A stretch of DNA of 60,224 nucleotides, the filler included, from Hausera hauseri (lineage: Eukaryota), in the NCBI GenBank assembly GCA_046269625.1. It is 12 parts of 12 records of this genome, joined end to end, with 100 filler letters (N's around TTAATTAATTAA, not from the genome) between each part and the next. Parts side by side here need not be neighbours in the genome. Positions count along the whole stretch, not along the records: positions 6,747 to 10,718 come from JBJURY010848191.1; positions 10,819 to 17,733 come from JBJURY010052107.1; positions 17,834 to 22,725 come from JBJURY010401368.1; positions 22,826 to 27,423 come from JBJURY010511351.1; positions 27,524 to 31,662 come from JBJURY010738988.1; 7 more parts are not named here. One strand, written 5' to 3'. The notes below the pieces were generated by a model that worked only from the letters and a program-made list of their open reading frames with translations, searched no databases and was not told the DNA's origin. A program made the translations under genes and the position numbers. This document shows, one piece after another, positions 1 through 60,224 of this stretch (the first letter of the stretch is position 1; each line of letters begins with the position of its first letter).

Positions 1-361
1 TGAAATGTGCAAAAATGTGCCTAGCAACGGTGCCAAACGGAACCGTTGCCTAGCACTTTATGGATCGATAGTGTTCCGGGTGCACTATCGATCGGCACAT
101 GTGCAAAATCGATTTATCGATCCAACCCCCCCCCGGGGGTTGAGCCAGAAGCGGTATTTTCCCCCTACTCTTTGTTATTGCAAACATACAACATATACCA
201 TATACAAAAACCCTTACAAATTTATTCACATATCCAGAATGATCTTAAAGATAAATTCTCGTTGGCTTTGAAGAAGCAAATGGATTATTAACATTATCAC
301 AGTTTATGATAATGAAGACGACTGATTCTATACTAAGAAGAGCCATTTTGTTTAGTCTTTC

Positions 362-870
362 CTAGCTCCTTGATGTGCGCAGGTATGAACGAATTGACTT
401 TAACTTACTAAATGACCTCTCACAAGTAGCAATAGAAACTCCATTTGTTAAAACTATTTGAATTGCTACTCTTGTATTTGGATAGACATCCTTTCTATGG
501 GAAATTATAAACTCCAGAAGATCCAGAGGAGTTTGCAATAGCAATTCTTGTCTAGTTTTGAGAAGCATCGTAATGTACAAAATGTCAGTGAAGAGTTCCT
601 CTCCATCAAAGTCAATGTTGTAAAATTCTGCAAGCCTTAAGTATTGTTCGTTAAGTATTGAATTTCTTTCATCATCAGACTTAAGAAGCATGTTAACATC
701 TAAAAATAACGCAATTTTAATATTAAAACTTTATGCTTTTGAAATCTTGTTTTCATTTCTTCCTGCAGTCGATCAACATCCTATTTCATGATTTTTTAAT
801 CTCATTTTAGCAGAAAACTTTTCATCTTGACACAACTCTCGTGGCATTTTGCGCTTTCGTCTGACTATTT
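362..870 (-). pseudogene. hAT transposase C-terminal remnant (hATC dimerisation domain)
   Basis: ORF 362..691 contains YPNTRVAIQIVLTNGVSIATCERSFSKLKSIRSYLRT, the hATC 'ERSFS.LK' motif. The disrupted upstream frame reads RRKRKMPRE (~820-860). Confidence 0.85.
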
Positions 871-1284
871 TCAATAGCTAAGTCCCATTGATCATATTAA
901 TTGTTGTGCCCACATTGGCCCGTCCAAAATGAAGAAAAATTATTATGCAAAAATTTTTGTTTAGATATTGCAGTTGTTTTTGCAATAAAGTCAAACTTTT
1001 GTTCGTTTTCTTGTAACATAATACGTTATCTGACTTCCACTCGAATTTTCTTAATATAATTTATCAGGATTTCGCAAACCTAAATTTGGATATTTTGAAT
1101 ATCCTTGTAGAGCATGATCGAAGCGAAAGTAAGTTTTAATCAAAACAATTCTGATATCTGTCTGTAGAATGATAACAATAAGAAAATTCACATTGATGTC
1201 AGAAGTGGTATTCCAGAGACCGTCGTTCCTGGAACCCACCATCATTTCCATGCACGCCGTTCTTTTTCAACAACTGCAGTGCAT

Positions 1285-1480
1285 TATCATGGATCCTTAT
1301 CCAATTTACATAGTCAGACAGTCATTATCTTAATCCTACAGACAGAACTCTATCGTTCTTCGCCCTCCTACTAGTACAGTTTCTGCAGGACCTTAATGGA
1401 ATTGCAGAAATCTTTGATTCAAACGATCCGTACAAGAAAGCATCAAATTTCCTTCTGAAAATAACAGACTCAATGCTTAA
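1285..1480 (+). pseudogene. Short decayed fragment of family A Gypsy gag
   Basis: ~1404-1475 translates AEIFDSNDPYKKASNFLLKITDSM, similar to ADILTSSNPYDMLYESVLHITDPSI in the 11568 gag. Confidence 0.5.
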
Positions 1481-1995
1481 GATTGTCGATGCATACTGTT
1501 GTGCCCATTAGGAATGCTCAAATGCTTTATTCTATTTTTCCATTTTCTTATTTTACTGTTTTCTCATTTGTGATTTTACTTCATGTAATCGCCAGCGAAT
1601 AAACAAGTTTTTGACACTTTTATCTCATAATGTCATGGCGTCCACTGGAACAACAATAGTCAGGTTCGCGTTCTTACGTGCAAGTTTTGTTATAATGTTC
1701 CACCCAAAATATTCATCGAATATTTGGCATATAGCCTTGAACTAATACCGAGTGTGTGATTAATATTCGAAATTCATATACTGTGGAATTATGTCGTTGT
1801 ATATATTGTTACGTAAAATTAATGAAAGATAATGAATATTGTTGTATACATGGTGGCAAGAAAGGAATTGATAAAAAAAGAATATTGAATATTGAGTTTT
1901 TTTAAATGTTGAATACTAATGAAATTTTGTTTTGGATTTACTAATAAAACTTCGTGTTGGATTTAATGTCTTCTAATACGTTCCGCATTTAATTA

Positions 1996-3980
1996 ATGAA
2001 ATCACATTGGCGTCAGAAACAACGAAAGATCTCCAAATATTCATACATTGTTGAAATTTACGATAAAACCGTGGACACTAGTCATTATTTATCAATAAAA
2101 TCAAATTATACGATCAACATCAACATTGTATCCACAATCTACCCAATTTACGTAAGGGAGAATGAAATAGCCTCGACAACGGTTATAGTTTTCAAAGTCG
2201 AAAATCAGGATGAAGAAGATTCAGTGTTCATGAAAATTGAAAATCCTCAACCGTATTTTGATCCGTTATCAGATGGAACTCTTGTTACGTCCAATACTAA
2301 TACGGATTATGAAAAAAGACAGTCAATATCGTTAAATATCACTGCCACAGATAACGGAAATCTATCCATAACGAAGACATTTGAAGTATTTGTCAAAGAA
2401 GCAAATGAATTTCAAATTCAACTAAAACCAGATACGATCAAAGTTTATGAAAATGCTCCAGAGAATGAACCCCTAGCAATATTTTCTGTCAAATATTATG
2501 ATATTGGACAAAACATCTCATTCGCTTTGACGGAAAATTATCGAGGAAACTTTAAATTAATTCAAAATCAACTTTGGATTAATGAGAATGAATATTTTGT
2601 TTGGAAGAAAAGTTAGCATATTGTTTAAATTATTTCGAAGATCCCCATGAATTTTTGTTGACTATTCAAGTAACCGTTTCTAGTTCATCATCGAAATCCA
2701 CGGAATTTACTGTGAAAATTATTTTTCTGGGCATAAATCATCCATCCATTGCTTTGTCGTTAAGTTACATTCGCATACATTCCAATGTTACGATTGGAAC
2801 AAATATCGGATATATTACTGTGACAGACGAAGATCCAAATGAAACGTTCTCGTATACTACATCGATTCCGAATTTATTTCAAGTTGATGAAAATTTGCAA
2901 TGGCAAACGGTGGTTAAACTGAAGTACGAAGAACAATCTGCATACGACTTAAATGTGACTTGTTCTGATAGCATGGATCAGTCAATAAATCGAGTTTATC
3001 CCATATTCATAGATTACATGAATGAAGTTCCTGTCACATTAAGCCTAGATGAATATAAAGACAAATTTGATATCAATTCAAGAAAACCGACTACTAAACT
3101 ATTTGTGTGGCATCATTTACAGTTTTAACTCAGATTTGGATGAAAACTTATCAGTTTCTTGTGATGCTGACGTAATCCGATGTGTTAATACACGTTGTCA
3201 ATCTACCTACGAAGTCGGTACCGTGTGCATGACTGATATTCGAGTTAATTATCCGAGTCAGTTGGATCATGAACGAAATCCAGTTATAGCACCTCATGTA
3301 AAAATCATGGACAACAATTTGAAATCTTTGAAATTTATTTTACAACTAAGTGTAACTGATGTGGATAACAACGAAATGGACATAATTTTCAACAGATCGG
3401 TTTCAAATGATATTAAAGTTGCTGAAAATTCAAAAAACATGTTTCTTGGTAACTTCAATATTTCGAATAGTGGTCCACTGAGCAGGTATACGTTTGATGC
3501 GTCAACCGAATTTGGCCAGTACTTCGTAATAAAGAATAAACCGAATTATGGGTATCAGACGATGCAAAATTTGATTTCAAACAAAGTGATTCGATTGTGT
3601 TACTTATTTCAGCTATGTCCGCATCAAATTTTACCAAGCCATATTCAGTAGAAATATCAGATGCTAACGACCAACCGGATTCTTTAGTTTTAAGACCAGC
3701 TTTAATCAAGGAAAACATTCCACCTAGAAATGGATTGTCTACGTTGGTTGTATCAGATCCCGACAATCCAAGACAGAAACAGATATTTACCTTTTTCTTG
3801 TTAAAGAATTTGGATACATTCCATATCAAAGGGAGAACTCTATACCTTCTACGAAGTGCTCAAATTAATTATGAAATGGTAGCACATTACACACAACATA
3901 ACGTATACACCTGTCTATTTCTTACTATCCACAACAGACAGACTCTTTTCACAACAACAAAAAGAGAAAATAAGAAATGA
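1996..3980 (+). pseudogene. Cadherin-repeat (protocadherin/Fat-like) gene fragment, frameshifted
   Basis: Four overlapping ORFs carry cadherin hallmarks: DYE..., ATDNG, V.ENAP, VTDED, LKYEE, LDHE, DANDQP, VSDPD. They are joined by apparent 1-nt indels at ~2600, ~3050 and ~3600. Confidence 0.85.
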
Positions 3981-4439
3981 TGTCTATTTCGAACAGGCAA
4001 ATTGGCGAATGATTTAACATGATAGACGATTAAATCTTTGCGATGTTGAGTTACATGACCCTACTTATTCAAATGTAACTAGAGAGGATGATTCAGGACC
4101 CGATAATTTCGAATCGAACACAGTTAAAGTAGAAAATTTGGTCATCTGCCGTATCTTTCGGGAAATTTTAATAGTGGTACAGTCTACAATAATATATCTG
4201 CCGTACCCACAGCACGAGACATTTCTACCATCTGTGGAGAGACCAGTGCATGATGAGGTAGGATTTGTCATTATTTGTTATTCGCTCGGTAACTATTTTT
4301 CTAACCCATTTCTAAGTAGAGACTCCTTTTTATTGTTTTTTCTATGTTTTTGTTTTCGACATGTTCACTGTGGGTGCAGCTTCACCTTTAACCCATATAG
4401 TCTACACAATTTCGTCCTACACTCATTTACTATTCACTA

Positions 4440-5680
4440 AAATAGGCGATACACTAGGGGTACCTGAAAATTACTTATCTCGAAACGAACCTTTTGTGAT
4501 GAGTGTTTTAAAATACAAATCGGGTGAAGCGGTTGTGATGGCTAATAAAAAATGTTTGGCCCACTTGATAAGAGTAAAACTTTTGCAAAAGATGATTTTA
4601 CATCAACAGAAATAAGGTGTAGGTGTGAAAACAAGATGTGGAAGCCTTTAAAGAAGCTTTTCGATAGTGAGGTTGTTAAAGCTAGAAAGCTGTCTGATTT
4701 CACAAATAAATTCCATGCTACTTTAAGAATGGGTTTAGCAACACTGGTTAACTTTACTCAGAGTAGCTTTATATCAATAAATAAAAAACTTGACATACTT
4801 GGTTTAAAGAAAGCGTATACATCATTCTCTCTAATAGGCCATTTGCCAAAACTGGCGTACGATCTTGTTGCAATAATTGTTCCATTGAGTCAAACGGTAC
4901 AGACTCTGTCACATTTTACGCTCATCCCGAAAGATGCATTTAAATCAAATATTCGAGCGATTTTTAACTGTAAAGACAATCTATCTGAGCAAATAGTGAA
5001 AATTTTCTATCGATTTGTTCTTGATTCTCAGTCACCGATTAGAGATGATGGCAGACCTGTACCATTTTCAAACCATGAACCAACATTTGCACAGCTTTTT
5101 GGCAAACCATCATTGATCTTGAGTCTTGAACCAATTCATGACCGTTTGGTTGAGCATGTTCAGTTAGATTTTGACCCTGACAATCTTAAATTAGACAATA
5201 TTAAAGATGATGTCGCGCAGGCCCTATTCAAATGAGGGTACTTTCAATTGGTAAGTATTTGTATCGATCCTAATAACGGGCAACCTCCTAGAGGTCTTCA
5301 GTTCCTTCTTCCTGTCAGTGATTCTAAACAAATTACTCACGACATCTTTCTTAGAACTTACTTGGCACAATTCAAGCTGAAAACTAACTATGTCGTATGG
5401 AATGTGATACTTAGCGAGGGGAAACCAAGAGAAATTCATGAGTTAATCGATCATGAATATACAAACAATGAAACTAATTCACCATATTCCCTAGCTGTCC
5501 CCGACAGTTGGATGACAAAAGTTTTCCGAGTTACAGTATTTGAAAAACCAAAAACTTTAACCAAAAAATATATACATGAAATGATAAGAATTAACACATG
5601 CTGTATAACGTCTTTTTATTACCATCCGGAAAATTAAGAATCTGGTCTTTCCTCATGACGGGTGGTTTTATTACAGTACA
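4440..5680 (+). pseudogene. UGGT: UDP-glucose:glycoprotein glucosyltransferase fragment, disrupted, no introns evident
   Basis: MFGPLDKSKTFAKDDF, VAIIVPLSQ..., IFNCKDNLSE..KIFYRFVL, FDPDNLKL, CIDPNNGQPPRGLQFLL and FKLKTN match UGGT motifs (GPL...F..DDF, DPL, FYRYVL, DLDNI, GQPPRGLQF.L, FQLKAN). There is a frameshift at ~4550 and a stop at 5233-5235. Confidence 0.85.
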
Positions 5681-5746
5681 TCCCATACTCTTGAGTCTCA
5701 AACAAACCACGGCACGATAAACAAATCAACCTTTTGTCTTACATCA

Positions 5747-6646
5747 ATGTGCCCCACATTATGGTGTGTTTCGTTACCACACCAACCACTTGAATTTACA
5801 CTGGCTATTTTTTTCCTTTTCTTGCTAAACAATCGCCATTTCCTAACATGCAGAATAACAAACTCTGTAGATGCATCCTACCTATACAACTATGTACTAC
5901 ACACCGCAAACATCTCCGACTTCTATCTTACCTACAATAATCTGCCCGTAACTAACGCCAACCTTTGTAAACTTTCTGCATTTTCAGCCCATTGTATCAT
6001 CATCCACATACACTTTCGCATACGTGGGGGATGAATTCCTCTCCCACCATAGACACCACTGATAAAAATACTCAAAAAACGCCACATTTTCCTTTTCACC
6101 AAAAATCATTGACCGTAACTACTCCATCTTCTTTCAGCAATTATGCTTCTACAACCTCGCCAGTCAAACACACGTCTCAGTGCACAGAGTACTTTATTGA
6201 CCACGAACAGTCTAACAAAACGTGGCTTAGCTTCCACAAACTCTGGTTACAATCTAACAATATCACTGATCCTGTAACCAAGGCCAATAACCTGCTTTGC
6301 CTTTTACCAACATCTGTTAAAACGGCCATTCACGATTTGCTCGATATCTTTCAGAAACCTGATCCATACACGCTTCTCTACAACGCCGTTTTGAAACTTA
6401 CGGAACCATCTATGGACTCAATAATTCACCGTTTCTTCAAAGACAATGCAATGGGGAGCAGAAACCATCTGATTTTCTTCGAACCTCACTCGTGCAGCTA
6501 CAAACACTTGGCGTAACTAAACAACATAACGCCGATCTTTTGCGACGGTACTTCTTGAACGCATTGCCCATACAAATTAGGGCCTTACTCACTGTCGTTG
6601 AAGAATCGACAACACTAGATAAATTGGCCGAACTGGCGGACAAAAC
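5747..6646 (+). mobile_element. Family A (CsRN1-like Gypsy) copy 1: ubiquitin-like domain + gag, truncated by contig end
   Basis: FYLTYNN...IHFRIRGG is followed, after a 1-nt slip, by MNSSPTIDTTD...CTEYF...LRRYFLNALPIQIRALL...LDKLAELADK, homologous to the other family A gags. Confidence 0.85.
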
Positions 6647-6746
6647 NNNNNNNNNNNNNNNNNNNNNNNNNNNNNNNNNNNNNNNNNNNNTTAATTAATT
6701 AANNNNNNNNNNNNNNNNNNNNNNNNNNNNNNNNNNNNNNNNNNNN
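6647..6746. other. Artificial contig spacer
   Basis: 44 N + TTAATTAATTAA (stops in all frames) + 44 N. Confidence 0.99.
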
Positions 6747-7696
6747 TGTGCAACGAAACAAAGAAAAGTGAAAAACTATATAGCAGAATTAAAACCAATC
6801 GACGTACCAGATAGACCTATGCAGGCTATGTGTATGGATATAGTAGGACCTTTACCTACGACTCATAAAAATAATAAATACATTGTGACATGCGTAGATC
6901 GTTTAACACATTTTGTGGAACTGATCGCACTAATTGACCAAAAGGCGGAAACTCTAGCCGACGCAGTAGTAAGGAAAATCATCTGCAGATACGGACCACC
7001 CGATCAAATACTAACCGATAGAGGAAGAAACTTTACAAGCAAATTATTTGACAAAATTTCTAAAATCTTCAAAATTGAACAACTAACCAGTACCGCTTAC
7101 TACCTTCAGTGAAATGGGATGGTCGAACGTATGAATGCAACGGTTATACGTGTCTTGTCAACCGTAGTAGAGAAGTATCAAAAGGATTGGGATGAATTTT
7201 TAGAAGGAACACAATTCGCTATCAGGATTTACACCATTTTTTATGATGTATGGACGTGAAAAAATTTTGCCTACGGACTTAGGAATGACTCCGTATTACG
7301 CAAATCCAGAAGATTTGGAACCCAACTTCGCAGAAGTTTTACAAATCAGATTACAAAAATGTTGGGATATAGCCAAGACGCTTACTTTTGAGTATCAAGA
7401 GCAATTTAAGAAACAATACGATAAAAAGGCCAAACCTCACGATTTAGAAAACGGAAAGTGGGTTTACGTACACTATCCAGTTGCCAAGAAAGGTACATCA
7501 TTAAAACTTACTCGCACCGGATGAGGACCTTATGAAGTCATTCGAACCACACCAACTACGGTGTACATTAATAAAAATGGCAAATAAGAGGTAGTATCTA
7601 TTAAAAGTTGTTAAAACAGAAATAAAGCCAGAAAGACGTTACAATTTGAGATCTAGCTCATATCAAGATAAAAAGAAAACGAAGCATCCTCCATAA
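6747..7696 (+). pseudogene. Family B Gypsy integrase core and C-terminus
   Basis: MDIVGPLP, TDRGRNF, NGMVERMN, G*GPYEV (GPY/F motif) and ERRYNLR tail; in-frame stops present. Confidence 0.92.
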
Positions 7697-9057
7697 TCAA
7701 TAGACCAATATCGTATGTTCAAATAATTTTAGCACTATCGCTAATTGCCTCCTACATTCCGAGAACACAAGCTAAATGGTGGTACGACAGCTACGGAGTT
7801 CGAAAAAGTGAAACGGAAAAAAAATCAACGGTCAAAGAAAATCAAAAACAAGAGGATGTAAGACGATTACAAGCAATGAGGATCCACTATTACTCACCTA
7901 ACTCTACATGCGTTGGATTTAAAACACGGAAACCACATCGGAATTTTGGAAGGATCCAAATTACCTTAGACGATGTGACAACAAAAGAAACAAAAAAATG
8001 TGACTTTGAGTCCGAAGAACGCACGGAATGTTGCGACACAAATTTCTGACATACTTATAATTTGACTTATCGTCTGTACCTACCAAAATTATCTAGATTT
8101 TATGAAATAAAACCACAATTTTAACTAGTTATTCCTGCTTGGAATAGGCATCACGAAGTAAAACTAAACGAAATATTGCGATCCACTGACCCAGACATAA
8201 TACTGCTAAACGAAAATATCCAGAAAATCTCTGTGAATAAGAAAAGACAATGTCTTCAAGTAAACACTCGGATGGAACTAACCGTCAGTCGCTAAATCAG
8301 TATCGTGTTTGAGACATTAATAGGACCCACTCCGAAAATAGAATATTGTTCCATTCGTGCAGGTGTACAACATCCATGTTGTAAAATACCCGTGAATCAA
8401 GAATTTAAAATAAGATTTGACTTATACGAGTTACGGCTTAATCAACCAAGCATACAATTACGAATCTACTATCCGGAAAATAGAATCTGGAAACTCTCAA
8501 TGAAAACCTCGACTAAAAAGTCGACCGCTCGATTTATCACGACGGACAATATATTTAAAACAAAACTTGAAGACATACCTATCAGATATTTGGTCCATCA
8601 GAATAGAATAGTGTTCTTTGTTGAGGAACGATTAAACTACAATGTAGAAATAAACTGTCGAACCTTATATGACAGACAAAAAGTAAAACTTATACAAAAT
8701 ACACGACAAGTCGAATGTAATACATTAAAACCCCAGACAGAATACATAATACAAATTAATGCAGCAGGAAGGCAAAATCAGACAATCACCTTACACACTT
8801 TAGCAGAAAGAATTTACCCAGATTCACAAAAAGATCAAGACATAGAAAACATAATTACTACAAATCCGATAACACAAAAAACATTTGAATTAACAACTCT
8901 ACCTATTGTACCAATCATCAGAGTATCAGCATTCATCTTATTAATATTGATTGCGTCATTTTATATAATTGCCAAAAATTGCAAAAAACAGCGTAAAAAT
9001 CGTGATAGAAGGATAAGGGTGGTTTACCAACATGACTTATATGATGAAATAACCTGA
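7681..9057 (+). pseudogene. Type-I membrane protein with signal peptide, FN3-like ectodomain, TM and Tyr-motif tail (family B 3' gene)
   Basis: Single frame with 3 internal stops (8047, 8122, 8293). Signal-like VQIILALSLIASYIPRTQA, paired CC modules, FN3 signature LKPQTEYIIQINA, TM IVPIIRVSAFILLILIASFYIIA, basic KNCKKQRKNRDRR, tail LYDEIT. Confidence 0.7.
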
Positions 9058-9130
9058 CAATTACAGACCAGGTTATTCTGTCATCAGATAGTGAAATTAT
9101 TATGTAATGAAACAAAGGTCTGTCTTAGGA

Positions 9131-9155
9131 TTAACCTTATTTTGTTTTATTTCAG
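9131..9155 (+). promoter_or_regulatory. Putative 3' splice site (branch point + polypyrimidine tract + CAG)
   Basis: TTAAC-CTTATTTTGTTTTATTT-CAG, with an ATG 13 nt downstream (ATG at 9169). Confidence 0.55.
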
Positions 9156-9168
9156 ATTGGTGAGTATC

Positions 9169-10718
9169 ATGGCAACCTGCAGCACTTCATACTTGGACAT
9201 CGATGGATTTTTGCAAACAAACGCGACAGTTATAACCCCACATTCCAAGGCCATCTACAGTCAGATACACTTAGAGATACAGAACAAATCATCAATAGAA
9301 TACAATAAAGTAGATGAAATACCCAACAGTTTGAAAGGAATCGTAGAGGAAAATAGAGTAATACGGTTGTATGCCATGCGAAATAGTGAAGATTCTCGGT
9401 CTTACAAATTACGGAATGTGAGTTAGAACGGAACAGTGACATATATATGCATCTAGCAAAAGGCGATATCTATTATAGATTGACAGAACAAAACTGGGAT
9501 TCGAACAAAGGGCGACAGTCTAAATTTAGCACTTTTAAGCTGTGCGGAGAAAGCTTAATTGAGAAAGAAAAAAAATTAAGAGTCTTAGCCCTACCTATGA
9601 GACTCATGATAGAAATCACCTGTGAAGAAATTCCGATGATATCCCTGCCTTCCTTGATATTCCATCAGTACCCAATGGAGAATCAAATAGGACAACATTT
9701 GGGGTCCTATAAACTGGTGCAGGATGGGCGAAACATCCGTATAATTACCACAAACTACAGAGAAGGAGATGATGGAAATTCCATTCCTATTGAAGTTTCC
9801 ATTAGAGACATGAAGAAAATAGAAATATATTCTAGGTTGATTGCCCCTCGAAAAAAAGTAAAGAAAACTTATGCGCAAATAACAAGCATAAAAAAGACGA
9901 ATTGATAAACGGGAAAGACGCAAAAACTGTAGAAACAGAACTAAACTACTGTTTGTATGGTTGCATGGTTGAGGGATTTTAGATCCAAGAACAAATAAAC
10001 AAATAGAAAATAAAGCCTAAAAATATAGCAGAAATTCAAGAATTTTGGGCTCACCCTAAAATCAGAGAAAAATGGACAGTGTAGACCGACACGCTCCTAT
10101 GACCATGGAAACCCATTTCAAGGCCATGATAGAAATTATGATAGGAACTCATTAGAGAATTAATCGGCAATTGTCAACTACAAAGAGAAGCCAATACCTA
10201 CGCGATATTTATGCTACAATCAGATGGGATCACGAGTGGTCACCATCAAACCCTGAAAATAACCTGCAAAGCAGTATGAATCTAAAGGAAGTGAATTCCC
10301 ACGACCGAAAACAATTCCATCCATATTCGCCAACGCGAATTGTCGAACCCAAAAAGGATAACAGTATGCAGATTACAGTATCAAATAAGGATAAAAATAT
10401 ACAATATACTGTTTTAAACCGAGAAGATATTGCCCAACAAGAAGCAAGTACTACCACATATAGATTCCAGGCACCCATAAAAACAAAGAAAATAGAGAGT
10501 CATCAAGGGACTCCAATTAAAAAGCGCAAATTGAGAGGCCCATCTGCAAAAAAGAAAAAGAGATCACTATTCGGATTTCTAAAGAAGAAAAAAAAAGGAG
10601 CAGTTCAAACTATACAAATTCTTACGGAAGTGAATGTTTTCAAAAGGAAGTAGGATAAGGAAATAACAACCAAAGAAACCCAAAAGGACATGGAAGAACA
10701 ACCTAGCATTCTGGTAAT
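9169..10718 (+). pseudogene. Unknown accessory ORF of family B, disrupted, with basic NLS-like cluster
   Basis: ORFs 9091..9426, 9447..9905 and 10171..10653 appear to be pieces of one gene (1-nt slips at ~9408 and ~9895). Contains KKRKLRGPSAKKKKRSLFGFLKKKKKG. Confidence 0.5.
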
Positions 10719-10818
10719 NNNNNNNNNNNNNNNNNNNNNNNNNNNNNNNNNNNNNNNNNNNNTTAATTAATTAANNNNNNNNNNNNNNNNNNNNNNNNNN
10801 NNNNNNNNNNNNNNNNNN
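10719..10818. other. Artificial contig spacer
   Basis: 44 N + TTAATTAATTAA + 44 N. Confidence 0.99.
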
Positions 10819-11527
10819 CATTTTAGCAGAAACTTTTAACTTGAAAACAAGTGTAGAGGATGAGGATTATTTCAAGAGTTAACATAGACAAACACTAAAC
10901 ATGGAAAACTAAACTCTCTCCAGACATTTTTTTTTAATTTATAAAAATACTAAACGCCTAACAATTTTCGAACTTGGTCCGTGTGTACTCTTCGTCGTAT
11001 TTTTACCAGCTATGTCGCCTGATGCGATGAACATTGGTGATCCATGTATCAGTGAAATTGCAACAATCGCATTCTATAGAACATCAATAAAATCTTTTTT
11101 TTTTATGTGTGGATTTAAAATATTTCACTATTCTTTTTAACATCCCAGAGATGTGAATAACGAAAAAGCGCAACTATTTCAATTTTCGTATTTCGAATCT
11201 TTTTCAAGATTCCGGAATTCAAAGATTCGAATCTCCCGTCCATATATAGTATGTTATGTGGCAACGTTTATTTACCCTTTCGCGTATGTTTGAACATTTA
11301 AAGATTTTCTCAATAATATCTAGAATGTTTGAACTTGCAGATTTGCTCTTTTGTGAGACATGCTCCAAGTAGTTTGCAGGTAAGAATCACCTTCTGATTC
11401 TCTCAGCTGTCCAGTGCAGTTAAGGTGTGCACTGTTCATAATAAGCACTCTGCACAGCACTACTTCAAGACAGGAACTCTCTCTTTAACCTGACCTTTAT
11501 GTAACATCTACCGAACTCAAGATTAAG

Positions 11528-12797
11528 ATGCTATTTTTTTCCAATAATAAACACCTCGATACTTTCAGTGCGACAAACAGAGACTTTACATTGTCTTTAC
11601 CGATATTTATCTCTCTTGCTTCACACCTCGGATTTTTATTTATCGCATCATGGATCTATCCTTAACGTCTATGACTCGCTTTCTTCCTTTTCTTCTCCAA
11701 TCGATCTCACTCTCGACTTTCCTCTACGGGGTGGATCGGACCCCGATCCTCCTTATGCTGAAAATTCCGCTAAGACCAGATCTTATCGACGTCCTGCTGA
11801 TCCTACACCAACTACCTCTCCTAATCTTCCTTGCACAGAGTTCTTCCTAGACAAAACTAATTCGAGTCGCACCTGGCTACAATTCCATTTGCGATGGCTT
11901 AAAGCCAATCACATCACAGATTCTTTCTTGGGGGCGAACAGCTTGCTGCTGCTTCTTCCAGCAAATATCATGCTACAAATCAACAATCTTGCCGATATAC
12001 TCACCTCTTCAAATCCATACGACATGCTATACGAATCAGTCCTACATATTACCGACCCTTCCATTGATAGCATAATACAAAAGTACTTTAATGAGCATGC
12101 TATCGGAACTCAAAAGCCGTCGGATTTCCTTAAAACTGCAATTTCCGGGCTGAGTCCCTTAGGCGTCACTACTACAAACAATGCCGACTCTCTTCGTCGG
12201 TATTTTCTTTCTTCCTTACCCACCTCTATTAGAGCGTTTCTCACTGTAGTAGACGATTCAACGGCACTCGAGAAACTCACATTTCTGGCAGACAGAAGTT
12301 TCGACATCTTGCAATCAAATAGTTCAGAACCACTAGCTGCAGCAACCGCTCACACGCCATCACACGCAGATAACATTTTATTTTCACAACAACTGCAAAT
12401 TATGAATAAACAATTCGATACACTTCAACAAGCAATTTCTGCGATTACAGCCCAACTTAGTGAGTTATCTGTGTCTTGACGAAGTGAAAACCGTGCTTCG
12501 CGTAATCGTAGTCTTTCCAGGCATTCTTTTCCATCCAAATTTCAAAATGGGAGAATAATTTGTTTTTATCGCAACAAATTCCAGAGACGCAAGGAAGTGT
12601 CTTTTGGGCTGTAGATTTTACGACGGACGTTATGCAGTAGACAGCCCTATCTGCATTTATCACACAAAGTATCAGTCCAAGGCCAGGTCGTGTGGGCCAG
12701 GATGCAAATATTATAAAAAGAATTTTAGTTTTTTCTATCTTCGCCTCCTCGCACTTATCATTCCTCTTCTTTTTCCCAACAAACCTCAAAAAACTAA
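11528..12797 (+). pseudogene. gag: UBL-Gag of family A copy 2
   Basis: MLFFSNNKH...(slip)...FYLSHHGSIL...LDFPLRGG-SDPDPP...LRRYFLSSLPTSIRAFL...LEKLTFLADR, then two C-X2-H-X9-C-X3-C-type fingers (the first degenerate). Confidence 0.85.
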
Positions 12798-12860
12798 CAA
12801 TGCGGCCAGATGCGACGGCACATTCGGGTATAGGCAATACCGCTGAATCTTCTGGCCGTC
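12788..12860 (+). promoter_or_regulatory. -1 ribosomal frameshift signal (A AAA AAC + pseudoknot), partly degenerate
   Basis: AAAAAAC at 12788-12794 followed by TAA. Loop GACGGC (12814-12819) is complementary to GCCGTC (12855-12860). The protease is in the -1 frame. Confidence 0.65.
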
Positions 12861-15800
12861 TTAGCACCGCCTCTGCAGTTTTTCTGTTAAAAGCTGCATT
12901 GCTCCCCAACAATGATTCACACATCGACTTCCTCATTGATTCAGGAGCTGCCTTTTCGCTCTTTCCCTTGTTCTTCACTCCTACATCCACTATAGTTTCT
13001 TCTCCACCGCTTTTTACTGCCAGTGGTCAACCGTTGCACATCGCAGGTACTAAGGAACTGATTTTCACATTCGCCAACTTACCAGATAAGTTTGTCTGGA
13101 AATTCCACGTGGCTAATATTAAATCCTCATAATCGGCTCAAATTTTCTGGCCGCACATGAACTGCTAGTTGACTGCAAATATCGCTGTCTGCTGCGCAGA
13201 AACTCCGCTGTGGATGCTAACAAATACCTACCAAACAGCCCAGTAGAAACTCCGCTGTTTTCGGCTGTTAACTCGCTTGTGAAATTGAAAACTTGTTCGT
13301 CGGCTAATAATGGTACAGTTAGTAATTCATTCATTTCTTCCATCACATCAATCGTATCTAAGTCGGTTTTAAAACAACCGAGTAAATGGAGAGCTGATGG
13401 TGGCAGTTACGGTTGTTCTTCACCAACACCATCTACTGTCGCTTCTGATGATACGCCTCAATCATTCTCATCGCTGGAATCCAATCTTAAATCCTTCATC
13501 AAAACTTCTTGTTTTCGCACTCTCAAGAAGGACGTCAATTTCCAGTCGCATACTACAACTTATCACCACAGTCACCGAACACCAAAGACCTATCAGACAA
13601 AAGGTCAGACCACTGTCACCTCGTAGGCAAAAAGCCGTTGAATCGGAGTTCAATGAACTCGAACAGTTTGGCATTATTCGAAGATCCAAATCACCATGGG
13701 CTTCACCATTGCATGTACTAACAAAGAAGATGGCACTTACAGTCCATGTGGTGACTATCGGCAGTTAAACAATTTAACAGGCCTGGATGCTTACCCTTTA
13801 CCTTTCATAAAGAACATCATGAACAGTCTTACCAACACTAACACGTTCTCCACAAGTGACTTGCATAAAGCTTATCATCAAATTCCTGTTGCACCTGATG
13901 ATATTTCAAAAACTGCTGTTATTACTCCATTTGGCCTTTATGAATATATCTTTATGCCATTTGGTTTACATAGTGCTTCCCAAACTTTTCAACGACACAT
14001 TGATACCGTCCTCTCAGNNNNNNNNNNTCAGGCCTTGACTTTGCCTCTACATCTGTTAAACAACATCAAGAACACCTTCGTATTACCTTTCACAGACTAC
14101 ATCAAACCAATGTGCAAGTCAACTTCTCCAAATGTCATTTCTTTCAAAAACGTGTAAATTTCCTGGGTCACATCACCACTTCTCACGGCCACTCTCCACA
14201 ACCGGATCGACTACAACAATTGAAAAACATAACGCTACCAACGACTACTACGGATATGAGGAGTTTCGTGGGCACACTCCACTTCATTCACAAATACGTA
14301 CTCATTGTTCTAAGTTTACAGCACCTTTTGCACATTTATTATCCGGAAAAAAGAGGCAATCAATCCATTGGACTCCTGATTTAGTCACCAAATTTGACCA
14401 CCTACGGGAAGGCCTAAAAACCGTCGAAATACTAGCCTATCCAAAGCCCAAAACAGATCTTATATTTACCACCGATGACTCTACCACAGTTACTGATGCA
14501 GTACTACACCAGATTTCTAATGGCATCGACAAACCATTACAATTTTACTCCCGAAAACTTATACAACCCGAAAGCCGTTACTCTACATTTGACCGTGAGT
14601 TACTCGTCATAGTTCTGGCAGTAAAACATTTCAAACACCTATTTCCCTCGCGTCCATTTGTCATTCAAACAGACCACAAGCCTCTCCTGCATATAATCTC
14701 GTTAAAACAGCCATTATAAAGTCAAGAACGACATATATCATACCTGTATACATTCAGTTTTGTTTTACAATACATTTCAGGCACAGACAATTTGGTAGCA
14801 GATTTTCTATCGAGGTCGGTTGGCTCCATTACAGTTGAGCCGATTTTCTCATCCGAAGTCTTAAAGCCAATCAACCGCCTGCTGACTTCCTTAGCTCTTT
14901 CAAATCCTTCGAAATGATTGATGGCATTGCTGTTGATACGTCGAGTTCCGGTAATAAAAAGATCATTTTAACTCCACCTTTACAAAAGCTAGCTTTCCTT
15001 TATACACATTCACTGCATCATCCGGATTCTAAAGCCACCTTTCGCCTGCTTCAACGTCATGTAATTTGGCCATCAATGAGCAAAGATGTACATGACTGGG
15101 TTAAGGAATGTGTAGCCTGTCAAAAATACAAAATCAACAAACACGTTAAACCGCCGCTTTATCATTTCCCTTGTACATCACGTTTTCATACGGTTCATCT
15201 TGATCTCGTTGGTCCTTTACCTTCTGACAATGGATATCAATATATCCTTACAATGATGGATCGTGCTTCTCGCTGGCCTGAAGCCATTCCTCTCCGTTCA
15301 AAGATCACTGATTCAGTAGCTGATGCATTTATAAAAATCTGGATCAGTCGTTTTGGTTCCCAACGTTACAAAAAAACGTATCAAGGTCCACAATTTGAGT
15401 CGAAACTCTTCAAATCACTTGTGAAACGCTTGGGGATATCCCATTTTCATATTACACCATATCATCCTCAAGCAAATGGCCTGCTTGAAAGGTTCCATCG
15501 AACAATGAAGATTTCTTTAAAAATCTTGGCTGACGCTCATCGTAATTGGACGTCTATTCTACAATTTGTTTTACTAGGATGGAACAATACACCCTCTACC
15601 ACTACCGGTTGTGCTCCAGCCGAGGCACTCTTTGGGACTCCAATTCGAGCTTTATTTGAACTTTCTGATCTCGACGACAACCCCACAGACGAAGTCATTC
15701 GTGCAGCACAATCTCACTTCGTCGAGGTCATCTCGGACTCCTTCTGCAGTCTCTCCAACAATAACAATTCGTACATTCCGAAGGATTTGTACACCGCAAA

Positions 15801-16333
15801 GTTTGTGTGGCTGAAAGATCAATCGCCTTCGCGTTTTAAACCTTAATATATTGGTCCATACAAACTGCTGAATCTCTTACCTCATACAGCTACCATCTTA
15901 CGCCAAGACAAACCTTACAACGTTCATATTTCGAATTTGAAGCCTGCTTTCTTCATTGATGACAATTTGGATGTCAATTTTACCTCCAGTTCAAACTCAG
16001 CTTTTACTCCTTCTGGTCTATCCACAAACTTTCTCCACGACTTTGTGCCGTTACAGCAATCACTTTTCTGTCACACTCAATCATCATCATATCATCCTTC
16101 CATCTCGTCTCCCTCCCTGTCATCATCACTACCTACTTCATCTCCATTACCTATATCGACTGTTTCATCACCTTCAATTATATAGCCTTTTGTTTGACTC
16201 ATTTCCTTCATCACCCTCATCAGATTCATTACAAGCAACATCAAGTAAGGCACGCAGAGTGACATTTAGCACATTCAGAAAAGAAAAGTTCTTTGATGGT
16301 ACACAATGCCTGATACATACTAAAAACGATTAG
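12788..16333 (+). pseudogene. pol: pol (PR-RT-RH-INT) of family A copy 2
   Basis: Fragmented ORFs 12692..13132, 13397..13768, 13696..14157, 14132..14719, 14914..15846, then an S/P-rich tail ending KARRVTFS...HTKND. A 10-N gap lies at 14018-14027. Confidence 0.93.
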
Positions 16334-16426
16334 GCGCCCAACATTGTTAATTTGTTGCGATTCATTGTTTTCATTCGTCCTATTCTTATCATTCTTTTCA
16401 CTTTTACATAAATTCTCTTCTGCCAC

Positions 16427-16435
16427 AGGGGGTGA
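16427..16435 (+). promoter_or_regulatory. Putative polypurine tract preceding 3' LTR (TG at 16436)
   Basis: AGGGGGTGA|TGTGATG about 95 nt after the pol stop; no matching 5' LTR found. Confidence 0.55.
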
Positions 16436-16569
16436 TGTGATGCCGTGGTCGCGGATTTAACTCGATAGCTGTAGAACCTATATAACGTCAGATAAAACGA
16501 TACAGTACCAACAGTGTAAAATTATCATAGAGCAAAACAAAATATAACCACGAAGAACTCAAAGATCTT

Positions 16570-16750
16570 CAGTATTGTGACGGCAGAAATCGTGGAAATA
16601 AACGAACCACTTGTCTACGCAAATTCACTATTAAATTCGAAATATCGACTTGATATTGTTAGTGAGTATTAAAAGTCATTTAGTTTTAGCTAATCCCGAA
16701 ACTTGACTATGAAGTTGAAAACGTCGTCCTTATCACCGCAATCAATTAAC
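16570..16750 (+). pseudogene. Possible very decayed cadherin-repeat remnant
   Basis: EIVEINEP ... (LVLANP)KLDYEVENVVLITAI, with a frameshift and a stop. Confidence 0.3.
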
Positions 16751-17733
16751 AGAGATGACAGAGTAAACGCAAATCTTCATTGGTGAGATCAATCAATTCA
16801 TTAAATAAATTACTTCGTTCCAATAATGAAAATGAAAGAACGACTTTGAAATATACAAACAAATTCTCTTCATCGATCTTCTACAATCTGAGTATTGTCG
16901 CTTACTCAGCAATGAGTTCTCAATAGAACAGTTCATACTTTTGTCCAAAGTAAAGGAAATGGATAAATCGCTATCAGTCGATGATGAACCCCTATCACGT
17001 GAATTTAGGAAAAGTAGTTCAGTTGGCAGACGTTTATATCTAGTAAATTTGGATATACCATTACATGCCTTTAATCTAGCTCCATCGAACTCAGCAAAGG
17101 GATAAAAAAATCAGACTCCTCGCAAATGACGAAAGTAGGGAAAAGAGGTGCATGTCGTGCAGCTCGTTTCAACCAAAATTGTTACGTCATTTCATACTTT
17201 TACGACTTTCCCTTCTAGCAGGCAGAATATATAAATAATATTAAAAATATAGACAGATGTACTTGTTATTGATTGTTATATACAGATTTTGTCTTTTGTA
17301 AATAAATATAACTGTATAAAAAATTGAAAAATGATTATTGATAAAGAATTTTTGAATCTAAAAAATAAAACTTGTTAATCGGCCCTTTCTTGTGGATTTA
17401 TTATAACTGTGGATTTATTTTACCCTTCACATGAAATTAAAATCATTGTTGTTAATAATGAAAGTTATTGAATTATAGAAAATTTTGATGACACTGATTT
17501 CTGACTTGATTTATGCGATTATGTAGGTCAGTTTTCAAAAGGTATGAAAATTAAGATTGATGAGCCATATTGATAGGAGAATGTGGTGCCCACGGCGGCC
17601 GGCGCCCTCTGGCCCATTCGGTTGGGCGCGGTTGGGCCTCCGTCGCCGGCACGTCGGGCCCATAGTCGAGCCCGATTTTACTCCTCCAAAGAGTATCCAT
17701 CATACCAAGGTTCATCGCATTCCTTTGTTGTTT

Positions 17734-17833
17734 NNNNNNNNNNNNNNNNNNNNNNNNNNNNNNNNNNNNNNNNNNNNTTAATTAATTAANNNNNNNNNNN
17801 NNNNNNNNNNNNNNNNNNNNNNNNNNNNNNNNN
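17734..17833. other. Artificial contig spacer
   Basis: 44 N + TTAATTAATTAA + 44 N. Confidence 0.99.
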
Positions 17834-19057
17834 CATCATAAAAACGGCATAAATCCTGTTGCTAGATGTGGCGCAATATTAATTGCAAATTGCGTTCCTT
17901 CCAAAAATTCATCCCAATCTTTTTGGTCCTTAGCCACTACTGTTGACAGTATACGTATGACGGTAGCATTCATCCATTCGACCATTCCGTTACATTGAGG
18001 ATGATATGCAGTAGTTGTTAATCGTTCGATTTCGAATATCTTAGTGATTTCCTCGAATAGTTCGCTGGTGAAATTTTTTCCTCGATCTGTGGGTATCTGT
18101 TCTGGGGGCCCGTATTGGCAAATAATCTTTCTTACTACGGCTTCTACTAAAGTCTCGGCCTTTTGATCTATCAATGCTATCAACTCGACAAAATGAGTTA
18201 GGCGATCGATACACGTCAAGATATACCTATTGTTCTTGTGAGTCGTAGGAAGAGGTCGTACGAATCCATTCACATGGCTTGCATGGGCCTGTCGGGTACA
18301 TCAATTGGTTTCAATTTGGACATATAATTTTTCGTCTTCTTTTGTTTAGTCGCACATACTTCACAGGTGTTTATCCAATTTTTCACATCAATATAGATAC
18401 TAGGCCAAAATTATTTATTCATTATTCTTTCTAATGTTTTTTCCAAGACATATGTCCGGCTAAGTATGAATCATGTTTTGACATTAGTACTTCAGTTCGT
18501 ATACTTTTGGGATAACTATCAATTTTCTTTTTTTCCCTTCGTAATATAAGGTGTCTCTTTCGCTCTCGTCATTTAAGACATAATATTTGTGTCCATGCCT
18601 GTGTAAATGTTTCTTTAACTGTCGTCCTTTTGATGTAATATCCCTTTCAGTAAATTCTATAATCTGCTGGATAACTTTATCCTTTCTCTGCTCTGTTGAA
18701 ATCTTGATGGCCCTATCTATTGTTAACGCGCGTTGGCGGTTTATTATCTCCTCAAGTTGACTTTTCTTCATTACAGTAATTGCGCTTGTTTTAGTCTTTA
18801 ATCTTGATAGTGCATCTGCGTCTACATGTTTGTTCCCTGCCTTATATTGAAATTCAATGTTGTAACTTGATATTTCCTTGATCCATCTGTTAAGTCTGCA
18901 TGTAGGGTTATCTACTCGCCCTTTTAAGGTTTTGACGGCCTTGTGGTCCGTGACAATTATAATTTTCTACCCATATACATAAACACTAAAATGTCGAAGT
19001 GCTTCTTTTACAGCTAGAGTTTCTAATTGGGTAACAGAATAATTTTTCTCGACCTTC
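17834..19057 (-). pseudogene. pol: Family B RNase H C-half + integrase (copy with internal deletion)
   Basis: Collinear with 27524-28750: EKNYS..LETLAVKEAL, TDHKAV, HVDADALSR, PTTHKNN..DRLTHFVEL, YHPQCNGMVE. Homology to pol stops abruptly at 19057. Confidence 0.92.
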
Positions 19058-19899
19058 TACTACTACATCGTAGCGATTCATCATTTCCTTTTTTATAAAT
19101 TTTAGTCCATGCTGATCCGAGATTAATATAGTAGGTGTAGGGTGTTCCGATACATCTTCGCGTGTCCTTGAATTAGTCTCCGATTTGTCTACATATTGTT
19201 TCCAGGTGGTTTCATTAAACTTTAGCTCCTTAATTTTGATAAAGTTACAGCTTCTTCCAGAGGGAGATTCCCATATTATAACAGAACTTCTAAAAGCACA
19301 GGATTCGTCTTGTAAGTAGCATTTCTGATTCTCAGTGTGTAACTTAGTAACACTATGAAATATTACCTTCTGTAATCGCATTTCTGATTCGAAGAAATTC
19401 ACAACTATCACATTTGGTTCTAATCCTTTTCCGGTATCGTATTCTGCTCCATTACAATGTTCGCTATGCATATTCAGCCTTCCAGCTACTACTTTGTATG
19501 CTCTGATTATCTTCCCTGGTTGCATTTCTAATTTCATATTGTCCCATTGTACTCTTCCAGACTCTTTAGCTTGTTTGCAGTGTTGGCGTTGTAAATTCAT
19601 TGGAATTAGTGGAGTAGTTGGCTTGATTATGGAGTAATGTCCGTGTATTAGTCCACAGTGGAAGATACTATGTGATCGTCTCAACATGCACTCCATTCCG
19701 TCTAACGATATCAATTCTTGCTGTTTGATACAGGAAGTAACTTTTCTCTCGTTTCCAATTTGTGCGGTCGGACATCCTCGCATACTTCCAGGTCTATTAA
19801 GGAATATCTCTGTCCTAATTTAAACTTATCGCAATCATAGACGGTTACCGCGCTAATGTGCTTCATTAGCATCATTAAGGCAAGCAAGGTAATTAGCCA
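19058..19899 (-). pseudogene. env: Class III (chuvirus/herpes gB-like) envelope glycoprotein, signal + N-terminal half
   Basis: WLITLLALMMLMKHISA|VTVYDC...YSLIDLEVC...EC.L.RS..IFHCG..GH...C..A..SG...C.GAEY...CYLQDESC....IIW......C. This Cys/motif pattern is typical of chuvirus-like glycoproteins. Frameshift at ~19735. Confidence 0.75.
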
Positions 19900-21759
19900 A
19901 TTTGATTCATTTTTTCGACCTCCTACGTCTGACGTTGTCAGGCTACGTAACATATAGTCGAGTTTATTGTTGTTTCGTTTGTCTTTTTCCTTGTCAAATA
20001 GTCTTGCCCAATTTACTTCGTCAGGCATTCTTGCTGCTTTCCGTGCTAAGCTTATAGCCCTATTGATCTCATTCTCTTGATTAGGATTGATTTTGATAGC
20101 TAAATATAGTAATACTTTTCTCAATTCTTCATTCGTGTTTTCTACCACGATCTTTTCTATTACTGACTCGCCGGATAAGTTACTTTTTGATAGTTTGAAA
20201 CGTGAACTTCTAATCATTTTGGCTGCATCGAAAATTATCTTTTCTTTATCATCCATCACATCTCGAAAACTAGAATAATTCACAATTCATATTAAATTTT
20301 TCATTAATTCGTTTAATTCCTCGTTGTCTGGGCTAAGAGTCGGAATCGACATCTGTCTCAATTCTCTAATTAATTCTCCGTTGTAATCCACTTCTTCTCG
20401 CATTTTTCTATGTCTGCCTACCGGGCGTTTTGGTCTTGGACCCTTAGCGGTTATTTGACTCAGTGGTACTAAATTTGTGTCGTATTGTTCCTTATATTCG
20501 TCTGTTTGTAAATACTCAAAATATAGTGCAGCGTCTCGAACTCCCATGATTTGTCCTACGCATTGTTCTGTTTTGGCTTTATGTGTAGCTTCTTCTTTTG
20601 TCTGTTTGTTAGCTATTACTACTATTATCCAATATGTTTCGTCAGGAATAATCCCAACGTCTGTTAGTTGTTCTAGGTCATCGAGTATTCTACCTCTAAA
20701 ATAAAATCTGTAGTTTAACTCGTTCGTTCCACCATTGTTTACTACCCATTCTCTTACGTCCTTTACGTAGGAGTATGTAGTCAACTCGCATTCTTTTTCG
20801 TCCATCCATTCGGATGACACCATTACCTTCATCGTCACCACAGGTTTAGCCCTCAAGATTTTAACGCAATTCCTTATCAAAAGTTTCGGCACCGCACTAT
20901 AAATCGTGTTTTCGCTAGATAATTTAGTTAAAGTTGGAATAAATTGTCCTAATTTATTCTCAGTAATATTTACATTAATTAGTTCAATCAAATCCCTTTC
21001 AGTTAGCGCTGAATACAGTAGTATATCCACATTGAATCTCCTGTTCTGCGGACATATTTCTATTGCGTTTAGTTGTACTGCAGTTATAGGTTTTCCGGCA
21101 AGTATTGCGTCGAAGTATGCATCCCATTCGGATTCATTTCCGGCATCCGGAAGTCGATCGTCCGCTAAAGCCGTATTGGCTCTTTGAATATTTTCCTTAA
21201 TTTCCTTTAATCTAGGCTGTATTTCTTTCATTTGCGTACTTCGGAAACCTGCTCCGTTTCCACAGGCATACTGTATCATTTTCAGTAATTCGCTTAATTC
21301 GTTCGGGCCGACCAGCCCTTTCTGGTGATAATCTGTCAATTCAAGGATCACATCCTTTTGCCATCTTTGTACGAATTCTCGTTTATTCTTAATCTCTAAT
21401 TCGGTAAAAGCATATTTGTTTCGATAGACTTCGAGCTCCTTTGTTATTTTCTCTAACTTTGTTGCTTTTTGTTTCGTCTTGATACATATTTCTTCTACTT
21501 TCTGTATCTTAGGCATCAATTGCATCATCTGTTCATCACTGATTTCTGCCATTTCCACCAATAAATAGGCTAACTCATACAGCTCATTTATAACCTTTGA
21601 ATCAGGGTCTACTGCGTCCGATAATTTCTTTACTAACTTGTATTCCTGAAAACTAAAATGTGGGTCGTTCCCTATTTCTATCAACTTGGTATGGAAATTC
21701 TGATCTGATCCGGCCATCCATTCTTGAGGTTTGTGCAAAAACTTTATTGCGTTTGTCAA
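19900..21759 (-). pseudogene. Family B N-terminal polyprotein segment: helical/coiled region + internal ubiquitin-like domain (20614-20832)
   Basis: ORFs 20287..21759 and 19711..20283 share a frame, separated only by TGA at 20287-20289. UBL: MKVMV...VKDVR...YRFYFRGRILDDLEQLTDVGIIPDETYWIIV. Confidence 0.65.
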
Positions 21760-21889
21760 CGTATCTCGATGCCCTGGATAAATGTCCAGTATTTCAATGT
21801 CTTGTGCAAAATTTCGTTGATTGGTTTTCCTGTTAAGTATTGTACTACTTCTAGTCGAACAATCTTTAACTTTGAGTTCACATCATAAA

Positions 21890-22687
21890 TCATATTCCGT
21901 TTTCCGTAAAATTCGTCTCTTCGATCAGTTTGTATATTTTCTCCATCATCAACGCTTCTCGTTCCCTTTCCGTAAATTTTAGTTGTCGTAGCGCTTCGAA
22001 TTGAGTACGGATGTCGGTTTCTATCCGTATTGTGCCAAGGTCATGCGCACTTTCTTCTAAATGTTTTATTACCGTTGGTTCGCTTTGTGGAAATTCTGTT
22101 TTGCGGTCTTCTACCAATTTGCTTAATCGCGTTATTAATTCGTACCATTCCGACAATTGATTTGCGATGATTGGTTTTGCTGTTATAGCTCTATCTAACA
22201 TCTTATGTACATCTCTTAACTCATCGTTCGGCCCTCTTAGAAAGTTCATAATCCGGGCGATATAATTAAACTCGTTTTTATACTCGTCCAATTCTACTAT
22301 ACAAGCCTTTATTACGTATTGAGTATCCTCGTTGTTTGGGAACATAATTCTCAAAAATTCGTTAAACCCGTCCGGATCTCTGTCATATGCCGGCAGGTTT
22401 AGGGAATCGAACGTGAAAATTTCCAGCTTCTGCGCTACTGGTGGATTATCTGCTGCTATATTATTTACGTTTTTTAGCTCTAAATTTGCTTTATTTACTT
22501 TAGGTTTCTCAAGTGTAATTTTAAACTGTTTATTTTGCATGACAACTTTTAGTTTGTTTCTATTCTCGGAGTTTGAACGTTTATCTACTTTTTCTGTTTC
22601 TCTATATATGTTTCGACGTGTCTCACGTATAGGTGAATTGTCCTTTAGTATATGATTTATTCCTGACCTATCAATGTTTGTTCTCTA
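21890..22687 (-). pseudogene. Putative Gag/capsid-like ORF of family B
   Basis: LNLPAYDRDPDGFNEFL resembles the LP.FDG.P....EF motif at the start of LTR-retrotransposon capsid domains. The frame is open about 50 codons upstream of ATG 22540. Confidence 0.45.
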
Positions 22688-22725
22688 TTAAGTTTTGCTT
22701 ACTTATTCCCGTAAAAATAGCCTAT

Positions 22726-22825
22726 NNNNNNNNNNNNNNNNNNNNNNNNNNNNNNNNNNNNNNNNNNNNTTAATTAATTAANNNNNNNNNNNNNNNNNNN
22801 NNNNNNNNNNNNNNNNNNNNNNNNN
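22726..22825. other. Artificial contig spacer
   Basis: 44 N + TTAATTAATTAA + 44 N. Confidence 0.99.
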
Positions 22826-23245
22826 AAGACTACAAATGCTGTCTCATACGTGAAACTTTACGAGCAATATAAACAACACCTGAATCAGTTTTATCAGTCT
22901 AACACCAAAAAGATGATTCAGCCTATTTCATCAAATAATCTGATGTTGCAACCAAATGACCAAATGGAAAAATGCAATGCGGCCAAATTCAACCAAATTA
23001 CATTCTATATCTGGTGAAGTTGTAAAACGGCAGAAAAGGTCAAATTCTCTGACTTTTACAATCAGCATGAAATACATCTTGTGCCATTTCAGATATTCAA
23101 GAAAACTAATATTTTCAGAGATGCCCTCAAGGATCAGCCGCCAACCGCAACAATACGCAGCAGGAAAGCCAAATGTTAGTCTCAAGCAATACCAGCGACA
23201 ACGAGTAACAAGAATATTAGAATACGAACGGCCGATACACATGCA

Positions 23246-26123
23246 ATGAACAGAAAGGTGAATATTTTCAATATGAATGCAAGTGAAGATGACCATGACA
23301 TCACGAATTTCCTCAACAATAACAAATCGGAAGTTGAAGGCATTATTAGAGATGAACTGCAACGTCTCAATGGAATAAAAGTCAATCTGTTTCGGAAGTC
23401 CCTGTATTCAAATATAGATGGAGAAATTTCTCAACGAACCTTTAAAATAAAGAGTAAGGCAGTATTATTGGATATGGACATCAGTGAATTTCTCGAAACG
23501 GACTACCAAAAAATAATCAACGAGGCTGATGAAAGTGAGTCCAAAAAAGCAGATGTACTCTGTCGGCATTCAGAAAACTCAGTGTTAGGGTAAACAAATA
23601 CTCACCAATCATAGGATCCTTGTATGTACCGTTGCCAAACTGGATTGTGAAAACAAAAGCATGTATCAACGTGCAAAACTACTATGATCAGCAGTGCTTC
23701 AAATACGCAGTATTAACGAAACTGCTTGTAGATCAAAATAAAAATCACCCACATCGAGTAGCAAGGTATGAAACCCGTACACATTCATGATTTTTTATGC
23801 ATACAATATTCCCAAATGTACATGAAATTAAGAATTTTGAAAAGGTAAATAATATGCCAATTAATGTATTTTCCATGATGAAATCAATAAAATATATCCT
23901 ATGAAAGTGTGCAAGAATGAATATGATGAACACAGGTACATGTTGTTACTCATCAGTGGTGAAACAAATCATTTTGTCTATATACAAAACTTGGAACATT
24001 TAGTGAAATCACAAATTACCGGACACCACGAACGAAGTTATATTTGTAATAGATGTCTGACACACTTTGATAATCAAACTAAACTGTAGAACCACAAAAT
24101 TTATTGGAATAGCAAACAAGCACTTCGACCGGATTTTCTGATTGAAGACAATATAGAATTTAAGGAATATGAAAGACGCATTCGAGTACCGTCGTAATTT
24201 ACTGCGACTTCGAATCCATCTTGAGGCCAGATTGTACATGTAATCCAAGTAATGACAGATCGAGCACAACAACCACTCACATACATGAGCCTATGTTGTT
24301 TCCAAAGGGCTACAGCGATAAACTTATCCTTTACAGAGGACAGAATGCTGAATCAATTTTCATGAGTGAATTGAAACGGATCTCATGGAAGTAGAAAAAT
24401 ACCAGAAAAACCAATAGAAATCGATAGAAATGATAACGAGTGGCATGAACAGCGTCAGTGTGTTACCTGTGTGAAAAACAGTTTATTGAAAAAAATTATA
24501 AAGTCGATGACTACTACCAATTTTCAGGAAAATACCGCGGTGCAGCCTACCATAATTGCAACTTGAGACGTAGGGGCATTCGGTTCATTCCAGTAGTATT
24601 TCATAATTTGTCGGGTTACGATTCACTCTTTTTCGTTTGAGAATTAGGTAAACCACAGGGTCCAACATCCTTCATTCCACATAACGAAGAACGGTAAATT
24701 ACGTTTACAAAACATTCCGGAAAAATTGAGCTGAGGTTCGTAGATAGTTTTAAATTTATGAACAGCAGCCTGGATGAACTGACAAGGAATATGCCCGATG
24801 ATTCTTTCAAGGAGACAATGAAATACTGCCAATGATCAGTTGTTTAATTTTGTTAGAAGAAAAGGAGTGCTTCCATAAGAGTACATAAGTGATTAGGATA
24901 ATCTCAATGAAATATCGCTGCAGGCAAAAGAATGTTTCTACAGCACTATATATCAATCAAACATAACATATGGAGATTATGAGCATGCTCAAGCAGTCTG
25001 GCATGCGTTAAAATGTCAGACAGTACACTAGCATATCGACATTTATTTGAAAACAGATGTCCTATTACTGACTGATGTGTTTGAACGGTTTCAGGATGTA
25101 ACGGTAGCATCATATAAAGTAGACTCGGCTCACTATTTTGCAGCACCATGACTCATATGGAGTGCAATGTTGAAAGGACGTTTATAAGGATGGAAATTAT
25201 CAAATATTACGACATGATTCTCATGCTGGAGCAAGGAATTAGAGGAGGATTACGTCAGGTTGTACACCGATAGGCTGAAGTCAACAATAAATACATGAAT
25301 GAAATGTACAATGAAAGCCGGAAATCAATGTACACATCTTACTTGGACGCCAACAACTTGTATGATTGGGCTATGTCACATTATTTACCGTGCGCAGACT
25401 TCAAATAGACCGAACGGAACGGTGAAGACATTGATATACTCAGCATCTGTCCAACAGCCGATACTGGATACATTTTTGAGGTGGACATTGAATATCTTGA
25501 GAGCTTACACGGGCATAGTGATCAACTACCATTTTTATCGGAAATAGTTAATGCTCCAGACAGTAAAAATAAGAAACTAATACCTCATATTGGAAATCGA
25601 CGGAGATGTGGTCTATTACATATTCCTTCAACAAGCCATACAACATGGACTGAAGGTCGTTAAAATCCACAGAAAAATTCAGTTTAACCAATCTCCACGA
25701 CTACAGTCATATATAGAGTTTAATAAAGAATTTAGAATAGTAGCCACTAATGCCTTTGAAAAAGACCAGTATAAGCTGTACAACAATGCCGTATTCGGGA
25801 AAACAGTGGAGAATATTAGAAACCGAATGCAGATTGAACTGGTCAATGAATGGAAACGGGCCAAAAAGCTTTTCGCGAAGTCAAATTTTCTGCACTCTCA
25901 GATCTACACAGAAAATCTCATCGGTATTCACATGTTGAAAACTCGCTTGGAGTTTAGTAAACCAATTTATGTCGGCATGTGCACACTGGATCTAAGCAAA
26001 ATACTGATATATGATTTTTATTACAATGTTAAGATTTCGAAGTTTGGTTTGGTTCTATTGCAGCTATTGTACATGGATACTGATTCATTGGTGTACAGAA
26101 TATGTAGTGTGCCAAGAAAATAA
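23246..26123 (+). pseudogene. polB: Polinton/Maverick (adintovirus-type) protein-primed family B DNA polymerase, decayed
   Basis: INVQN..QCFKYAV, ICNRCL.HF, YCDFES, GKYRGAA..NCNL, FHNLSGYDS, FVDSFKFM.SSL, GIRGG, YLDANNLY.WAM, KLYNNAVFGKT.EN.R.R, KPIYVG, LLYMDTDS. Confidence 0.92.
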
Positions 26124-27004
26124 TTACACATCCAATAAATTTATATTAGAAATAAATTTATGACAATAACAAATATTAAATCAGTTAGTATAGTCACATT
26201 TGTTGTCTATAATTTTCTTGCACTGGTCTAAAATCAATTCAACTTGATGCAAATATTTATTTTCGGTTATACGTCGCATGATCCGCAACGCCTCCTCTTT
26301 AACGTCGGTTGCAATTAGGTAATCACTGCCTTCCATTTCCTTTTTCAAACGATCGAATAATCACCTGTCACACAGATTAAAATCTGGTAAATGGGGACTC
26401 TGCCATAAGGTTTCAACTTCTCGTTTAGTGAGGAATTACCTAACTGAAGCAGCACCATGAGGCGTTGCATTGTCAAATTGTAGGACAATTTCTGAGATAC
26501 GTAGGATCACTACGGAGATACGGCCAGCGGTCTCCGGCTTCCTTGAGAAAGTTCACAAAGTAATGTTGGTCAATTGTTTCATCTTTCTCCATGGCTTTCG
26601 TAAAAAATTTTTATTGGGAGTAAAAATAACGGAAAGCAATGTCTTTTGGTCAGTAATCTTAGGCTTCACAACTCGAGATTTCTTTTCATCAGTTGATACC
26701 CATACTTTGAAACATAGACTCATCTTCAGTTGCATAAAGTCGTGATCGATCTGGAAAATTACACAGGCGTTTCCTCATGGATTTGGCAACATTTACTCTT
26801 AGCTGTTTTTGAACATCATTTAAATCAGTGGTATTCACAACTATACAATCTCTTTTTGTGATCAAAGCACTCACTGTATGATAGGGGATACCGATTTATT
26901 ATCATTATGTTTTTATTCCTTAAAAGGTTTTCATATTGATAAATAAATTTTATTACTATTATTATTATTATATTTTCTTATGAATACTTTACTATAACTT
27001 TGAA

Positions 27005-27074
27005 ATTTCTCGCGACCCCCAAAAAGGTTTTCGCCACACACTGGTGGGTCACATCCCCCTTTTGAAGAACACTG
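27005..27074. mobile_element. Terminus of hAT (Buster/Charlie-type) non-autonomous element
   Basis: CGCGACCCC...GGGTCAC...TTTGAAGAACACTG end (reverse complement CAGTGTTCTTCAAA), followed by the 8-mer GACTAAAT with central TA. Confidence 0.45.
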
Positions 27075-27423
27075 GACTAAATGATACTAACAAGGAACAT
27101 TCGCGAACTTATGCATGGAAATTTTGGTAAAACTTTGTCAGAATATTATTAACGCTAAGAAAAAAAATTATGGTAAAATTTTAGCTGCAGTAATTCATTT
27201 TTATCGTCAAAGATTCTAATTTAAAAGTATAAAAAATTCTAAAAAATGTTGGTTTTAAAACCTGAACATTTTTCATTTTTATTGACATCAAATAGAACAC
27301 GTTGTAAACGTATTCAATGTCCTGTAGAATGTGTTATATCCAAAATTCTGTAAACGGTGACTGTTACACACAATTACAAACACATTATGTACAAACACTA
27401 GATTAACAGTTTGGTGCAATGGT

Positions 27424-27523
27424 NNNNNNNNNNNNNNNNNNNNNNNNNNNNNNNNNNNNNNNNNNNNTTAATTAATTAANNNNNNNNNNNNNNNNNNNNN
27501 NNNNNNNNNNNNNNNNNNNNNNN
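27424..27523. other. Artificial contig spacer
   Basis: 44 N + TTAATTAATTAA + 44 N. Confidence 0.99.
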
Positions 27524-30500
27524 ATGAAGAATGGGGTAAATCCTGTCGCTGGATGTGGCGTGGTATTAATTGCAAATTGAGTTCCTTCTAAAAATTCATC
27601 TCAATCCTTTTGGTCCTTTGCTACTACTGTTGATAATATGCGTATGACTACAGCATTCATCCGTTCGACCATTCCGTTACACTGAGGGTGATATGCGGTA
27701 GTTGTTAGTCGTTCGATTTCGAATATTTTGGTGATCTTTTCGAATAGTTCACTTGTGAAATTTCTTCCTCGATCTGTGAGTATCTGATCTGGGGGGCCCG
27801 TATCGGCAAATAATTCTTCTCACTACGGCTTCTGCTAAGGTTTCGGCCTTCTGATTGATTAATGCTATTAACTCGACAAAATGAGTTAATCGATCAATAC
27901 ACGGTAAGATATACTTATTGTTCTTGTGAGTTGTAGGAAGAGGTCCTACAATATTTATCGACATGGCTTGCATGGGCCTATATAGCACATCAATAGGTTT
28001 TAATTCGGTCATGTAGTTTTTCGTCTTCTTCTGTTTAATTGTACACACTTTGCAGGCATTTACCCCGCTTTTCACATCAATGTAGATACTAGGCCAAATG
28101 TATTTATTCATTATTCATTCTAATGTTTTCTTCCAGGACATGTGTCCGGCCAAATATGAATCACGTTCTGACATCAGCACTTCGGGGCGAAAGCCTTTTG
28201 GGATAACTATTAGTTTTCTTTTTTTTCGCTCGTAATATAAAATATCTTCATTGCCCTTGTCATTTAAAATGCGATATTTATGTCCATGTCTGTGTAAATG
28301 TTTCTTTAACTGTTGTCCCTTTGATATGATATTCCTTTTAGCAAATTCTATAATCTGCTTGATAACTTTATCTTTCCTTTGTTTTATTGGGATTCTAATT
28401 GCTTTATTCATCCTTAAGGTGCGTTGGCGATCTATTATTTCTCCAAGCTGACTTTTTTTCATTACTGTAATCGCACTCGTTTTAGTCTTTAATCTTGATA
28501 GAGCATCGGCATCTACATGTTTATTCCCTGGATTATACTGAAATTTGATATTATATCTGGAAATTTCTTCGATCCATCTGTTGAGTCTACATGTTGTGTT
28601 ATTTTCTCGACCTTTCAAAGTCGTAACGGCCTTGTGATCGGTGACGATTATAATTTTCTGCCCGTATGCGTAAACGTTGACGTGGCGAAGTGCTTCTTTT
28701 ACGGCTAGAGTTTCCAATTCGGTAATAGAATAGTTTTTCTCGGCCTTCCTCAAGGAACGTCCTCCATAACCAAATCGGGTGCTCTAATTCTTCATATTTT
28801 CTTTTCTGCGCCAATTCATATCCAATGCCTTTATTACTGGCGTCTGTCTTGATTATGAAAGGTAAGTTAAAATCTTGATATCGTAAAACAGGTTCACTTG
28901 TTAATATCTTCTTCATTTCGTCGAAGGCTTTCTGTTCGACATCTGTCCATTTCCATTTAATTTCTTTCTTCAGCAAGCGGTATAGAGGTGCATTAATTTT
29001 TGAATTATCTGGTACATAGGTTGCGTAATATCCGCAGAGTCTCAACCAGTGTCTTAATTCCTTCTGGTTTTGTGGTTCCATGCAGTCTGATATTTTATTT
29101 AGCAGCGATTTATCTGGCTTCGATCCTCCTTCTACAACTATATGGCTAAGGTAGGATACTGCGTCTTGAGCCCATTTGCATTTCTTCGGATTCAACTTCA
29201 ATCCGGCTTGTTCCAATCTCATCAATGTATGTTCGATATACTTTAAATGTTCCTCCTCGATCCTTGATGCTATCATTAAGTCATCTAAATACACAAAAGC
29301 ATGATCCAATCCCACTAGCATTTTGTTCATCATTCTGGTAAATATGACTGGTCCAGTAGTAATACCGAATGGTATGATGTTAAATTCGTAAACAGCATCG
29401 TGCGTTTTAAATGCTGTCTTATAACGGTCTTTATCTTCAATCTCCACTTGCAAATATCCGGATTGTAAGTACAGAGTGGTAAACCATTTTGCTCCTGAGA
29501 GTCTGTCTAAAGCCTTTTTGACCGACAGTAGTAAAAAGGAATCTTTCATCAAGAGGTTATTTAAAGCTCTGTAATCAATACAAAATCGATGTTTCGTAGT
29601 ACTTTTCTTCTTAACCATGAGGATTGGTGAATACCAAGATCTATATTTGAGCCTAATTATATCTGCTTTAAGCATTCGTTCGACTTCCTTCGTTATTTCG
29701 GGTCTTAGAGAATGTGGCGAAGGGTACCATTTTGGCATCTTTTGGTATTCCAAGTTTATTTCTTTATTCGAACCGGGCTTTTTCTTGATCGGGATTGTCA
29801 GTTTTAACGCTTTTGCTGTACCGATATCTTTGTCCTTAGCAAAAATCGATTTGTAGCGGCACAATTGTTTGTAAAATCGACAATAAGATTCGGGAGAAAA
29901 TTTAGTTTCGACATGAGGTGGAAATTCGGCATACTTGTAACGCTTTTCTTCAATAGTTATCAACGACACCCTATACATGTCTCCCAAGGTAATATAAGCA
30001 TGAAGCTTGACGGGAGTCGGCGCATTATTAACTATTTTGATCAGCACTCGACCGGAGTGTACTCTTGTTAATACATTGCTGGGTAATATATTCGGATCTA
30101 ACGTATCTCTTGTTTCTAAATGTACGGATTGATCGTCATCTTGCTGTATCTGGGCATAAATTATCATTTCTGTTCTCGGTAGAATGTTTTCGTCAACTGT
30201 TATCCACACCTCTCCGAATTTCCTATCCTTAGCAATTTTCACGCCTTTATTTGGTCTGATTTCGATTAACTTCCCTGTTTGTAAATCGATTGCTATATTT
30301 GGTAATCTTTTCAGTAGATCGCATCCTAGAACTACATCATCGGTTAATTGCTCCATGACTGCAAATTCTTGATGGAAAAACTGTTTAACTATTTGGACTT
30401 CTGGGTTCCATTTAAACATCGGTTTCGACATTTGACCAAAAGCTCCTGTACTTCCTGGATCTTTCGTAGACGGTGGGTATAATTGTCCTCTCAGTGTTTT

Positions 30501-30734
30501 AGGTATTGAATCATTTTTGATGTAAGACATCTCGGATCCTGTATCGATTAAGGCATAAACTTCCAAATCCTCAATTATTATTTTGGTGAAGGGTCTTCCT
30601 TCTATTATTGTTCCGATACAGTTTGATGCAACTTTTTGGCGTTTAGTTGCTGATATTTTATGTCCGTTGATTCGTATTTCTGGAGAGGATACTATATTTT
30701 CCGACAGCTGTCTTAATGCTTCGTATGTATATAA
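27524..30734 (-). pseudogene. pol: Family B pol: PR - dUTPase-like spacer - RT - RH - INT
   Basis: ALIDTGSE, RFCIDYRALN, SGY.QV, PFGI, VYLDD, TDAS..GIG, EKNYSITELETLAV, GHMS..KT, IVGPLP. The frame is open from 30734. Confidence 0.95.
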
Positions 30735-31491
30735 CTAGTTGTTTCCTATGTGCAATTTTTCCGCTTCATGTGTACTAATTAACGGTTCTTGATTGTTCGT
30801 GTGTAGTTCAGTATTCTGGAAAATTTTTAACCTTGGATTGTCCCAAACCGTTGATCTAGTTTCTATATTTTGAGGTTCTCTCGGAGAATACAACATCTTG
30901 GAAGCATCTGTGGATTGTCGGTAGCACATATTCCGTAGAATCCCGTAACGTTTCGTTCCTTCATAAGGGTCTTCTACATTAATTTTCCTTTTATAGATTT
31001 CCGTCTGATATAATCTCATTGATTGTTTGTCGCAGTCTTCATGGAATGGGGCGGTAGGGGGTATCATTGGCAATGGTGCTTTAATGACAGAGTATGTCTC
31101 ATGTCTGTTTATTCCTGAAAGTACTTCTCCTCCCTTAGTCTCGTCATTATCTGAATTATTTCTTCGTGTATTATGTTTCGTAAATTTCTGCTTCTGCAAG
31201 AATATAAGTCTTCTTCTTCTTTTACGATTATAATGACCGACATGACGTTATACGTCGGATTTCAATCTGTTTTCTTCGTATGCCTTTAAGAATTTTCCAA
31301 AGGGCGCTATGATTACAGTCAAAATTTTGCACGAAAATCCGGTCAACGTAAATATTTCATACCCATTAATTACGGCTTGGATAAATGCCTTGATCATTTG
31401 TATTAGAAAATATATATCTAAGAATCCGAAAATTAAGAATTTCCCCAAATTTTGTATAGTATTTCCGTGGTTACGCGATGGTAATGATGCT
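30735..31491 (-). pseudogene. env: Envelope C-terminus (membrane-proximal/TM) + cytoplasmic tail, in frame with pol
   Basis: (KIWG)KFLIFG..IY..IQMIKAFIQAVINGYEIFTLTGFSCKILTVIIAPF matches the chuvirus-GP C-terminal pattern W..F..FG...IK..I...I.GY....G.S..LL, followed by RKRRRR. ORFs at 31448, 31199 and 30566 share one frame. Confidence 0.7.
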
Positions 31492-31662
31492 AATAATGCG
31501 CCGACTCCCGTAAAGCTTCATGCTTATAATATTTTGGGAGACATGTATAGAGTGTCGTCAATAACTACTGAAGACAAGTCTTACAAGTATGCCAAATTTC
31601 CACCTGATGTTGAAACTAAGTTTTCCCCCAAATCTTATTGTCGATTTTACGAACAATTGTGC
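31492..31662 (+). repeat. Inverted, diverged duplicate of pol segment 29859-30029
   Basis: NNAPTPVKLHAY.ILGDMYRVS.IT.E.K.YKYA.FPP.VETKFSP.SYCRFY.QLC on the opposite strand. Confidence 0.9.
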
Positions 31663-31762
31663 NNNNNNNNNNNNNNNNNNNNNNNNNNNNNNNNNNNNNN
31701 NNNNNNTTAATTAATTAANNNNNNNNNNNNNNNNNNNNNNNNNNNNNNNNNNNNNNNNNNNN
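31663..31762. other. Artificial contig spacer
   Basis: 44 N + TTAATTAATTAA + 44 N. Confidence 0.99.
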
Positions 31763-32400
31763 CAAGGGCATACATTTTTGGTCTAAGTCCAACATAGGCA
31801 GTAATAATCTTGCTGTTAACTTCATCTTTAAATTTTCCTGAAACTTTTTTATTTGACAAGGAAAAGTTCTTATGGTCTCTGGGATAATCTGATGTATCGA
31901 AGAAACTTGCCAAATTATAAAAGTCATTGAATATATCATTAGACCTAATATGATATATGAATGAATCCGTATCCATATACATTAGTTAAATGTCTGGACA
32001 ATTTGGCTTCATGACATTATAGTGGAAGTTATATATGAGTATTTTTGACAAACCGAGTATCGACATTCCAACATAAATCGGCATGTTGAAATTGAGAATC
32101 GTTTTTTGCATTTTGATACTAGCAAAATTTTCCGCATAAATAGTACTGTGTAAAAAATTCGGCTTTGCAATTAACTTTCTTGCTCTTGTTTAGTCGTTGA
32201 CCAAGTCAATTGACAACTTATTCTTTATATTCTTCATAGTTTTCCAAAAACGGAGTTCTACAATTTGAATTCATCTTTTCTAAAATTGTTTGTTGCATTT
32301 GTCCGAAGATTTGTCTTGAATGGAACATATGTTCTACATGCAGAAGCCAATCGTACTGAATATGTAGAGCATAGTTACCCCATACGATGCTGCTATTGTG
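31763..32400 (-). pseudogene. polB: Second Polinton-type pPolB fragment (C-terminal part)
   Basis: MPIYVGM.ILGLSK, YMDTDSFIY, FDTSDYP..H, NKKV.GKFKDE, GLRPKMYA. Confidence 0.9.
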
Positions 32401-33840
32401 TAACATGCGGGTATTATGTAATGTGCCGGTATGCCTAATATGCGGGTATTACATAGTATGCGGGTATTGCGTCAAAATATTTAAAAAGAATGAGAAAAAA
32501 AATTTTTAATTTTCAAAAAAAATTTCTTTTGCTAGTAAACCATTTTGACTTAGAAAAAAATTTCAAAAAAAATTAATATGCTGATATTACATAATATGTA
32601 TGTATTATGTAATATATTGGTATATATGATGAAGAATTTTACACATGTCACATTCAAAGACAATGGAAAGTAGAAACACGCACAGTTTGATCCTGACAGA
32701 TTTTTTTGCACCGTGCGTTCATTCATTTATTTTAACTTTTTCAATTCCGGACTCTATGCCATTCAGTGAAAATTATTATTTTTGTTACTAATTTTGTTGG
32801 ATTTAATTTACTCAAAACATAATTAGATATATCCAAATACTCTGTTAATCTTAGTAACATATAAATGTTCCTGGAAATTCTGAAGGGGAAGTCCGATGGC
32901 GGTTCGGTATGTGGAATACCTGCGCCTCTGATTATGTATATGGACAATTACCCTTGATTCTGCACATAGGTAATGTATACGTGTATTATAAGAGATCAAC
33001 TGTGTAATAATGTATGGCATGCGTTTCAATTCGGACCAAGGATATATATCTAATAGAATAATTGTATGGTATGCACTTCGATTCAGATCAAAACATGCAC
33101 ACGTATTTACATGACAATCCATATTCCATGATTTCAAACTATTATACCTCTTGACAATCATATCTCCATGTCTTCGTTGTTATCCATGTATCGGAATGAG
33201 AAGCAATTCCACGGTCAACACAAACATGTTCAAGACATCTAAGTCTCTTGTTATTGCAATTCAAAGGTCCCTTCAAAAGTGGTTTCATTCTTAATATTAG
33301 GTACCATATTATTTCATTCTTCTCCGTTCAGGGAACAAACTTTAGAGTATACGAAAGTTCACCTACTACGTCACTCAGTATTTAGCGTAAACCATGTCTA
33401 AGGAATATATCATTAACAGAAATCGAATATACAACAACCACGGAGCAACGCATATACTTGGTATTCATCCCAATTCCAGTCAAAGTCATGTATTGATATA
33501 TACCAAGCCACATCGAGAAAGCCTGTTATGATCGGACTTGTTTCTCTTTACCACATTATATACCGGACACCAACAACTACCCCAATCTCTCCGTATCAAT
33601 ACTGAACATGATTCTAACGTAGGATCTTTATATATATATCTTCTTGTATCGGCATACTTATCGTCCTCTAACTAAACCGTATTTACCAATTCAAATTCTC
33701 ATAAATCAACCAAGATTTTCTTTCGTGTGTTCCACAAATATGTTTCTTTCCGTTCTACTAAATCTCTGCATATAATCGCGCATACTAAATTAAGTTTATT
33801 ACTAACAAAGTCAACTACTTATAACCTTGTGGTGGTATAA

Positions 33841-34640
33841 TTCACAACAATACTATCCGTAACACGATAGAATTACTCAAACCCATGTTAAAACGGTTAA
33901 CTACATTTTATTAAATTAAATATCCACGAACCATCAGATCAAGTCATCTCGACAGGGGCACTATTCACAACGATACTATCTGTATCACGACAAAATTACT
34001 CAAACCCACCTTAACACGGTTAATATTTAATCAACAATGAAATTTTTCCAAATTAAATTCCCCCAAACCACCAGATTGAGTCAACCCGTCAGGACTCAGT
34101 GTCATTCATAGGGTATTGCTGGTCGTATGACTGCGTCTCATTAGACTCAATTTACTGTGCATTTATCCAGAACCCCAAATTTACTTTAAAGTTTTATTAC
34201 GATACGAAAATTCGATAATCAAACAAGTTAGACTCCCTAATTTATTCATCTTTCAGAGTAATCGAGTTCTATAAATTTATCTTCACTTCTTTTCCCCATT
34301 CAGATTTTATACCCCATGGTTTAATAAATTCGATTAATCATTAATAGCTTCTAAATTGAAGCCGCGTAAGTCACCAAATCAAGTCAACCGGTCAGGTTCT
34401 AGTGGAGTTTGTAGGGTATTGCTGATAACTCGTGCGTTGTTTCGAATCTTTTGCTCCCAAGCCCCACCACATTTATCTACCGATACTCTCCGGGTTTCCA
34501 AAAACTCACTCGTATTTCGTTATGACATTACAACATGTCCCATTGGATTCTCTTTAACGGGTATTTATCAAGAACCCCAATACTTAATTTAAAGTTTTAT
34601 TACGTTACGAACTTCGATAATTAAATGAATTAGACAATAC
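33841..34640. repeat. Degenerate direct repeats
   Basis: 33841-33900 ~ 33964-34023; 34151-34233 ~ 34553-34634; a CCA.CAGAT..AGTCA..C...CAGG-like motif occurs three times. Confidence 0.75.
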
Positions 34641-35276
34641 TTTATTGCAAACATCACCCGTTGTTTTAGTAACCGAGTTCCATGAATTTATTTTCGTCGG
34701 TCTTCGTTTCCTATCACCATCCGGATTCAGGCTTGTCATCTTTCGTGATTCAATAAATCCCACTATTCGGTCAATCATCAATAGTTTAAATTTATTGATT
34801 TAATTTATCTTTCAAAAATTTTTATTGCAATACAAAAACATACAATGTAATAGCTGATAAGGGATAATGAGTTGACACCACAAATAAATTAACATTTACC
34901 ATTTGTTGTCTCTGTTTGGTAAGTCTCCCTCATGTCATATACCCGATTTCCATCACCTTGAATATTGCCACTTGGATTCACTCCTTGAGGTTCGTCATTT
35001 TCCATCATGTTAGCATTTGCGGAGGCGTTTGAATTCATAGTTATTAATCGATTCAAGAAATATGTTCGAGGTGTATCGTCTGATTGCGTAATCGGAATCC
35101 TTGTCAAATTCTTCGAGCAATTGGTAGTATTCAATTCTGTATTTTAATTAAGTATTGAAAAATGCAAGGCGGTCTTTTACCAGCAATTAACGTCTGGATC
35201 CTTGTATTCTAATCAAGTAATTTCGTTGAAATGGATTTCTCTGTGTGTTGTTATATTTCAGTGTCGTATTTATATA

Positions 35277-35413
35277 CATTGTACTGCATTACTAAATTTG
35301 AACATTTCGACGATATTTCGTCGTTTCTTATTTTAGAAGGTTCGCTACACGCATTGTACTGCATTACTAAGTTTGAACATTTCGACGATATTTTGTCGTT
35401 TCTTATTTTAGAA
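35277..35413. repeat. 62-bp direct repeat, 75-bp period
   Basis: CATTGTACTGCATTACTAA.TTTGAACATTTCGACGATATTT.GTCGTTTCTTATTTTAGAA at 35277 and 35352. Confidence 0.9.
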
Positions 35414-35590
35414 AATTCGATAACATAGCGTCACTTTTAAAGTTTTAATATTTGCCTTCGTCTAATTTGTTATTATTTTTCTTTTTGACTATCTTCCATT
35501 CGTATTGTCAACTGGTGTCCAATATAAAATGACTGTGTTAGTGTGGAGTTGCATTATGTAATCCGTTTTAAAATAAATCAAAAGAAATCA

Positions 35591-35687
35591 AATGTAATAC
35601 TTTCAGTGTAAGGTATGGTATATTTTTCCATTCTAACCAATGTAATACTTTCAGAGTAATGTATAGTATATTTTTTCCATTCCAACC
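35591..35687. repeat. ~48-bp tandem duplication
   Basis: AATGTAATACTTTCAG.GTAA.GTAT.GTATATTTTTCCATTC.AACC x2. Confidence 0.85.
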
Positions 35688-36114
35688 AAGGATATGTATT
35701 TATACTCCATGTTGTATTGTGAAAAACTAAATTCTATTTTCCTGGCATTATATGACGGATTAGTTCTTTAAGATATTTTTAAAATTATAGAGCCGCCGCC
35801 GAATTGGGTACATCCATTTTACAAATGTCAGATGAATAAAAATGCCCATCATGAAGGCTTAACAAAATTAAAAGGAGAAGAAGTGCAGAACGTTTATTCA
35901 CGTTTACAATCACATGGTGCTCAAATGTTGTATCATTATTAAAATCAAAAGTAAAGTATAAAATCAAAAGTAAAGTATGTTGTTAAAATCAAAGTACTGC
36001 AAAGCATTTCGACATTGTTAAAGTAAGGTATCTCAACATTTCTCCCCCTTTTGAAAAAGGATTCGGTCCTCCGGATCACTCTGGGTACTGACATCGATGA
36101 AACTGAGGTTTCTG

Positions 36115-36214
36115 NNNNNNNNNNNNNNNNNNNNNNNNNNNNNNNNNNNNNNNNNNNNTTAATTAATTAANNNNNNNNNNNNNNNNNNNNNNNNNNNNNN
36201 NNNNNNNNNNNNNN
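36115..36214. other. Artificial contig spacer
   Basis: 44 N + TTAATTAATTAA + 44 N. Confidence 0.99.
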
Positions 36215-38554
36215 AAATTGTAGTAGTAGTTTATTTTATTTTATTTATTTCAAAAATGACTCATTTCTTTAATTGATTTTGTTACGAAATATGGCAATGT
36301 GATGAAATAGAGGGACAAAAATAAAGGGCAAGTATTGATAAATTTCACAAATGTTGGAATTCAACCTCAGTAAAATATTGACTGAAAAGAGTGTGAAAAC
36401 TTTTTGTGAGATTTGAAAATTCCCCTGCATGTCAGAAGAAAAATTGAATAAATGCGAAATGACGTAACATTTAGAAACCAATTTTGCGAAATATTGGCTT
36501 TGTTTCAAAAATTATTTTAATATTACTAATCACCGTTTATTTGTGTTTATACAACTATAAATGTTGCTAGATTATAAAAATAAGCGATCTAATAAAATAC
36601 TGAAGATTTACAAATTGAAATCTGTCACCGACCTAGGACGTACAAGAATATTGATAAACTGATACGAACTTTTTTCCTGTGCTTTAATTAGAAAGAATGA
36701 ATGATCATTTAGTAACATGATTATGAAAAATGCTATCGATTTTTATATTCGAAGAAATAAGTCTAGTTCTGTATTTGTATCGGCTAAAACTCGAAAATCA
36801 TCCGGATAATCCCAATCGAATTTTTCGCCAGCAATATCAACAGATCCCGGACTGGGACTGGTTAAAACACAGCTTTCGAGTGATTGCGATGCACTGCAGT
36901 TCGATTCATTTTCAAAATTATCCATAATGTTTAATTTAAACAGATCGGGAACGAGTGATCGTGACGTAGCAATGTTTGTGTTGTAGAAATTATCATTAAT
37001 GATCTGTTGTCGATCTTGATTTGTTGTCAGGAATGGATCTTTGTCGAGCTTAATATTTAATTTTTGATTTTCTTCGTTTCCATATTCATTTTGCTGTAAA
37101 TAAAATGATTATTCATGTAAATAAAATGATTAATTATTTACATGTATGCAAATTATTGATTATTATCGAAATAACACCAAACGGGTTGACATACCAATAA
37201 ACTGCATACACAACTTATCTAAATATAGACATGAAAATTTTATCACGGAATAACAGTTGTGCAATTACAAGCTGTTATGCGGTAAACTTTTACATAATAC
37301 GCCTATCTAAATTTTGACAGAATTTGCTACGGTAAACGTTTACATAATATTATTCCTTAGTTCTGTATGGCACAAATAGTAATTTATCTATAGAATATAT
37401 AACGGTTTAATTCGGTTTCTACATGCTTCAATAAATTCGTACTGTTGAAATATCAATCGATAAAACTTACGACTGCAATTATTTTGGTGAATTCAAATTA
37501 TTAATGTGTCTGTATGACTGGTGATTTTTGAATTTTGTCGTGTCAATTTAAATTTTTATGAATGACGTTCGTCTTCACAGCGTCCATATGAAATTCAAAA
37601 TTTTAGTAGTAAACGACGTAATTTACTGTGTCTGTATGAGTCACGGTAAATGTTGATTTTCGATTTTCGTACATTCGATTTAAATTGTTATAACGTTACC
37701 AGTTGTTGTTAATTTGATATTTTAATTTGTTACCATATGCCATGAAAAACATTCGAAAAATCATATCGTTATTTTTACTCCAGAAGATCCAGAGAAATTA
37801 GGATCTTCAGTTTATTTCGTTCAGAAATAACTGCTGTACTTAAAATATTAAATAATCTAATCAACAATTCACAATAGTAGATTTCTAACTCTGTAAAACA
37901 TATTGACAAAATTAAGTTTTCAAATATGATAATCCATACACATGGTAAAGTATTTGTATAATGATATACGGTTGCTGTTAATCGAGATAACGATTGATTA
38001 CCTCAACTCCTAACAGAACAAAACATGCAAACTAGCTCGGATTGCACAGAAATGTATTTAAGAACAAAGTTTTGTAGATAAATACTAGACGATTTATTAG
38101 CATAACAAACTGTCACATTAATAGCGTTGGACATGAATTTAATTATTCTTTAATAGATTGACATAAACTACATGCTTGATGTTGTAGAAGTTATTAACTA
38201 TTGCATAAAATCTTTGTTAAAACTATATTTATACATACTTAAGAAGCATACAGACGAATATCCTAATCCTTCATAACAATGGTATTTACGACAATATTGA
38301 TCAATATTTGAAATTGCAGATAATTATTTTTACCCCTAATTATATATTTGTTTTGTCATTTTTAAAACGTAAAGATTACCATAAAAGTACAAATGATAAA
38401 ACATTCTTTGCAATTTTTTGTGTATTCAGACAAACAAAGCTGAAAGAGTATGGGGGTTAAAAACTCCATGGAATCCAACTTCAGGATATTTTTCATAGAA
38501 TCAGTTCCAAATTTACTTTATTTTTTGAGACATTATGTAAACCCTTCATTGCAA

Positions 38555-39027
38555 AAATCTTGGGTACGCTACTGAGAAGGCCAATAAGATTATTCGTATT
38601 ATGATTAACATCAGAACTACAATACTAGTCTGAATCAATATTTTAATAATACGAATAACTCTGTCTTTGAATTTGTCTGTGTGTATAATTTGATACGACG
38701 TTTTCGATGCCTTCTCGCAAACAATATGTGATATTACTAGATAAGTATGAATGCTGTACAATACATAAAAGGCTTCTCTGTTGAATTTCAAATAATATAA
38801 CTTTCCAAAAAATTATTAATGTTTATCACAATTAGGAATATTTAAACAAATTAATTATCCCACACTTGCCCTGTTTGACGACTTTAAATTCTGTATCTTT
38901 TAGGCCGTTGTCCATCTCGGATTAGGTTGAGTCTTAGTGTTTATGCAAAAATAAAGTAACTAGTAATCAGTAGGGGGTACGGGATGCTACTTCTGCCCAC
39001 GGCAGCGATTTTCTGGATCCGCCTCTG
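38555..39027. mobile_element. Two isolated hAT-like TIR ends
   Basis: ...GGGTACGCTACTG (ends 38574) and ...CTGGATCCGCCTCTG (ends 39027) resemble CAG-starting hAT termini; partner ends not found. Confidence 0.3.
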
Positions 39028-39029
39028 CG

Positions 39030-42000
39030 ACTCACTCTTATTTCGCCGGTTGATAGCCGTTGCTCCTCTGGTACCTCGTCCTCTTCGTGTACCTCTGTAT
39101 CATCCTGTGAATATTGATGGTCGTTTTTGATACTTTTCGACACGACCGTTGCAGCCTGCTCCGAATTCATCGCGTCATTCCGTGGCATTCTCGATCATTT
39201 GATATCCACCATGTTTTTTTTATTATTCTTTCATCGCTAATGCTTTTTAATCTGTACGCATGTTTTCTCAGTTTCCTGATCACCGTATATGGCCCTTCGT
39301 ATTTCGGGACGTCGATTCCTCTGATTCGAGATAATATTCTAGCCAGTACAATATCAGCAAAAGCCTGTTGTTACCGGCTTTCTCCGTTCGTGCTTAGCCT
39401 TGATTTGTTGAATAATACTTGTAACCTTTTTTGAAGATCTGTGACATAGTTGCTATGGTTTTCCTCTTTTACTGGAATTACTTTCTTTTCCGAAAAGACG
39501 GACTTCATCTTTCGACCAAATATCATCGCGAATGTTGAGAATCAAGTACTTTAGCAAATGGCATTTTTCAGTCAGAATTCAGCAATGGGAATTGCTTCTT
39601 CCTACTCACAACTGGAAGACTTTGCTGTTGTGTAAAACATATCTTTCACTGTGCCGAACAATCTCTCAATCACCCCGTCACCCTGGGAATATTTTGGTGA
39701 GCTCTGGGATTTTCTTATTCCAAGAAGTGCACGTAGTTCATGTAAGATCTCGTTCTCGAAGGAAGCAGGGATTCCAAATTGTGGGATCCACTTGTTGAAT
39801 ACTGATGTGCATATCATTTAGATAGTTATATTCTTCAGCTGTATCAGCATTGGGTATTTTAAAAAGTTATCGATGATTCCCAAAATATCCATTTCTGCTT
39901 TCTGGAAGAGGTCACGTTACATCGATTGATATTGTTTCAAAGGGATACCCAGCGTTTAAAGATCCATGTGTCCTATTTTTGTTTGGCCGTTGATTATTAT
40001 GGACTTGGCACCCTTTACATTTTCCTATTTTTATTCTAACATCAAAGGACATACTTGACCAATAGAATTTCTCCTTTAAAAGAGCTGTCGTTTTGCTGAT
40101 TCCGATATGTCCATGTAACATATGAGCATGGTCTATGGTTTCATACCTTCTGTTTTTGGCAATAGAAGTTTATAGTCTACATTGTGAATTACGTATATAC
40201 CGCAAAGCTCCTCTAAATCGCAAGTCCTTCCGATTTCGCTATAGCGTCTGGGCTTCTCTATCTGCCTTATAGAATTCTCCCAGATACCGATCTTCAATGT
40301 TTCTGTCTTTCATTAGTTTGATTATCAACACAAGATTATCATCATCCATCTGACAGACGTTCTCTTCTTCCATTACCATACAACGGCAATAGACAACGGT
40401 TTTTTATTATTTTGATTTTCATTGTAGTATTTCACATTTCGTTTAGACTTAGGATTCTCGTAGTTCATTGCACATTATTGTCATTGTTCAGGGGCTTGGG
40501 ATAGAGCATCCGAATTCTTATGTTCTTCTCCTTTCCTGCATTGGATATCCATATCGAAAACACTTAATTCATTGAACCATGAACTAAATTGGCTCGTACT
40601 TGGTGTTTTCCTATTCATCATCCAGCATAGCACCTTGTGATTTGTTCTTATGAAAAATCTTCCAAACAAATAGTGTCTGGACATTTTTATGTATTTATAG
40701 ACACTTAGCAGCTCTTTTCTTGTCACACAGTAATGTTGTCCTGCTGTGTACAATTTATGTGAAGCGTAGGCTATTACTCTTTCACCTCCACTTTAAACTT
40801 GAGAAAGGATGCACCCAATGGTACTATCGCATGAATTCGTATCCAAAATAAATGGTCATGGCTATTTGGAACTGACAAAATTGGAGCTGATGTTAAACAT
40901 TGTTTTAAATGAAGAAAGCATTGAGTATATAATCTGACCATTGCAACGGATGCATTTTCCTTGTCTTTGTTTTATTCCAAATGTCTTTACACGGCTCTTC
41001 CAATGGCGCAACAATTTTGGCGTAATCTTTAATGTAATTCCGGTAATATCCACAAAGTCCAAGAAATTTCCTCATATCCTCTTGAGGCTGTGGCTGTGGC
41101 CAACTGTCTGACACTCTATGGCCTAGGTACCTTACATCATTTGCAAAGAAATGGCACTTTGCTGGTGCAATTCTTAAGCCAACTTCTTTGATTTTGGTTA
41201 GCACATTTCGCAGTCTGGCAAGATGTTCCTCCCGTGTCTTTCCAAAAACTAAGATATCATCCAAATATATTAAACATACCTTCCAGTCTTCCTCCTTCAA
41301 TATTTTTTTCATAACTCTGGAAAGTTGCCAAGCCTATTGGCAATCTCAAAAGCTCCAAATGTCATTTTCTCATACTAAAAGCTGCTTTCTCTTTGTCACA
41401 ATTTGCAAGATGTACGTTATAGTATCCTTCAGCCAAACCAATTGTGCTGAAGTTTCGATCCTCCTAAAGCATCTAAAAGTTGCTGCGTATCCGGAATAGG
41501 AAATGAAGGCACTTTTGTCTTTTTATTTAATCTCTGGTAATCCAATGTAAATCGAATGTTTCCGTCCTTCTTCGGCACAGTAACTGTAGTAGCGTTCTAC
41601 TCTGATACACTCAGTTGAATAATATTTTTTGTAGCAACTGTTCAACAAAATCATCGACTTTTCTTGGAGTGCAATAGGGATTCTCTTTGTCTGCTCCTGT
41701 ATTGGGCTATTATTTCATGCCAATCTTATATTATATTTAGACAAACTAAATGCATCTCTGAATTCTTTCACTAAGCTAGTAATTTCTATCATTCACACAT
41801 TGAAATAGGTTTAAAATACATTCAATTCCTGCAGCTACAGTCTGAGTCTCACAGGGAATATACTGCTTTCGACTCCTCAAACAGTGCCCTTTTAGTTTAA
41901 CTGATTTGTTGGGACTGTTGTGCCTGCATTTACATTAGACACAAAGGGAACAACTATTGCCCCACTATTAACACCATTATTATCGAGATCGAAATTTTAT

Positions 42001-42572
42001 TATTATTATCGAATCGACACTCTTCATATTTCTTATCCCAAGAATTATACCAGGGCTCAGACCATCCACAACTAAGAAGTTACAGGTTTTCAACTTAGCA
42101 CCTAATTGGGATACTTTTGCTCGTACGGGCACTGTAAATTCATCAGCACACCTGATTTTTCTGGGTGACTGTCGGGTTTTCAACGTGTTATCTAAGCCTT
42201 TCAACTTTTAAACATGTCTTTACTGATAGCGTTCACTTCGGCTCCTGTGTCTAATAAGATTTTTTCATTTTTCCCGTTGATCTGCCTGTAGAAGACTGGT
42301 TTGTTCCGGTCTTTTACAGTCTTGGTGATCTTTTTCTTTGCCGAAAAAGGATTTTCTTGGTTTCGTGTCGTTACATTTTCTTTCATCACTTTGGCGTACG
42401 ACTTCTTGGCATTTGAAAATTGACAAATACTCGGTTCTACGGTACTTGTTCCCGAATCTGTTTCACTCGATCACGTGAACTAATTTACGTTTTTCGTTTC
42501 AACAAAATTTCTCTATATGTCCCCTTTTGCAAACTAGGGACTTTTACAGTTCCTCAGAATGTGACTGCTGCT
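39030..42572 (-). mobile_element. Family C Ty3/Gypsy element, heavily decayed (gag knuckle-PR-RT-RH-INT)
   Basis: GHIEKFC knuckle (~42500), LLDTGAEVNAIS, CLIYLDDILVF, YCVTRKELL, HGHIG..KT, PQGDG-like/IERL, PKYEGPY (~39290). Confidence 0.9.
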
Positions 42573-42672
42573 NNNNNNNNNNNNNNNNNNNNNNNNNNNN
42601 NNNNNNNNNNNNNNNNTTAATTAATTAANNNNNNNNNNNNNNNNNNNNNNNNNNNNNNNNNNNNNNNNNNNN
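42573..42672. other. Artificial contig spacer
   Basis: 44 N + TTAATTAATTAA + 44 N. Confidence 0.99.
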
Positions 42673-43149
42673 AGTCATAGTGGTGGCGCCCGAGTCCGCG
42701 GCACCACAATTTGAGGATCTATTACAACTTCTAATGACAATGGATTGCTTACATTCTTCAGACACTGAGGTACTTTTGTTGTTACATTTACATGATGATG
42801 AAATCAAAAAACCCATTCGATTTTGCAATTGTTAAAAAATGATATGAACGAATAAACATATGAGCGCTATCTATTTTATGTTCATATTCAGAACAAACTT
42901 CAGAATTGTCGTCTTTAAATTCTCGTGTTAGCGGCTTAATGCCGTCATAGAAACTTTCGAGTTCCTTCAACAAATCTGCAGACTGTTTCATATTTTAGTA
43001 TGATGTACATTTGCATTTTTTGTGTGAATAAATGAATATTAATTATTGATAATACATGTTTTTTTTAATTTTTGAATAAAGGATAGAATAGTTGTTATTT
43101 CTTGAATGTACTTATCACCGTTTGAGCGTTTAATGTACAGAATCAAACA

Positions 43150-46100
43150 AACGTTTATCTCATTTTTAACGGATTTGTTCTCATCAACTTCAACGACCTA
43201 TCTTCTCATCATACATCTGCTTATACATCCAGCCCAGAATTCGTGGTGGCATGTTGTCTTCACCAACCAGTGACATCACAGATAAGGTCCGTTGTCTATT
43301 ATCCAAAATCAGCCAATAAAACTCTTTTAACTGCTTCTATCTCTTCACCTAAAACCACTTCTAATACTTTTCCCCAATGCACTGAATACTTTACCGACAA
43401 TAAAAACTCTAGTAAGACTTGATTTCACTTCCACCAGCTCTGGCTACAGTCTAATGGCATCACCGAACCGTTAGCCAAAGCCCACAATCTACTCTATCTA
43501 CTACCAAACGTAATAAAGACATGCGTTCATAACTTACTGAACATTTTTCAACTAACGGAACCGTCAATTGACTCGATCGTATAACAATTCTTTAATGAAA
43601 ATGCAATGGGCATTCAAAAACTTAATGATTCATTACGCACCTCTTTGGGTCATTTACGTAAACTTGGCGTTACCAAGGAACACAATCCGGATCTACTTCG
43701 CCGCTATTTTCTTAATGCTTTACCCATTCTAATTAGGTCTCTACTTATTGTCGTTGAGGATTCGACAGATTTAGATAAAGTAGCCGAATTGGCCGATAAA
43801 GCGCGTGAAGCTTTACAAATACAAGCACAGCCAATAATATCAACCACAATCAAAACTAGCGGCAATCAACTACATACACCTATAGAACAACAATTGAGCC
43901 AATTACGCGCCGAAAGTGCAGAACTACAACATACATTCCATAAAATTAATGATAAGCTGAGCGACCTTTTCTTGCAGCGACGGAGTGCTCCTGCTTTTTG
44001 TCACACGCGTACGGCCTCAAGAAATCGATCACCGTCGCCGGCGCGGTCATTTGTATGCTATTATCATAACAAATTTAATAACTAAGCTAATAAATTTTGT
44101 TGTTATCTACACTCAGATAACATTGTTTGCATCTATCATGCAAAATTTGGATATAATGCTCGGAAATGTATTTCAAGCTGTAACTATAAAAACAACGCTA
44201 ACTACATCAACGGCAGACGTTCTAGTTTCTCTAATAATAACCGCCTAAACTGGCCAATCAAAAGAACTGATTTCGTCGCCAGTACTCACGATAGAGTCTG
44301 GCAAAGGCAATTTACCTAATCCTTCTTGCCGACACATTTATTTTGCCGTCTTTACACCAAAAGCTGCAATCTCTACCCCGAACATTCAATCCATAGATTT
44401 TCTCATCGATACCGATGCAGTTATCTCATTACTACCACTTTCTTTTCCGGTTCAGCATTCTTCACTTAAAACAAAACCTTTATACATCGCTTCCGGTCAA
44501 CCCCCTCATATTTCCGGAACTTGCAAATTATCTTTCAATCTTCCACAATTTTCCTTAACATTTCATTGGAGGTTTACAGTCGCTAACGTTCAAACTGCAA
44601 TATTTGGCTCTGATTTCCTGTCGCACTATACTTTGCTAGTTGATTGTAAACAACGATGTCTGAAAATAAATACAACTGGAGACTGTAAAGCACGAACAGG
44701 CAGCATACTGACGACAGCGCAGCCGGTGGTAAGGAGAAAATCGATCCTAAAAAGGTCAATACCTCATTCTAATTCTCTTAACTATCATATTTTACTTCAC
44801 AAGTTTTTAAATATTGACGTTGATAGTCAGTCGAAGCTAAATGTTGATAACCATGATCTTGTCGCTTCTGTAAAATTACTGCACAAAAACACGTCCTTCA
44901 ATACCGTCTTTAACACTACCATTTTACATCAGATTCCACTAGATTTTGCACCAGCAAATAACCTACATTTATCAAGTACTGCTAACAACATCAGTTCATC
45001 GCCACCTCCAATGTTCTGGCAACTACCTGGAAGTTTGAAACAATTCATCAATACTTCTTGTCCTCGTATTCTTCAGAAATATCGGAAATCCATTTTTGAA
45101 AACGGCATCTGCCATTATATCATTACACAACACCAAAGACCCATTCGTCAAAAGGTTCGTCCATTATCACCTCACCGCAGGCAGGCAGTAGAAGCGGAAT
45201 TCTTAAATCTTGAACAATCAGGTACTGGTCATAGATCTAAATCCCCATGGTCTTCGTCTATCCACATTTCCATAAAAAGATGGATCCTTCGACCATGCGG
45301 CGACTACCGCCAGCTTAATACTTTAACCGTAATGGATGCACACTCACTACCATTGATTAAAGACATACTACACGGGCTTAATTCTACCACAGTTTATTCA
45401 ACCATTGATTAAGCCAAAGTGTACCGCCAAATTCCCGTCGCACCGGAAGACACCGACAAAACTTCAGTTACCACACCTTTCGGTTTTTGCGAGTACCTGT
45501 ACATGCCTTTTGGTCTTCGGAATGCTGCACAGACCTGTCAGAGACACGTCGATTCAATCCTTTCAGACTTTCCTTTTGCGCATCTATATATTGACGATAT
45601 CTTAGTTGCTTCTTCTTCTATCAAACAGCACGAACAACACCTACGCTCTATCTTCAAACGACTTAATCAGCACAATCTACAGATCGGTTTTGCATAATGT
45701 AACTTCTTCCAAAAACGCGTTAATTTTCTTGGACATATTATCTTATCAAACAGCCATTCACCTCAGCCTGATCAATTTAAGACTCTTAAAAACGTCCAAA
45801 TACCTAGGACAACCACAGAAATGCGCAATTTCCTCGGTACCTTACATTTCGTTCACAAATATGTTCCATACTGTTCGGAACTCACGGCACCTTTTGCCCA
45901 CTTAGGCGGAGGAAAAAACACCAGAAAATCCAGTGGACACCACAATTGGTCGATAGGTTCGATAGGCTACGCGAAGGACTAAAGACTATTGAAATACTAG
46001 CATTTCCTAAGCCTGATTCCGAGCTCATCTTAACCACAGATGCACCAACCATCGCAGTAGGCACCGTACTACATCAATTTTATAAAGGCGAAAATCAGCC

Positions 46101-46685
46101 TCTAGAATTCTTTTCAAGAACACTAACACCACCAGAAACTAGATATTCAACTTTCGATCGAGAACTACTGGCAATAGTTTTTGCCTTAAAGCATTTTTCC
46201 ACTTACTTACAGCTCGTCATTTCGTTATACAGACTGATCACTAACCTTGGATTAATATAATGGCAATGAAACACCTTCCACTAGACAAGAACGACAAATT
46301 TTATATTTTTCCATATTTAACTTCGACATTAAACACATTAACTGTGTTAACAATCTAGTTGCCGATTTTTTATCAAGGTCAGTTGGTTCAATCAATTTTA
46401 TGCCGATTTTCACTCACACACAACTTCAACAAAACCAAACATCTCAAGACATTATTAATTCTTCCAAATCTTGCAATATTGTAGACGGCATGGCCTTATG
46501 CACGTCCAAACCAGGAAAGTCTAAAATAATACTAGCACCTCCCTTGTAAAAACAAGCATTCAACAGCGTACATTCGCTACACCACCATGGTGCTAAGACT
46601 GCTTTTCTCTTACTCCAACGACATGTAGTTTGGCCGTCAATGCGTTTTGATGTGCAGAAATGGGTTAAGGAATGCATGGCTGGCC
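43150..46685 (+). mobile_element. Family A copy 3: UBL-gag, PR, RT, RH, start of INT
   Basis: YLIFNGFVL...PRIRGG-MLSSPT (43236-43253), LRRYFLNALP, two CHCC-type fingers, FLIDTDA, LYIDD, YSTFDRELL. Confidence 0.92.
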
Positions 46686-46785
46686 NNNNNNNNNNNNNNN
46701 NNNNNNNNNNNNNNNNNNNNNNNNNNNNNTTAATTAATTAANNNNNNNNNNNNNNNNNNNNNNNNNNNNNNNNNNNNNNNNNNNN
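46686..46785. other. Artificial contig spacer
   Basis: 44 N + TTAATTAATTAA + 44 N. Confidence 0.99.
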
Positions 46786-47179
46786 TCCATGATATTCTTA
46801 GAACTTTTCTGTAGCACTTTAATTCGAATGAGTTTACCTTTTCTTTATTGCTTGTATGTCATTGTCCACACGTTTTTTTATTATTTGCCAGATAAGTTCC
46901 ACAGGCATTTTGTCGTGGCGAGTTGTTTAAAACACCTTTTGAATTTGATACCTATCTGCTTGTCAAGGAGAGGAAACTCAGATGACAGTTTTATTCGCCG
47001 ACATGAGGAGGAGCAGAGAATTATTCAAATATATATGGGAAAAAAAACCTGTTTTGCAAGTACTGTCTACGGAACCTAATGCCCCCAGTGTCTGTCTTCA
47101 GTAAGATATACTTGATGCCATGGTCTGAGACTGTAGTTGTTTTTTTTTAATAGGAAAACATTTCAAATTTATGATCTAT

Positions 47180-47385
47180 CTTGTATGAAGCGGATCTCTA
47201 ATGGACGTACCTTTGTAAGTAAGCTGATTTCTAACGTACATGCCTTGTAGAGACCATCATTTCTAATGTATCCATTTTATAAGGAAGCTGATTTATAATT
47301 ACCATACTCTGTAGGTAAATTCACTTCTAATTTACGACGTACCTTGTAAAGAAGCTGACCTCTAATTTACGTACCTTGTAAGGAC
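47180..47385 (-). repeat. Degenerate ~33-bp minisatellite
   Basis: Unit approximately CTTACAAGGTACGT..ATTAGA..TCAGCTTC, about 6 copies. Confidence 0.75.
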
Positions 47386-47481
47386 AGTACAGATCAGCCA
47401 GTGTTAAAGACACACAGACGGCGCTGAGAACCAGTCTGAAGTACATTGTGGTGTTGATCAATTTCCTGACTTGAATCAAAA
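47375..47481 (-). CDS. Putative host exon encoding a signal peptide of a secreted protein (ATG 47446)
   Basis: Acceptor TTTTCTCTTTTGTGCTGTGCAG, MYFRLVLSAVCVSLTLADLYCPYK, donor AAG|GTACGT. Confidence 0.45.
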
Positions 47482-47849
47482 CTGCACAGCACAAAAGAGA
47501 AAACTCATTGACCCAGTCAGAAACAAACGATATTAATACAGTTAATAAATTATAATGTACTGATTTAACCAAGCCGAATCTTAAACCGTCTCATAGACAT
47601 CTTACTGTGCTATTATCTTATAGGTTTCCTAAAGCAAACGGTGTTTTAACGTTGTTTAACTGAAAGTTCAGTCGTCCTCAGTACTGCGTTTGCACGTTGC
47701 TACCAGATAACCTATAGTAAATACGAAACATTTCGACTGTTTTACACCGAACTTTAGCCTGACCGGTGTGTTGTGAAATATTATGCTCTTATCACGATGA
47801 CATGACTCCGTTAACTCTGACATCAAAAAACAAGAGAAGCAATAGCCCA

Positions 47850-49200
47850 TGATTTATCATAAAGAATCGATTTGTGGAAGGGGCGCTGAGTGATCTCGAA
47901 GTAAGGAGTATGCTTTGGGTGCTGGGGGTCCATAATCCATAAATGCCAGTAAGGAGTATGCTTTGGGTGCTGGGGGTCCATAATCCATAAATGCCCTGTT
48001 CGTGCCGTAGGAACTATAGAGATCTCGACAAAGAACATGAAATCAGTAGTACGGGTGAAGATCTATAAAGAATTTTGTCACCTGAGTTTTTGCAAGCCTT
48101 TCAGTCTAGCTTATTGTCCATTATGAACCACGAAATGATCATCCAAAGGTCACTTCGAAGATAATCGGCCAGCTCCGGAAATGAAGAGCGGCTGGTTTTA
48201 CTTGGGCAACACACTAGCAATGTCTCCCTTACACACAAATCTTCACAAGGTCAAATATGGCACACGACCTAATATATCAGTTTTATTTAAATGGTCACGG
48301 TACTTGCCCAATGCTCCAATTCCCGGACCATGGATCCCCCAGCGTATTCCTATTAAGCATTCCGATCAATTCTGGTTTACCACTGCCGTTATATCAGTGT
48401 TGAAGTGCTCCTTGTTGGCGACACCTCTTTTTATGCCCAGTGCAGATGAGGAAGTAATGTGTAATTCCTCTATGCGACATGTTTCCCTAAGAGCAGCCAT
48501 GACATCGGAGAGATATATTGCTTCTCCTGTTAAATAGCAATTTCTCTTATCAGTTCATGTACACGTACTTTTCCTATCATATCCACGTTCCCGGGCACAA
48601 ATGCCTCGTTAACGGTTACTGCCACTGTGTAAGCGCCTTGTTAATTAATTGACCCATCTCATCTTCATCATGGTCTCAAGCCGGACGTCTGTTACAATCT
48701 TCAAAATAACCCTACAGGTAATTTTAGACCAGGTTAGACAAGCCATTGGTATTAATGGGACCGATTGATTGTGTGAACACCCAACTGCTTGGTTTGACGT
48801 TACACTGGATCTTTCATGACTATTCTTGACGGTTTGATAACGCCGCCATGTAGACGAACCATATTTTGAGGTCAGAGGTGTTTTGTGTTTGGCACCCATA
48901 GTTGACCTGATATACAGTACTAAGGTTGACGAGTCATAGTCAGTCAAGATCCTCTGCCCACGTCCTCGTCCCCGGGAAACTGTAGGGAAACCTGTCGGCT
49001 AACGGGCGGAGGCTTGGGATGGTTCCCAGTTGTGTGGTGGATCATTTCTATTAGGCCAAGCATTGCACTAAAGCGCCTCGGTGGACCTACTAGGCAACCA
49101 AAGGGACAGCAGGAAAGCTCAGCTACCTTCCTCCATAATCCTTCTTAGGACTGCAACAGCCCTTTCCAGGCTCATACAGGAGAGCTGACGCCCTGTGATA
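47850..49200 (-). mobile_element. Possible highly decayed LINE (RTE-like) 5' region / AP endonuclease
   Basis: Broken frames give GTW..., HELIRE, DVMAALRET, KRGVA and LWIM..QHPKH, loosely in AP-endonuclease motif order. Confidence 0.3.
47900..47995. repeat. Perfect 48-bp tandem duplication
   Basis: AGTAAGGAGTATGCTTTGGGTGCTGGGGGTCCATAATCCATAAATGCC x2. Confidence 0.95.
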
Positions 49201-50639
49201 TGGGGATCAAACACAAGAAACTGTATTTTAATTCCCCAAAACGAGACTACCTGCATATACTGATCTTCCAGGTAATATTCAATATTCACGTCCACCTGGT
49301 GGTAACCTTAACGATTGTATACAGAACAAAATGATAGATAAATATATAATATTAACCCTTAAATTTGAAATGTTTAATTAATATAATCGTAAATTGTGCA
49401 AATTTAGGTTCCAAAAAATATCGAATTCAGTTTAGCAAAACAGTCAGAAGTTTTGATACTTATGTCAGCTGAAACAGAATGGAACGCGAAAGTTGATTTG
49501 GCTACGATCGATTTCCCTATGATATCTTCAGTTAACTAAAAAGTTTATTAATTTTGTACAGTGACAATTCATAAACCGTCCATGACACCGGTACATTTCG
49601 TTTAACATGTAGAAAAAGATACGATTAGAAACACTAATATAGGAGTGAGGAAGGCGAAATATGTATTTTAGAAAGACAGTATTGGGAAACTAATTTGCCA
49701 GCCTAAAGATGAAGCATGTGTTCAAGACATACTTGTTATACACCGGCATTATCATGAATAATTTCTTGGTATTGAAGTGAACACAAAACTGCGCAAATAG
49801 ATTTACAATTGTTTCAAGACAGTTTTTTGTTGGACTAACTTTTCGAGCCGAAGATAAACAAATATGACCAGAAAATAAGAAGTGATTGTATGATGTATTA
49901 GTGCATATATGTGCGACATTAATAAAAGTCACAGACAGTAAGGAAAAAAAATTGTTTAGAAAGTGTAACATCCAATCCGAGTTTTATACCGGACACAGCG
50001 GAAGTAGTCAGCGGGTGCGAGGTGTAATCACATATTTGCTTTGGTCAGTTTAATCGAAGAGTCAACATTTTCACACAGATGCCCAGCCCTATACGTGTTC
50101 CGTTCTCCTCCATTCTGGAAAATCTCAGCTCAGTGCACGAACTCCCCCCTCCCGCCTATATGTTGAGTAGATTTTTCCGAGAATTTTGCCTGGAAAGTGG
50201 TGAATACTTTTATTCGGTTTCAAACTGCCAAGGCGCTATTAATGTGCACGACAGCAGTGTAGGAGAGAAATAACGGGTATCATTTCTGGGGGTGGATGAT
50301 GGGGGAGGATATACCGTAAAGAAGGAAATATCCTCTCCCCCATCTGGGAGAGGACATCGAGGTAAGGGGGAGACTACTCTTTTGGAAATGTCTTTAAGGG
50401 GGAGATAAATCTTGTATATTTTTGTTTTAATTAGGTAAGGGAGGAGTAAGGGAAGATAATGTATGCAGAAGTTGCGCCCGTTTTCCCTCTCCTTCACTAC
50501 CAGTTGGAGGTGTATAATTGCGCGAGTTCTTTGTTGTTTTTTCTTGTAGCAAGTGTGTCAATACTTGTTATAGGGCTTATTAAGCTAGACAAGTGGTCAT
50601 CTGGGCCCACTGTGGCATCTTCTTCCTCTTCTGTGTCGT

Positions 50640-51167
50640 CCAATATGAGTCAATATTGTAATCATGTATCTTGGTAATGTTGGACTTGTAGTTGTATAGG
50701 GGACATGTTTATTGTTTTGTTCTATCAACATCATCATTGCAGTAATCATCATCATTCCTTGTTTTCAAATCAGCATCATCATCGTGTATCTTTAGTGTAC
50801 GGCTCGGGCTTGTAGTGTTGTAGTGATAGTTGTATAGGGAAAAAATAGTGTCTGGGACATGTTTCTTGGTAACGTTGTAGTGATAGAGAAATGTGGTGTT
50901 GGGGAAATGTCGCTTGTTCTGTTAGTAATCATCATCATCATCAGATGTCTTTAGTTGTAAACTTAATGGAAGTTCGATGGGTTTGGGGAAATGTTGCTTG
51001 TTTTGGGGACATGTTTCTTGTTTTGTGGTTTGTTGTTCTATTAGTTAACATTGCTTATTCTCTTCATCATCATTGCTTGTCTTCGAAACATCAGCATCAT
51101 GTGTCTTTTGGTCGGAAAGTTAACGGAAGTTCGCTGATTGGGGACATGTTGTTGGTTGTTTTGTGTC
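50640..51167. repeat. Low-complexity degenerate repeats
   Basis: Recurring GGGGACATGTTT and CATCATCAT motifs. Confidence 0.6.
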
Positions 51168-51267
51168 NNNNNNNNNNNNNNNNNNNNNNNNNNNNNNNNN
51201 NNNNNNNNNNNTTAATTAATTAANNNNNNNNNNNNNNNNNNNNNNNNNNNNNNNNNNNNNNNNNNNN
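51168..51267. other. Artificial contig spacer
   Basis: 44 N + TTAATTAATTAA + 44 N. Confidence 0.99.
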
Positions 51268-51763
51268 ACAATAAAATGGTGTGAGAATTAACGCAGTATC
51301 AACAACTGAATTTTATGGCAGTGAAAATTATTATTGTAAGGTACCTCTTAAATCATCGAATGCTTCAATGTCAGAAATTTTCCACGGATTGCAGCAATGT
51401 CCAGTTTATTCAACGAATAACATTTGGCGATTAAAATCGGTATTTTTTGCTATTTACATGCCGATGATAAAACACAAATTGCAACCTTTCTACGAACATT
51501 TCAAAATGAAACCACTAAATTAAGATGATAAACAAAATTCATTTCATATTTTCTGTCGTCAGCAATTCCTTGCTTGGTAACCTGTTGTTTTTGCGATTCT
51601 CAGTATTTGTAACGTCGGATTTCTCTTTGCTAATACCACCAACCAAACATTGTATGCCACGTTCAGTTTGCTTCTGCAACGATTTAAATTGGTTTTGTCG
51701 GAGATGAAAATACATCAAACTTTTGTAAATGATGGCCAAGCAGAAATGCATATTTAGTCACCG

Positions 51764-52054
51764 TTGGCGTCGTACTTTTCCATTGATGAACATACCAGTG
51801 TCATCAGTCTTGAAAAGCCGGTTGATAGAGAAACCGTTGGTGATACTGCCACATTTTTATCGGTCTTTTTGACACAGGAAATCCGCCTCAAAAGCCAGCA
51901 ATTATTAATAATTGTCACAGCTATAATTGATGATAACGATACACCTTCAAGATTTAAAAAAGATTTTTATACAAAGAATTTGTTTTTGCCTATTCATCCT
52001 GATGCTATCATTATTCAGCTTAGAATTAGTGATCCTAATGAAGATACAATGTAA
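51764..52054 (+). pseudogene. Cadherin-repeat fragment
   Basis: YFSIDEHTSVISLEKPVDRET...IIDDNDTPSRF...IIQLRISDPNE. Confidence 0.75.
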
Positions 52055-52609
52055 CAACAGCTCTAAATGGCTTGAAACAGTCGCAGAGTGCTTCAGTGCC
52101 CGCTACAGATGTTCGGCTGTCGTCTAGCGCGATTGGTGTCTACACTAAATTGGTGAACACAAACGACATTCCCGTCTACGGAGAATTTCTCATACATTTC
52201 AATAATTTAAATTTCAGCGAGAAATATTTTCTAGTTTTATTTCAATTTTCATGTTTATATTCGTTCTTAGCGTTATTATTGACAGATTATAAATTTCTAA
52301 TGTATATAATTGATGGTAGTAATCCTGAACAATTTTTGGATACGTCAGTAACAAGGTCATCATCAACCATGTCGACTCATAAATCTATTAAGTTTTTGCG
52401 ATGAGAAAGATAAGGATTGAGTTTTCGTTTATGGAAAACGACTTTCGTCCCAAGTATCCCCAAAGGAAACTGAATTCGTTGATGACGATGACAAAGTAAT
52501 CAGAACAAAACCTCGCAGACATTCTACAGCACAAATTAAAACACTGAGTAAACGAAAAATGACTCATTCATTATATGTGAACCTGAGAAGTTATGATTCC
52601 GATACTTTT

Positions 52610-53445
52610 GATGAAAATAGGTACTCGAGAACTCATGATATTTGGGAAGATGCGATCAGAAAAGCAATATAGCGAGAACATGTGCAAACAAACAATTGTC
52701 CAGGGGTCATTTATTTTCACAAGCCCGGATACATAATACATAATCCAGATTCCAGTTTTCGAAATTTTACCTCGAAAATTGAATGGTATTGGAAATACAA
52801 AATTTGGCTCATATTTTCGGAATCTCTGTCGACATGTGCCACTATCGCCAGTGTACTCGTGGTCTGGAGTGAGTTTATTTTTTGGGTATTCGCACCTATG
52901 TTTAGCTTGTTTGCTCTGTTACTAAAATCATCTGCAAAATATTTCATTTATGTTATGACTGTTACGATTTCCTTTTTATCCATCGGATATTTAAGTCTTC
53001 GTACTTATTTTACCGTACTCAAGTTAAAGATTTTCAATTATATCTGATTAGTTTCGAATCACCATACTGATGAGAATAGCTCAGTTTTTTCAAGAATGCT
53101 TTTGTGTCGTTTCACCCCTCCTTTTTGCCACAATTTTCTCGGATCAGTTTATTTGGACAGTCATCTTATAGGCGATCTCAATAATACGAACAATTCTACA
53201 ATTGAAACTGCTTACTCACCTCTCACGAGTCATATTGATTTGATTCCATTAATTGCTAGCGAATTCAAGCTATATTTTTCCTTTCTCATATTGATCTTAT
53301 GTATTCGTACATTATTTCACTTGTGCGATAGAATCATAAAGTTTATGGGTTTGAAAACGTTATGGAGCAGCCACAGTGATGATGTTGATTTCTATCTAAG
53401 TATTATCGATGACAGACGACTCCTGTTAAAAAATGAACGTCCTTT
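52610..53445 (+). pseudogene. LMBRD2: LMBR1 domain-containing protein 2 C-terminal fragment, disrupted, no introns evident
   Basis: IEWYW, SVLVVWSE, SLFA, T.FTVLKLKIFNY, HHTDENS, LCRFTPP.C.NFLG, ETAYS and LYF..LILILC match LMBRD2 motifs. Stops at ~52668 and 53045. Confidence 0.85.
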
Positions 53446-53559
53446 ATTGAAACAGAACATTTCTATCCATGGTCATATTTATAACTCTGCCATTACACCC
53501 ATTGACCTCTATTTGCTCACTCCAATCGTCCCACAACCGACTATCACCGCTACAAAACG

Positions 53560-55952
53560 TGCAACACCAATTCAAAACGCGGACGTACTTACCGAATATT
53601 TTGCGCGGTCTAAGGGGAAATTCAGATATCCCGCCCTTTGCTGCCCACCACGCAGAGGCGGAAATCCCGACCGCCAACCTTGCGCCGGTCGGTCGTGGGG
53701 CGCCTTCGACGTCGGCTTCACTTCATGCCCCAGGCGCACTACCGTTCCATCCTCTATTCTCTTTTTCCATAACAACATCCACATATATACCCTCCATACT
53801 ACACACCCGCATATCCCCATTTTTCAAACCCACCTTTCTTCTATCCTTGGTTCTTCAAACTTCTTCCTTACTCATCACGGCGCTATCATTCATTTCAACG
53901 AAACTTTATTTTTTCCAAATCGAGCTTACTTCAACATACATCTCCGTATCCGTGGTGGAATGAATTCCCCACCAACTATCGACACAACGGATATAATTAC
54001 CACAAAAAGCCAATACCCATTCTCTACTACAAACCAAACCCTCCACGTTTTTCAGTCGATGCAAATCCCCACAAAAATCCTACCCATACTTCACACTGCA
54101 CTGAATACTTCATAGATAATGAAAAGTCCAGTAAAACGTAGCTTCACTTTCATCAACTGTGGTTACAGTCTAATGGTATCACAGATTCTTTGTCTAAATC
54201 CCACAGCCTACTCTATCGTCTCCCAAATTCCATAAAAGCCTCAATACATAACTTGCTAGATATTTTTCAGCACCCCGACCCTTACACCCAACTATTCGAT
54301 GCTGTATAAAACAGACCGAACCTTCCATTGACTCCATAATACAGGGTTTCTTTAACAAAAATACACTGGGCACACAAAAACACAGTGACTTTTTACGCAC
54401 TTCATTATCACACTTTCGTACTCTTGGCGTCACTAAGGAATATAACCCGTATCTTTTACGCCACTATTTTATGAACGCCCTACCTATCCAAATCCGGGCC
54501 CTTTTTACCGTGGTGGGAGACTCCACGCAGCTTGAAAAATTGGCCGAATTGGCCGATAGGACATACGATGTCCTCCACATAAATTCGCAACCCGCAGTTT
54601 CAACAGCAGTTGCCGCTAACGACGTACAACTAACACGCCCATAGAACAGCAGCTGAATCAGCTACGTGCTAAAAATATTGCACTGCAGGCAACTATCAAC
54701 AACATAAATAATAAATTAAATGAATTGTCCTTATCCCGACAAGGGGGTTTTGCCGCTTCGCGTACCCGTTATACGTCACGAAACTGTTCACCATCGCCTG
54801 CGCGTTCGTCGATCTGCTACTACCACAGCAGATTTGACACAAATGCTCAGAAATGCTGCCTAGGTTGCCAATTTTATAATCAAAAGTTCTTCTCAAACAC
54901 CGTGATTTGCATTTACCACGCGAGATTCAAAAATCAAGCACGTAAATGCATCCCTGTTTGCAACTTTAAATCGAATGCGAATGAAGGACGTACTGCTTTT
55001 CCGTCTAACACTCGTTCTCATTCACCCTTTACAAAAAACTAAGTTCGCCGCCAGAGGTCACGGCAAACTCTGGCAAAGGCACTACTTCACTTTCTGCACG
55101 CCGAAACGTCTCTTTTGCAGTCTTTACTCTAAAGGCTGCAATCACTGCCCCTACGACTCAATCTCTTGACTTTCTTATTGATACAGGGGCCGCAATCTCT
55201 CTATTACCGCAAACCCTTCCTACACAAAACTCTCCATTTAAACTTAAGTGTTTATTTACTGCTTCAGGCCAGCCGCTGCACATCTCGGGCACAGCTACAT
55301 TATCTTTCACTTTGACTGCTTTCTCTATATCTTTCCGCTGGACGTTCACAGTTGCTAAAGTCCAATCGGCAATCCTAGGATCAGACTTCCTCTCACAACC
55401 TACTTGTAGACTGCAACCAGCGATGTTTGAGGAAAGGCACCGTTGGCGATATTTCTGGTCATGTTAATAACGTTTCGACTACCGTGCAGTCGACCGTGGG
55501 ACGGAACTCAGTTTTAAAAAAGTCTGCAAATAATTTGATTTTTTATAACAATAATTCTATTCGTAAATTTTTAAACCATAATATGGCTGTACAATCGAGA
55601 TTTGATGTCGATAAGTGTGGTACTGCCACCAACACTGTTCCATTCAGCGAAGTAACTTCATCCAACACCATTTTAAATTCAACCATATTACGCAAAATAC
55701 CAACTGATTGCACCTCATCTAACAACTCACAAATTGCATCTGCTAATACTCAAGCCGTTTCACTATCTTCACCAAATCTGTCACAACTACTTGCAACGTT
55801 ACAGCAATTCATCAACAAATTATGTACACGCGTCCTTAAAAAGACCGTACATTCACTCCTGCCAACAGAATTTTACACCATATAGTCACACAGCATCAAC
55901 GTCCAATACGCCAAAAGGTACGGCCTCTGTCACCTCGCCGTAGACAGGCCGT
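53560..55952 (+). mobile_element. Family A copy 4: GC-rich leader, UBL-gag, frameshift site, PR, start of RT region
   Basis: FFLTHHGAII...NIHLRIRGG-MNSPPT in frame, two intact CHCC fingers, A AAA AAC TAA, FLIDTGAA in the -1 frame, PIRQKVRPLSPRR. Confidence 0.92.
55033..55103 (+). promoter_or_regulatory. -1 programmed ribosomal frameshift signal
   Basis: Correctly phased A AAA AAC before the gag TAA. Stem GCCAGAG/CTCTGGC (55050-55074); loop CGGC can pair with GCCG at 55100-55103. The -1 frame is open to DTGA. Confidence 0.8.
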
Positions 55953-56052
55953 NNNNNNNNNNNNNNNNNNNNNNNNNNNNNNNNNNNNNNNNNNNNTTAA
56001 TTAATTAANNNNNNNNNNNNNNNNNNNNNNNNNNNNNNNNNNNNNNNNNNNN
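55953..56052. other. Artificial contig spacer
   Basis: 44 N + TTAATTAATTAA + 44 N. Confidence 0.99.
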
Positions 56053-56122
56053 CACTAGAGCAATCTGTTGACCATTTTACTAATTAAATGAAACAGAAAA
56101 AATCGTAACGAAAGTGTATGTG

Positions 56123-59100
56123 TCAGTTTGTCTTAGTGTGAACAAGACGTTGGGTACCTTTTACTGATTTTTCCCTGCTATACTTGCTGAATGTGACTCT
56201 GCGTGGTTTGTCTTTTTGCGGTATGTTTGCTTGCAGAGTTTGAAGTTGGGGAAAAATTGTCGTATTTTGTTGTGTGTTGTGTAATGCAAAGATGAGTCAG
56301 GAAGAGAAGAAGAAGGTGAAGGAGGAAGAGAGATTGTTGAAGACGGATGTTTAAAGGTATTTAAGAGAGTGTTAGAAGACGAAGGAATGATAAAAGGTGT
56401 AGTGGCGGATAATGGAGGAGAAAGAGATTGAAGTAGAAGTTGGAATTGAATTGTGTGAAAGAGTGGAAGATGAAATAGAGGTAGTGGTAGAGAGAGGAAG
56501 AGGGGTAGGGATACAAGTAAGGAAAGGAGGGAGTTGCTAAGCTGAATTTAAAGTGGTAGAAGGCGACGTGTGAGGCGAAAGGGGGAAGAAAGCGCCATAG
56601 ATGAAGGTGTGGAAGGAGAAGGAGAGAGAGAGAGAGAAAAATGGCGGAGGTACAAAGCGAAAAAGAGCCAGAAGATGGAGAAGGCAAAGGAAAATAGTTG
56701 GAGGGTGGTATGCAATAGGTTGGAATGATTAAAGGTGTAGATGGAGAGATTGGTGAAGTCGAAATAGTTTTGTTGGAGGATGTATTGTAAGAGGAGAGAG
56801 CAGGTTGTTACCAGGGGATGGATGAGGTGTTGTAAGGCTTGAAGGTGCAAAATCGGATGGGGGAGAAAGAGGCTGAATTGTGAGAAGAAATTGAAGTGGA
56901 ACTTTTGGGAGAACACGTAAGGGAAAGTGGATTAAGACATTGAGCAGAGATGGAAGTTGAATTGTTGGATTGCTGAGTGTCGTATAAAGATGTTGATGGA
57001 GAAGTGACTTCGATGGGAGACGTATCGTCGATGAAGAAGGCCGGCTTAGCGTTGTTGATGGGAACTGTTACTTCTTTGTCGTCTTTGAGAATGATGATGT
57101 TGTGGGAGTGTAAGCGAATTACTTTGTAAGGTCCGACATACTGAGGTTGAAAACCACACGGCGTCTGATTCTTTAGCTATATGAACTTGGCAGGTAATCA
57201 ATCGTCGGGTATGTAGAGTTTATTTCCGTGTAACAATCTGCAAAATGAGTCTTTTCTGATCTCAACGAAGTGTCTCTGTGCCGCTTGTATTGTTTCGTCT
57301 GTAGGAATGTTGTCCAGCTCAGTCAGCAAAATAATAATGATCTGATGGAAGTGCCAAATAATGCTTCTGCAGGTGAACAGCCCGTAGAAATAGATGGTGT
57401 TCCGCCAGCCAAGCAGAACGTACGGAAGAAGTGTAGTCCAACTGCGATTGGACTCCTCAAGGATTTTGAGAGATGTTTTCATCGTTCGGTGAAAGCGTTC
57501 AAGAAGGCCATTCGATTGGGGATGATATGGTGGCGTGTGAATGTGGTTAATTTCCAATCGATTGAGAAGAGCTTTAAGCAGGTTGAATTGAAACTGTGGA
57601 CCTTGGTCCGAAATGATATGGCGAGGTGATCCAAACCTGCTTATCCAAGTGCGGATGAAAACGTCTGCGATTGCTTCTGTGTTGGTGCTCCGAAGCGGGA
57701 CCGCCTCTGTCCATCGCGAGAAACGGTCCATCATTGTGAGGATGAACCGATGACCGTCGTCTAAGAGTAGTGGGCCTACAAGGTCAATGTGAACAGATTC
57801 GAAACGAGACGAGCAGGAAAAATGAAATAGTGGTGGCTTTAAGTGTTTTGTAACTTTGTATTTTTGGCATGCCACACAGTGCCTAACCCATGGCTGCACG
57901 TCAGAGCGCATCGACGGCCATACTACTTGTCGTTATAAGAGTTGGAAAGTGGTCTTGGCACCGGGATGATGCAACGAATGGATGTTGTTGAATGTGTCTT
58001 TTTGAAGCGATTCAGAAATGATTACTTTGTGATTATTAGGTTTAGAGGTGTCAAAGGCCACACTGCCGATGGTTTTGCACGATTTAAAAGACTTAAGGAT
58101 GTCTGGCGATAGCTTGTTTTGTTGAAGTTTTGATTGAGGGAAAATTGGTGTAAAGTCAATCGAGCTGACCGATCGGGACAAAAATCAACTACTAAATTGT
58201 CGACTCCGTTTAGGTGCTTAATTTGAAAATTAAATGTGGACAAATACGACATTTGCCTCTCCTGACGTGGAGAAGGCGATTTCATGATGAGAATTTGAAG
58301 CAAGGGTTGTTGTCCGTTTGTATTGTAACAGTTCGTGCAGTTAGTAGATGTTTAAAGTGGTTTACGGCAAGGACCATTGCAAGAAACTCTCGGTCAAAGG
58401 TGTAATATCTTTGCTCTTGTGTTGTGAATTTTCGAGAAAAGAATTTCAATGGCTCATGGGATCCATTTTTGACTTGATGGAGGACAGCATCTGCAGGTTT
58501 CGTGGATGCGTCCGTTGTTAAGGAGAGTTCTGCATGGGAGTCTGGATATGCCAGGGTTTTTACGGTTTTTAAATTGTCTTTGAGGTGATCGAAAGCGTTG
58601 ACTAGCTTGGCGGTCCATTGAATAGGCTGTTTCTTTTCGCCAGAGCTTAATGATGCAAATGGAACGGTTAGAGTGGAACAGTTGGAACGTACTTATGAAT
58701 AAAGTGCAAGATTCCAAGGAAAGAACGGATCTCTGTTGATGTACGTGGTAGTTGTATGTTTTTGAGCTGTGTGAATGTCCGGAGAAGCTAATAACATGTC
58801 CTAGGAAGTTGACCTTTTGTTGAAAAAAGGAGCATTTGGCGAAATTAATTTTCAAATTATTTTTGTGCAAGAGTTGGAAGATTAGACGTAAGTATTCGGA
58901 GTGTTGTTTGAAGGGGGATGATGCAATTAAGATATCATCGATATAGGGATAGGCGAAGTCTAAGCCTGATAGGACTGTATAGATATGCCCTTGGAAAGTC
59001 TGAGAAGCACTACGGAGTCCAAAAGGCATCTAGAGGTATTCCAACAGGCCGAAAAGTGTAATGACAGCCGTTTTCGGAATGTCTGCTGGGGCCACCGGAA

Positions 59101-60224
59101 TTTGGTTGTATGTTTTGTGTGAATCAATGCAGGAAAAGATGGTCGCACTATGGAGCCTGTGAAGGATATCGTTGATTAGTGGTAGAGGGTAGGCATCCAT
59201 TGTTGCTATGGTATTAAGTTGGCGGTAATCACCGCATGGGCGAAAGGTGCCATCTTTCTTTGGAACAAAATGTAGTGGTGAAGACCAGGGGGATTTGGAC
59301 CTTCTGAATATGCCTGATCTTTCCAGTTCGAGAAACTCAGCCTCCACTGCCTGTCTGCGGCGAGACGATAAGAGGAGGACCTTTTGCCGTATTGGTCTTT
59401 GATATGCAGTTACTATGTGATGGAAGGTGGATTGAGGTAGTAGGAATGATTTGTCCTTCTGCAACAGATGCGTGCAGGAAGAATAAATGCATTGTTGTAG
59501 ATCAGAAGGAAACGTAAGACGTTATCCGATGGTGTCGATGCATCGTGACTTGGTGCAGTTGAGGTATGAGTTATAGACAAGGTAATGTGACTGGGTGGTA
59601 TTTGGTGCAGGATGTTCGTGTTGAAGATGGTGTTGGCAGCTGTCTATTAGTAATGGGTGCCACGCACTTGGCAATATCGCATTTGTCACCGTAGTAAAAA
59701 TTTCTATATAGTGTATGATTATAAAAATGATTTAAGTCGGAAGTCGTATGCTCCAGTATTGACTTACTGGACGCGATCGCCGGGGTGGTCACTGAAATGC
59801 TGCTAATTTGATTAAGATTATTTCCGCACTTTAAGGAGCATCGCTTGCAATCTACAAGTAAATTGTAGTGGGACAGAAAGTCTGAACCCAATATAGGCGT
59901 GCGTACATTGGCTACTGTAAATTTTCATGTGAATGTGTTTGTGAAGTGTGGAAGAGTAAATGTTAATTTGGTAACTCCAAAAATTTGTAAAAGTTCACTG
60001 GACGCAGTGAATAATTGCTTTTGTGAAGTGTAATTGTGTTGAATGTGTTTTGTTGATGGCAGAGAGATTGCCGCGCCGGTGTCTATAAGAAAGTTTATGT
60101 TTTGTTTTGTTGGAGTAACGACTGCTGTTTCCAACGTGAAGACAGCGAAGGAAATGTGTCGGCTATGTTTTTGCTGGTTGTTGCCTTTGCTAGGACTTGC
60201 CGTGTGTCCTAGCGGCGAAATTAG
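56123..60224 (-). mobile_element. pol: Family A copy 5: pol (PR-RT-RH-INT) with expanded pyrimidine-rich tail
   Basis: FLIDTGAA, PCGDYR, PYIDD, HIDLVGPL, SDQGPQF, YHPQSNGLLERFHR, GPY, tail ending PRRVTFS...HTKTN*; frameshift hairpin at 60189-60213. Confidence 0.93.

What the first reader, a model, noticed from the sequence alone, without database searches (positions are those of the whole stretch)
6747..31491. Reconstructed complex retrovirus-like Gypsy element (family B): Gag-like/UBL - class III Env - PR-RT-RH-INT - FN3 membrane protein - spliced nuclear ORF
Seen: three contigs (6747-10718 +, 17834-22725 -, 27524-31662 -) share a near-identical integrase (LPTTHKNN.YI..C.DRLTHFVELIALI.QKAETL) and tile one element. 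Their non-pol parts give, 5' to 3': a capsid-motif ORF, a helical region with a ubiquitin-like domain, an internal signal peptide, a chuvirus/gB-like ectodomain, TM, tail, pol, a second type-I membrane protein and an NLS-bearing ORF. Established: retroviruses and env-bearing Gypsy/BEL elements normally place env 3' of pol, and gB/chuvirus-type envs are known in some invertebrate LTR elements. Inference: this is an enveloped element with env between gag and pol plus a second surface protein, an architecture I do not recognise. The composite joins different copies, so it remains a reconstruction.
Basis: partly seen in the sequence, partly recalled or inferred. Interest (0 to 1): 0.92.

Follow-up and report, generated by a model that had tools for sequence, protein, structure and literature searches.

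The report
Burro-like retroelement with second membrane protein
These are three broken pieces of an abundant virus-like jumping-gene family whose intact relatives carry coat, viral fusion protein and copying enzymes in one giant protein (a layout already published for planarian "Burro" elements), and that protein ends in a predicted second cell-surface protein, not found described, which likely helps the particles attach to or pass between cells.

Summary
The three contigs are separate decayed copies of one Ty3/Gypsy lineage. They overlap only in RNase H/integrase (75-83% DNA identity, not near-identical), and two are rearranged: c4 jumps from mid-env to RNase H; c6 starts with a duplicated piece of pol. 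About 270 of 648 env profile positions are absent from the window. The gene order is still real: natural open polyproteins read Gag-signal-class III (PF24664) Env-TM-PR-RT-RH-IN, and c6 RT groups with them. This layout, with ubiquitin-like and Bcl-2-like domains before env, is published for planarian Burro/GYPSM1 (PMC6431247) and for nematode, bryozoan and flatworm elements (PMC13524379). Not found in print: the polyprotein continues after integrase into a signal-ectodomain-TM protein (8 of 8 relatives against 1 of 113 other Gypsy polyproteins), whose c2 repeat folds as FN3. Capsid, zinc knuckle and Bcl-2 were not detected in the window; the 'spliced nuclear ORF' has no homologue and splicing is untested. 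The scan noted this layout before in other genomes.

The parts
21890..22684 (-). c4 5' ORF in the Gag position (264 aa); capsid not detected
   Evidence: no hit in Pfam, relatives' capsid profiles or Atlas; multi-copy in runs X1 and X2 (72)
20287..21882 (-). c4 helical region (531 aa) holding a helix+ubiquitin-like module at 20602-20997
   Evidence: Pfam ubiquitin E 0.053-0.088, below cut-off; relatives' profile iE 1.8e-7; P0124 match E 1.6e-7 (44)
19900..20286 (-). c4 spacer in the position where relatives have a Bcl-2-like domain; no Bcl-2 similarity detected here; same frame as the 531-aa ORF, one stop between
   Evidence: (probability 0.1)
19849..19899 (-). internal signal-peptide-like stretch before env
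   Evidence: sequence; aligned with the same stretch in relatives
19073..19848 (-). N-terminal part of a class III (Monjiviricetes/gB-type) Env ectodomain, with one frame break; truncated
   Evidence: 16 relatives at E<=0.001, all PF24664; env profile positions 11-295 (126)
17834..19057 (-). c4 RNase H C-terminal part and integrase, abutting the truncated env (rest of env, PR and RT missing)
31491..31662 (-). c6 5' end: 89.5% copy of pol 29859-30030 (rearrangement or assembly joint)
31281..31445 (-). Env membrane-proximal and TM region
   Evidence: env profile positions 566-625, iE 2e-7 (126); P0009 pairwise E 3e-5 (38)
30735..31247 (-). cytosolic tail/linker in frame with TM and PR, between two stops
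27524..30734 (-). c6 pol: PR (DTG at 30545), PR-RT linker 29970-30329, RT (YLDD at 29291), RNase H, integrase; frame breaks
   Evidence: Pfam RVP, RVT_1, RT_RNaseH, rve
6747..7650 (+). c2 integrase core and C-terminal domain
   Evidence: rve E 2.6e-16 (6); P0009 2108-2417 (31)
7702..7773 (+). signal-peptide-like stretch after integrase, same frame as the IN C-terminus (below the 2.0 hydropathy threshold used)
   Evidence: sequence; position matches post-IN signals of relatives
7774..9057 (+). second type-I membrane protein: ectodomain with FN3 repeat 8560-8841, TM about 8905-8955, tail ending YDEIT; in-frame stops in its N-terminal half
   Evidence: 9 stops in 618 codons against 44-48 in the other frames
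9169..9905 (+). downstream ORF pieces (9169-9426 and 9390-9905); no homologue; splice-like signals untested
   Evidence: multi-copy but thinner cover
10156..10653 (+). ORF with K/R runs (NLS-like); no homologue

Best explanation
The three contigs are decayed, partly rearranged copies of one Ty3/Gypsy lineage whose intact relatives encode Gag, a class III fusion glycoprotein, PR-RT-RH-IN and a second predicted type-I membrane protein (often with FN3 repeats) in one open frame, which is likely threaded through the ER membrane, cut up, and assembled into enveloped particles that likely use the FN3 protein to attach to or pass between cells. Inferred topology: Gag and the ubiquitin-like (in some relatives Bcl-2-like) cargo stay in the cytosol; an internal signal sends Env into the lumen; the Env TM returns the chain so that PR-RT-RH-IN are cytosolic; a second internal signal exports the FN3 ectodomain; the last TM leaves a short tail with a tyrosine motif, ending in Val in most relatives. 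Signal peptidase and the element's protease would free the parts. Shown: domain order, frame continuity, homology, predicted fold. Inferred: topology, cleavage, particle formation, attachment role.
For: P0009, P0121, P0123 and L003 hold capsid or knuckle, env and pol in one ORF; P0127, P0132, P0141 and L001 hold env and pol. c6 RT's nine best hits are such polyproteins or their cluster mates, and it sits in a 9-member clade with them (support 0.884, 127 RTs). In c6, TM to RT lies in one frame with 3 stops in 964 codons against 69-77 in the other frames; in c2, IN C-terminus to FN3 tail has 9 in 618 against 44-48. Two post-IN hydrophobic segments: 8 of 8 env-before-pol relatives against 1 of 113 other Gypsy polyproteins. 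FN3: relatives' repeat profile hits c2 at iE 6.9e-13; the PDB hits of the repeat profile are almost all FN3 proteins, best E 1.9e-4; the model has 7 strands, pLDDT 80, and Foldseek top hits are FN3 domains. Tails end in Val in 6 of 8. Thousands of diverged contigs cover all 30 bins of c4 and of c2 in two runs.
Against: No single window contig holds the whole order, and no copy is intact. Capsid, knuckle and Bcl-2 are not detected in c4. The integrase tree does not place the three copies beside the env-bearing relatives (sister group of other Gypsy proteins, support 0.68, 129 aa). L003 falls outside the 9-member RT clade. FN3-like repeats appear in 5 of 8 relatives only; P0009, P0121 and L003 have other ectodomains. 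The repeat motif was designed with the window's copy in view, so that E-value is partly circular. In L001 the first flagged post-IN segment is probably a strand; its signal was judged by eye. The 113 controls come from a length-limited RT search. No functional data exist for the second protein.
Confidence: 0.75

Rival explanations
1. Same architecture, but the second membrane protein is not an attachment factor: it acts on the host cell as a receptor decoy, a superinfection block or a signalling/scaffold adaptor through its tail.
For: The ectodomain varies widely (FN3 in 5 of 8; one or two repeats; L001 has an extra signal-FN3-TM cassette between env and RT), while the membrane anchor and a Val-ending tail are kept. 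Relatives carry other host-manipulating cargo: Bcl-2-like, ankyrin, exonuclease.
Against: Translation in one frame with Gag and Env ties its amount and site of synthesis to particle parts; many class III fusogens depend on a separate attachment protein (own knowledge, herpesviruses).
Confidence: 0.35
2. One reading: c2, c4 and c6 belong to different subfamilies with different cargo, and the ORFs after 9169 are specific to the c2 subfamily or are another repeat.
For: c2 is about 25% diverged from c4/c6; overlap is in RH/IN only. Contig cover drops roughly tenfold after about 9140 (summed depth, not copy number). No relative matches 9058-10718; L001 has unrelated ORFs in that slot.
Against: The region is still covered in all bins by many diverged contigs in both runs and lies on the same strand directly after the polyprotein stop.
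Confidence: 0.4
3. The env-RNase H joint in c4 and the pol-env joint in c6 are assembly chimeras of a collapsed repeat rather than real deletions, so the window says little about gene order on its own.
For: The family is high-copy and assembles into short pieces; no listed contig bridges the c4 joint, though the tables were cut.
Against: The order on each side of the joints matches intact relatives; internal deletions are common in old LTR elements (own knowledge).
Confidence: 0.3
4. Env and the FN3 protein are separate nested insertions in an ordinary gag-pol Gypsy element.
For: Only that the window's copies are broken.
Against: Eight independent relatives carry them in frame with pol; frame continuity in c2 and c6.
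Confidence: 0.02

Closest known systems
Burro / GYPSM1 giant gypsy-like elements of planarians (Arkhipova and Yushenova 2019, PMC6431247; section 7 read in full, figure not seen; Grohme et al. 2018 not held)
   Same: One polyprotein Gag - Ubi/SUMO-like - BCL2-like - env (hits to mononegavirus fusion glycoproteins) - PR - linker - RT-RH-IN; ankyrin cargo; accessory ORFs. Relatives found here show UBL, Bcl-2-like and ankyrin in the same slots.
   Different: Section 7 mentions no membrane protein after integrase. The window's copy shows no detectable capsid, knuckle, BCL2, BIR or MATH. Size and LTRs are unknown here. No sequence comparison with Burro was possible.
GAG-ENV-POL errantiviruses with HSV/gB-type env in Nematoda, Bryozoa and Platyhelminthes (Chary and Hayashi 2026, PMC13524379; abstract, part 1 of sections 5 and 6, section 22, passages and supplement 1 rows read)
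   Same: Ty3/Gypsy pol, class III env placed before pol, multi-copy.
   Different: Main text has 0 occurrences of 'fibronectin', 'ubiquitin', 'Bcl', 'polyprotein' and 'accessory'; no second membrane protein is described in what was read.
Nematode endogenous retroviruses of Sacco et al. 2022 (J Gen Virol; not held; seen only as cited in PMC13524379, rest recalled)
   Same: Flipped env/pol order (cited); recalled as a continuous gag-env-pro-pol ORF with extra ORFs.
   Different: Recalled as nematode-restricted; whether they carry a post-integrase membrane protein could not be checked.

Membership tests
Ty3/Gypsy (Metaviridae) | pol order PR-RT-RH-IN with Gypsy-type RT | tested here: met
Ty3/Gypsy (Metaviridae) | LTRs, PBS, PPT, TSD | not testable with these tools
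   contigs end inside the element; no genome held
GAG-ENV-POL errantiviruses (gB-type) | class III env 5' of pol | tested here: met
   c6 TM in frame before PR; c4 env before RH/IN; PF24664 in all relatives
GAG-ENV-POL errantiviruses (gB-type) | recognisable Gag capsid 5' of env | tested here: inconclusive
   not detected in c4, whose 5' end may be cut or diverged; present in P0009, P0121, P0123, L002, L003
Burro/GYPSM1 | env in frame between gag and pol in one ORF | tested here: met
   relatives fully open; window pieces frame-continuous apart from decay
Burro/GYPSM1 | Ubi2/SUMO-like domain before env | tested here: met
   Pfam scores are below the curated cut-off
Burro/GYPSM1 | BCL2-like domain directly before env | tested here: not met
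   absent or unrecognisable in c4; present in relatives
Burro/GYPSM1 | retrotrans_gag with CCHC knuckles | tested here: not met
   no CCHC in c4 (126); no capsid hit
Burro/GYPSM1 | dUTPase-like domain between PR and RT | tested here: inconclusive
   a conserved linker is present (iE 7e-12 to relatives) but gives no dUTPase hit in Pfam or PDB
Burro/GYPSM1 | giant size, planarian host, RT clade shared with Burro | not testable with these tools
   no Burro sequence, no full copy and no host name available; so filed as Burro-like in layout, not as Burro

The most novel reading that the evidence does not exclude
A lineage of invertebrate retroelements has a two-glycoprotein entry system made from one flavivirus-like polyprotein: a class III fusogen before pol and a captured FN3 adhesion-type protein after integrase that serves as a swappable attachment or cell-junction-targeting module, which no retrovirus or errantivirus is described to have.
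Probability: 0.4. Interest if true: 0.7.

Novelty: new variant of a known kind. Interest (0 to 1): 0.36.

Why it matters
The headline (env inside a Gag-Pol polyprotein) is published. What is added is a conserved signal-ectodomain-TM extension after integrase in 8 of 8 relatives, FN3-folded here. If it is an attachment or junction-targeting protein, these elements separate binding from fusion as herpesviruses do, and offer a defined handle on how enveloped retroelements move between cells of invertebrates. The window's copies are dead fragments and are a poor source for that work; intact natural relatives are better.

Tried and rejected
No genome held. Env piece: no hit among longer proteins, in PDB or in viral contigs. 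Bcl-2 in c4: rejected. Capsid in c4: not found. dUTPase by PDB profile: no hit. Downstream ORFs: nothing in Pfam, the Atlas (104, best 0.88 to unnamed clusters, low recognition score), or the session's proteins and 3 loci. No RNA holder listed, so no statement on expression or splicing. No listed contig bridges the c4 joint, tables cut. A codon-position tally of listed variant sites was dropped: few sites, and mostly private to this copy. Literature: 'gag-env-pro-pol' 0 papers; LTR retrotransposon + fibronectin type III + envelope + integrase + transmembrane 0; Burro + retrotransposon + fibronectin 48 papers, the 10 listed unrelated; gypsy + retrotransposon + chuvirus + glycoprotein + flatworm 0; retrotransposon + Bcl-2 homolog + gypsy + envelope 4 listed, unrelated. 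Sacco 2022 and Grohme 2018 were not held; Repbase and the figures were not seen; any of these may already show the second membrane protein. Supplements of PMC13524379 gave no hit for four env motifs, but cells are cut at 400 characters. Contig look-up by exact protein was closed, so the DNA context and host of P0009-P0142 are unknown. No complex prediction was run.

Full report
Layout. The window is 12 contigs joined by spacers; no genome is held. The finding concerns c2 (6747-10718 +), c4 (17834-22725 -) and c6 (27524-31662 -). They overlap only in RNase H/integrase: 74.8% over 476 nt (c2/c4), 75.7% over 478 nt (c2/c6), 82.7% over 1212 nt (c4/c6). Their integrase cores are 74-84% identical and form a clade with support 1.0 among 122 sequences. 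They are one lineage but three different, old copies.

The pieces do not tile. c4 runs from a Gag-position ORF through env and then jumps to the middle of RNase H near 19057-19073; the rest of env, PR and RT are missing. c6 begins with 172 nt that copy its own pol (89.5%), then the env TM, a tail and PR-RT-RH-IN. A 648-position env profile built from 11 relatives, window left out, covers positions 11-295 in c4 and 566-625 in c6; 296-565 are absent. I compared the copies with natural relatives and did not join them.

Natural relatives. The best-scoring single-RT hit of c6 RT was P0009, a 2871-aa open protein with Retrotrans_gag, PF24664 Monjiviricetes fusion glycoprotein, PR, RT, RH and IN in that order. 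Its env found P0121, P0122 and P0123. The c4 env piece found 16 proteins among 1.84 billion representatives, all PF24664. A metagenome scan gave three loci from 160 candidates. Eight non-redundant relatives have env before pol and reach integrase: P0009, P0121, P0123, P0127, P0132, P0141, L001, L003 (cluster mates P0139, P0140, P0142 left out of this count). P0009, P0121, P0123 and L003 include the capsid region in the same ORF; the others start later or are 5'-open. In a tree of 127 RTs, c6 lies in a 9-member clade with seven of them and P0142 (support 0.884); L003 lies just outside, with three proteins lacking an env hit in between. The 129-aa integrase tree does not recover this grouping.

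Modules in the window. A helix+ubiquitin-like profile from four relatives (five modules) hits only 20602-20997 (iE 1.8e-7); Pfam ubiquitin is weak (E 0.05-0.09). The relatives' capsid profiles, Pfam and the Atlas do not recognise the 21890-22684 ORF, and c4 has no CCHC knuckle. Five relatives have a Bcl-2-like domain before the env signal; c4 does not match it. Frame continuity argues for one original ORF: 3 stops in 964 codons from TM to RT in c6 (other frames 69, 77), 9 in 618 from the IN C-terminus to the tail in c2, and 1 in 723 in c4.

The second membrane protein. All 8 relatives have two hydrophobic segments after the integrase core, against 1 of 113 other Gypsy polyproteins, and that one has a glycoprotein-like hit in the usual env place. 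Caveats: a plain hydropathy threshold; c2's own signal falls under it; L001's signal was judged by eye; the controls come from a length-limited search. A cysteine-bearing repeat occurs in c2 and in 5 of 8 relatives; a profile without the window hits 8593-8790 at iE 6.9e-13, with some circularity in the motif choice. The profile with the window retrieves 52 PDB sequences, nearly all FN3 proteins, best Tie2 at E 1.9e-4. AlphaFold2 gives a seven-strand domain, pLDDT 80, whose Foldseek top hits are FN3 domains of neogenin, irisin, NCAM2 and fibronectin (E 1e-4 to 1e-3, TM about 0.65). Tails end in Val in 6 of 8 relatives; c2 ends YDEIT. The idea of looking at the tail came from note e1-7907855.

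The 3' ORFs (9169-10653) have splice-like hexamers and K/R runs but no homologue, and no RNA run was listed. Two DNA runs cover all 30 bins of c2 (7026 and 611 contigs) and of c4 (15293 and 1073), mostly 80-99% alike, so both belong to a high-copy family; cover is thinner after about 9140 (X1 may be related to the window's source). L001 has unrelated ORFs in the same slot, so this looks like a variable accessory slot. Splicing and nuclear location are untested.

Mechanism. Shown: order, homology, frames, predicted fold. Inferred: co-translational threading with Gag and cargo cytosolic, Env luminal, Pol cytosolic and FN3 luminal; release by signal peptidase and PR; budding with a class III fusogen; the FN3 protein acting in attachment or cell-to-cell passage. 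The main rival is a host-modulating role. The window's copies cannot do any of this as they stand.

Known systems. Its section 7, read in full, describes planarian Burro/GYPSM1: one ORF with Gag, Ubi2/SUMO-like, BCL2-like, env with hits to mononegavirus fusion proteins, PR, dUTPase-like, RT-RH-IN, and calls it the first in-frame env between gag and pol. PMC13524379 reports GAG-ENV-POL with gB-type env in nematodes, bryozoans and flatworms. Neither text as read mentions a membrane protein after integrase, and searches found none; Grohme 2018, Sacco 2022, Repbase and the figures were not seen. The scan's notes record the same layout in other genomes and call this genome a probable flatworm; I did not test the host.

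Verdict. A real feature, mostly known in layout, here seen only in dead fragments. It is Burro-like but not filed as Burro, because BCL2 and Gag knuckles were not found in this copy and no Burro sequence could be compared. The conserved post-integrase FN3 membrane protein is the part worth keeping. Interest 0.36; new variant of a known kind.

Noticed in passing
L002:2566-3033, L001:830-1270, P0124, P0125, P0136: Bcl-2-like domain (BH1-BH2 region) shortly before the env signal: Pfam Bcl-2 in 4 of 5 members (best 2.3e-5), all 60 PDB hits shown are Bcl-2/Bcl-xL, Foldseek top hits Bcl-xL at weak E-values. The env signal could double as its membrane anchor (inference).
   Followed up: yes
L001:4700-5300: An extra signal-FN3-like-TM cassette lies between two proteases and the RT-proximal protease, so this polyprotein would have three predicted membrane proteins.
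   Followed up: partly
L001:10617-12107: Separate ORF after the polyprotein with an RNase T-type exonuclease (E 1.4e-5), then a coiled-coil ORF.
   Followed up: partly
P0141, P0122, P0127, P0133: Multiple tandem aspartic protease domains (up to 7 stretches in P0141); ankyrin in P0141; C2H2-like fingers in P0141 and P0127.
   Followed up: no
P0132: A full Env-Pol-FN3-like polyprotein is deposited as a hypothetical protein of a Flavobacteriaceae MAG; probably animal DNA binned by mistake.
   Followed up: no
P0014: The one control with two post-IN hydrophobic segments has a weak rhabdovirus glycoprotein hit after integrase, i.e. env in the usual place.
   Followed up: no
window 1993-3977 and 4549-5634: Intron-free, broken cadherin-repeat-like and glycosyltransferase-like host-gene pieces upstream of a family-A Gypsy gag (read by eye); fits the host-mRNA capture noted elsewhere in this genome.
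   Followed up: no
window 23180-26123: Decayed pieces resembling a protein-primed DNA polymerase B (Polinton-like), by eye.
   Followed up: no
window 10819-17733, 42673-46685, 51268-55952, 56053-60224: A second Gypsy family with no env seen; its c3 integrase is about 30% identical to the studied ones and falls in a different clade.
   Followed up: partly

Follow-up and report, generated by a model that had tools for sequence, protein, structure and literature searches.

In Burro/GYPSM1, giant gypsy elements of planarians, Env is read in frame after gag and ahead of pol and is preceded by a ubiquitin-like domain, and accessory domains occur within the polyprotein or as additional ORFs, according to the available text of PMC6431247. 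Elements of the Burro/GAG-ENV-POL kind are further marked by more than 20 kb between the LTRs and by a dUTPase-like domain separating PR from RT. In the flatworm GAG-ENV-POL errantiviruses, whose ENV is of the HSV/gB type, env precedes pol (available parts of PMC13524379). Herpes gB requires partner glycoproteins, and in the discussion section of that paper, as available, entry by gB errantiviruses stands unexplained (PMC13524379). Accessory cargo in Burro-like elements and transmembrane ORFs after pol are already known from the available parts of two papers (PMC6431247; PMC5408684). Here, we describe a broken gene lying directly behind a Ty3/gypsy integrase of Hausera hauseri, a gene whose predicted product is a type I membrane protein.

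The frame behind the integrase and its element

The window, i.e., the whole stretch of 60,224 nucleotides that was analysed, consists of 12 short contigs (4-7 kb) with N spacers between them and is not one continuous locus. It is animal DNA, judged by its cadherin, UGGT and hAT pieces, and has many gypsy relics; at 1993-5637, decayed and apparently intron-poor cadherin and UGGT pieces lie immediately 5' of a gypsy gag. The gene sits on a contig in which neither an LTR nor a long repeat was seen and no fusogen is present. Its features are listed here together with one from a sister contig (P0002 and P0003 are protein relatives described below).

6747-10718: contig holding the frame, with its 5' end inside the integrase core and its 3' end in decayed coding sequence
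6747..7696, + strand: 3' part of a Ty3/gypsy integrase, decayed (stops, frame changes); Pfam rve E 2.6e-16
7672..9057, + strand: frame of 461 codons for a predicted type I membrane protein, with three in-frame stops and no Met ahead of the signal
7717..7773, + strand: signal-peptide-like segment ending T-Q-A, predicted cleavage after T-Q-A (hydropathy; best conserved block with P0002)
7855..8094, + strand: module 1, predicted beta-sandwich, C..C..CC (strands in the model; likeness to module 2)
8191..8442, + strand: module 2, predicted Ig/FN3-like beta-sandwich, C..C..CC (pLDDT 59-72 by blocks; VIA)
8479..8556, + strand: Thr/Ser/Lys-rich linker between modules 2 and 3, longer and richer in P0002 and P0003
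8563..8817, + strand: module 3, predicted FN3-like domain with L-x-P-x-T-x-Y and two Cys (Pfam fn3 E 0.13; Atlas)
8914..8970, + strand: predicted transmembrane helix (hydropathy peak in the frame, P0002 and P0003)
8974..9054, + strand: short tail with a juxtamembrane Cys, a basic stop-transfer run and a terminal Y-x-x-I-T (conserved in 3/3 proteins)
9041..9084, + strand: hairpin predicted in the RNA, with the gene's final codons and stop as its 5' arm (z -2.62, 1/200 shuffles)
9131..9171, + strand: splice-acceptor-like site with a pyrimidine tract and CAG at 9153-9155, then ATG at 9169
9169..9905, + strand: remains of one or more accessory frames further downstream, for which 34 candidates yielded no relative
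10156..10653, + strand: open frame of 165 codons with a Lys/Arg-rich C-terminal run (possible nuclear signal), no Pfam match
18986..19899, - strand: 5' part of a putative gB-type env with an internal signal, in a sister element, cut by a deletion into RNase H

A sequence-only reading of this DNA had placed a frame of about 455 codons directly behind the RYNLR tail of the integrase, with no Met ahead of the signal, and had assigned to it a signal, two C..CC modules, an FN3 signature, a transmembrane segment and a basic run; all of these were found. The frame spans 461 codons (7672-9057), a length beyond chance, as shuffling the bases of the contig 300 times produced no comparable frame longer than 264 codons. 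It is interrupted by stops at 8047-8049, 8122-8124 and 8293-8295 (stops 1 to 3), and its first in-frame Met is residue 69, past the signal. Hydrophobicity peaks at residues 16-26 (2.58 in an 11-residue window) and 415-433 (2.57 in a 19-residue window), and the T-Q-A end of the signal was read by the -3/-1 rule for signal peptidase cleavage. Cysteines occupy residues 80, 110, 120 and 121 and again 194, 226, 236 and 237, forming the two C..C..CC modules, followed by residues 329 and 349 and by residue 437. The FN3 signature, LKPQTEYIIQINA, lies at 8725-8763. Two details of the earlier description needed adjusting: the proposed Thr-rich stalk is enriched, but modestly (6/33 Thr), and a second Thr/Ser-rich stretch (9/29 Thr/Ser) sits between modules 2 and 3; likewise, the proposed terminal LYDEI is present, but the true end is one residue longer, LYDEIT-stop, behind a basic stretch at 8974-9018 and with the Tyr codon of Y-x-x-I-T at 9040-9042. 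As a whole, the predictions support a type I membrane protein with one or more FN3-like domains, dead in this copy.

The integrase ahead of the frame, which gives a weak match to Pfam MLVIN_C (E 0.26), shares 80-82% amino acid and 75% nucleotide identity with the integrases on two sister contigs, 17834-22725 and 27524-31662. Its RYNLR tail (7637-7651) is read in a different frame from the membrane protein, and this frame closes at a stop at 7694-7696. The RYNLR ending may resemble the chromatin-binding motif of foamy-virus Gag, the letters of which do not appear in the available passage of PMC6042332.

The sister contigs indicate what kind of element this is. Contig 17834-22725 (- strand) opens with a long frame (531 amino acids) containing a weak ubiquitin-like domain (Pfam ubiquitin E 0.01, below the cut-off); an internal signal, hydrophobic in nature, and a Cys-rich glycoprotein come next, and a deletion then leads into RNase H and the integrase. 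The glycoprotein (18986..19899), which gave no Pfam or PDB sequence match, resembles, by eye alone, the gB-type ENV of Smed errantivirus C1a in the available supplement 2 of PMC13524379. Contig 27524-31662 shows the Ty3/gypsy pol order, namely PR, an insert of ~90 amino acids (in which no dUTPase match was found), RT, RNase H and integrase; at its end, part of pol is present as an inverted duplication of 172 nt at 90% (31491-31662 and 29859-30030). From these features, the element is likely a high-copy Ty3/gypsy of the planarian Burro/GAG-ENV-POL kind, which points to a flatworm as the probable host. As this layout has env ahead of pol, the position behind the integrase is probably an accessory slot and not the canonical env position that had been claimed for it, while a fusogen, whose presence is deduced from the sister contigs, was probably encoded upstream of pol.

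Coding sequence past gag, env and pol is indeed present, as the frame itself and as decayed frames reaching to 10653. The acceptor-like site between them (9131-9171) is one of three YAG sites on the contig with at least 14 pyrimidines per 20 nt; four bases on lies a donor-like GTGAGT, followed by the ATG at 9169 that opens a decayed accessory frame. Such an arrangement would suit expression of accessory genes by splicing.

Relatives and other copies

Two relatives of the predicted protein were found, both stop-free singletons without a protein name. P0002 (479 amino acids, on a contig of 4.9 kb) was the only match among 3458 candidates in a word search (E 2.3e-79), and P0003, a C-terminal piece of 189 amino acids on a contig of 16.2 kb, was the sole addition in a profile search of 1.84 billion representatives, which gave two matches in all (E 2.2e-49). 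The frame is 39-46% identical to them, the three pairwise identities being 39%, 46% and 49%. P0002, called from its own Met immediately ahead of the signal, retains the signal and its T-Q-A, each of the ten cysteines of the ectodomain, the transmembrane helix, the Cys next to the membrane and Y-x-x-I-T, and P0003 retains every feature within its covered part; N-glycosylation sequons number 3-4 in each full-length protein and none in P0003. Conservation of all covered features in two stop-free relatives at such identity suggests that the protein has been under long selection. No named host relative was found among the 1.84 billion representatives, and no related locus by protein alignment in 195 metagenome stretches or 119 viral contigs, by integrase (0/539 and 0/30) or by env (0/7); a phage collection gave no match. 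Longer forms fused to integrase were absent from 6245 longer candidates, which is a weak test. By sequence comparison, this is an orphan membrane protein family with three members in the searches run.

Further copies were sought in one public run (X1, with 0.32 of words present), which may be related to the source of the DNA and counts as one study; no RNA run was among those listed for the sequence. A total of 6131 short X1 contigs were placed on contig 6747-10718, covering 30 of 30 bins, with a depth of 10,732-53,670 over the integrase, 899-8,667 over the gene, 21,879 in bin 9008-9140 and 124-1,228 beyond it; summed depth is not equivalent to copy number, and the region of the gene is multicopy. 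Stops 1 and 3 do not appear to be family traits, as they are absent from most of the depth (1068/1095 and 1005/1024, respectively, read otherwise). The listing of differences carried by at least 50% of X1 depth has 35 entries, and none of them gives a majority alternative at stop 2. P0002 is open at the position of stop 2, which is followed by CTAG (8122-8128), and CTAG after a stop is a context favouring read-through. Were stop 2 common to the family, a short secreted form would result, comprising the signal and module 1. After subtracting three differences upstream of the frame and two in stop codons from the 35, 14 of the remaining 30 are silent compared with 9.3 expected (P about 0.05), a mild excess in support of selection.

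The X1 data also bear on the junction with the integrase. There, 1816 of 3430 in depth (3 contigs) differs in length such that the integrase tail and the frame come into register, a reading deduced from the frames of contig 6747-10718, and about half of the depth is out of register. Since several X1 contigs cover the junction and about half of the depth is in register, a fusion to integrase is plausible. A 1-nt slip hiding such a fusion had been suspected before; the half of the depth that is out of register and P0002, with its own Met, speak against a fusion. None of the 8 X1 pieces listed (of 906) spans RYNLR to the signal, and so the linkage in other copies rests on the cover of the junction itself; by this cover, from pieces that are short, the frame appears to lie behind the integrase beyond the present copy.

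Predicted fold and cytoplasmic tail

Both AlphaFold models were poor (mean pLDDT 43.4 and 45.5), with three beta-rich units visible. Searching Foldseek with the full model gave five matches at E<=0.001, all of them fragments of three FN3 domains (fibronectin 10-12 and 12-14, gp130 D4-6), with a best E of 9.9e-5 and a TM-score of just 0.13. The two-module model gave no match at this threshold; FN3 pairs of cytokine receptors and fibronectin were common in its top rows, all above E 0.001, with antibody Ig domains intermixed. In VIA, module 2 matched best an Ig-like bacterial protein (Z 5.8) and many FN3 domains at Z 4.3-5.1, with 9 of 48,161 chains at Z 5 and none at Z 8. For module 3 with the membrane part, the Atlas gave scores of 0.92 against FNDC9 and 0.91 against FNDC5 (recognition 2516); the whole protein scored weakly there, 0.88 at best (recognition 1885).

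At the sequence level, module 3 matched Pfam fn3 at E 0.13 with 12.9-13 bits, below the curated cut-off of 25, and P0002 gave no fn3 match. L-x-P-x-T-x-Y is the tyrosine-corner motif of FN3 domains. In module 3 it reads LKPQTEY, LSPQTEY and LRPRNDY in the set comprising the frame, P0002 and P0003, and it is degenerate in modules 1 and 2. By sequence, modules 1 and 2 form a pair of repeats (hhalign E 0.005, a score reached in 0/40 column shuffles), and the likeness of module 3 to them is non-significant (score reached in 4/40 and 24/40 shuffles). The models, low in confidence, point to three Ig-like sandwiches; module 3 is likely an FN3 domain, and modules 1 and 2 plausibly are. The claim of an FN3-like protein keeps the three-FN3 Foldseek matches and the tyrosine corner on its side, against the poor models and a Pfam score below cut-off.

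Class I cytokine receptors are marked by the WSxWS and Box1 motifs, and both are absent in 3/3 proteins. For the proposed receptor mimic or decoy, no specific match, no WSxWS and no close host relative emerged. A library of viral folds gave no match at E<=0.001, and no fusogen was among the matches listed by Pfam or by the fold searches with these poor models, an absence that by itself excludes nothing; the predicted architecture looks unlike that of a viral fusogen, whether class I (F) or class III (gB).

In short cytoplasmic tails, YxxPhi is a sorting motif; a Src-SH2-type site has an acidic +2 residue, and an ITIM has S/I/V/L at -2. The tail motif reads YDEI, YDRI and YGRI in the three proteins, conforming to YxxPhi in 3/3, with an acidic +2 residue in just 1/3 and the -2 residue of an ITIM in 0/3. 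Judged by sequence, Y-x-x-I is more readily read as a YxxPhi sorting signal than as a site for SH2 domains or an ITIM. Of the two motifs that had been suggested for YDEI, the endocytic YxxPhi one is conserved, but the SH2-binding (YEEI-like) one is not. Because the same codons form an arm of the predicted hairpin (9041-9084), in the bin with the highest X1 depth 3' of the integrase (9008-9140), part of the conservation of the tail may be at the RNA level, and the hairpin is possibly a cis-acting signal. Three weak X1 joints from upstream, all ending at 9040, adjoin the hairpin; they were left out, having sides of <30 nt and one contig each.

Possible roles and comparison with known systems

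Tentatively, and with slightly less than even confidence, we read the locus as a broken accessory gene whose predicted product, a membrane glycoprotein of type I, has three Ig/FN3-like domains and is probably an attachment protein beside a putative gB-type fusogen. Partnership with a class III fusogen had been suggested before; a putative gB-type env lies on sister contig 17834-22725, but the one link between the two is integrase likeness, and no single sequence joins the FN3-like gene and the fusogen. In part of the family, the protein would form the C-terminal end of the Pol polyprotein. Led by an internal signal, its ectodomain would pass into the ER and be released by signal peptidase, a route suggested by the internal signal ahead of the sister env, and the viral protease would free the integrase; a separate start is also possible, as shown by the own Met of P0002. 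The tail Cys and the YxxI motif may sort the protein to the membranes of particle budding, and it could then travel with the gB-type fusogen and bind target cells for it, which is the least certain step. That all of this formed a two-part entry machine made as a single polyprotein threaded through the membrane (Gag region, signal, gB-type fusogen, Pol, second signal and three-FN3 receptor-binding glycoprotein) we consider unlikely. If it did, the second signal would also tether the integrase to the membrane until cut, and the missing attachment partner of gB-type errantiviruses would be supplied.

Other roles can be assigned to the same protein. It may act on the host cell, as a surface decoy, adhesion or receptor-interference protein lacking a signalling domain and cycled by YxxI, in keeping with the cytokine-receptor FN3 modules among its fold look-alikes and with a Burro cargo that is mostly host-modulating (BIR, BCL2, MATH/TRAF, ankyrin; available text of PMC6431247). 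Yet WSxWS and Box1 are missing from 3/3 proteins and no specific receptor stands out, and reading the gene in register with Pol would couple the amount of protein to that of the particle proteins, so that we regard a host-cell role as somewhat unlikely. We hold it improbable that the gene is a captured host FN3 receptor gene, a passenger without a role for the element: the libraries may contain few host proteins of flatworms, but no named host relative turned up among 1.84 billion representatives, the gene is full length and intron-free, two of its stops are absent from most copies, and the excess of silent differences, mild as it is, also speaks against a passenger.

It is highly improbable that the protein is itself the fusogen, that is, a genuine env at the canonical position, in a subfamily without a gB gene. 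Its location after pol and its signal and transmembrane helix would suit such a role, as would the fact that the 5' half of the element is not on contig 6747-10718. However, the predicted architecture is one of three small beta-sandwiches with low-complexity linkers, close sister integrases accompany an upstream gB-type env, and transmembrane and signal features alone are insufficient for an env call (PMC5408684, section 3.2, as available).

Set against known systems, the attachment reading combines features that have been described separately. With Burro/GYPSM1, the sister contigs share their order, with Env between gag and pol, and the accessory coding, but the cargo named in the available text (AIR1, Smc, MATH/TRAF, BIR, BCL2, ankyrin and midasin) includes no second membrane glycoprotein, unlike the frame at 7672-9057 (PMC6431247). 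The GAG-ENV-POL errantiviruses of Platyhelminthes are alike in gene order and, by eye, in the sister env, while the main text, as available, treats gag, env and pol alone and uses the word 'fibronectin' 0 times (PMC13524379). The ORF3 cargo of bdelloid LTR retrotransposons resembles the present gene as non-env ORFs after pol, some with a transmembrane segment; these are, however, transmembrane ORFs of 210-230 amino acids or enzymes, which replace env and do not accompany it, and no FN3 ectodomain is named for them in the available text (PMC5408684).

FNDC9, FNDC5, gp130 D4-6 and the fibronectin repeats are alike in predicted fold and in the layout of signal, FN3 and transmembrane segment. At an identity of about 10%, these animal FN3 proteins have no sequence-level relationship to the frame, which is distinguished by its CC disulfide pattern and by being borne on a retroelement. 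Among paramyxoviruses, attachment and fusion are the work of separate glycoproteins, HN and F. Herpes gD and gH-gL, which act with gB, likewise offer no more than a works-like analogy to two-protein entry (available parts of PMC13524379). No account of a gB-carrying element with a second, FN3-like surface protein turned up in the literature searched, as far as available; Grohme 2018, Jurka 2007 and figures may show one. Even as host-modulating cargo, an orphan membrane family of three members would join the Burro inventory, which in its available text lists no non-env membrane cargo (PMC6431247). As a conserved second surface protein, it would be a concrete candidate for the partner in entry of gB-carrying Ty3/gypsy elements.

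Follow-up and report, generated by a model that had tools for sequence, protein, structure and literature searches.

Giant gypsy-like LTR retrotransposons of the Burro/GYPSM1 kind, which reach 25-30 kb with their LTRs (Jurka 2007, Grohme 2018, both as cited in PMC6431247), have been described from planarians as carrying an ORF1 that codes, in this order, for Gag, MATH/TRAF, Ubi2/SUMO-like, BCL2-like, Env, protease, dUTPase-like, RT, RNase H and integrase domains (PMC6431247). The Burro ORF spans 4,873-5,140 aa and includes ankyrin repeats, its Env gives matches to mononegavirus fusion proteins (Arkhipova & Yushenova 2019, PMC6431247), and decaying copies are found in Dugesia japonica (PMC6431247); BURRO1 is expressed and controlled by piRNAs, and smedwi-2 RNAi raises its expression (PMC8532177). 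GAG-ENV-POL elements with a gB-type env have also been reported from nematodes, bryozoans and flatworms (Chary & Hayashi 2026, PMC13524379), with up to 215 copies in Schmidtea and with env ectodomains that are flanked by a signal and a TM or by two TMs.

The DNA analysed here (60,224 nt; hereafter the window) consists of 12 fragments of 4.0-6.9 kb each with N-spacers between them, and because these are separate fragments joined together, the genuine context of the env piece is 17834-22725 only. We consider it highly probable that this fragment holds a defunct, internally deleted copy of a Ty3/gypsy retrotransposon that is present in high copy number and likely belongs to the Burro/GYPSM1 kind (Table 1). 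In its intact relatives, the frame that runs from the Gag-side domains to Pol also codes for a class III fusion protein, which lies between the two, and the polyprotein is predicted to pass through the ER membrane and to be processed by signal peptidase. The core of this layout is already published, since an env in frame between gag and pol is part of the account of planarian Burro (PMC6431247), and so the novelty implied by an earlier note on this DNA, made from the sequence alone, has to be given up; the copy itself is just another decayed member of its family. What can be added here is small, namely a signal-peptidase site that is conserved (12/12) and a second signal-ectodomain-TM protein that follows the integrase (3/3). 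At the level of titles and listings, literature searches brought up no paper on a signal-peptide processing model or a post-integrase protein for Burro; membrane segments may have been annotated before, in Grohme 2018 or Sacco 2022.

Table 1. Features of the element family in the window (positions along the whole stretch)
Feature	Position	Strand	Evidence
Third copy: 3' part of integrase	6747..7611	+	81% amino-acid identity to integrase core of the 17834-22725 copy
Third copy: remnant of second membrane protein	7672..9057	+	signal-like segment at 7693, TM at 8914, in-frame stops
C-terminal part of RNase H and Ty3/gypsy integrase core	17842..19056	-	PF17917, PF00665, tblastn; broken by stops and frameshifts
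Env-to-RNase H junction	19057..19058	-	blastn match ends at 19057; contig ends; out of frame
Class III (chuvirus/gB-type) ectodomain, N-terminal half, 222 aa	19058..19723	-	PF24664 in relatives, structure model
Mature Env N-terminus (YDC...SL...C)	19723..19848	-	tblastn/blastp against relatives
Internal signal peptide (hydrophobic core and c-region)	19849..19899	-	sole segment with hydropathy of at least 1.5 in the 720-aa frame
Helical region where Burro has its BCL2-like domain	19900..20286	-	blastp alignment with P0001
Polyprotein N-terminal part, 531-aa stop-free frame	20287..21882	-	ends in TGA 20289-20287
Ubiquitin-like segment (weak)	20617..20841	-	PF00240, E 0.012 on a chosen slice and 0.088 with the whole ORF, below curated cut-off
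Stop-free frame, 264 aa	21890..22684	-	X1 and X2 contigs of the family lie over it
Sister copy: protease, RT, RNase H, integrase (broken)	27526..30734	-	Pfam, tblastn
Sister copy: Env membrane anchor	31251..31490	-	PF24664 profile positions 553-601, E 7.5e-6, below cut-off

Like Burro, the family reported here has an Env that shows homology to mononegavirus fusion proteins and is encoded in frame after the Gag side and before protease-RT-RNase H-integrase, possible ubiquitin-like and then BCL2-like positions before Env (the former call being weak in this copy and the latter uncertain), relatives of up to 4,800 aa with ankyrin repeats (P0016), and decayed copies with stops and frameshifts (compared with PMC6431247). 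Unlike Burro, the present copies are known from fragments in which Gag, LTRs, MATH/TRAF, BIR and dUTPase were not seen; for the dUTPase-like domain, the stretch 29700-30299 of the sister copy has no Pfam match at E 1, while the published Burro call came from HHpred. The published description, in the text section on these elements in PMC6431247, in turn gives no signal peptide, topology or post-integrase membrane protein. The elements are also like the HSV/gB-type errantiviruses of the Platyhelminthes C1a group (PMC13524379) in combining a Ty3/gypsy pol with a gB-type env upstream, and Schmidtea env rows in the supplement to that paper resemble P0013 and P0005, by eye only; its main text, which treats intact copies only, makes no mention of polyprotein, ubiquitin, Bcl, ankyrin or fibronectin. 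Judged from domain order and the by-eye likeness to the Schmidtea rows, membership in Burro proper is probable.

One family occupies three of the fragments (blastn): 17834-22725, a sister copy in 27524-31662 and a third copy in 6747-10718. Several fragments hold Ty3/gypsy pieces as judged by Pfam, and those in 10819-17733, 42673-46685, 51268-55952 and 56053-60224 belong to different families, with 63-69% DNA identity among some pairs. Two public runs (X1 and X2, analysed as contigs) contain the family, the word share being 0.26 in X1 and 0.06 in X2. As 15,293 X1 contigs cover all 30 bins of the fragment 17834-22725, the upstream ORFs are part of the high-copy family, and since some X1 contigs carry indels near the frame breaks, those breaks are not common to all copies. 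The copies in the window retain the env and pol frames except at breaks. Elsewhere in the element, frameshifts and stops of several kinds interrupt the frames, which makes a changed genetic code an unlikely reading of the single TGA.

The earlier note had taken the glycoprotein for a chuvirus/gB-like fusogen, a view that our comparisons support. Env starts at 19848, with YDC at 19839-19831 and HCG at 19660 (minus strand), and relative P0001 aligns by tblastn to 19902-19750 in one frame and to 19786-19058 in another; the env frameshift falls within about 19786-19725, after which the frame is open to 19058. The env piece 19723-19058 has neither a direct Pfam match (PF24664 included) nor a PDB sequence match, a word-indexed homolog search with the env half returned nothing among longer proteins, and no related loci were found in the viral contigs or the metagenome contigs searched. 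Among 1.84 billion proteins, 15 relatives were recovered at E 0.001 or better (20-30% identity), and each of them passes the cut-off for PF24664, Monjiviricetes_fusion (15/15). The Foldseek check that had been proposed for the env half was run with a model from a 12-row alignment (pLDDT 85.5) and revealed class III similarity: its top match in BFVD is a chuvirus-related glycoprotein (E 2.1e-10, TMq 0.55), with identity to chuvirus G of just 12-18% in the top structural alignments, and its PDB list is headed by herpesvirus gB, where the best E is 0.004 and none reaches 0.001. In the VIA structure comparison all of the top 10 rows are class III fusogens, the best one, HSV-1 gB, having a Z of 7.3 and an rmsd of 4.5 over 129 residues, which taken alone is middling. 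By the fold class of its model, Env is a class III (chuvirus/gB-type) fusion protein, of which the 17834-22725 copy lacks the C-terminal half.

The same PF24664 family and fold occur in chuvirus/Monjiviricetes glycoproteins and in mosquito BEL/Pao elements with a chuvirus G (Dezordi 2020, PMC7642597), but in contrast to the latter, as far as described there, the pol order here is that of Ty3/gypsy and env comes before pol. On gene order, assignment to BEL/Pao was rejected: in the sister copy and the relatives the fusogen lies 5' of the protease, not 3' of the integrase. In having Gag, Pol and Env in one polyprotein, the layout is like that of Atlas virus (PMC9094657), where this polyprotein has 2,828 residues; Atlas virus, however, is a BEL/Pao and not a gypsy element, and its Env is class II, phlebovirus-like and placed last (PMC9094657).

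As for gene order, intact relatives each have one ORF of 2,600-4,800 aa that runs signal-Env-TM-protease-RT-RNase H-integrase. Env follows the Gag side and precedes Pol within a single frame in P0005, P0009, P0010, P0011 and P0016, the last being a cluster member whose 4,844-aa ORF has ankyrin repeats and several proteases. In the sister copy, the Env anchor and the downstream protease-RT share one frame with two stops between them, and the Pol order protease-RT-RNase H-integrase of this copy and the relatives is that of Ty3/gypsy. That env lies 5' of pol, as the earlier note had it, therefore follows from the sister copy and the intact relatives; the junction at 19057/19058, which had been put forward as independent evidence for this order, does not serve as such because it is out of frame and unbridged in the contigs listed (see below). 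One might object that Env is made alone, from a spliced message or an internal start at the signal peptide, in which case the in-frame link would matter less. In three of the 15 relatives (P0006, P0013, P0014) the gene call begins inside the signal peptide, and most gypsy-type env genes are separate ORFs (PMC6431247, as far as its survey goes). These three short calls may, however, be gene-caller artefacts, 8/15 relatives are stop-free for 144-892 in-frame residues before YDC, the frame continues into the protease in 4/15 and into RT-RNase H-integrase in 2/15, and Burro ORF1 is continuous as published (PMC6431247), so that a separately made Env is, to our minds, quite improbable.

Very improbable, too, is the idea that the glycoprotein is an endogenised chuvirus fragment which by chance sits beside an unrelated gypsy pol, or that it stems from a non-planarian lineage that reached the same layout independently. 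It draws on chuvirus glycoproteins being the best structural matches and on the GAG-ENV-POL elements not being monophyletic, with members also in nematodes and bryozoans (PMC13524379), but every relative with context is a retrotransposon polyprotein and the sister copy ties the Env anchor to pol. Moreover, it sits badly with the integrases. A midpoint-rooted tree of eight rows (the three window copies, P0005, P0009, P0016 and two other gypsy integrases from the window) unites the three copies in a clade and groups them with P0005, P0009 and P0016, apart from the two others. The three integrases are 40-43% identical to those of the polyprotein relatives, as measured on full cores for copies 1 and 3, compared to 26-29% with the two other gypsy integrases of the window.

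Among the relatives, P0016, P0010, P0011 and P0005 carry within a single ORF several aspartyl-protease-like domains together with ankyrin repeats and C2H2 fingers, and P0016 has 7 aspartyl-protease-like stretches and a further signal-like segment before the main protease. The NCBI entry of P0009 (HBK71150.1), a retrotransposon polyprotein of animal type, assigns it to a metagenome-assembled genome of Flavobacteriaceae, which is probably contamination.

The earlier note had Env entered through an internal signal peptide, a hydrophobic stretch in frame with more than 600 upstream codons and a single TGA. We count 661 codons in frame upstream of the signal with exactly one stop (TGA 20289-20287), and predict cleavage between 19849 and 19848, three residues before YDC. 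The cleavage site was compared in the window sequence and the 11 relatives that have the YDC motif and enough sequence upstream of it, leaving out P0003, P0004 and P0012, which have no motif, and P0007, which begins at the motif. At the site three residues before YDC, the (-3,-1) rule for small residues holds in 12/12 sequences, a pattern that means conservation and not 12 independent trials because the sequences are related, as against 1-4/12 at eleven other offsets and 9/12 at one, where the count is biased by motif picking and the window sequence does not fit. The hydropathy segment and the conserved cleavage-site pattern together argue for a signal peptide in front of Env, as had been proposed.

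Exactly four hydrophobic segments are found in P0009: the signal (368), the Env anchor (931), a second signal (2257) and a second anchor (2539), which would place Pol in the cytosol. The topology put forward in the earlier note (cytosolic N-part, luminal Env, cytosolic Pol) fits these four segments; beyond that it is one that we, too, infer, and going by hydropathy only it is likely. P0005 has the four segments of P0009 plus two weaker ones and P0016 has nine, and in both the sister copy and P0016 the Env anchor is followed by another hydrophobic segment, a weaker one; should such extra segments (sister copy, P0016, P0005) span the membrane, this simple topology would fail. In the model that we propose, translation would start in the cytosol with Gag, the ubiquitin-like and the BCL2-like domains, until the internal signal inserts and is cut three residues before YDC, leaving Env luminal and the upstream piece anchored in the membrane. 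The Env anchor would then stop transfer, so that protease, RT, RNase H and integrase stay cytosolic, to be freed by the element's own protease, and after the integrase a second signal would direct another type I membrane protein to the lumen. Such processing would explain how a luminal Env and a cytosolic Pol can come from one ORF, and it names an exact cleavage site that can be checked by proteomics. The 17834-22725 copy makes none of these proteins because of its stop, its frameshifts and its out-of-frame deletion.

Alpha-, flavi- and hepacivirus polyproteins have internal signal sequences, envelope release by signal peptidase, alternating topology and class II fusogens. If the topology outlined above is right, they would offer an analogy in processing only, without homology.

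At 19057/19058 the env frame switches abruptly into RNase H sequence, as the earlier note had seen, and the sister fragment 27524-31662, which aligns with 17850-19057 at 82.7%, ends its match exactly at 19057 (blastn). The claim that env is thereby joined to RNase H does not carry over to protein: the junction is out of frame and past it the env frame runs just 23 more codons to a stop (18988-18986), so there is no Env-RNase H protein, and a fusion of this kind was rejected. Relative to intact polyproteins, the junction lacks 1,028 (P0009), 1,314 (P0005) or 2,303 (P0016) residues, equivalent to about 3-7 kb, and the RNase H-integrase part beyond it is cut by the fragment end. On 18958-19157 there are 766 contigs in X1 and 71 in X2, and none of the 16 pieces listed, out of these 837, bridges the junction, so the contigs provide no support across 19057 of the kind that had been looked for in reads. 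The junction is either a rare deletion or an assembly error. That the assembly fused two members of this very repetitive family into a chimera, which would leave the remaining reading unchanged, seems rather unlikely to us, yet it deserves to be taken seriously: besides the lack of bridging pieces, summed X1 contig depth drops from ~30,000 to 459-589 at 19056-19076, loose ends accumulate on both sides, with contigs diverging from the window sequence at 19058 (X1: 24; X2: 4) and at 19079-19080 (X1: 31; X2: 5), and the window was built from short fragments. A deletion that only one out of a great many copies carries would look alike, however. X1, with 0.26 of the words, is probably from another individual; many other skip joints were seen in the family's contigs, and it is contigs that were compared, not raw reads, with a bridging count that covers 16 listed of 837. 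The sister fragment opens with a 172-nt inverted copy (31491-31662) of its own pol (29859-30030; 90%), either another rearrangement or an assembly artefact.

On the Gag side, the 264-aa frame has no Pfam match and is likely an upstream part of the same polyprotein, with a frame break between it and the 531-aa frame. Residues 381-711 of the read-through frame align with P0001 (22%, E 1.3e-6 by blastp), to which the Env start contributes partly, and CCHC knuckles are found upstream of Env in relatives P0001 and P0010. The ubiquitin-like segment was missed by a profile from four relatives, and P0001 has a ubiquitin-like Pfam match (E 0.031) at the corresponding place. The helical region that follows scores E 1.3 with a P0001/P0002 profile, though this is the best of 640 window peptides; its structure model has a pLDDT of 42.7, and the protein Atlas leads for it are all under 0.9 and point to another family. 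Just before the signal, relative P0002 matches PF00452 (Bcl-2) at E 0.00096, below cut-off, and since Pfam finds nothing BCL2-like in P0009 or P0005, the domain may not be universal. With the ubiquitin-like/BCL2-like region of P0001, a word-indexed homolog search returned P0001 itself alone, and an upstream-region profile, made from a poor alignment, gave chance matches only against PDB. A helical stretch of the 531-aa ORF (~21390-21245, minus strand) is weakly like the post-integrase region of P0016 (blastp E 0.6), owing to a common mobile domain or to chance.

Downstream of Pol, hydropathy reveals a signal, an ectodomain, a TM and a tail after the integrase in all three relatives that extend well past it (P0005, P0009, P0016). 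In the window, the third copy has an ORF downstream of its integrase (8296-9054, plus strand) with a weak FN3 match (PF00041, E 0.13), and a post-integrase profile from the same three relatives ranks this ORF best of 640 window peptides (E 0.0085, the next being 0.47). How gB-type errantiviruses enter cells is described as unexplained, given that the gB of herpesviruses depends on partner glycoproteins (Chary & Hayashi 2026, PMC13524379), and as a guess, the post-integrase membrane protein may be a candidate partner of the fusogen. Taken further, Burro-like elements could encode a two-glycoprotein entry apparatus in one signalase-cut, multi-pass polyprotein, with the gB-type fusogen before Pol, an FN3-like type I protein after the integrase as attachment or triggering partner, and the leftover Env signal anchoring the BCL2-like domain, a scenario that we regard as speculative and on balance doubtful. 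Beyond the remnant in the third copy, 9058-10718 (plus strand) contains additional frames without stops, 122-171 aa in length; Pfam matches none of them, and they may represent an accessory ORF that belongs to this element.

Elsewhere in the window, a sequence like LMBR1 membrane proteins (52600-53350, plus strand; PF04791, E 2.4e-15) with in-frame stops adjoins a gypsy fragment; with these stops and no obvious introns it looks like a processed pseudogene, and a word-indexed homolog search with it gave no match. Cadherin repeats (PF00028) are scattered across several frames of 1993-3980 (plus strand) and represent either exons or a decayed copy.

Follow-up and report, generated by a model that had tools for sequence, protein, structure and literature searches.

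The analysed window is a stretch of 60,224 nucleotides from Hausera hauseri, made of twelve pieces of 4–7 kb with eleven N44-12mer-N44 spacers between them, and adjoining pieces are not necessarily neighbours in the genome. One of these pieces, referred to here as the focal piece, carries on its minus strand the end of an envelope glycoprotein (Env), a hydrophilic spacer, protease (PR), reverse transcriptase (RT), RNase H, and part of an integrase (IN) (Table 1). The domain order PR-RT-RNase H-integrase and the gypsy-type RT place the element among the Ty3/gypsy retrotransposons (Metaviridae). Env is truncated at position 31490 by an inverted copy of nucleotides 29859–30030, which represents either a genomic rearrangement or an assembly chimera. 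The piece is further damaged by four stops, three frameshifts (near 31445, 28780, and 27800), and a gap of five codons in the anchor relative to the database protein P0100. It is a dead copy of a probably undescribed family.

Table 1 Features of the focal piece and of the sister copy within the window.
Feature	Position	Strand	Remarks
Focal piece, decayed element from the Env end to the integrase core	27524..31662	-	No LTR inside; ends within Env and integrase
Inverted duplicate of 29859-30030 (PR-RT linker)	31491..31662	+	172 nt, 90% alike
Env residues directly before the anchor, neighbouring frame	31446..31490	-	Frame-fit score
Class III (PF24664) Env membrane anchor and the amphipathic segment after it	31287..31448	-	Profile and relative matches; 5 codons shorter than P0100
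TAA stop, likely decay	31248..31250	-	
Hydrophilic spacer, basic cluster then Pro-rich, predicted cytosolic	30600..31247	-	Without CCHC and without additional hydrophobic segment
TAG stop, likely decay	30735..30737	-	
Aspartyl protease (DTG)	30303..30599	-	PF00077, E 1.5e-5
PR-RT linker	29901..30257	-	Corresponds in position to the dUTPase-like domain of Burro; weakly matches P0100 1202-1301 (E 0.002)
Reverse transcriptase	29139..29615	-	PF00078, E 9.6e-31
RNase H, interrupted by the frameshift near 28780	28553..28949	-	
Integrase, stops 28115-28117 and 27601-27603, frameshift near 27800	27526..28204	-	
Sister copy, region preceding Env, about 650 codons in the Env-start frame, one stop	19912..21882	-	
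Sister copy, internal signal sequence and Env domains I-II, frameshift near 19750	19067..19911	-	
Sister copy, RNase H end and integrase, joined straight to Env	17842..19056	-	83% identical to the focal piece

The Env assignment rests on profile and pairwise comparisons. A preliminary description of the piece had expected region 31248–31490 to match class III glycoproteins, and the region indeed aligns to positions 553–601 of the 653 in PF24664 (Monjiviricetes_fusion) with an E-value of 7.5e-6; its score of 24.6 bits lies under the curated cut-off of 27 because only the anchor of the protein remains. The same region matches the Env anchor of the stop-free P0100 (39% over 51 residues) and a profile of the Env proteins of seven relatives (E 1.5e-7). 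The residues directly in front of the anchor fit Env in the neighbouring frame only (score of 284 versus 91 and 86 in the other frames; 0 of 2,000 shuffles), and the first of the frameshifts is therefore placed at this boundary. Neither of the hydrophobic segments of the focal copy scores as a good anchor, as expected if the anchor has decayed, on a hydrophobicity scale that is a rough guide only.

Env anchor, spacer, PR-RT, and the first half of RNase H share one reading frame. The ORFs beginning at 31448, 31199, and 30566 were correctly assigned to a single minus-strand frame, which is interrupted between 31517 and 28599 solely by the TAA and the TAG. However, the three ORFs all begin with TTG codons, which are unlikely start codons in an animal element. 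The frame described for the span 28599..31491 holds as well, but its end at 28599 falls in out-of-frame sequence past the RNase H frameshift, and Pol extends beyond this point to the integrase at 27526. Over 31490–30567, the shared frame contains two stops in 308 codons, versus 11–25 stops in the other five frames and a mean of 22.3 in shuffled sequences; two or fewer stops in any minus frame were obtained in 0 of 20,000 shuffles. The zinc knuckle was rightly reported as missing between the transmembrane segment and the protease, since the CCHC pattern does not occur in any frame of 30400–31662, and no Gag remnant was found between the anchor and the protease.

The junction of Env and protease might have originated as a one-off chimera, with the env 3' end of one element placed beside the pol of another, or as a misassembly. 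The inverted duplication at the start of the piece and the fragmented state of the assembly are in keeping with such an origin, as is the protein P0008, in which the order gag-pol-env is followed by a second protease. However, a Gag remnant is missing from the interval between anchor and protease, and the piece is covered in all of its 30 bins by contigs from two public runs (15,609 and 1,008 records). Anchor and spacer are included in this coverage and are therefore repeated like Pol. Two of the 16 contig pieces listed span the spacer towards the protease with 0–1 gaps, and of the 12 indel rows listed out of 18, one falls within the spacer and comes from a single contig. The two runs were those listed by the search, with shares of 0.28 and 0.07 and no RNA run among them. 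The sister copy described below, which independently has Env upstream of pol, also speaks against a chimera, and we consider this origin of the junction highly improbable.

The sister copy lies in the piece 17834–22725, where the N-terminus of Env precedes pol, so that env is located upstream of pol in both the focal and the sister piece. Env domain II of the sister copy abuts the end of RNase H near 19057, reflecting an internal loss of about 3.5 kb. Upstream of its Env, a ubiquitin-like match (PF00240) at 20638–20778 has an E-value of 0.016, which does not reach the cut-off. No Gag motif was found in the 2.8 kb upstream of the sister Env, and a search of the same upstream region for Bcl-2 gave no match, with an E-value of 0.21 to P0091. 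Single-sequence folding of the sister Env yielded a pLDDT of 32 and was unusable. A third copy of the family at 6747–10718 has an integrase 76% identical, followed by ORFs with a signal-like segment (7672–8049) and a membrane segment (8296–9057). In P0094 and P0100, the integrase is likewise followed, within the same ORF, by a signal-like segment and a membrane-anchored domain; the layout resembles that of the third copy, and homology is not implied. The remaining pieces of the window include fragments resembling family B DNA polymerase of the Polinton/Maverick type (22826–26123 and 31763–32450, judged by eye only), several decayed copies of another gypsy family in which env was not detected (10819–17733, 42673–46685, and 51268–60224), and broken ORFs resembling cadherin repeats (1993–3980, by eye only). 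Together with the AT-rich composition and the many retroelement fragments, these ORFs point to an animal source.

Searching 1.84 billion proteins with the sister Env recovered 16 relatives, all of which contain PF24664. Ten end before the anchor and six reach it, of which five run stop-free into a protease. P0094, P0100, and P0107, the last a cluster member 4,844 residues long, continue through RT and integrase. In P0100, a zinc knuckle, Env, PR, RT, and IN occupy one ORF that is collinear with the focal piece, with the anchor and PR-RT in the same frame. A CCHC knuckle precedes Env within the same ORF in three of the 16 relatives, and in P0092 a match to PF00452 (E 1e-3) lies before Env. The distance from anchor to protease is 301 residues in the focal copy, versus 148–391 in six relatives. 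The stop-free P0094, P0100, and P0107 show the polyprotein directly; they share the order Env-PR-RT-RNase H-IN with the focal copy, in a single ORF, and they are the closest Pol relatives found. They differ from the focal copy in that their RT is 42–45% identical and their spacers are unalignable, and P0094 and P0107 have extra protease domains. A tree of RT, RNase H, and IN groups the copy with these three proteins on a long branch (SH-aLRT 99.5, bootstrap 91); it was calculated with a simpler model from 23 rows and 712 columns, using 22 of the 41 relatives in the RT tree. P0029, a Gag-Env-Pol ORF of a different lineage, does not group with the copy. The RT-only tree, a quick search of 41 of 108 proteins and the copy, left the copy unplaced on a long branch.

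Several features of the relatives and of the searches deserve mention in their own right. P0099, P0102, P0104, P0107, and P0094 contain two to eight aspartyl-protease-like motifs per ORF, a tandem arrangement that might allow proteases to pair inside a single chain. Ankyrin and C2H2 matches are additionally present in P0107. The database record of P0100 assigns it, as a hypothetical protein, to a bacterial metagenome-assembled genome, and its source is likely eukaryotic DNA in a bacterial bin. P0008, initially a full-length match with 95% cover, was rejected for its gag-pol-env order. It is a 3,092-residue ORF with gag, pol, chromodomain, and env, in which the second protease lies past the Env anchor, which suggests how an env-pol order could arise from gag-pol-env. 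A word-index protein search for anchor, spacer, and protease gave no match in a candidate set of 3,818 long and 5,108 mid-length proteins, by a method that also missed P0094 and P0100. No related loci were found in metagenome or viral contigs, and Atlas searches returned no usable match.

The reading frame, the domain order, the lesions, the position of Env before pol in the sister copy, and the stop-free relatives together form the basis for interpreting the locus. We conclude that the focal piece is very probably a Ty3/gypsy copy with a class III Env anchor in frame before protease, RT, RNase H, and integrase, that the active element likely encoded one Gag-Env-Pol polyprotein, and that the two stops likely arose by decay after insertion. 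It had been proposed from the sequence that Pol was made as an extension of a membrane glycoprotein. This proposal stands in that a single polyprotein frame runs through anchor, spacer, and Pol, a layout for which stop-free relatives are known, but it was incomplete, as the same ORF likely includes Gag ahead of Env, by analogy with P0100 and the planarian Burro elements. The further suggestion that Pol is thereby tethered to budding membranes would be a hypothesis.

Alternatively, translation of Env could finish at the TAA, giving it a short tail, and Pol could be a separate ORF whose RNA is spliced or internally started. The frame would then be shared as a leftover or through a one-in-three coincidence. 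The TAA is located about 20 codons past the hydrophobic region, where PF24664 is also near its end, and P0092 stops 68 residues past the anchor motif without a protease. Separate ORFs would also agree with the description of ORFs in the arrangement GAG-ENV-POL with gaps of up to 2,000 nt allowed, as given in the available portion of the article by Chary and Hayashi (PMC13524379). However, the 170 codons that follow the TAA are open in AT-rich DNA and look coding, and the relatives have this region as one ORF. A separate Pol ORF thus appears distinctly unlikely.

The two stops were previously attributed either to decay or to readthrough of the kind known from murine leukaemia virus (MLV). Decay is likely, as the stops fit the load of four stops and three frameshifts in the piece. 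At least two of the four stops are expected within the anchor-protease interval with P=0.22 when weighted by the chances of stop gain, so that they are not enriched there. For readthrough, one stop, most plausibly the TAG before the protease, would be a codon shared by the whole family and controlling how much Gag-Env is made relative to Pol, and the other would be decay. The gag stop of MLV lies upstream of the protease and is read through to produce Gag-Pol, and the in-frame TAG of the focal copy has the same position. Furthermore, a one-to-one output of Gag and Pol is unusual, and some control could be expected. PR-RT contains no stops in 589 codons versus two in the 293 codons from anchor to PR, a difference in density that counts against decay and in favour of readthrough. 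The focal copy is nevertheless unlike MLV in that Env takes the upstream place, there are two stops, and no downstream structure was found. The four ViennaRNA folds 3' of the stops, calculated without pseudoknots on a decayed copy, had z-scores of +1.27 and +0.68 for the TAG and −0.94 and +0.50 for the TAA, similar to those at the integrase-region stops (−0.20 and +0.97). Five of the six anchor-reaching relatives are stop-free to the protease, and two serial readthrough events would, by multiplication, leave very little Pol. No close stop-free copy was obtained, and the nearest relatives are too distant in RT and therefore silent on the state of these two codons. The 40 listed of the 1,724 differences from the public contigs include neither stop, which is uninformative. 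We therefore do not uphold MLV-style readthrough and judge it improbable that the TAG is a conserved readthrough codon of the family, at which most ribosomes would finish a membrane-bound Gag-Env bearing a long cytosolic tail, with Pol added by a minority. If true, it would constitute translational control at the Env/Pol border of a Gag-Env-Pol element, which would be of real interest.

Based on the polyprotein layout with two stops that likely represent decay, a pathway for the synthesis of Gag-Env-Pol can be proposed. Viral polyproteins that are threaded through the endoplasmic reticulum (ER) provide the analogy for this mechanism. Gag and accessory domains would be translated in the cytosol and remain there. 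The internal signal sequence, located at 19840–19890 in the sister copy, would direct the Env ectodomain into the ER, and signal peptidase would cut the signal. The Env anchor would then stop the transfer, leaving the basic spacer and Pol back in the cytosol, where the protease may dimerise on the membrane and free Pol. Production from a single chain would provide Gag, Env, and Pol in equal numbers, with Pol initially tethered to the membrane. In six of six relatives, the first hydrophobic segment outscores the second and the spacer has no further one, on the same rough scale, which fits a predicted single membrane crossing. The layout raises the question of how a single Gag-Env-Pol chain passes the ER membrane two times, becomes cleaved, and achieves a balance between Gag and Pol, and a literature search found no treatment of this membrane topology for these elements among the 17 papers listed.

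The Env-Pol layout is real, yet it has already been published for flatworm elements in 2019, and the focal piece adds one dead copy to it, which is of little significance as found. Nematode NERVs, attributed to Sacco et al. 2022, reportedly have a continuous gag-env-pro-pol ORF. They resemble the focal copy in the placement of Env before the protease in a metavirus, and they were described from nematodes. The available part of the article by Chary and Hayashi cites Sacco et al. 2022 for a flipped ENV-POL order in these NERVs (PMC13524379).

The closest described counterparts are planarian. According to the portion of Arkhipova and Yushenova 2019 that is accessible (PMC6431247), env lies in frame between gag and pol in the Burro elements, which have an ORF of about 4,900 residues and a size of 25–30 kb. 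Burro/GYPSM1 has ubiquitin/SUMO-like and BCL2-like domains upstream of Env and, by HHpred, a dUTPase-like domain between PR and RT, and decayed Burro-type fragments with stops and frameshifts were reported in one planarian species (PMC6431247). Burro and the focal family are alike in that their Env is related to fusion glycoproteins of mononegaviruses and is positioned in frame directly before PR (same source). The ubiquitin-like match of the sister copy, which lies below the cut-off, would if genuine correspond to the Burro domain ahead of Env. The long PR-RT linker of the focal copy is also Burro-like; no Pfam match to dUTPase was found in this linker. Gag, the BCL2-like and dUTPase-like domains, LTRs, and the size of 25–30 kb are seen in Burro and not in the 4–5-kb pieces studied here, and the comparison is with the published description of Burro. 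The gB-type GAG-ENV-POL elements, reported from Platyhelminthes, Bryozoa, and Nematoda in the part of Chary and Hayashi available (PMC13524379), are like the focal family in having a class III env upstream of a Ty3/gypsy pol. These errantiviruses are intact, whereas the focal copy is dead. Six Smed_errantivirus rows from Schmidtea in the same source resemble the sister Env in cysteine pattern and motifs, as judged by eye only. Judged by its sequence, the focal family would belong to the gB-type GAG-ENV-POL elements in both the class and the order of env.
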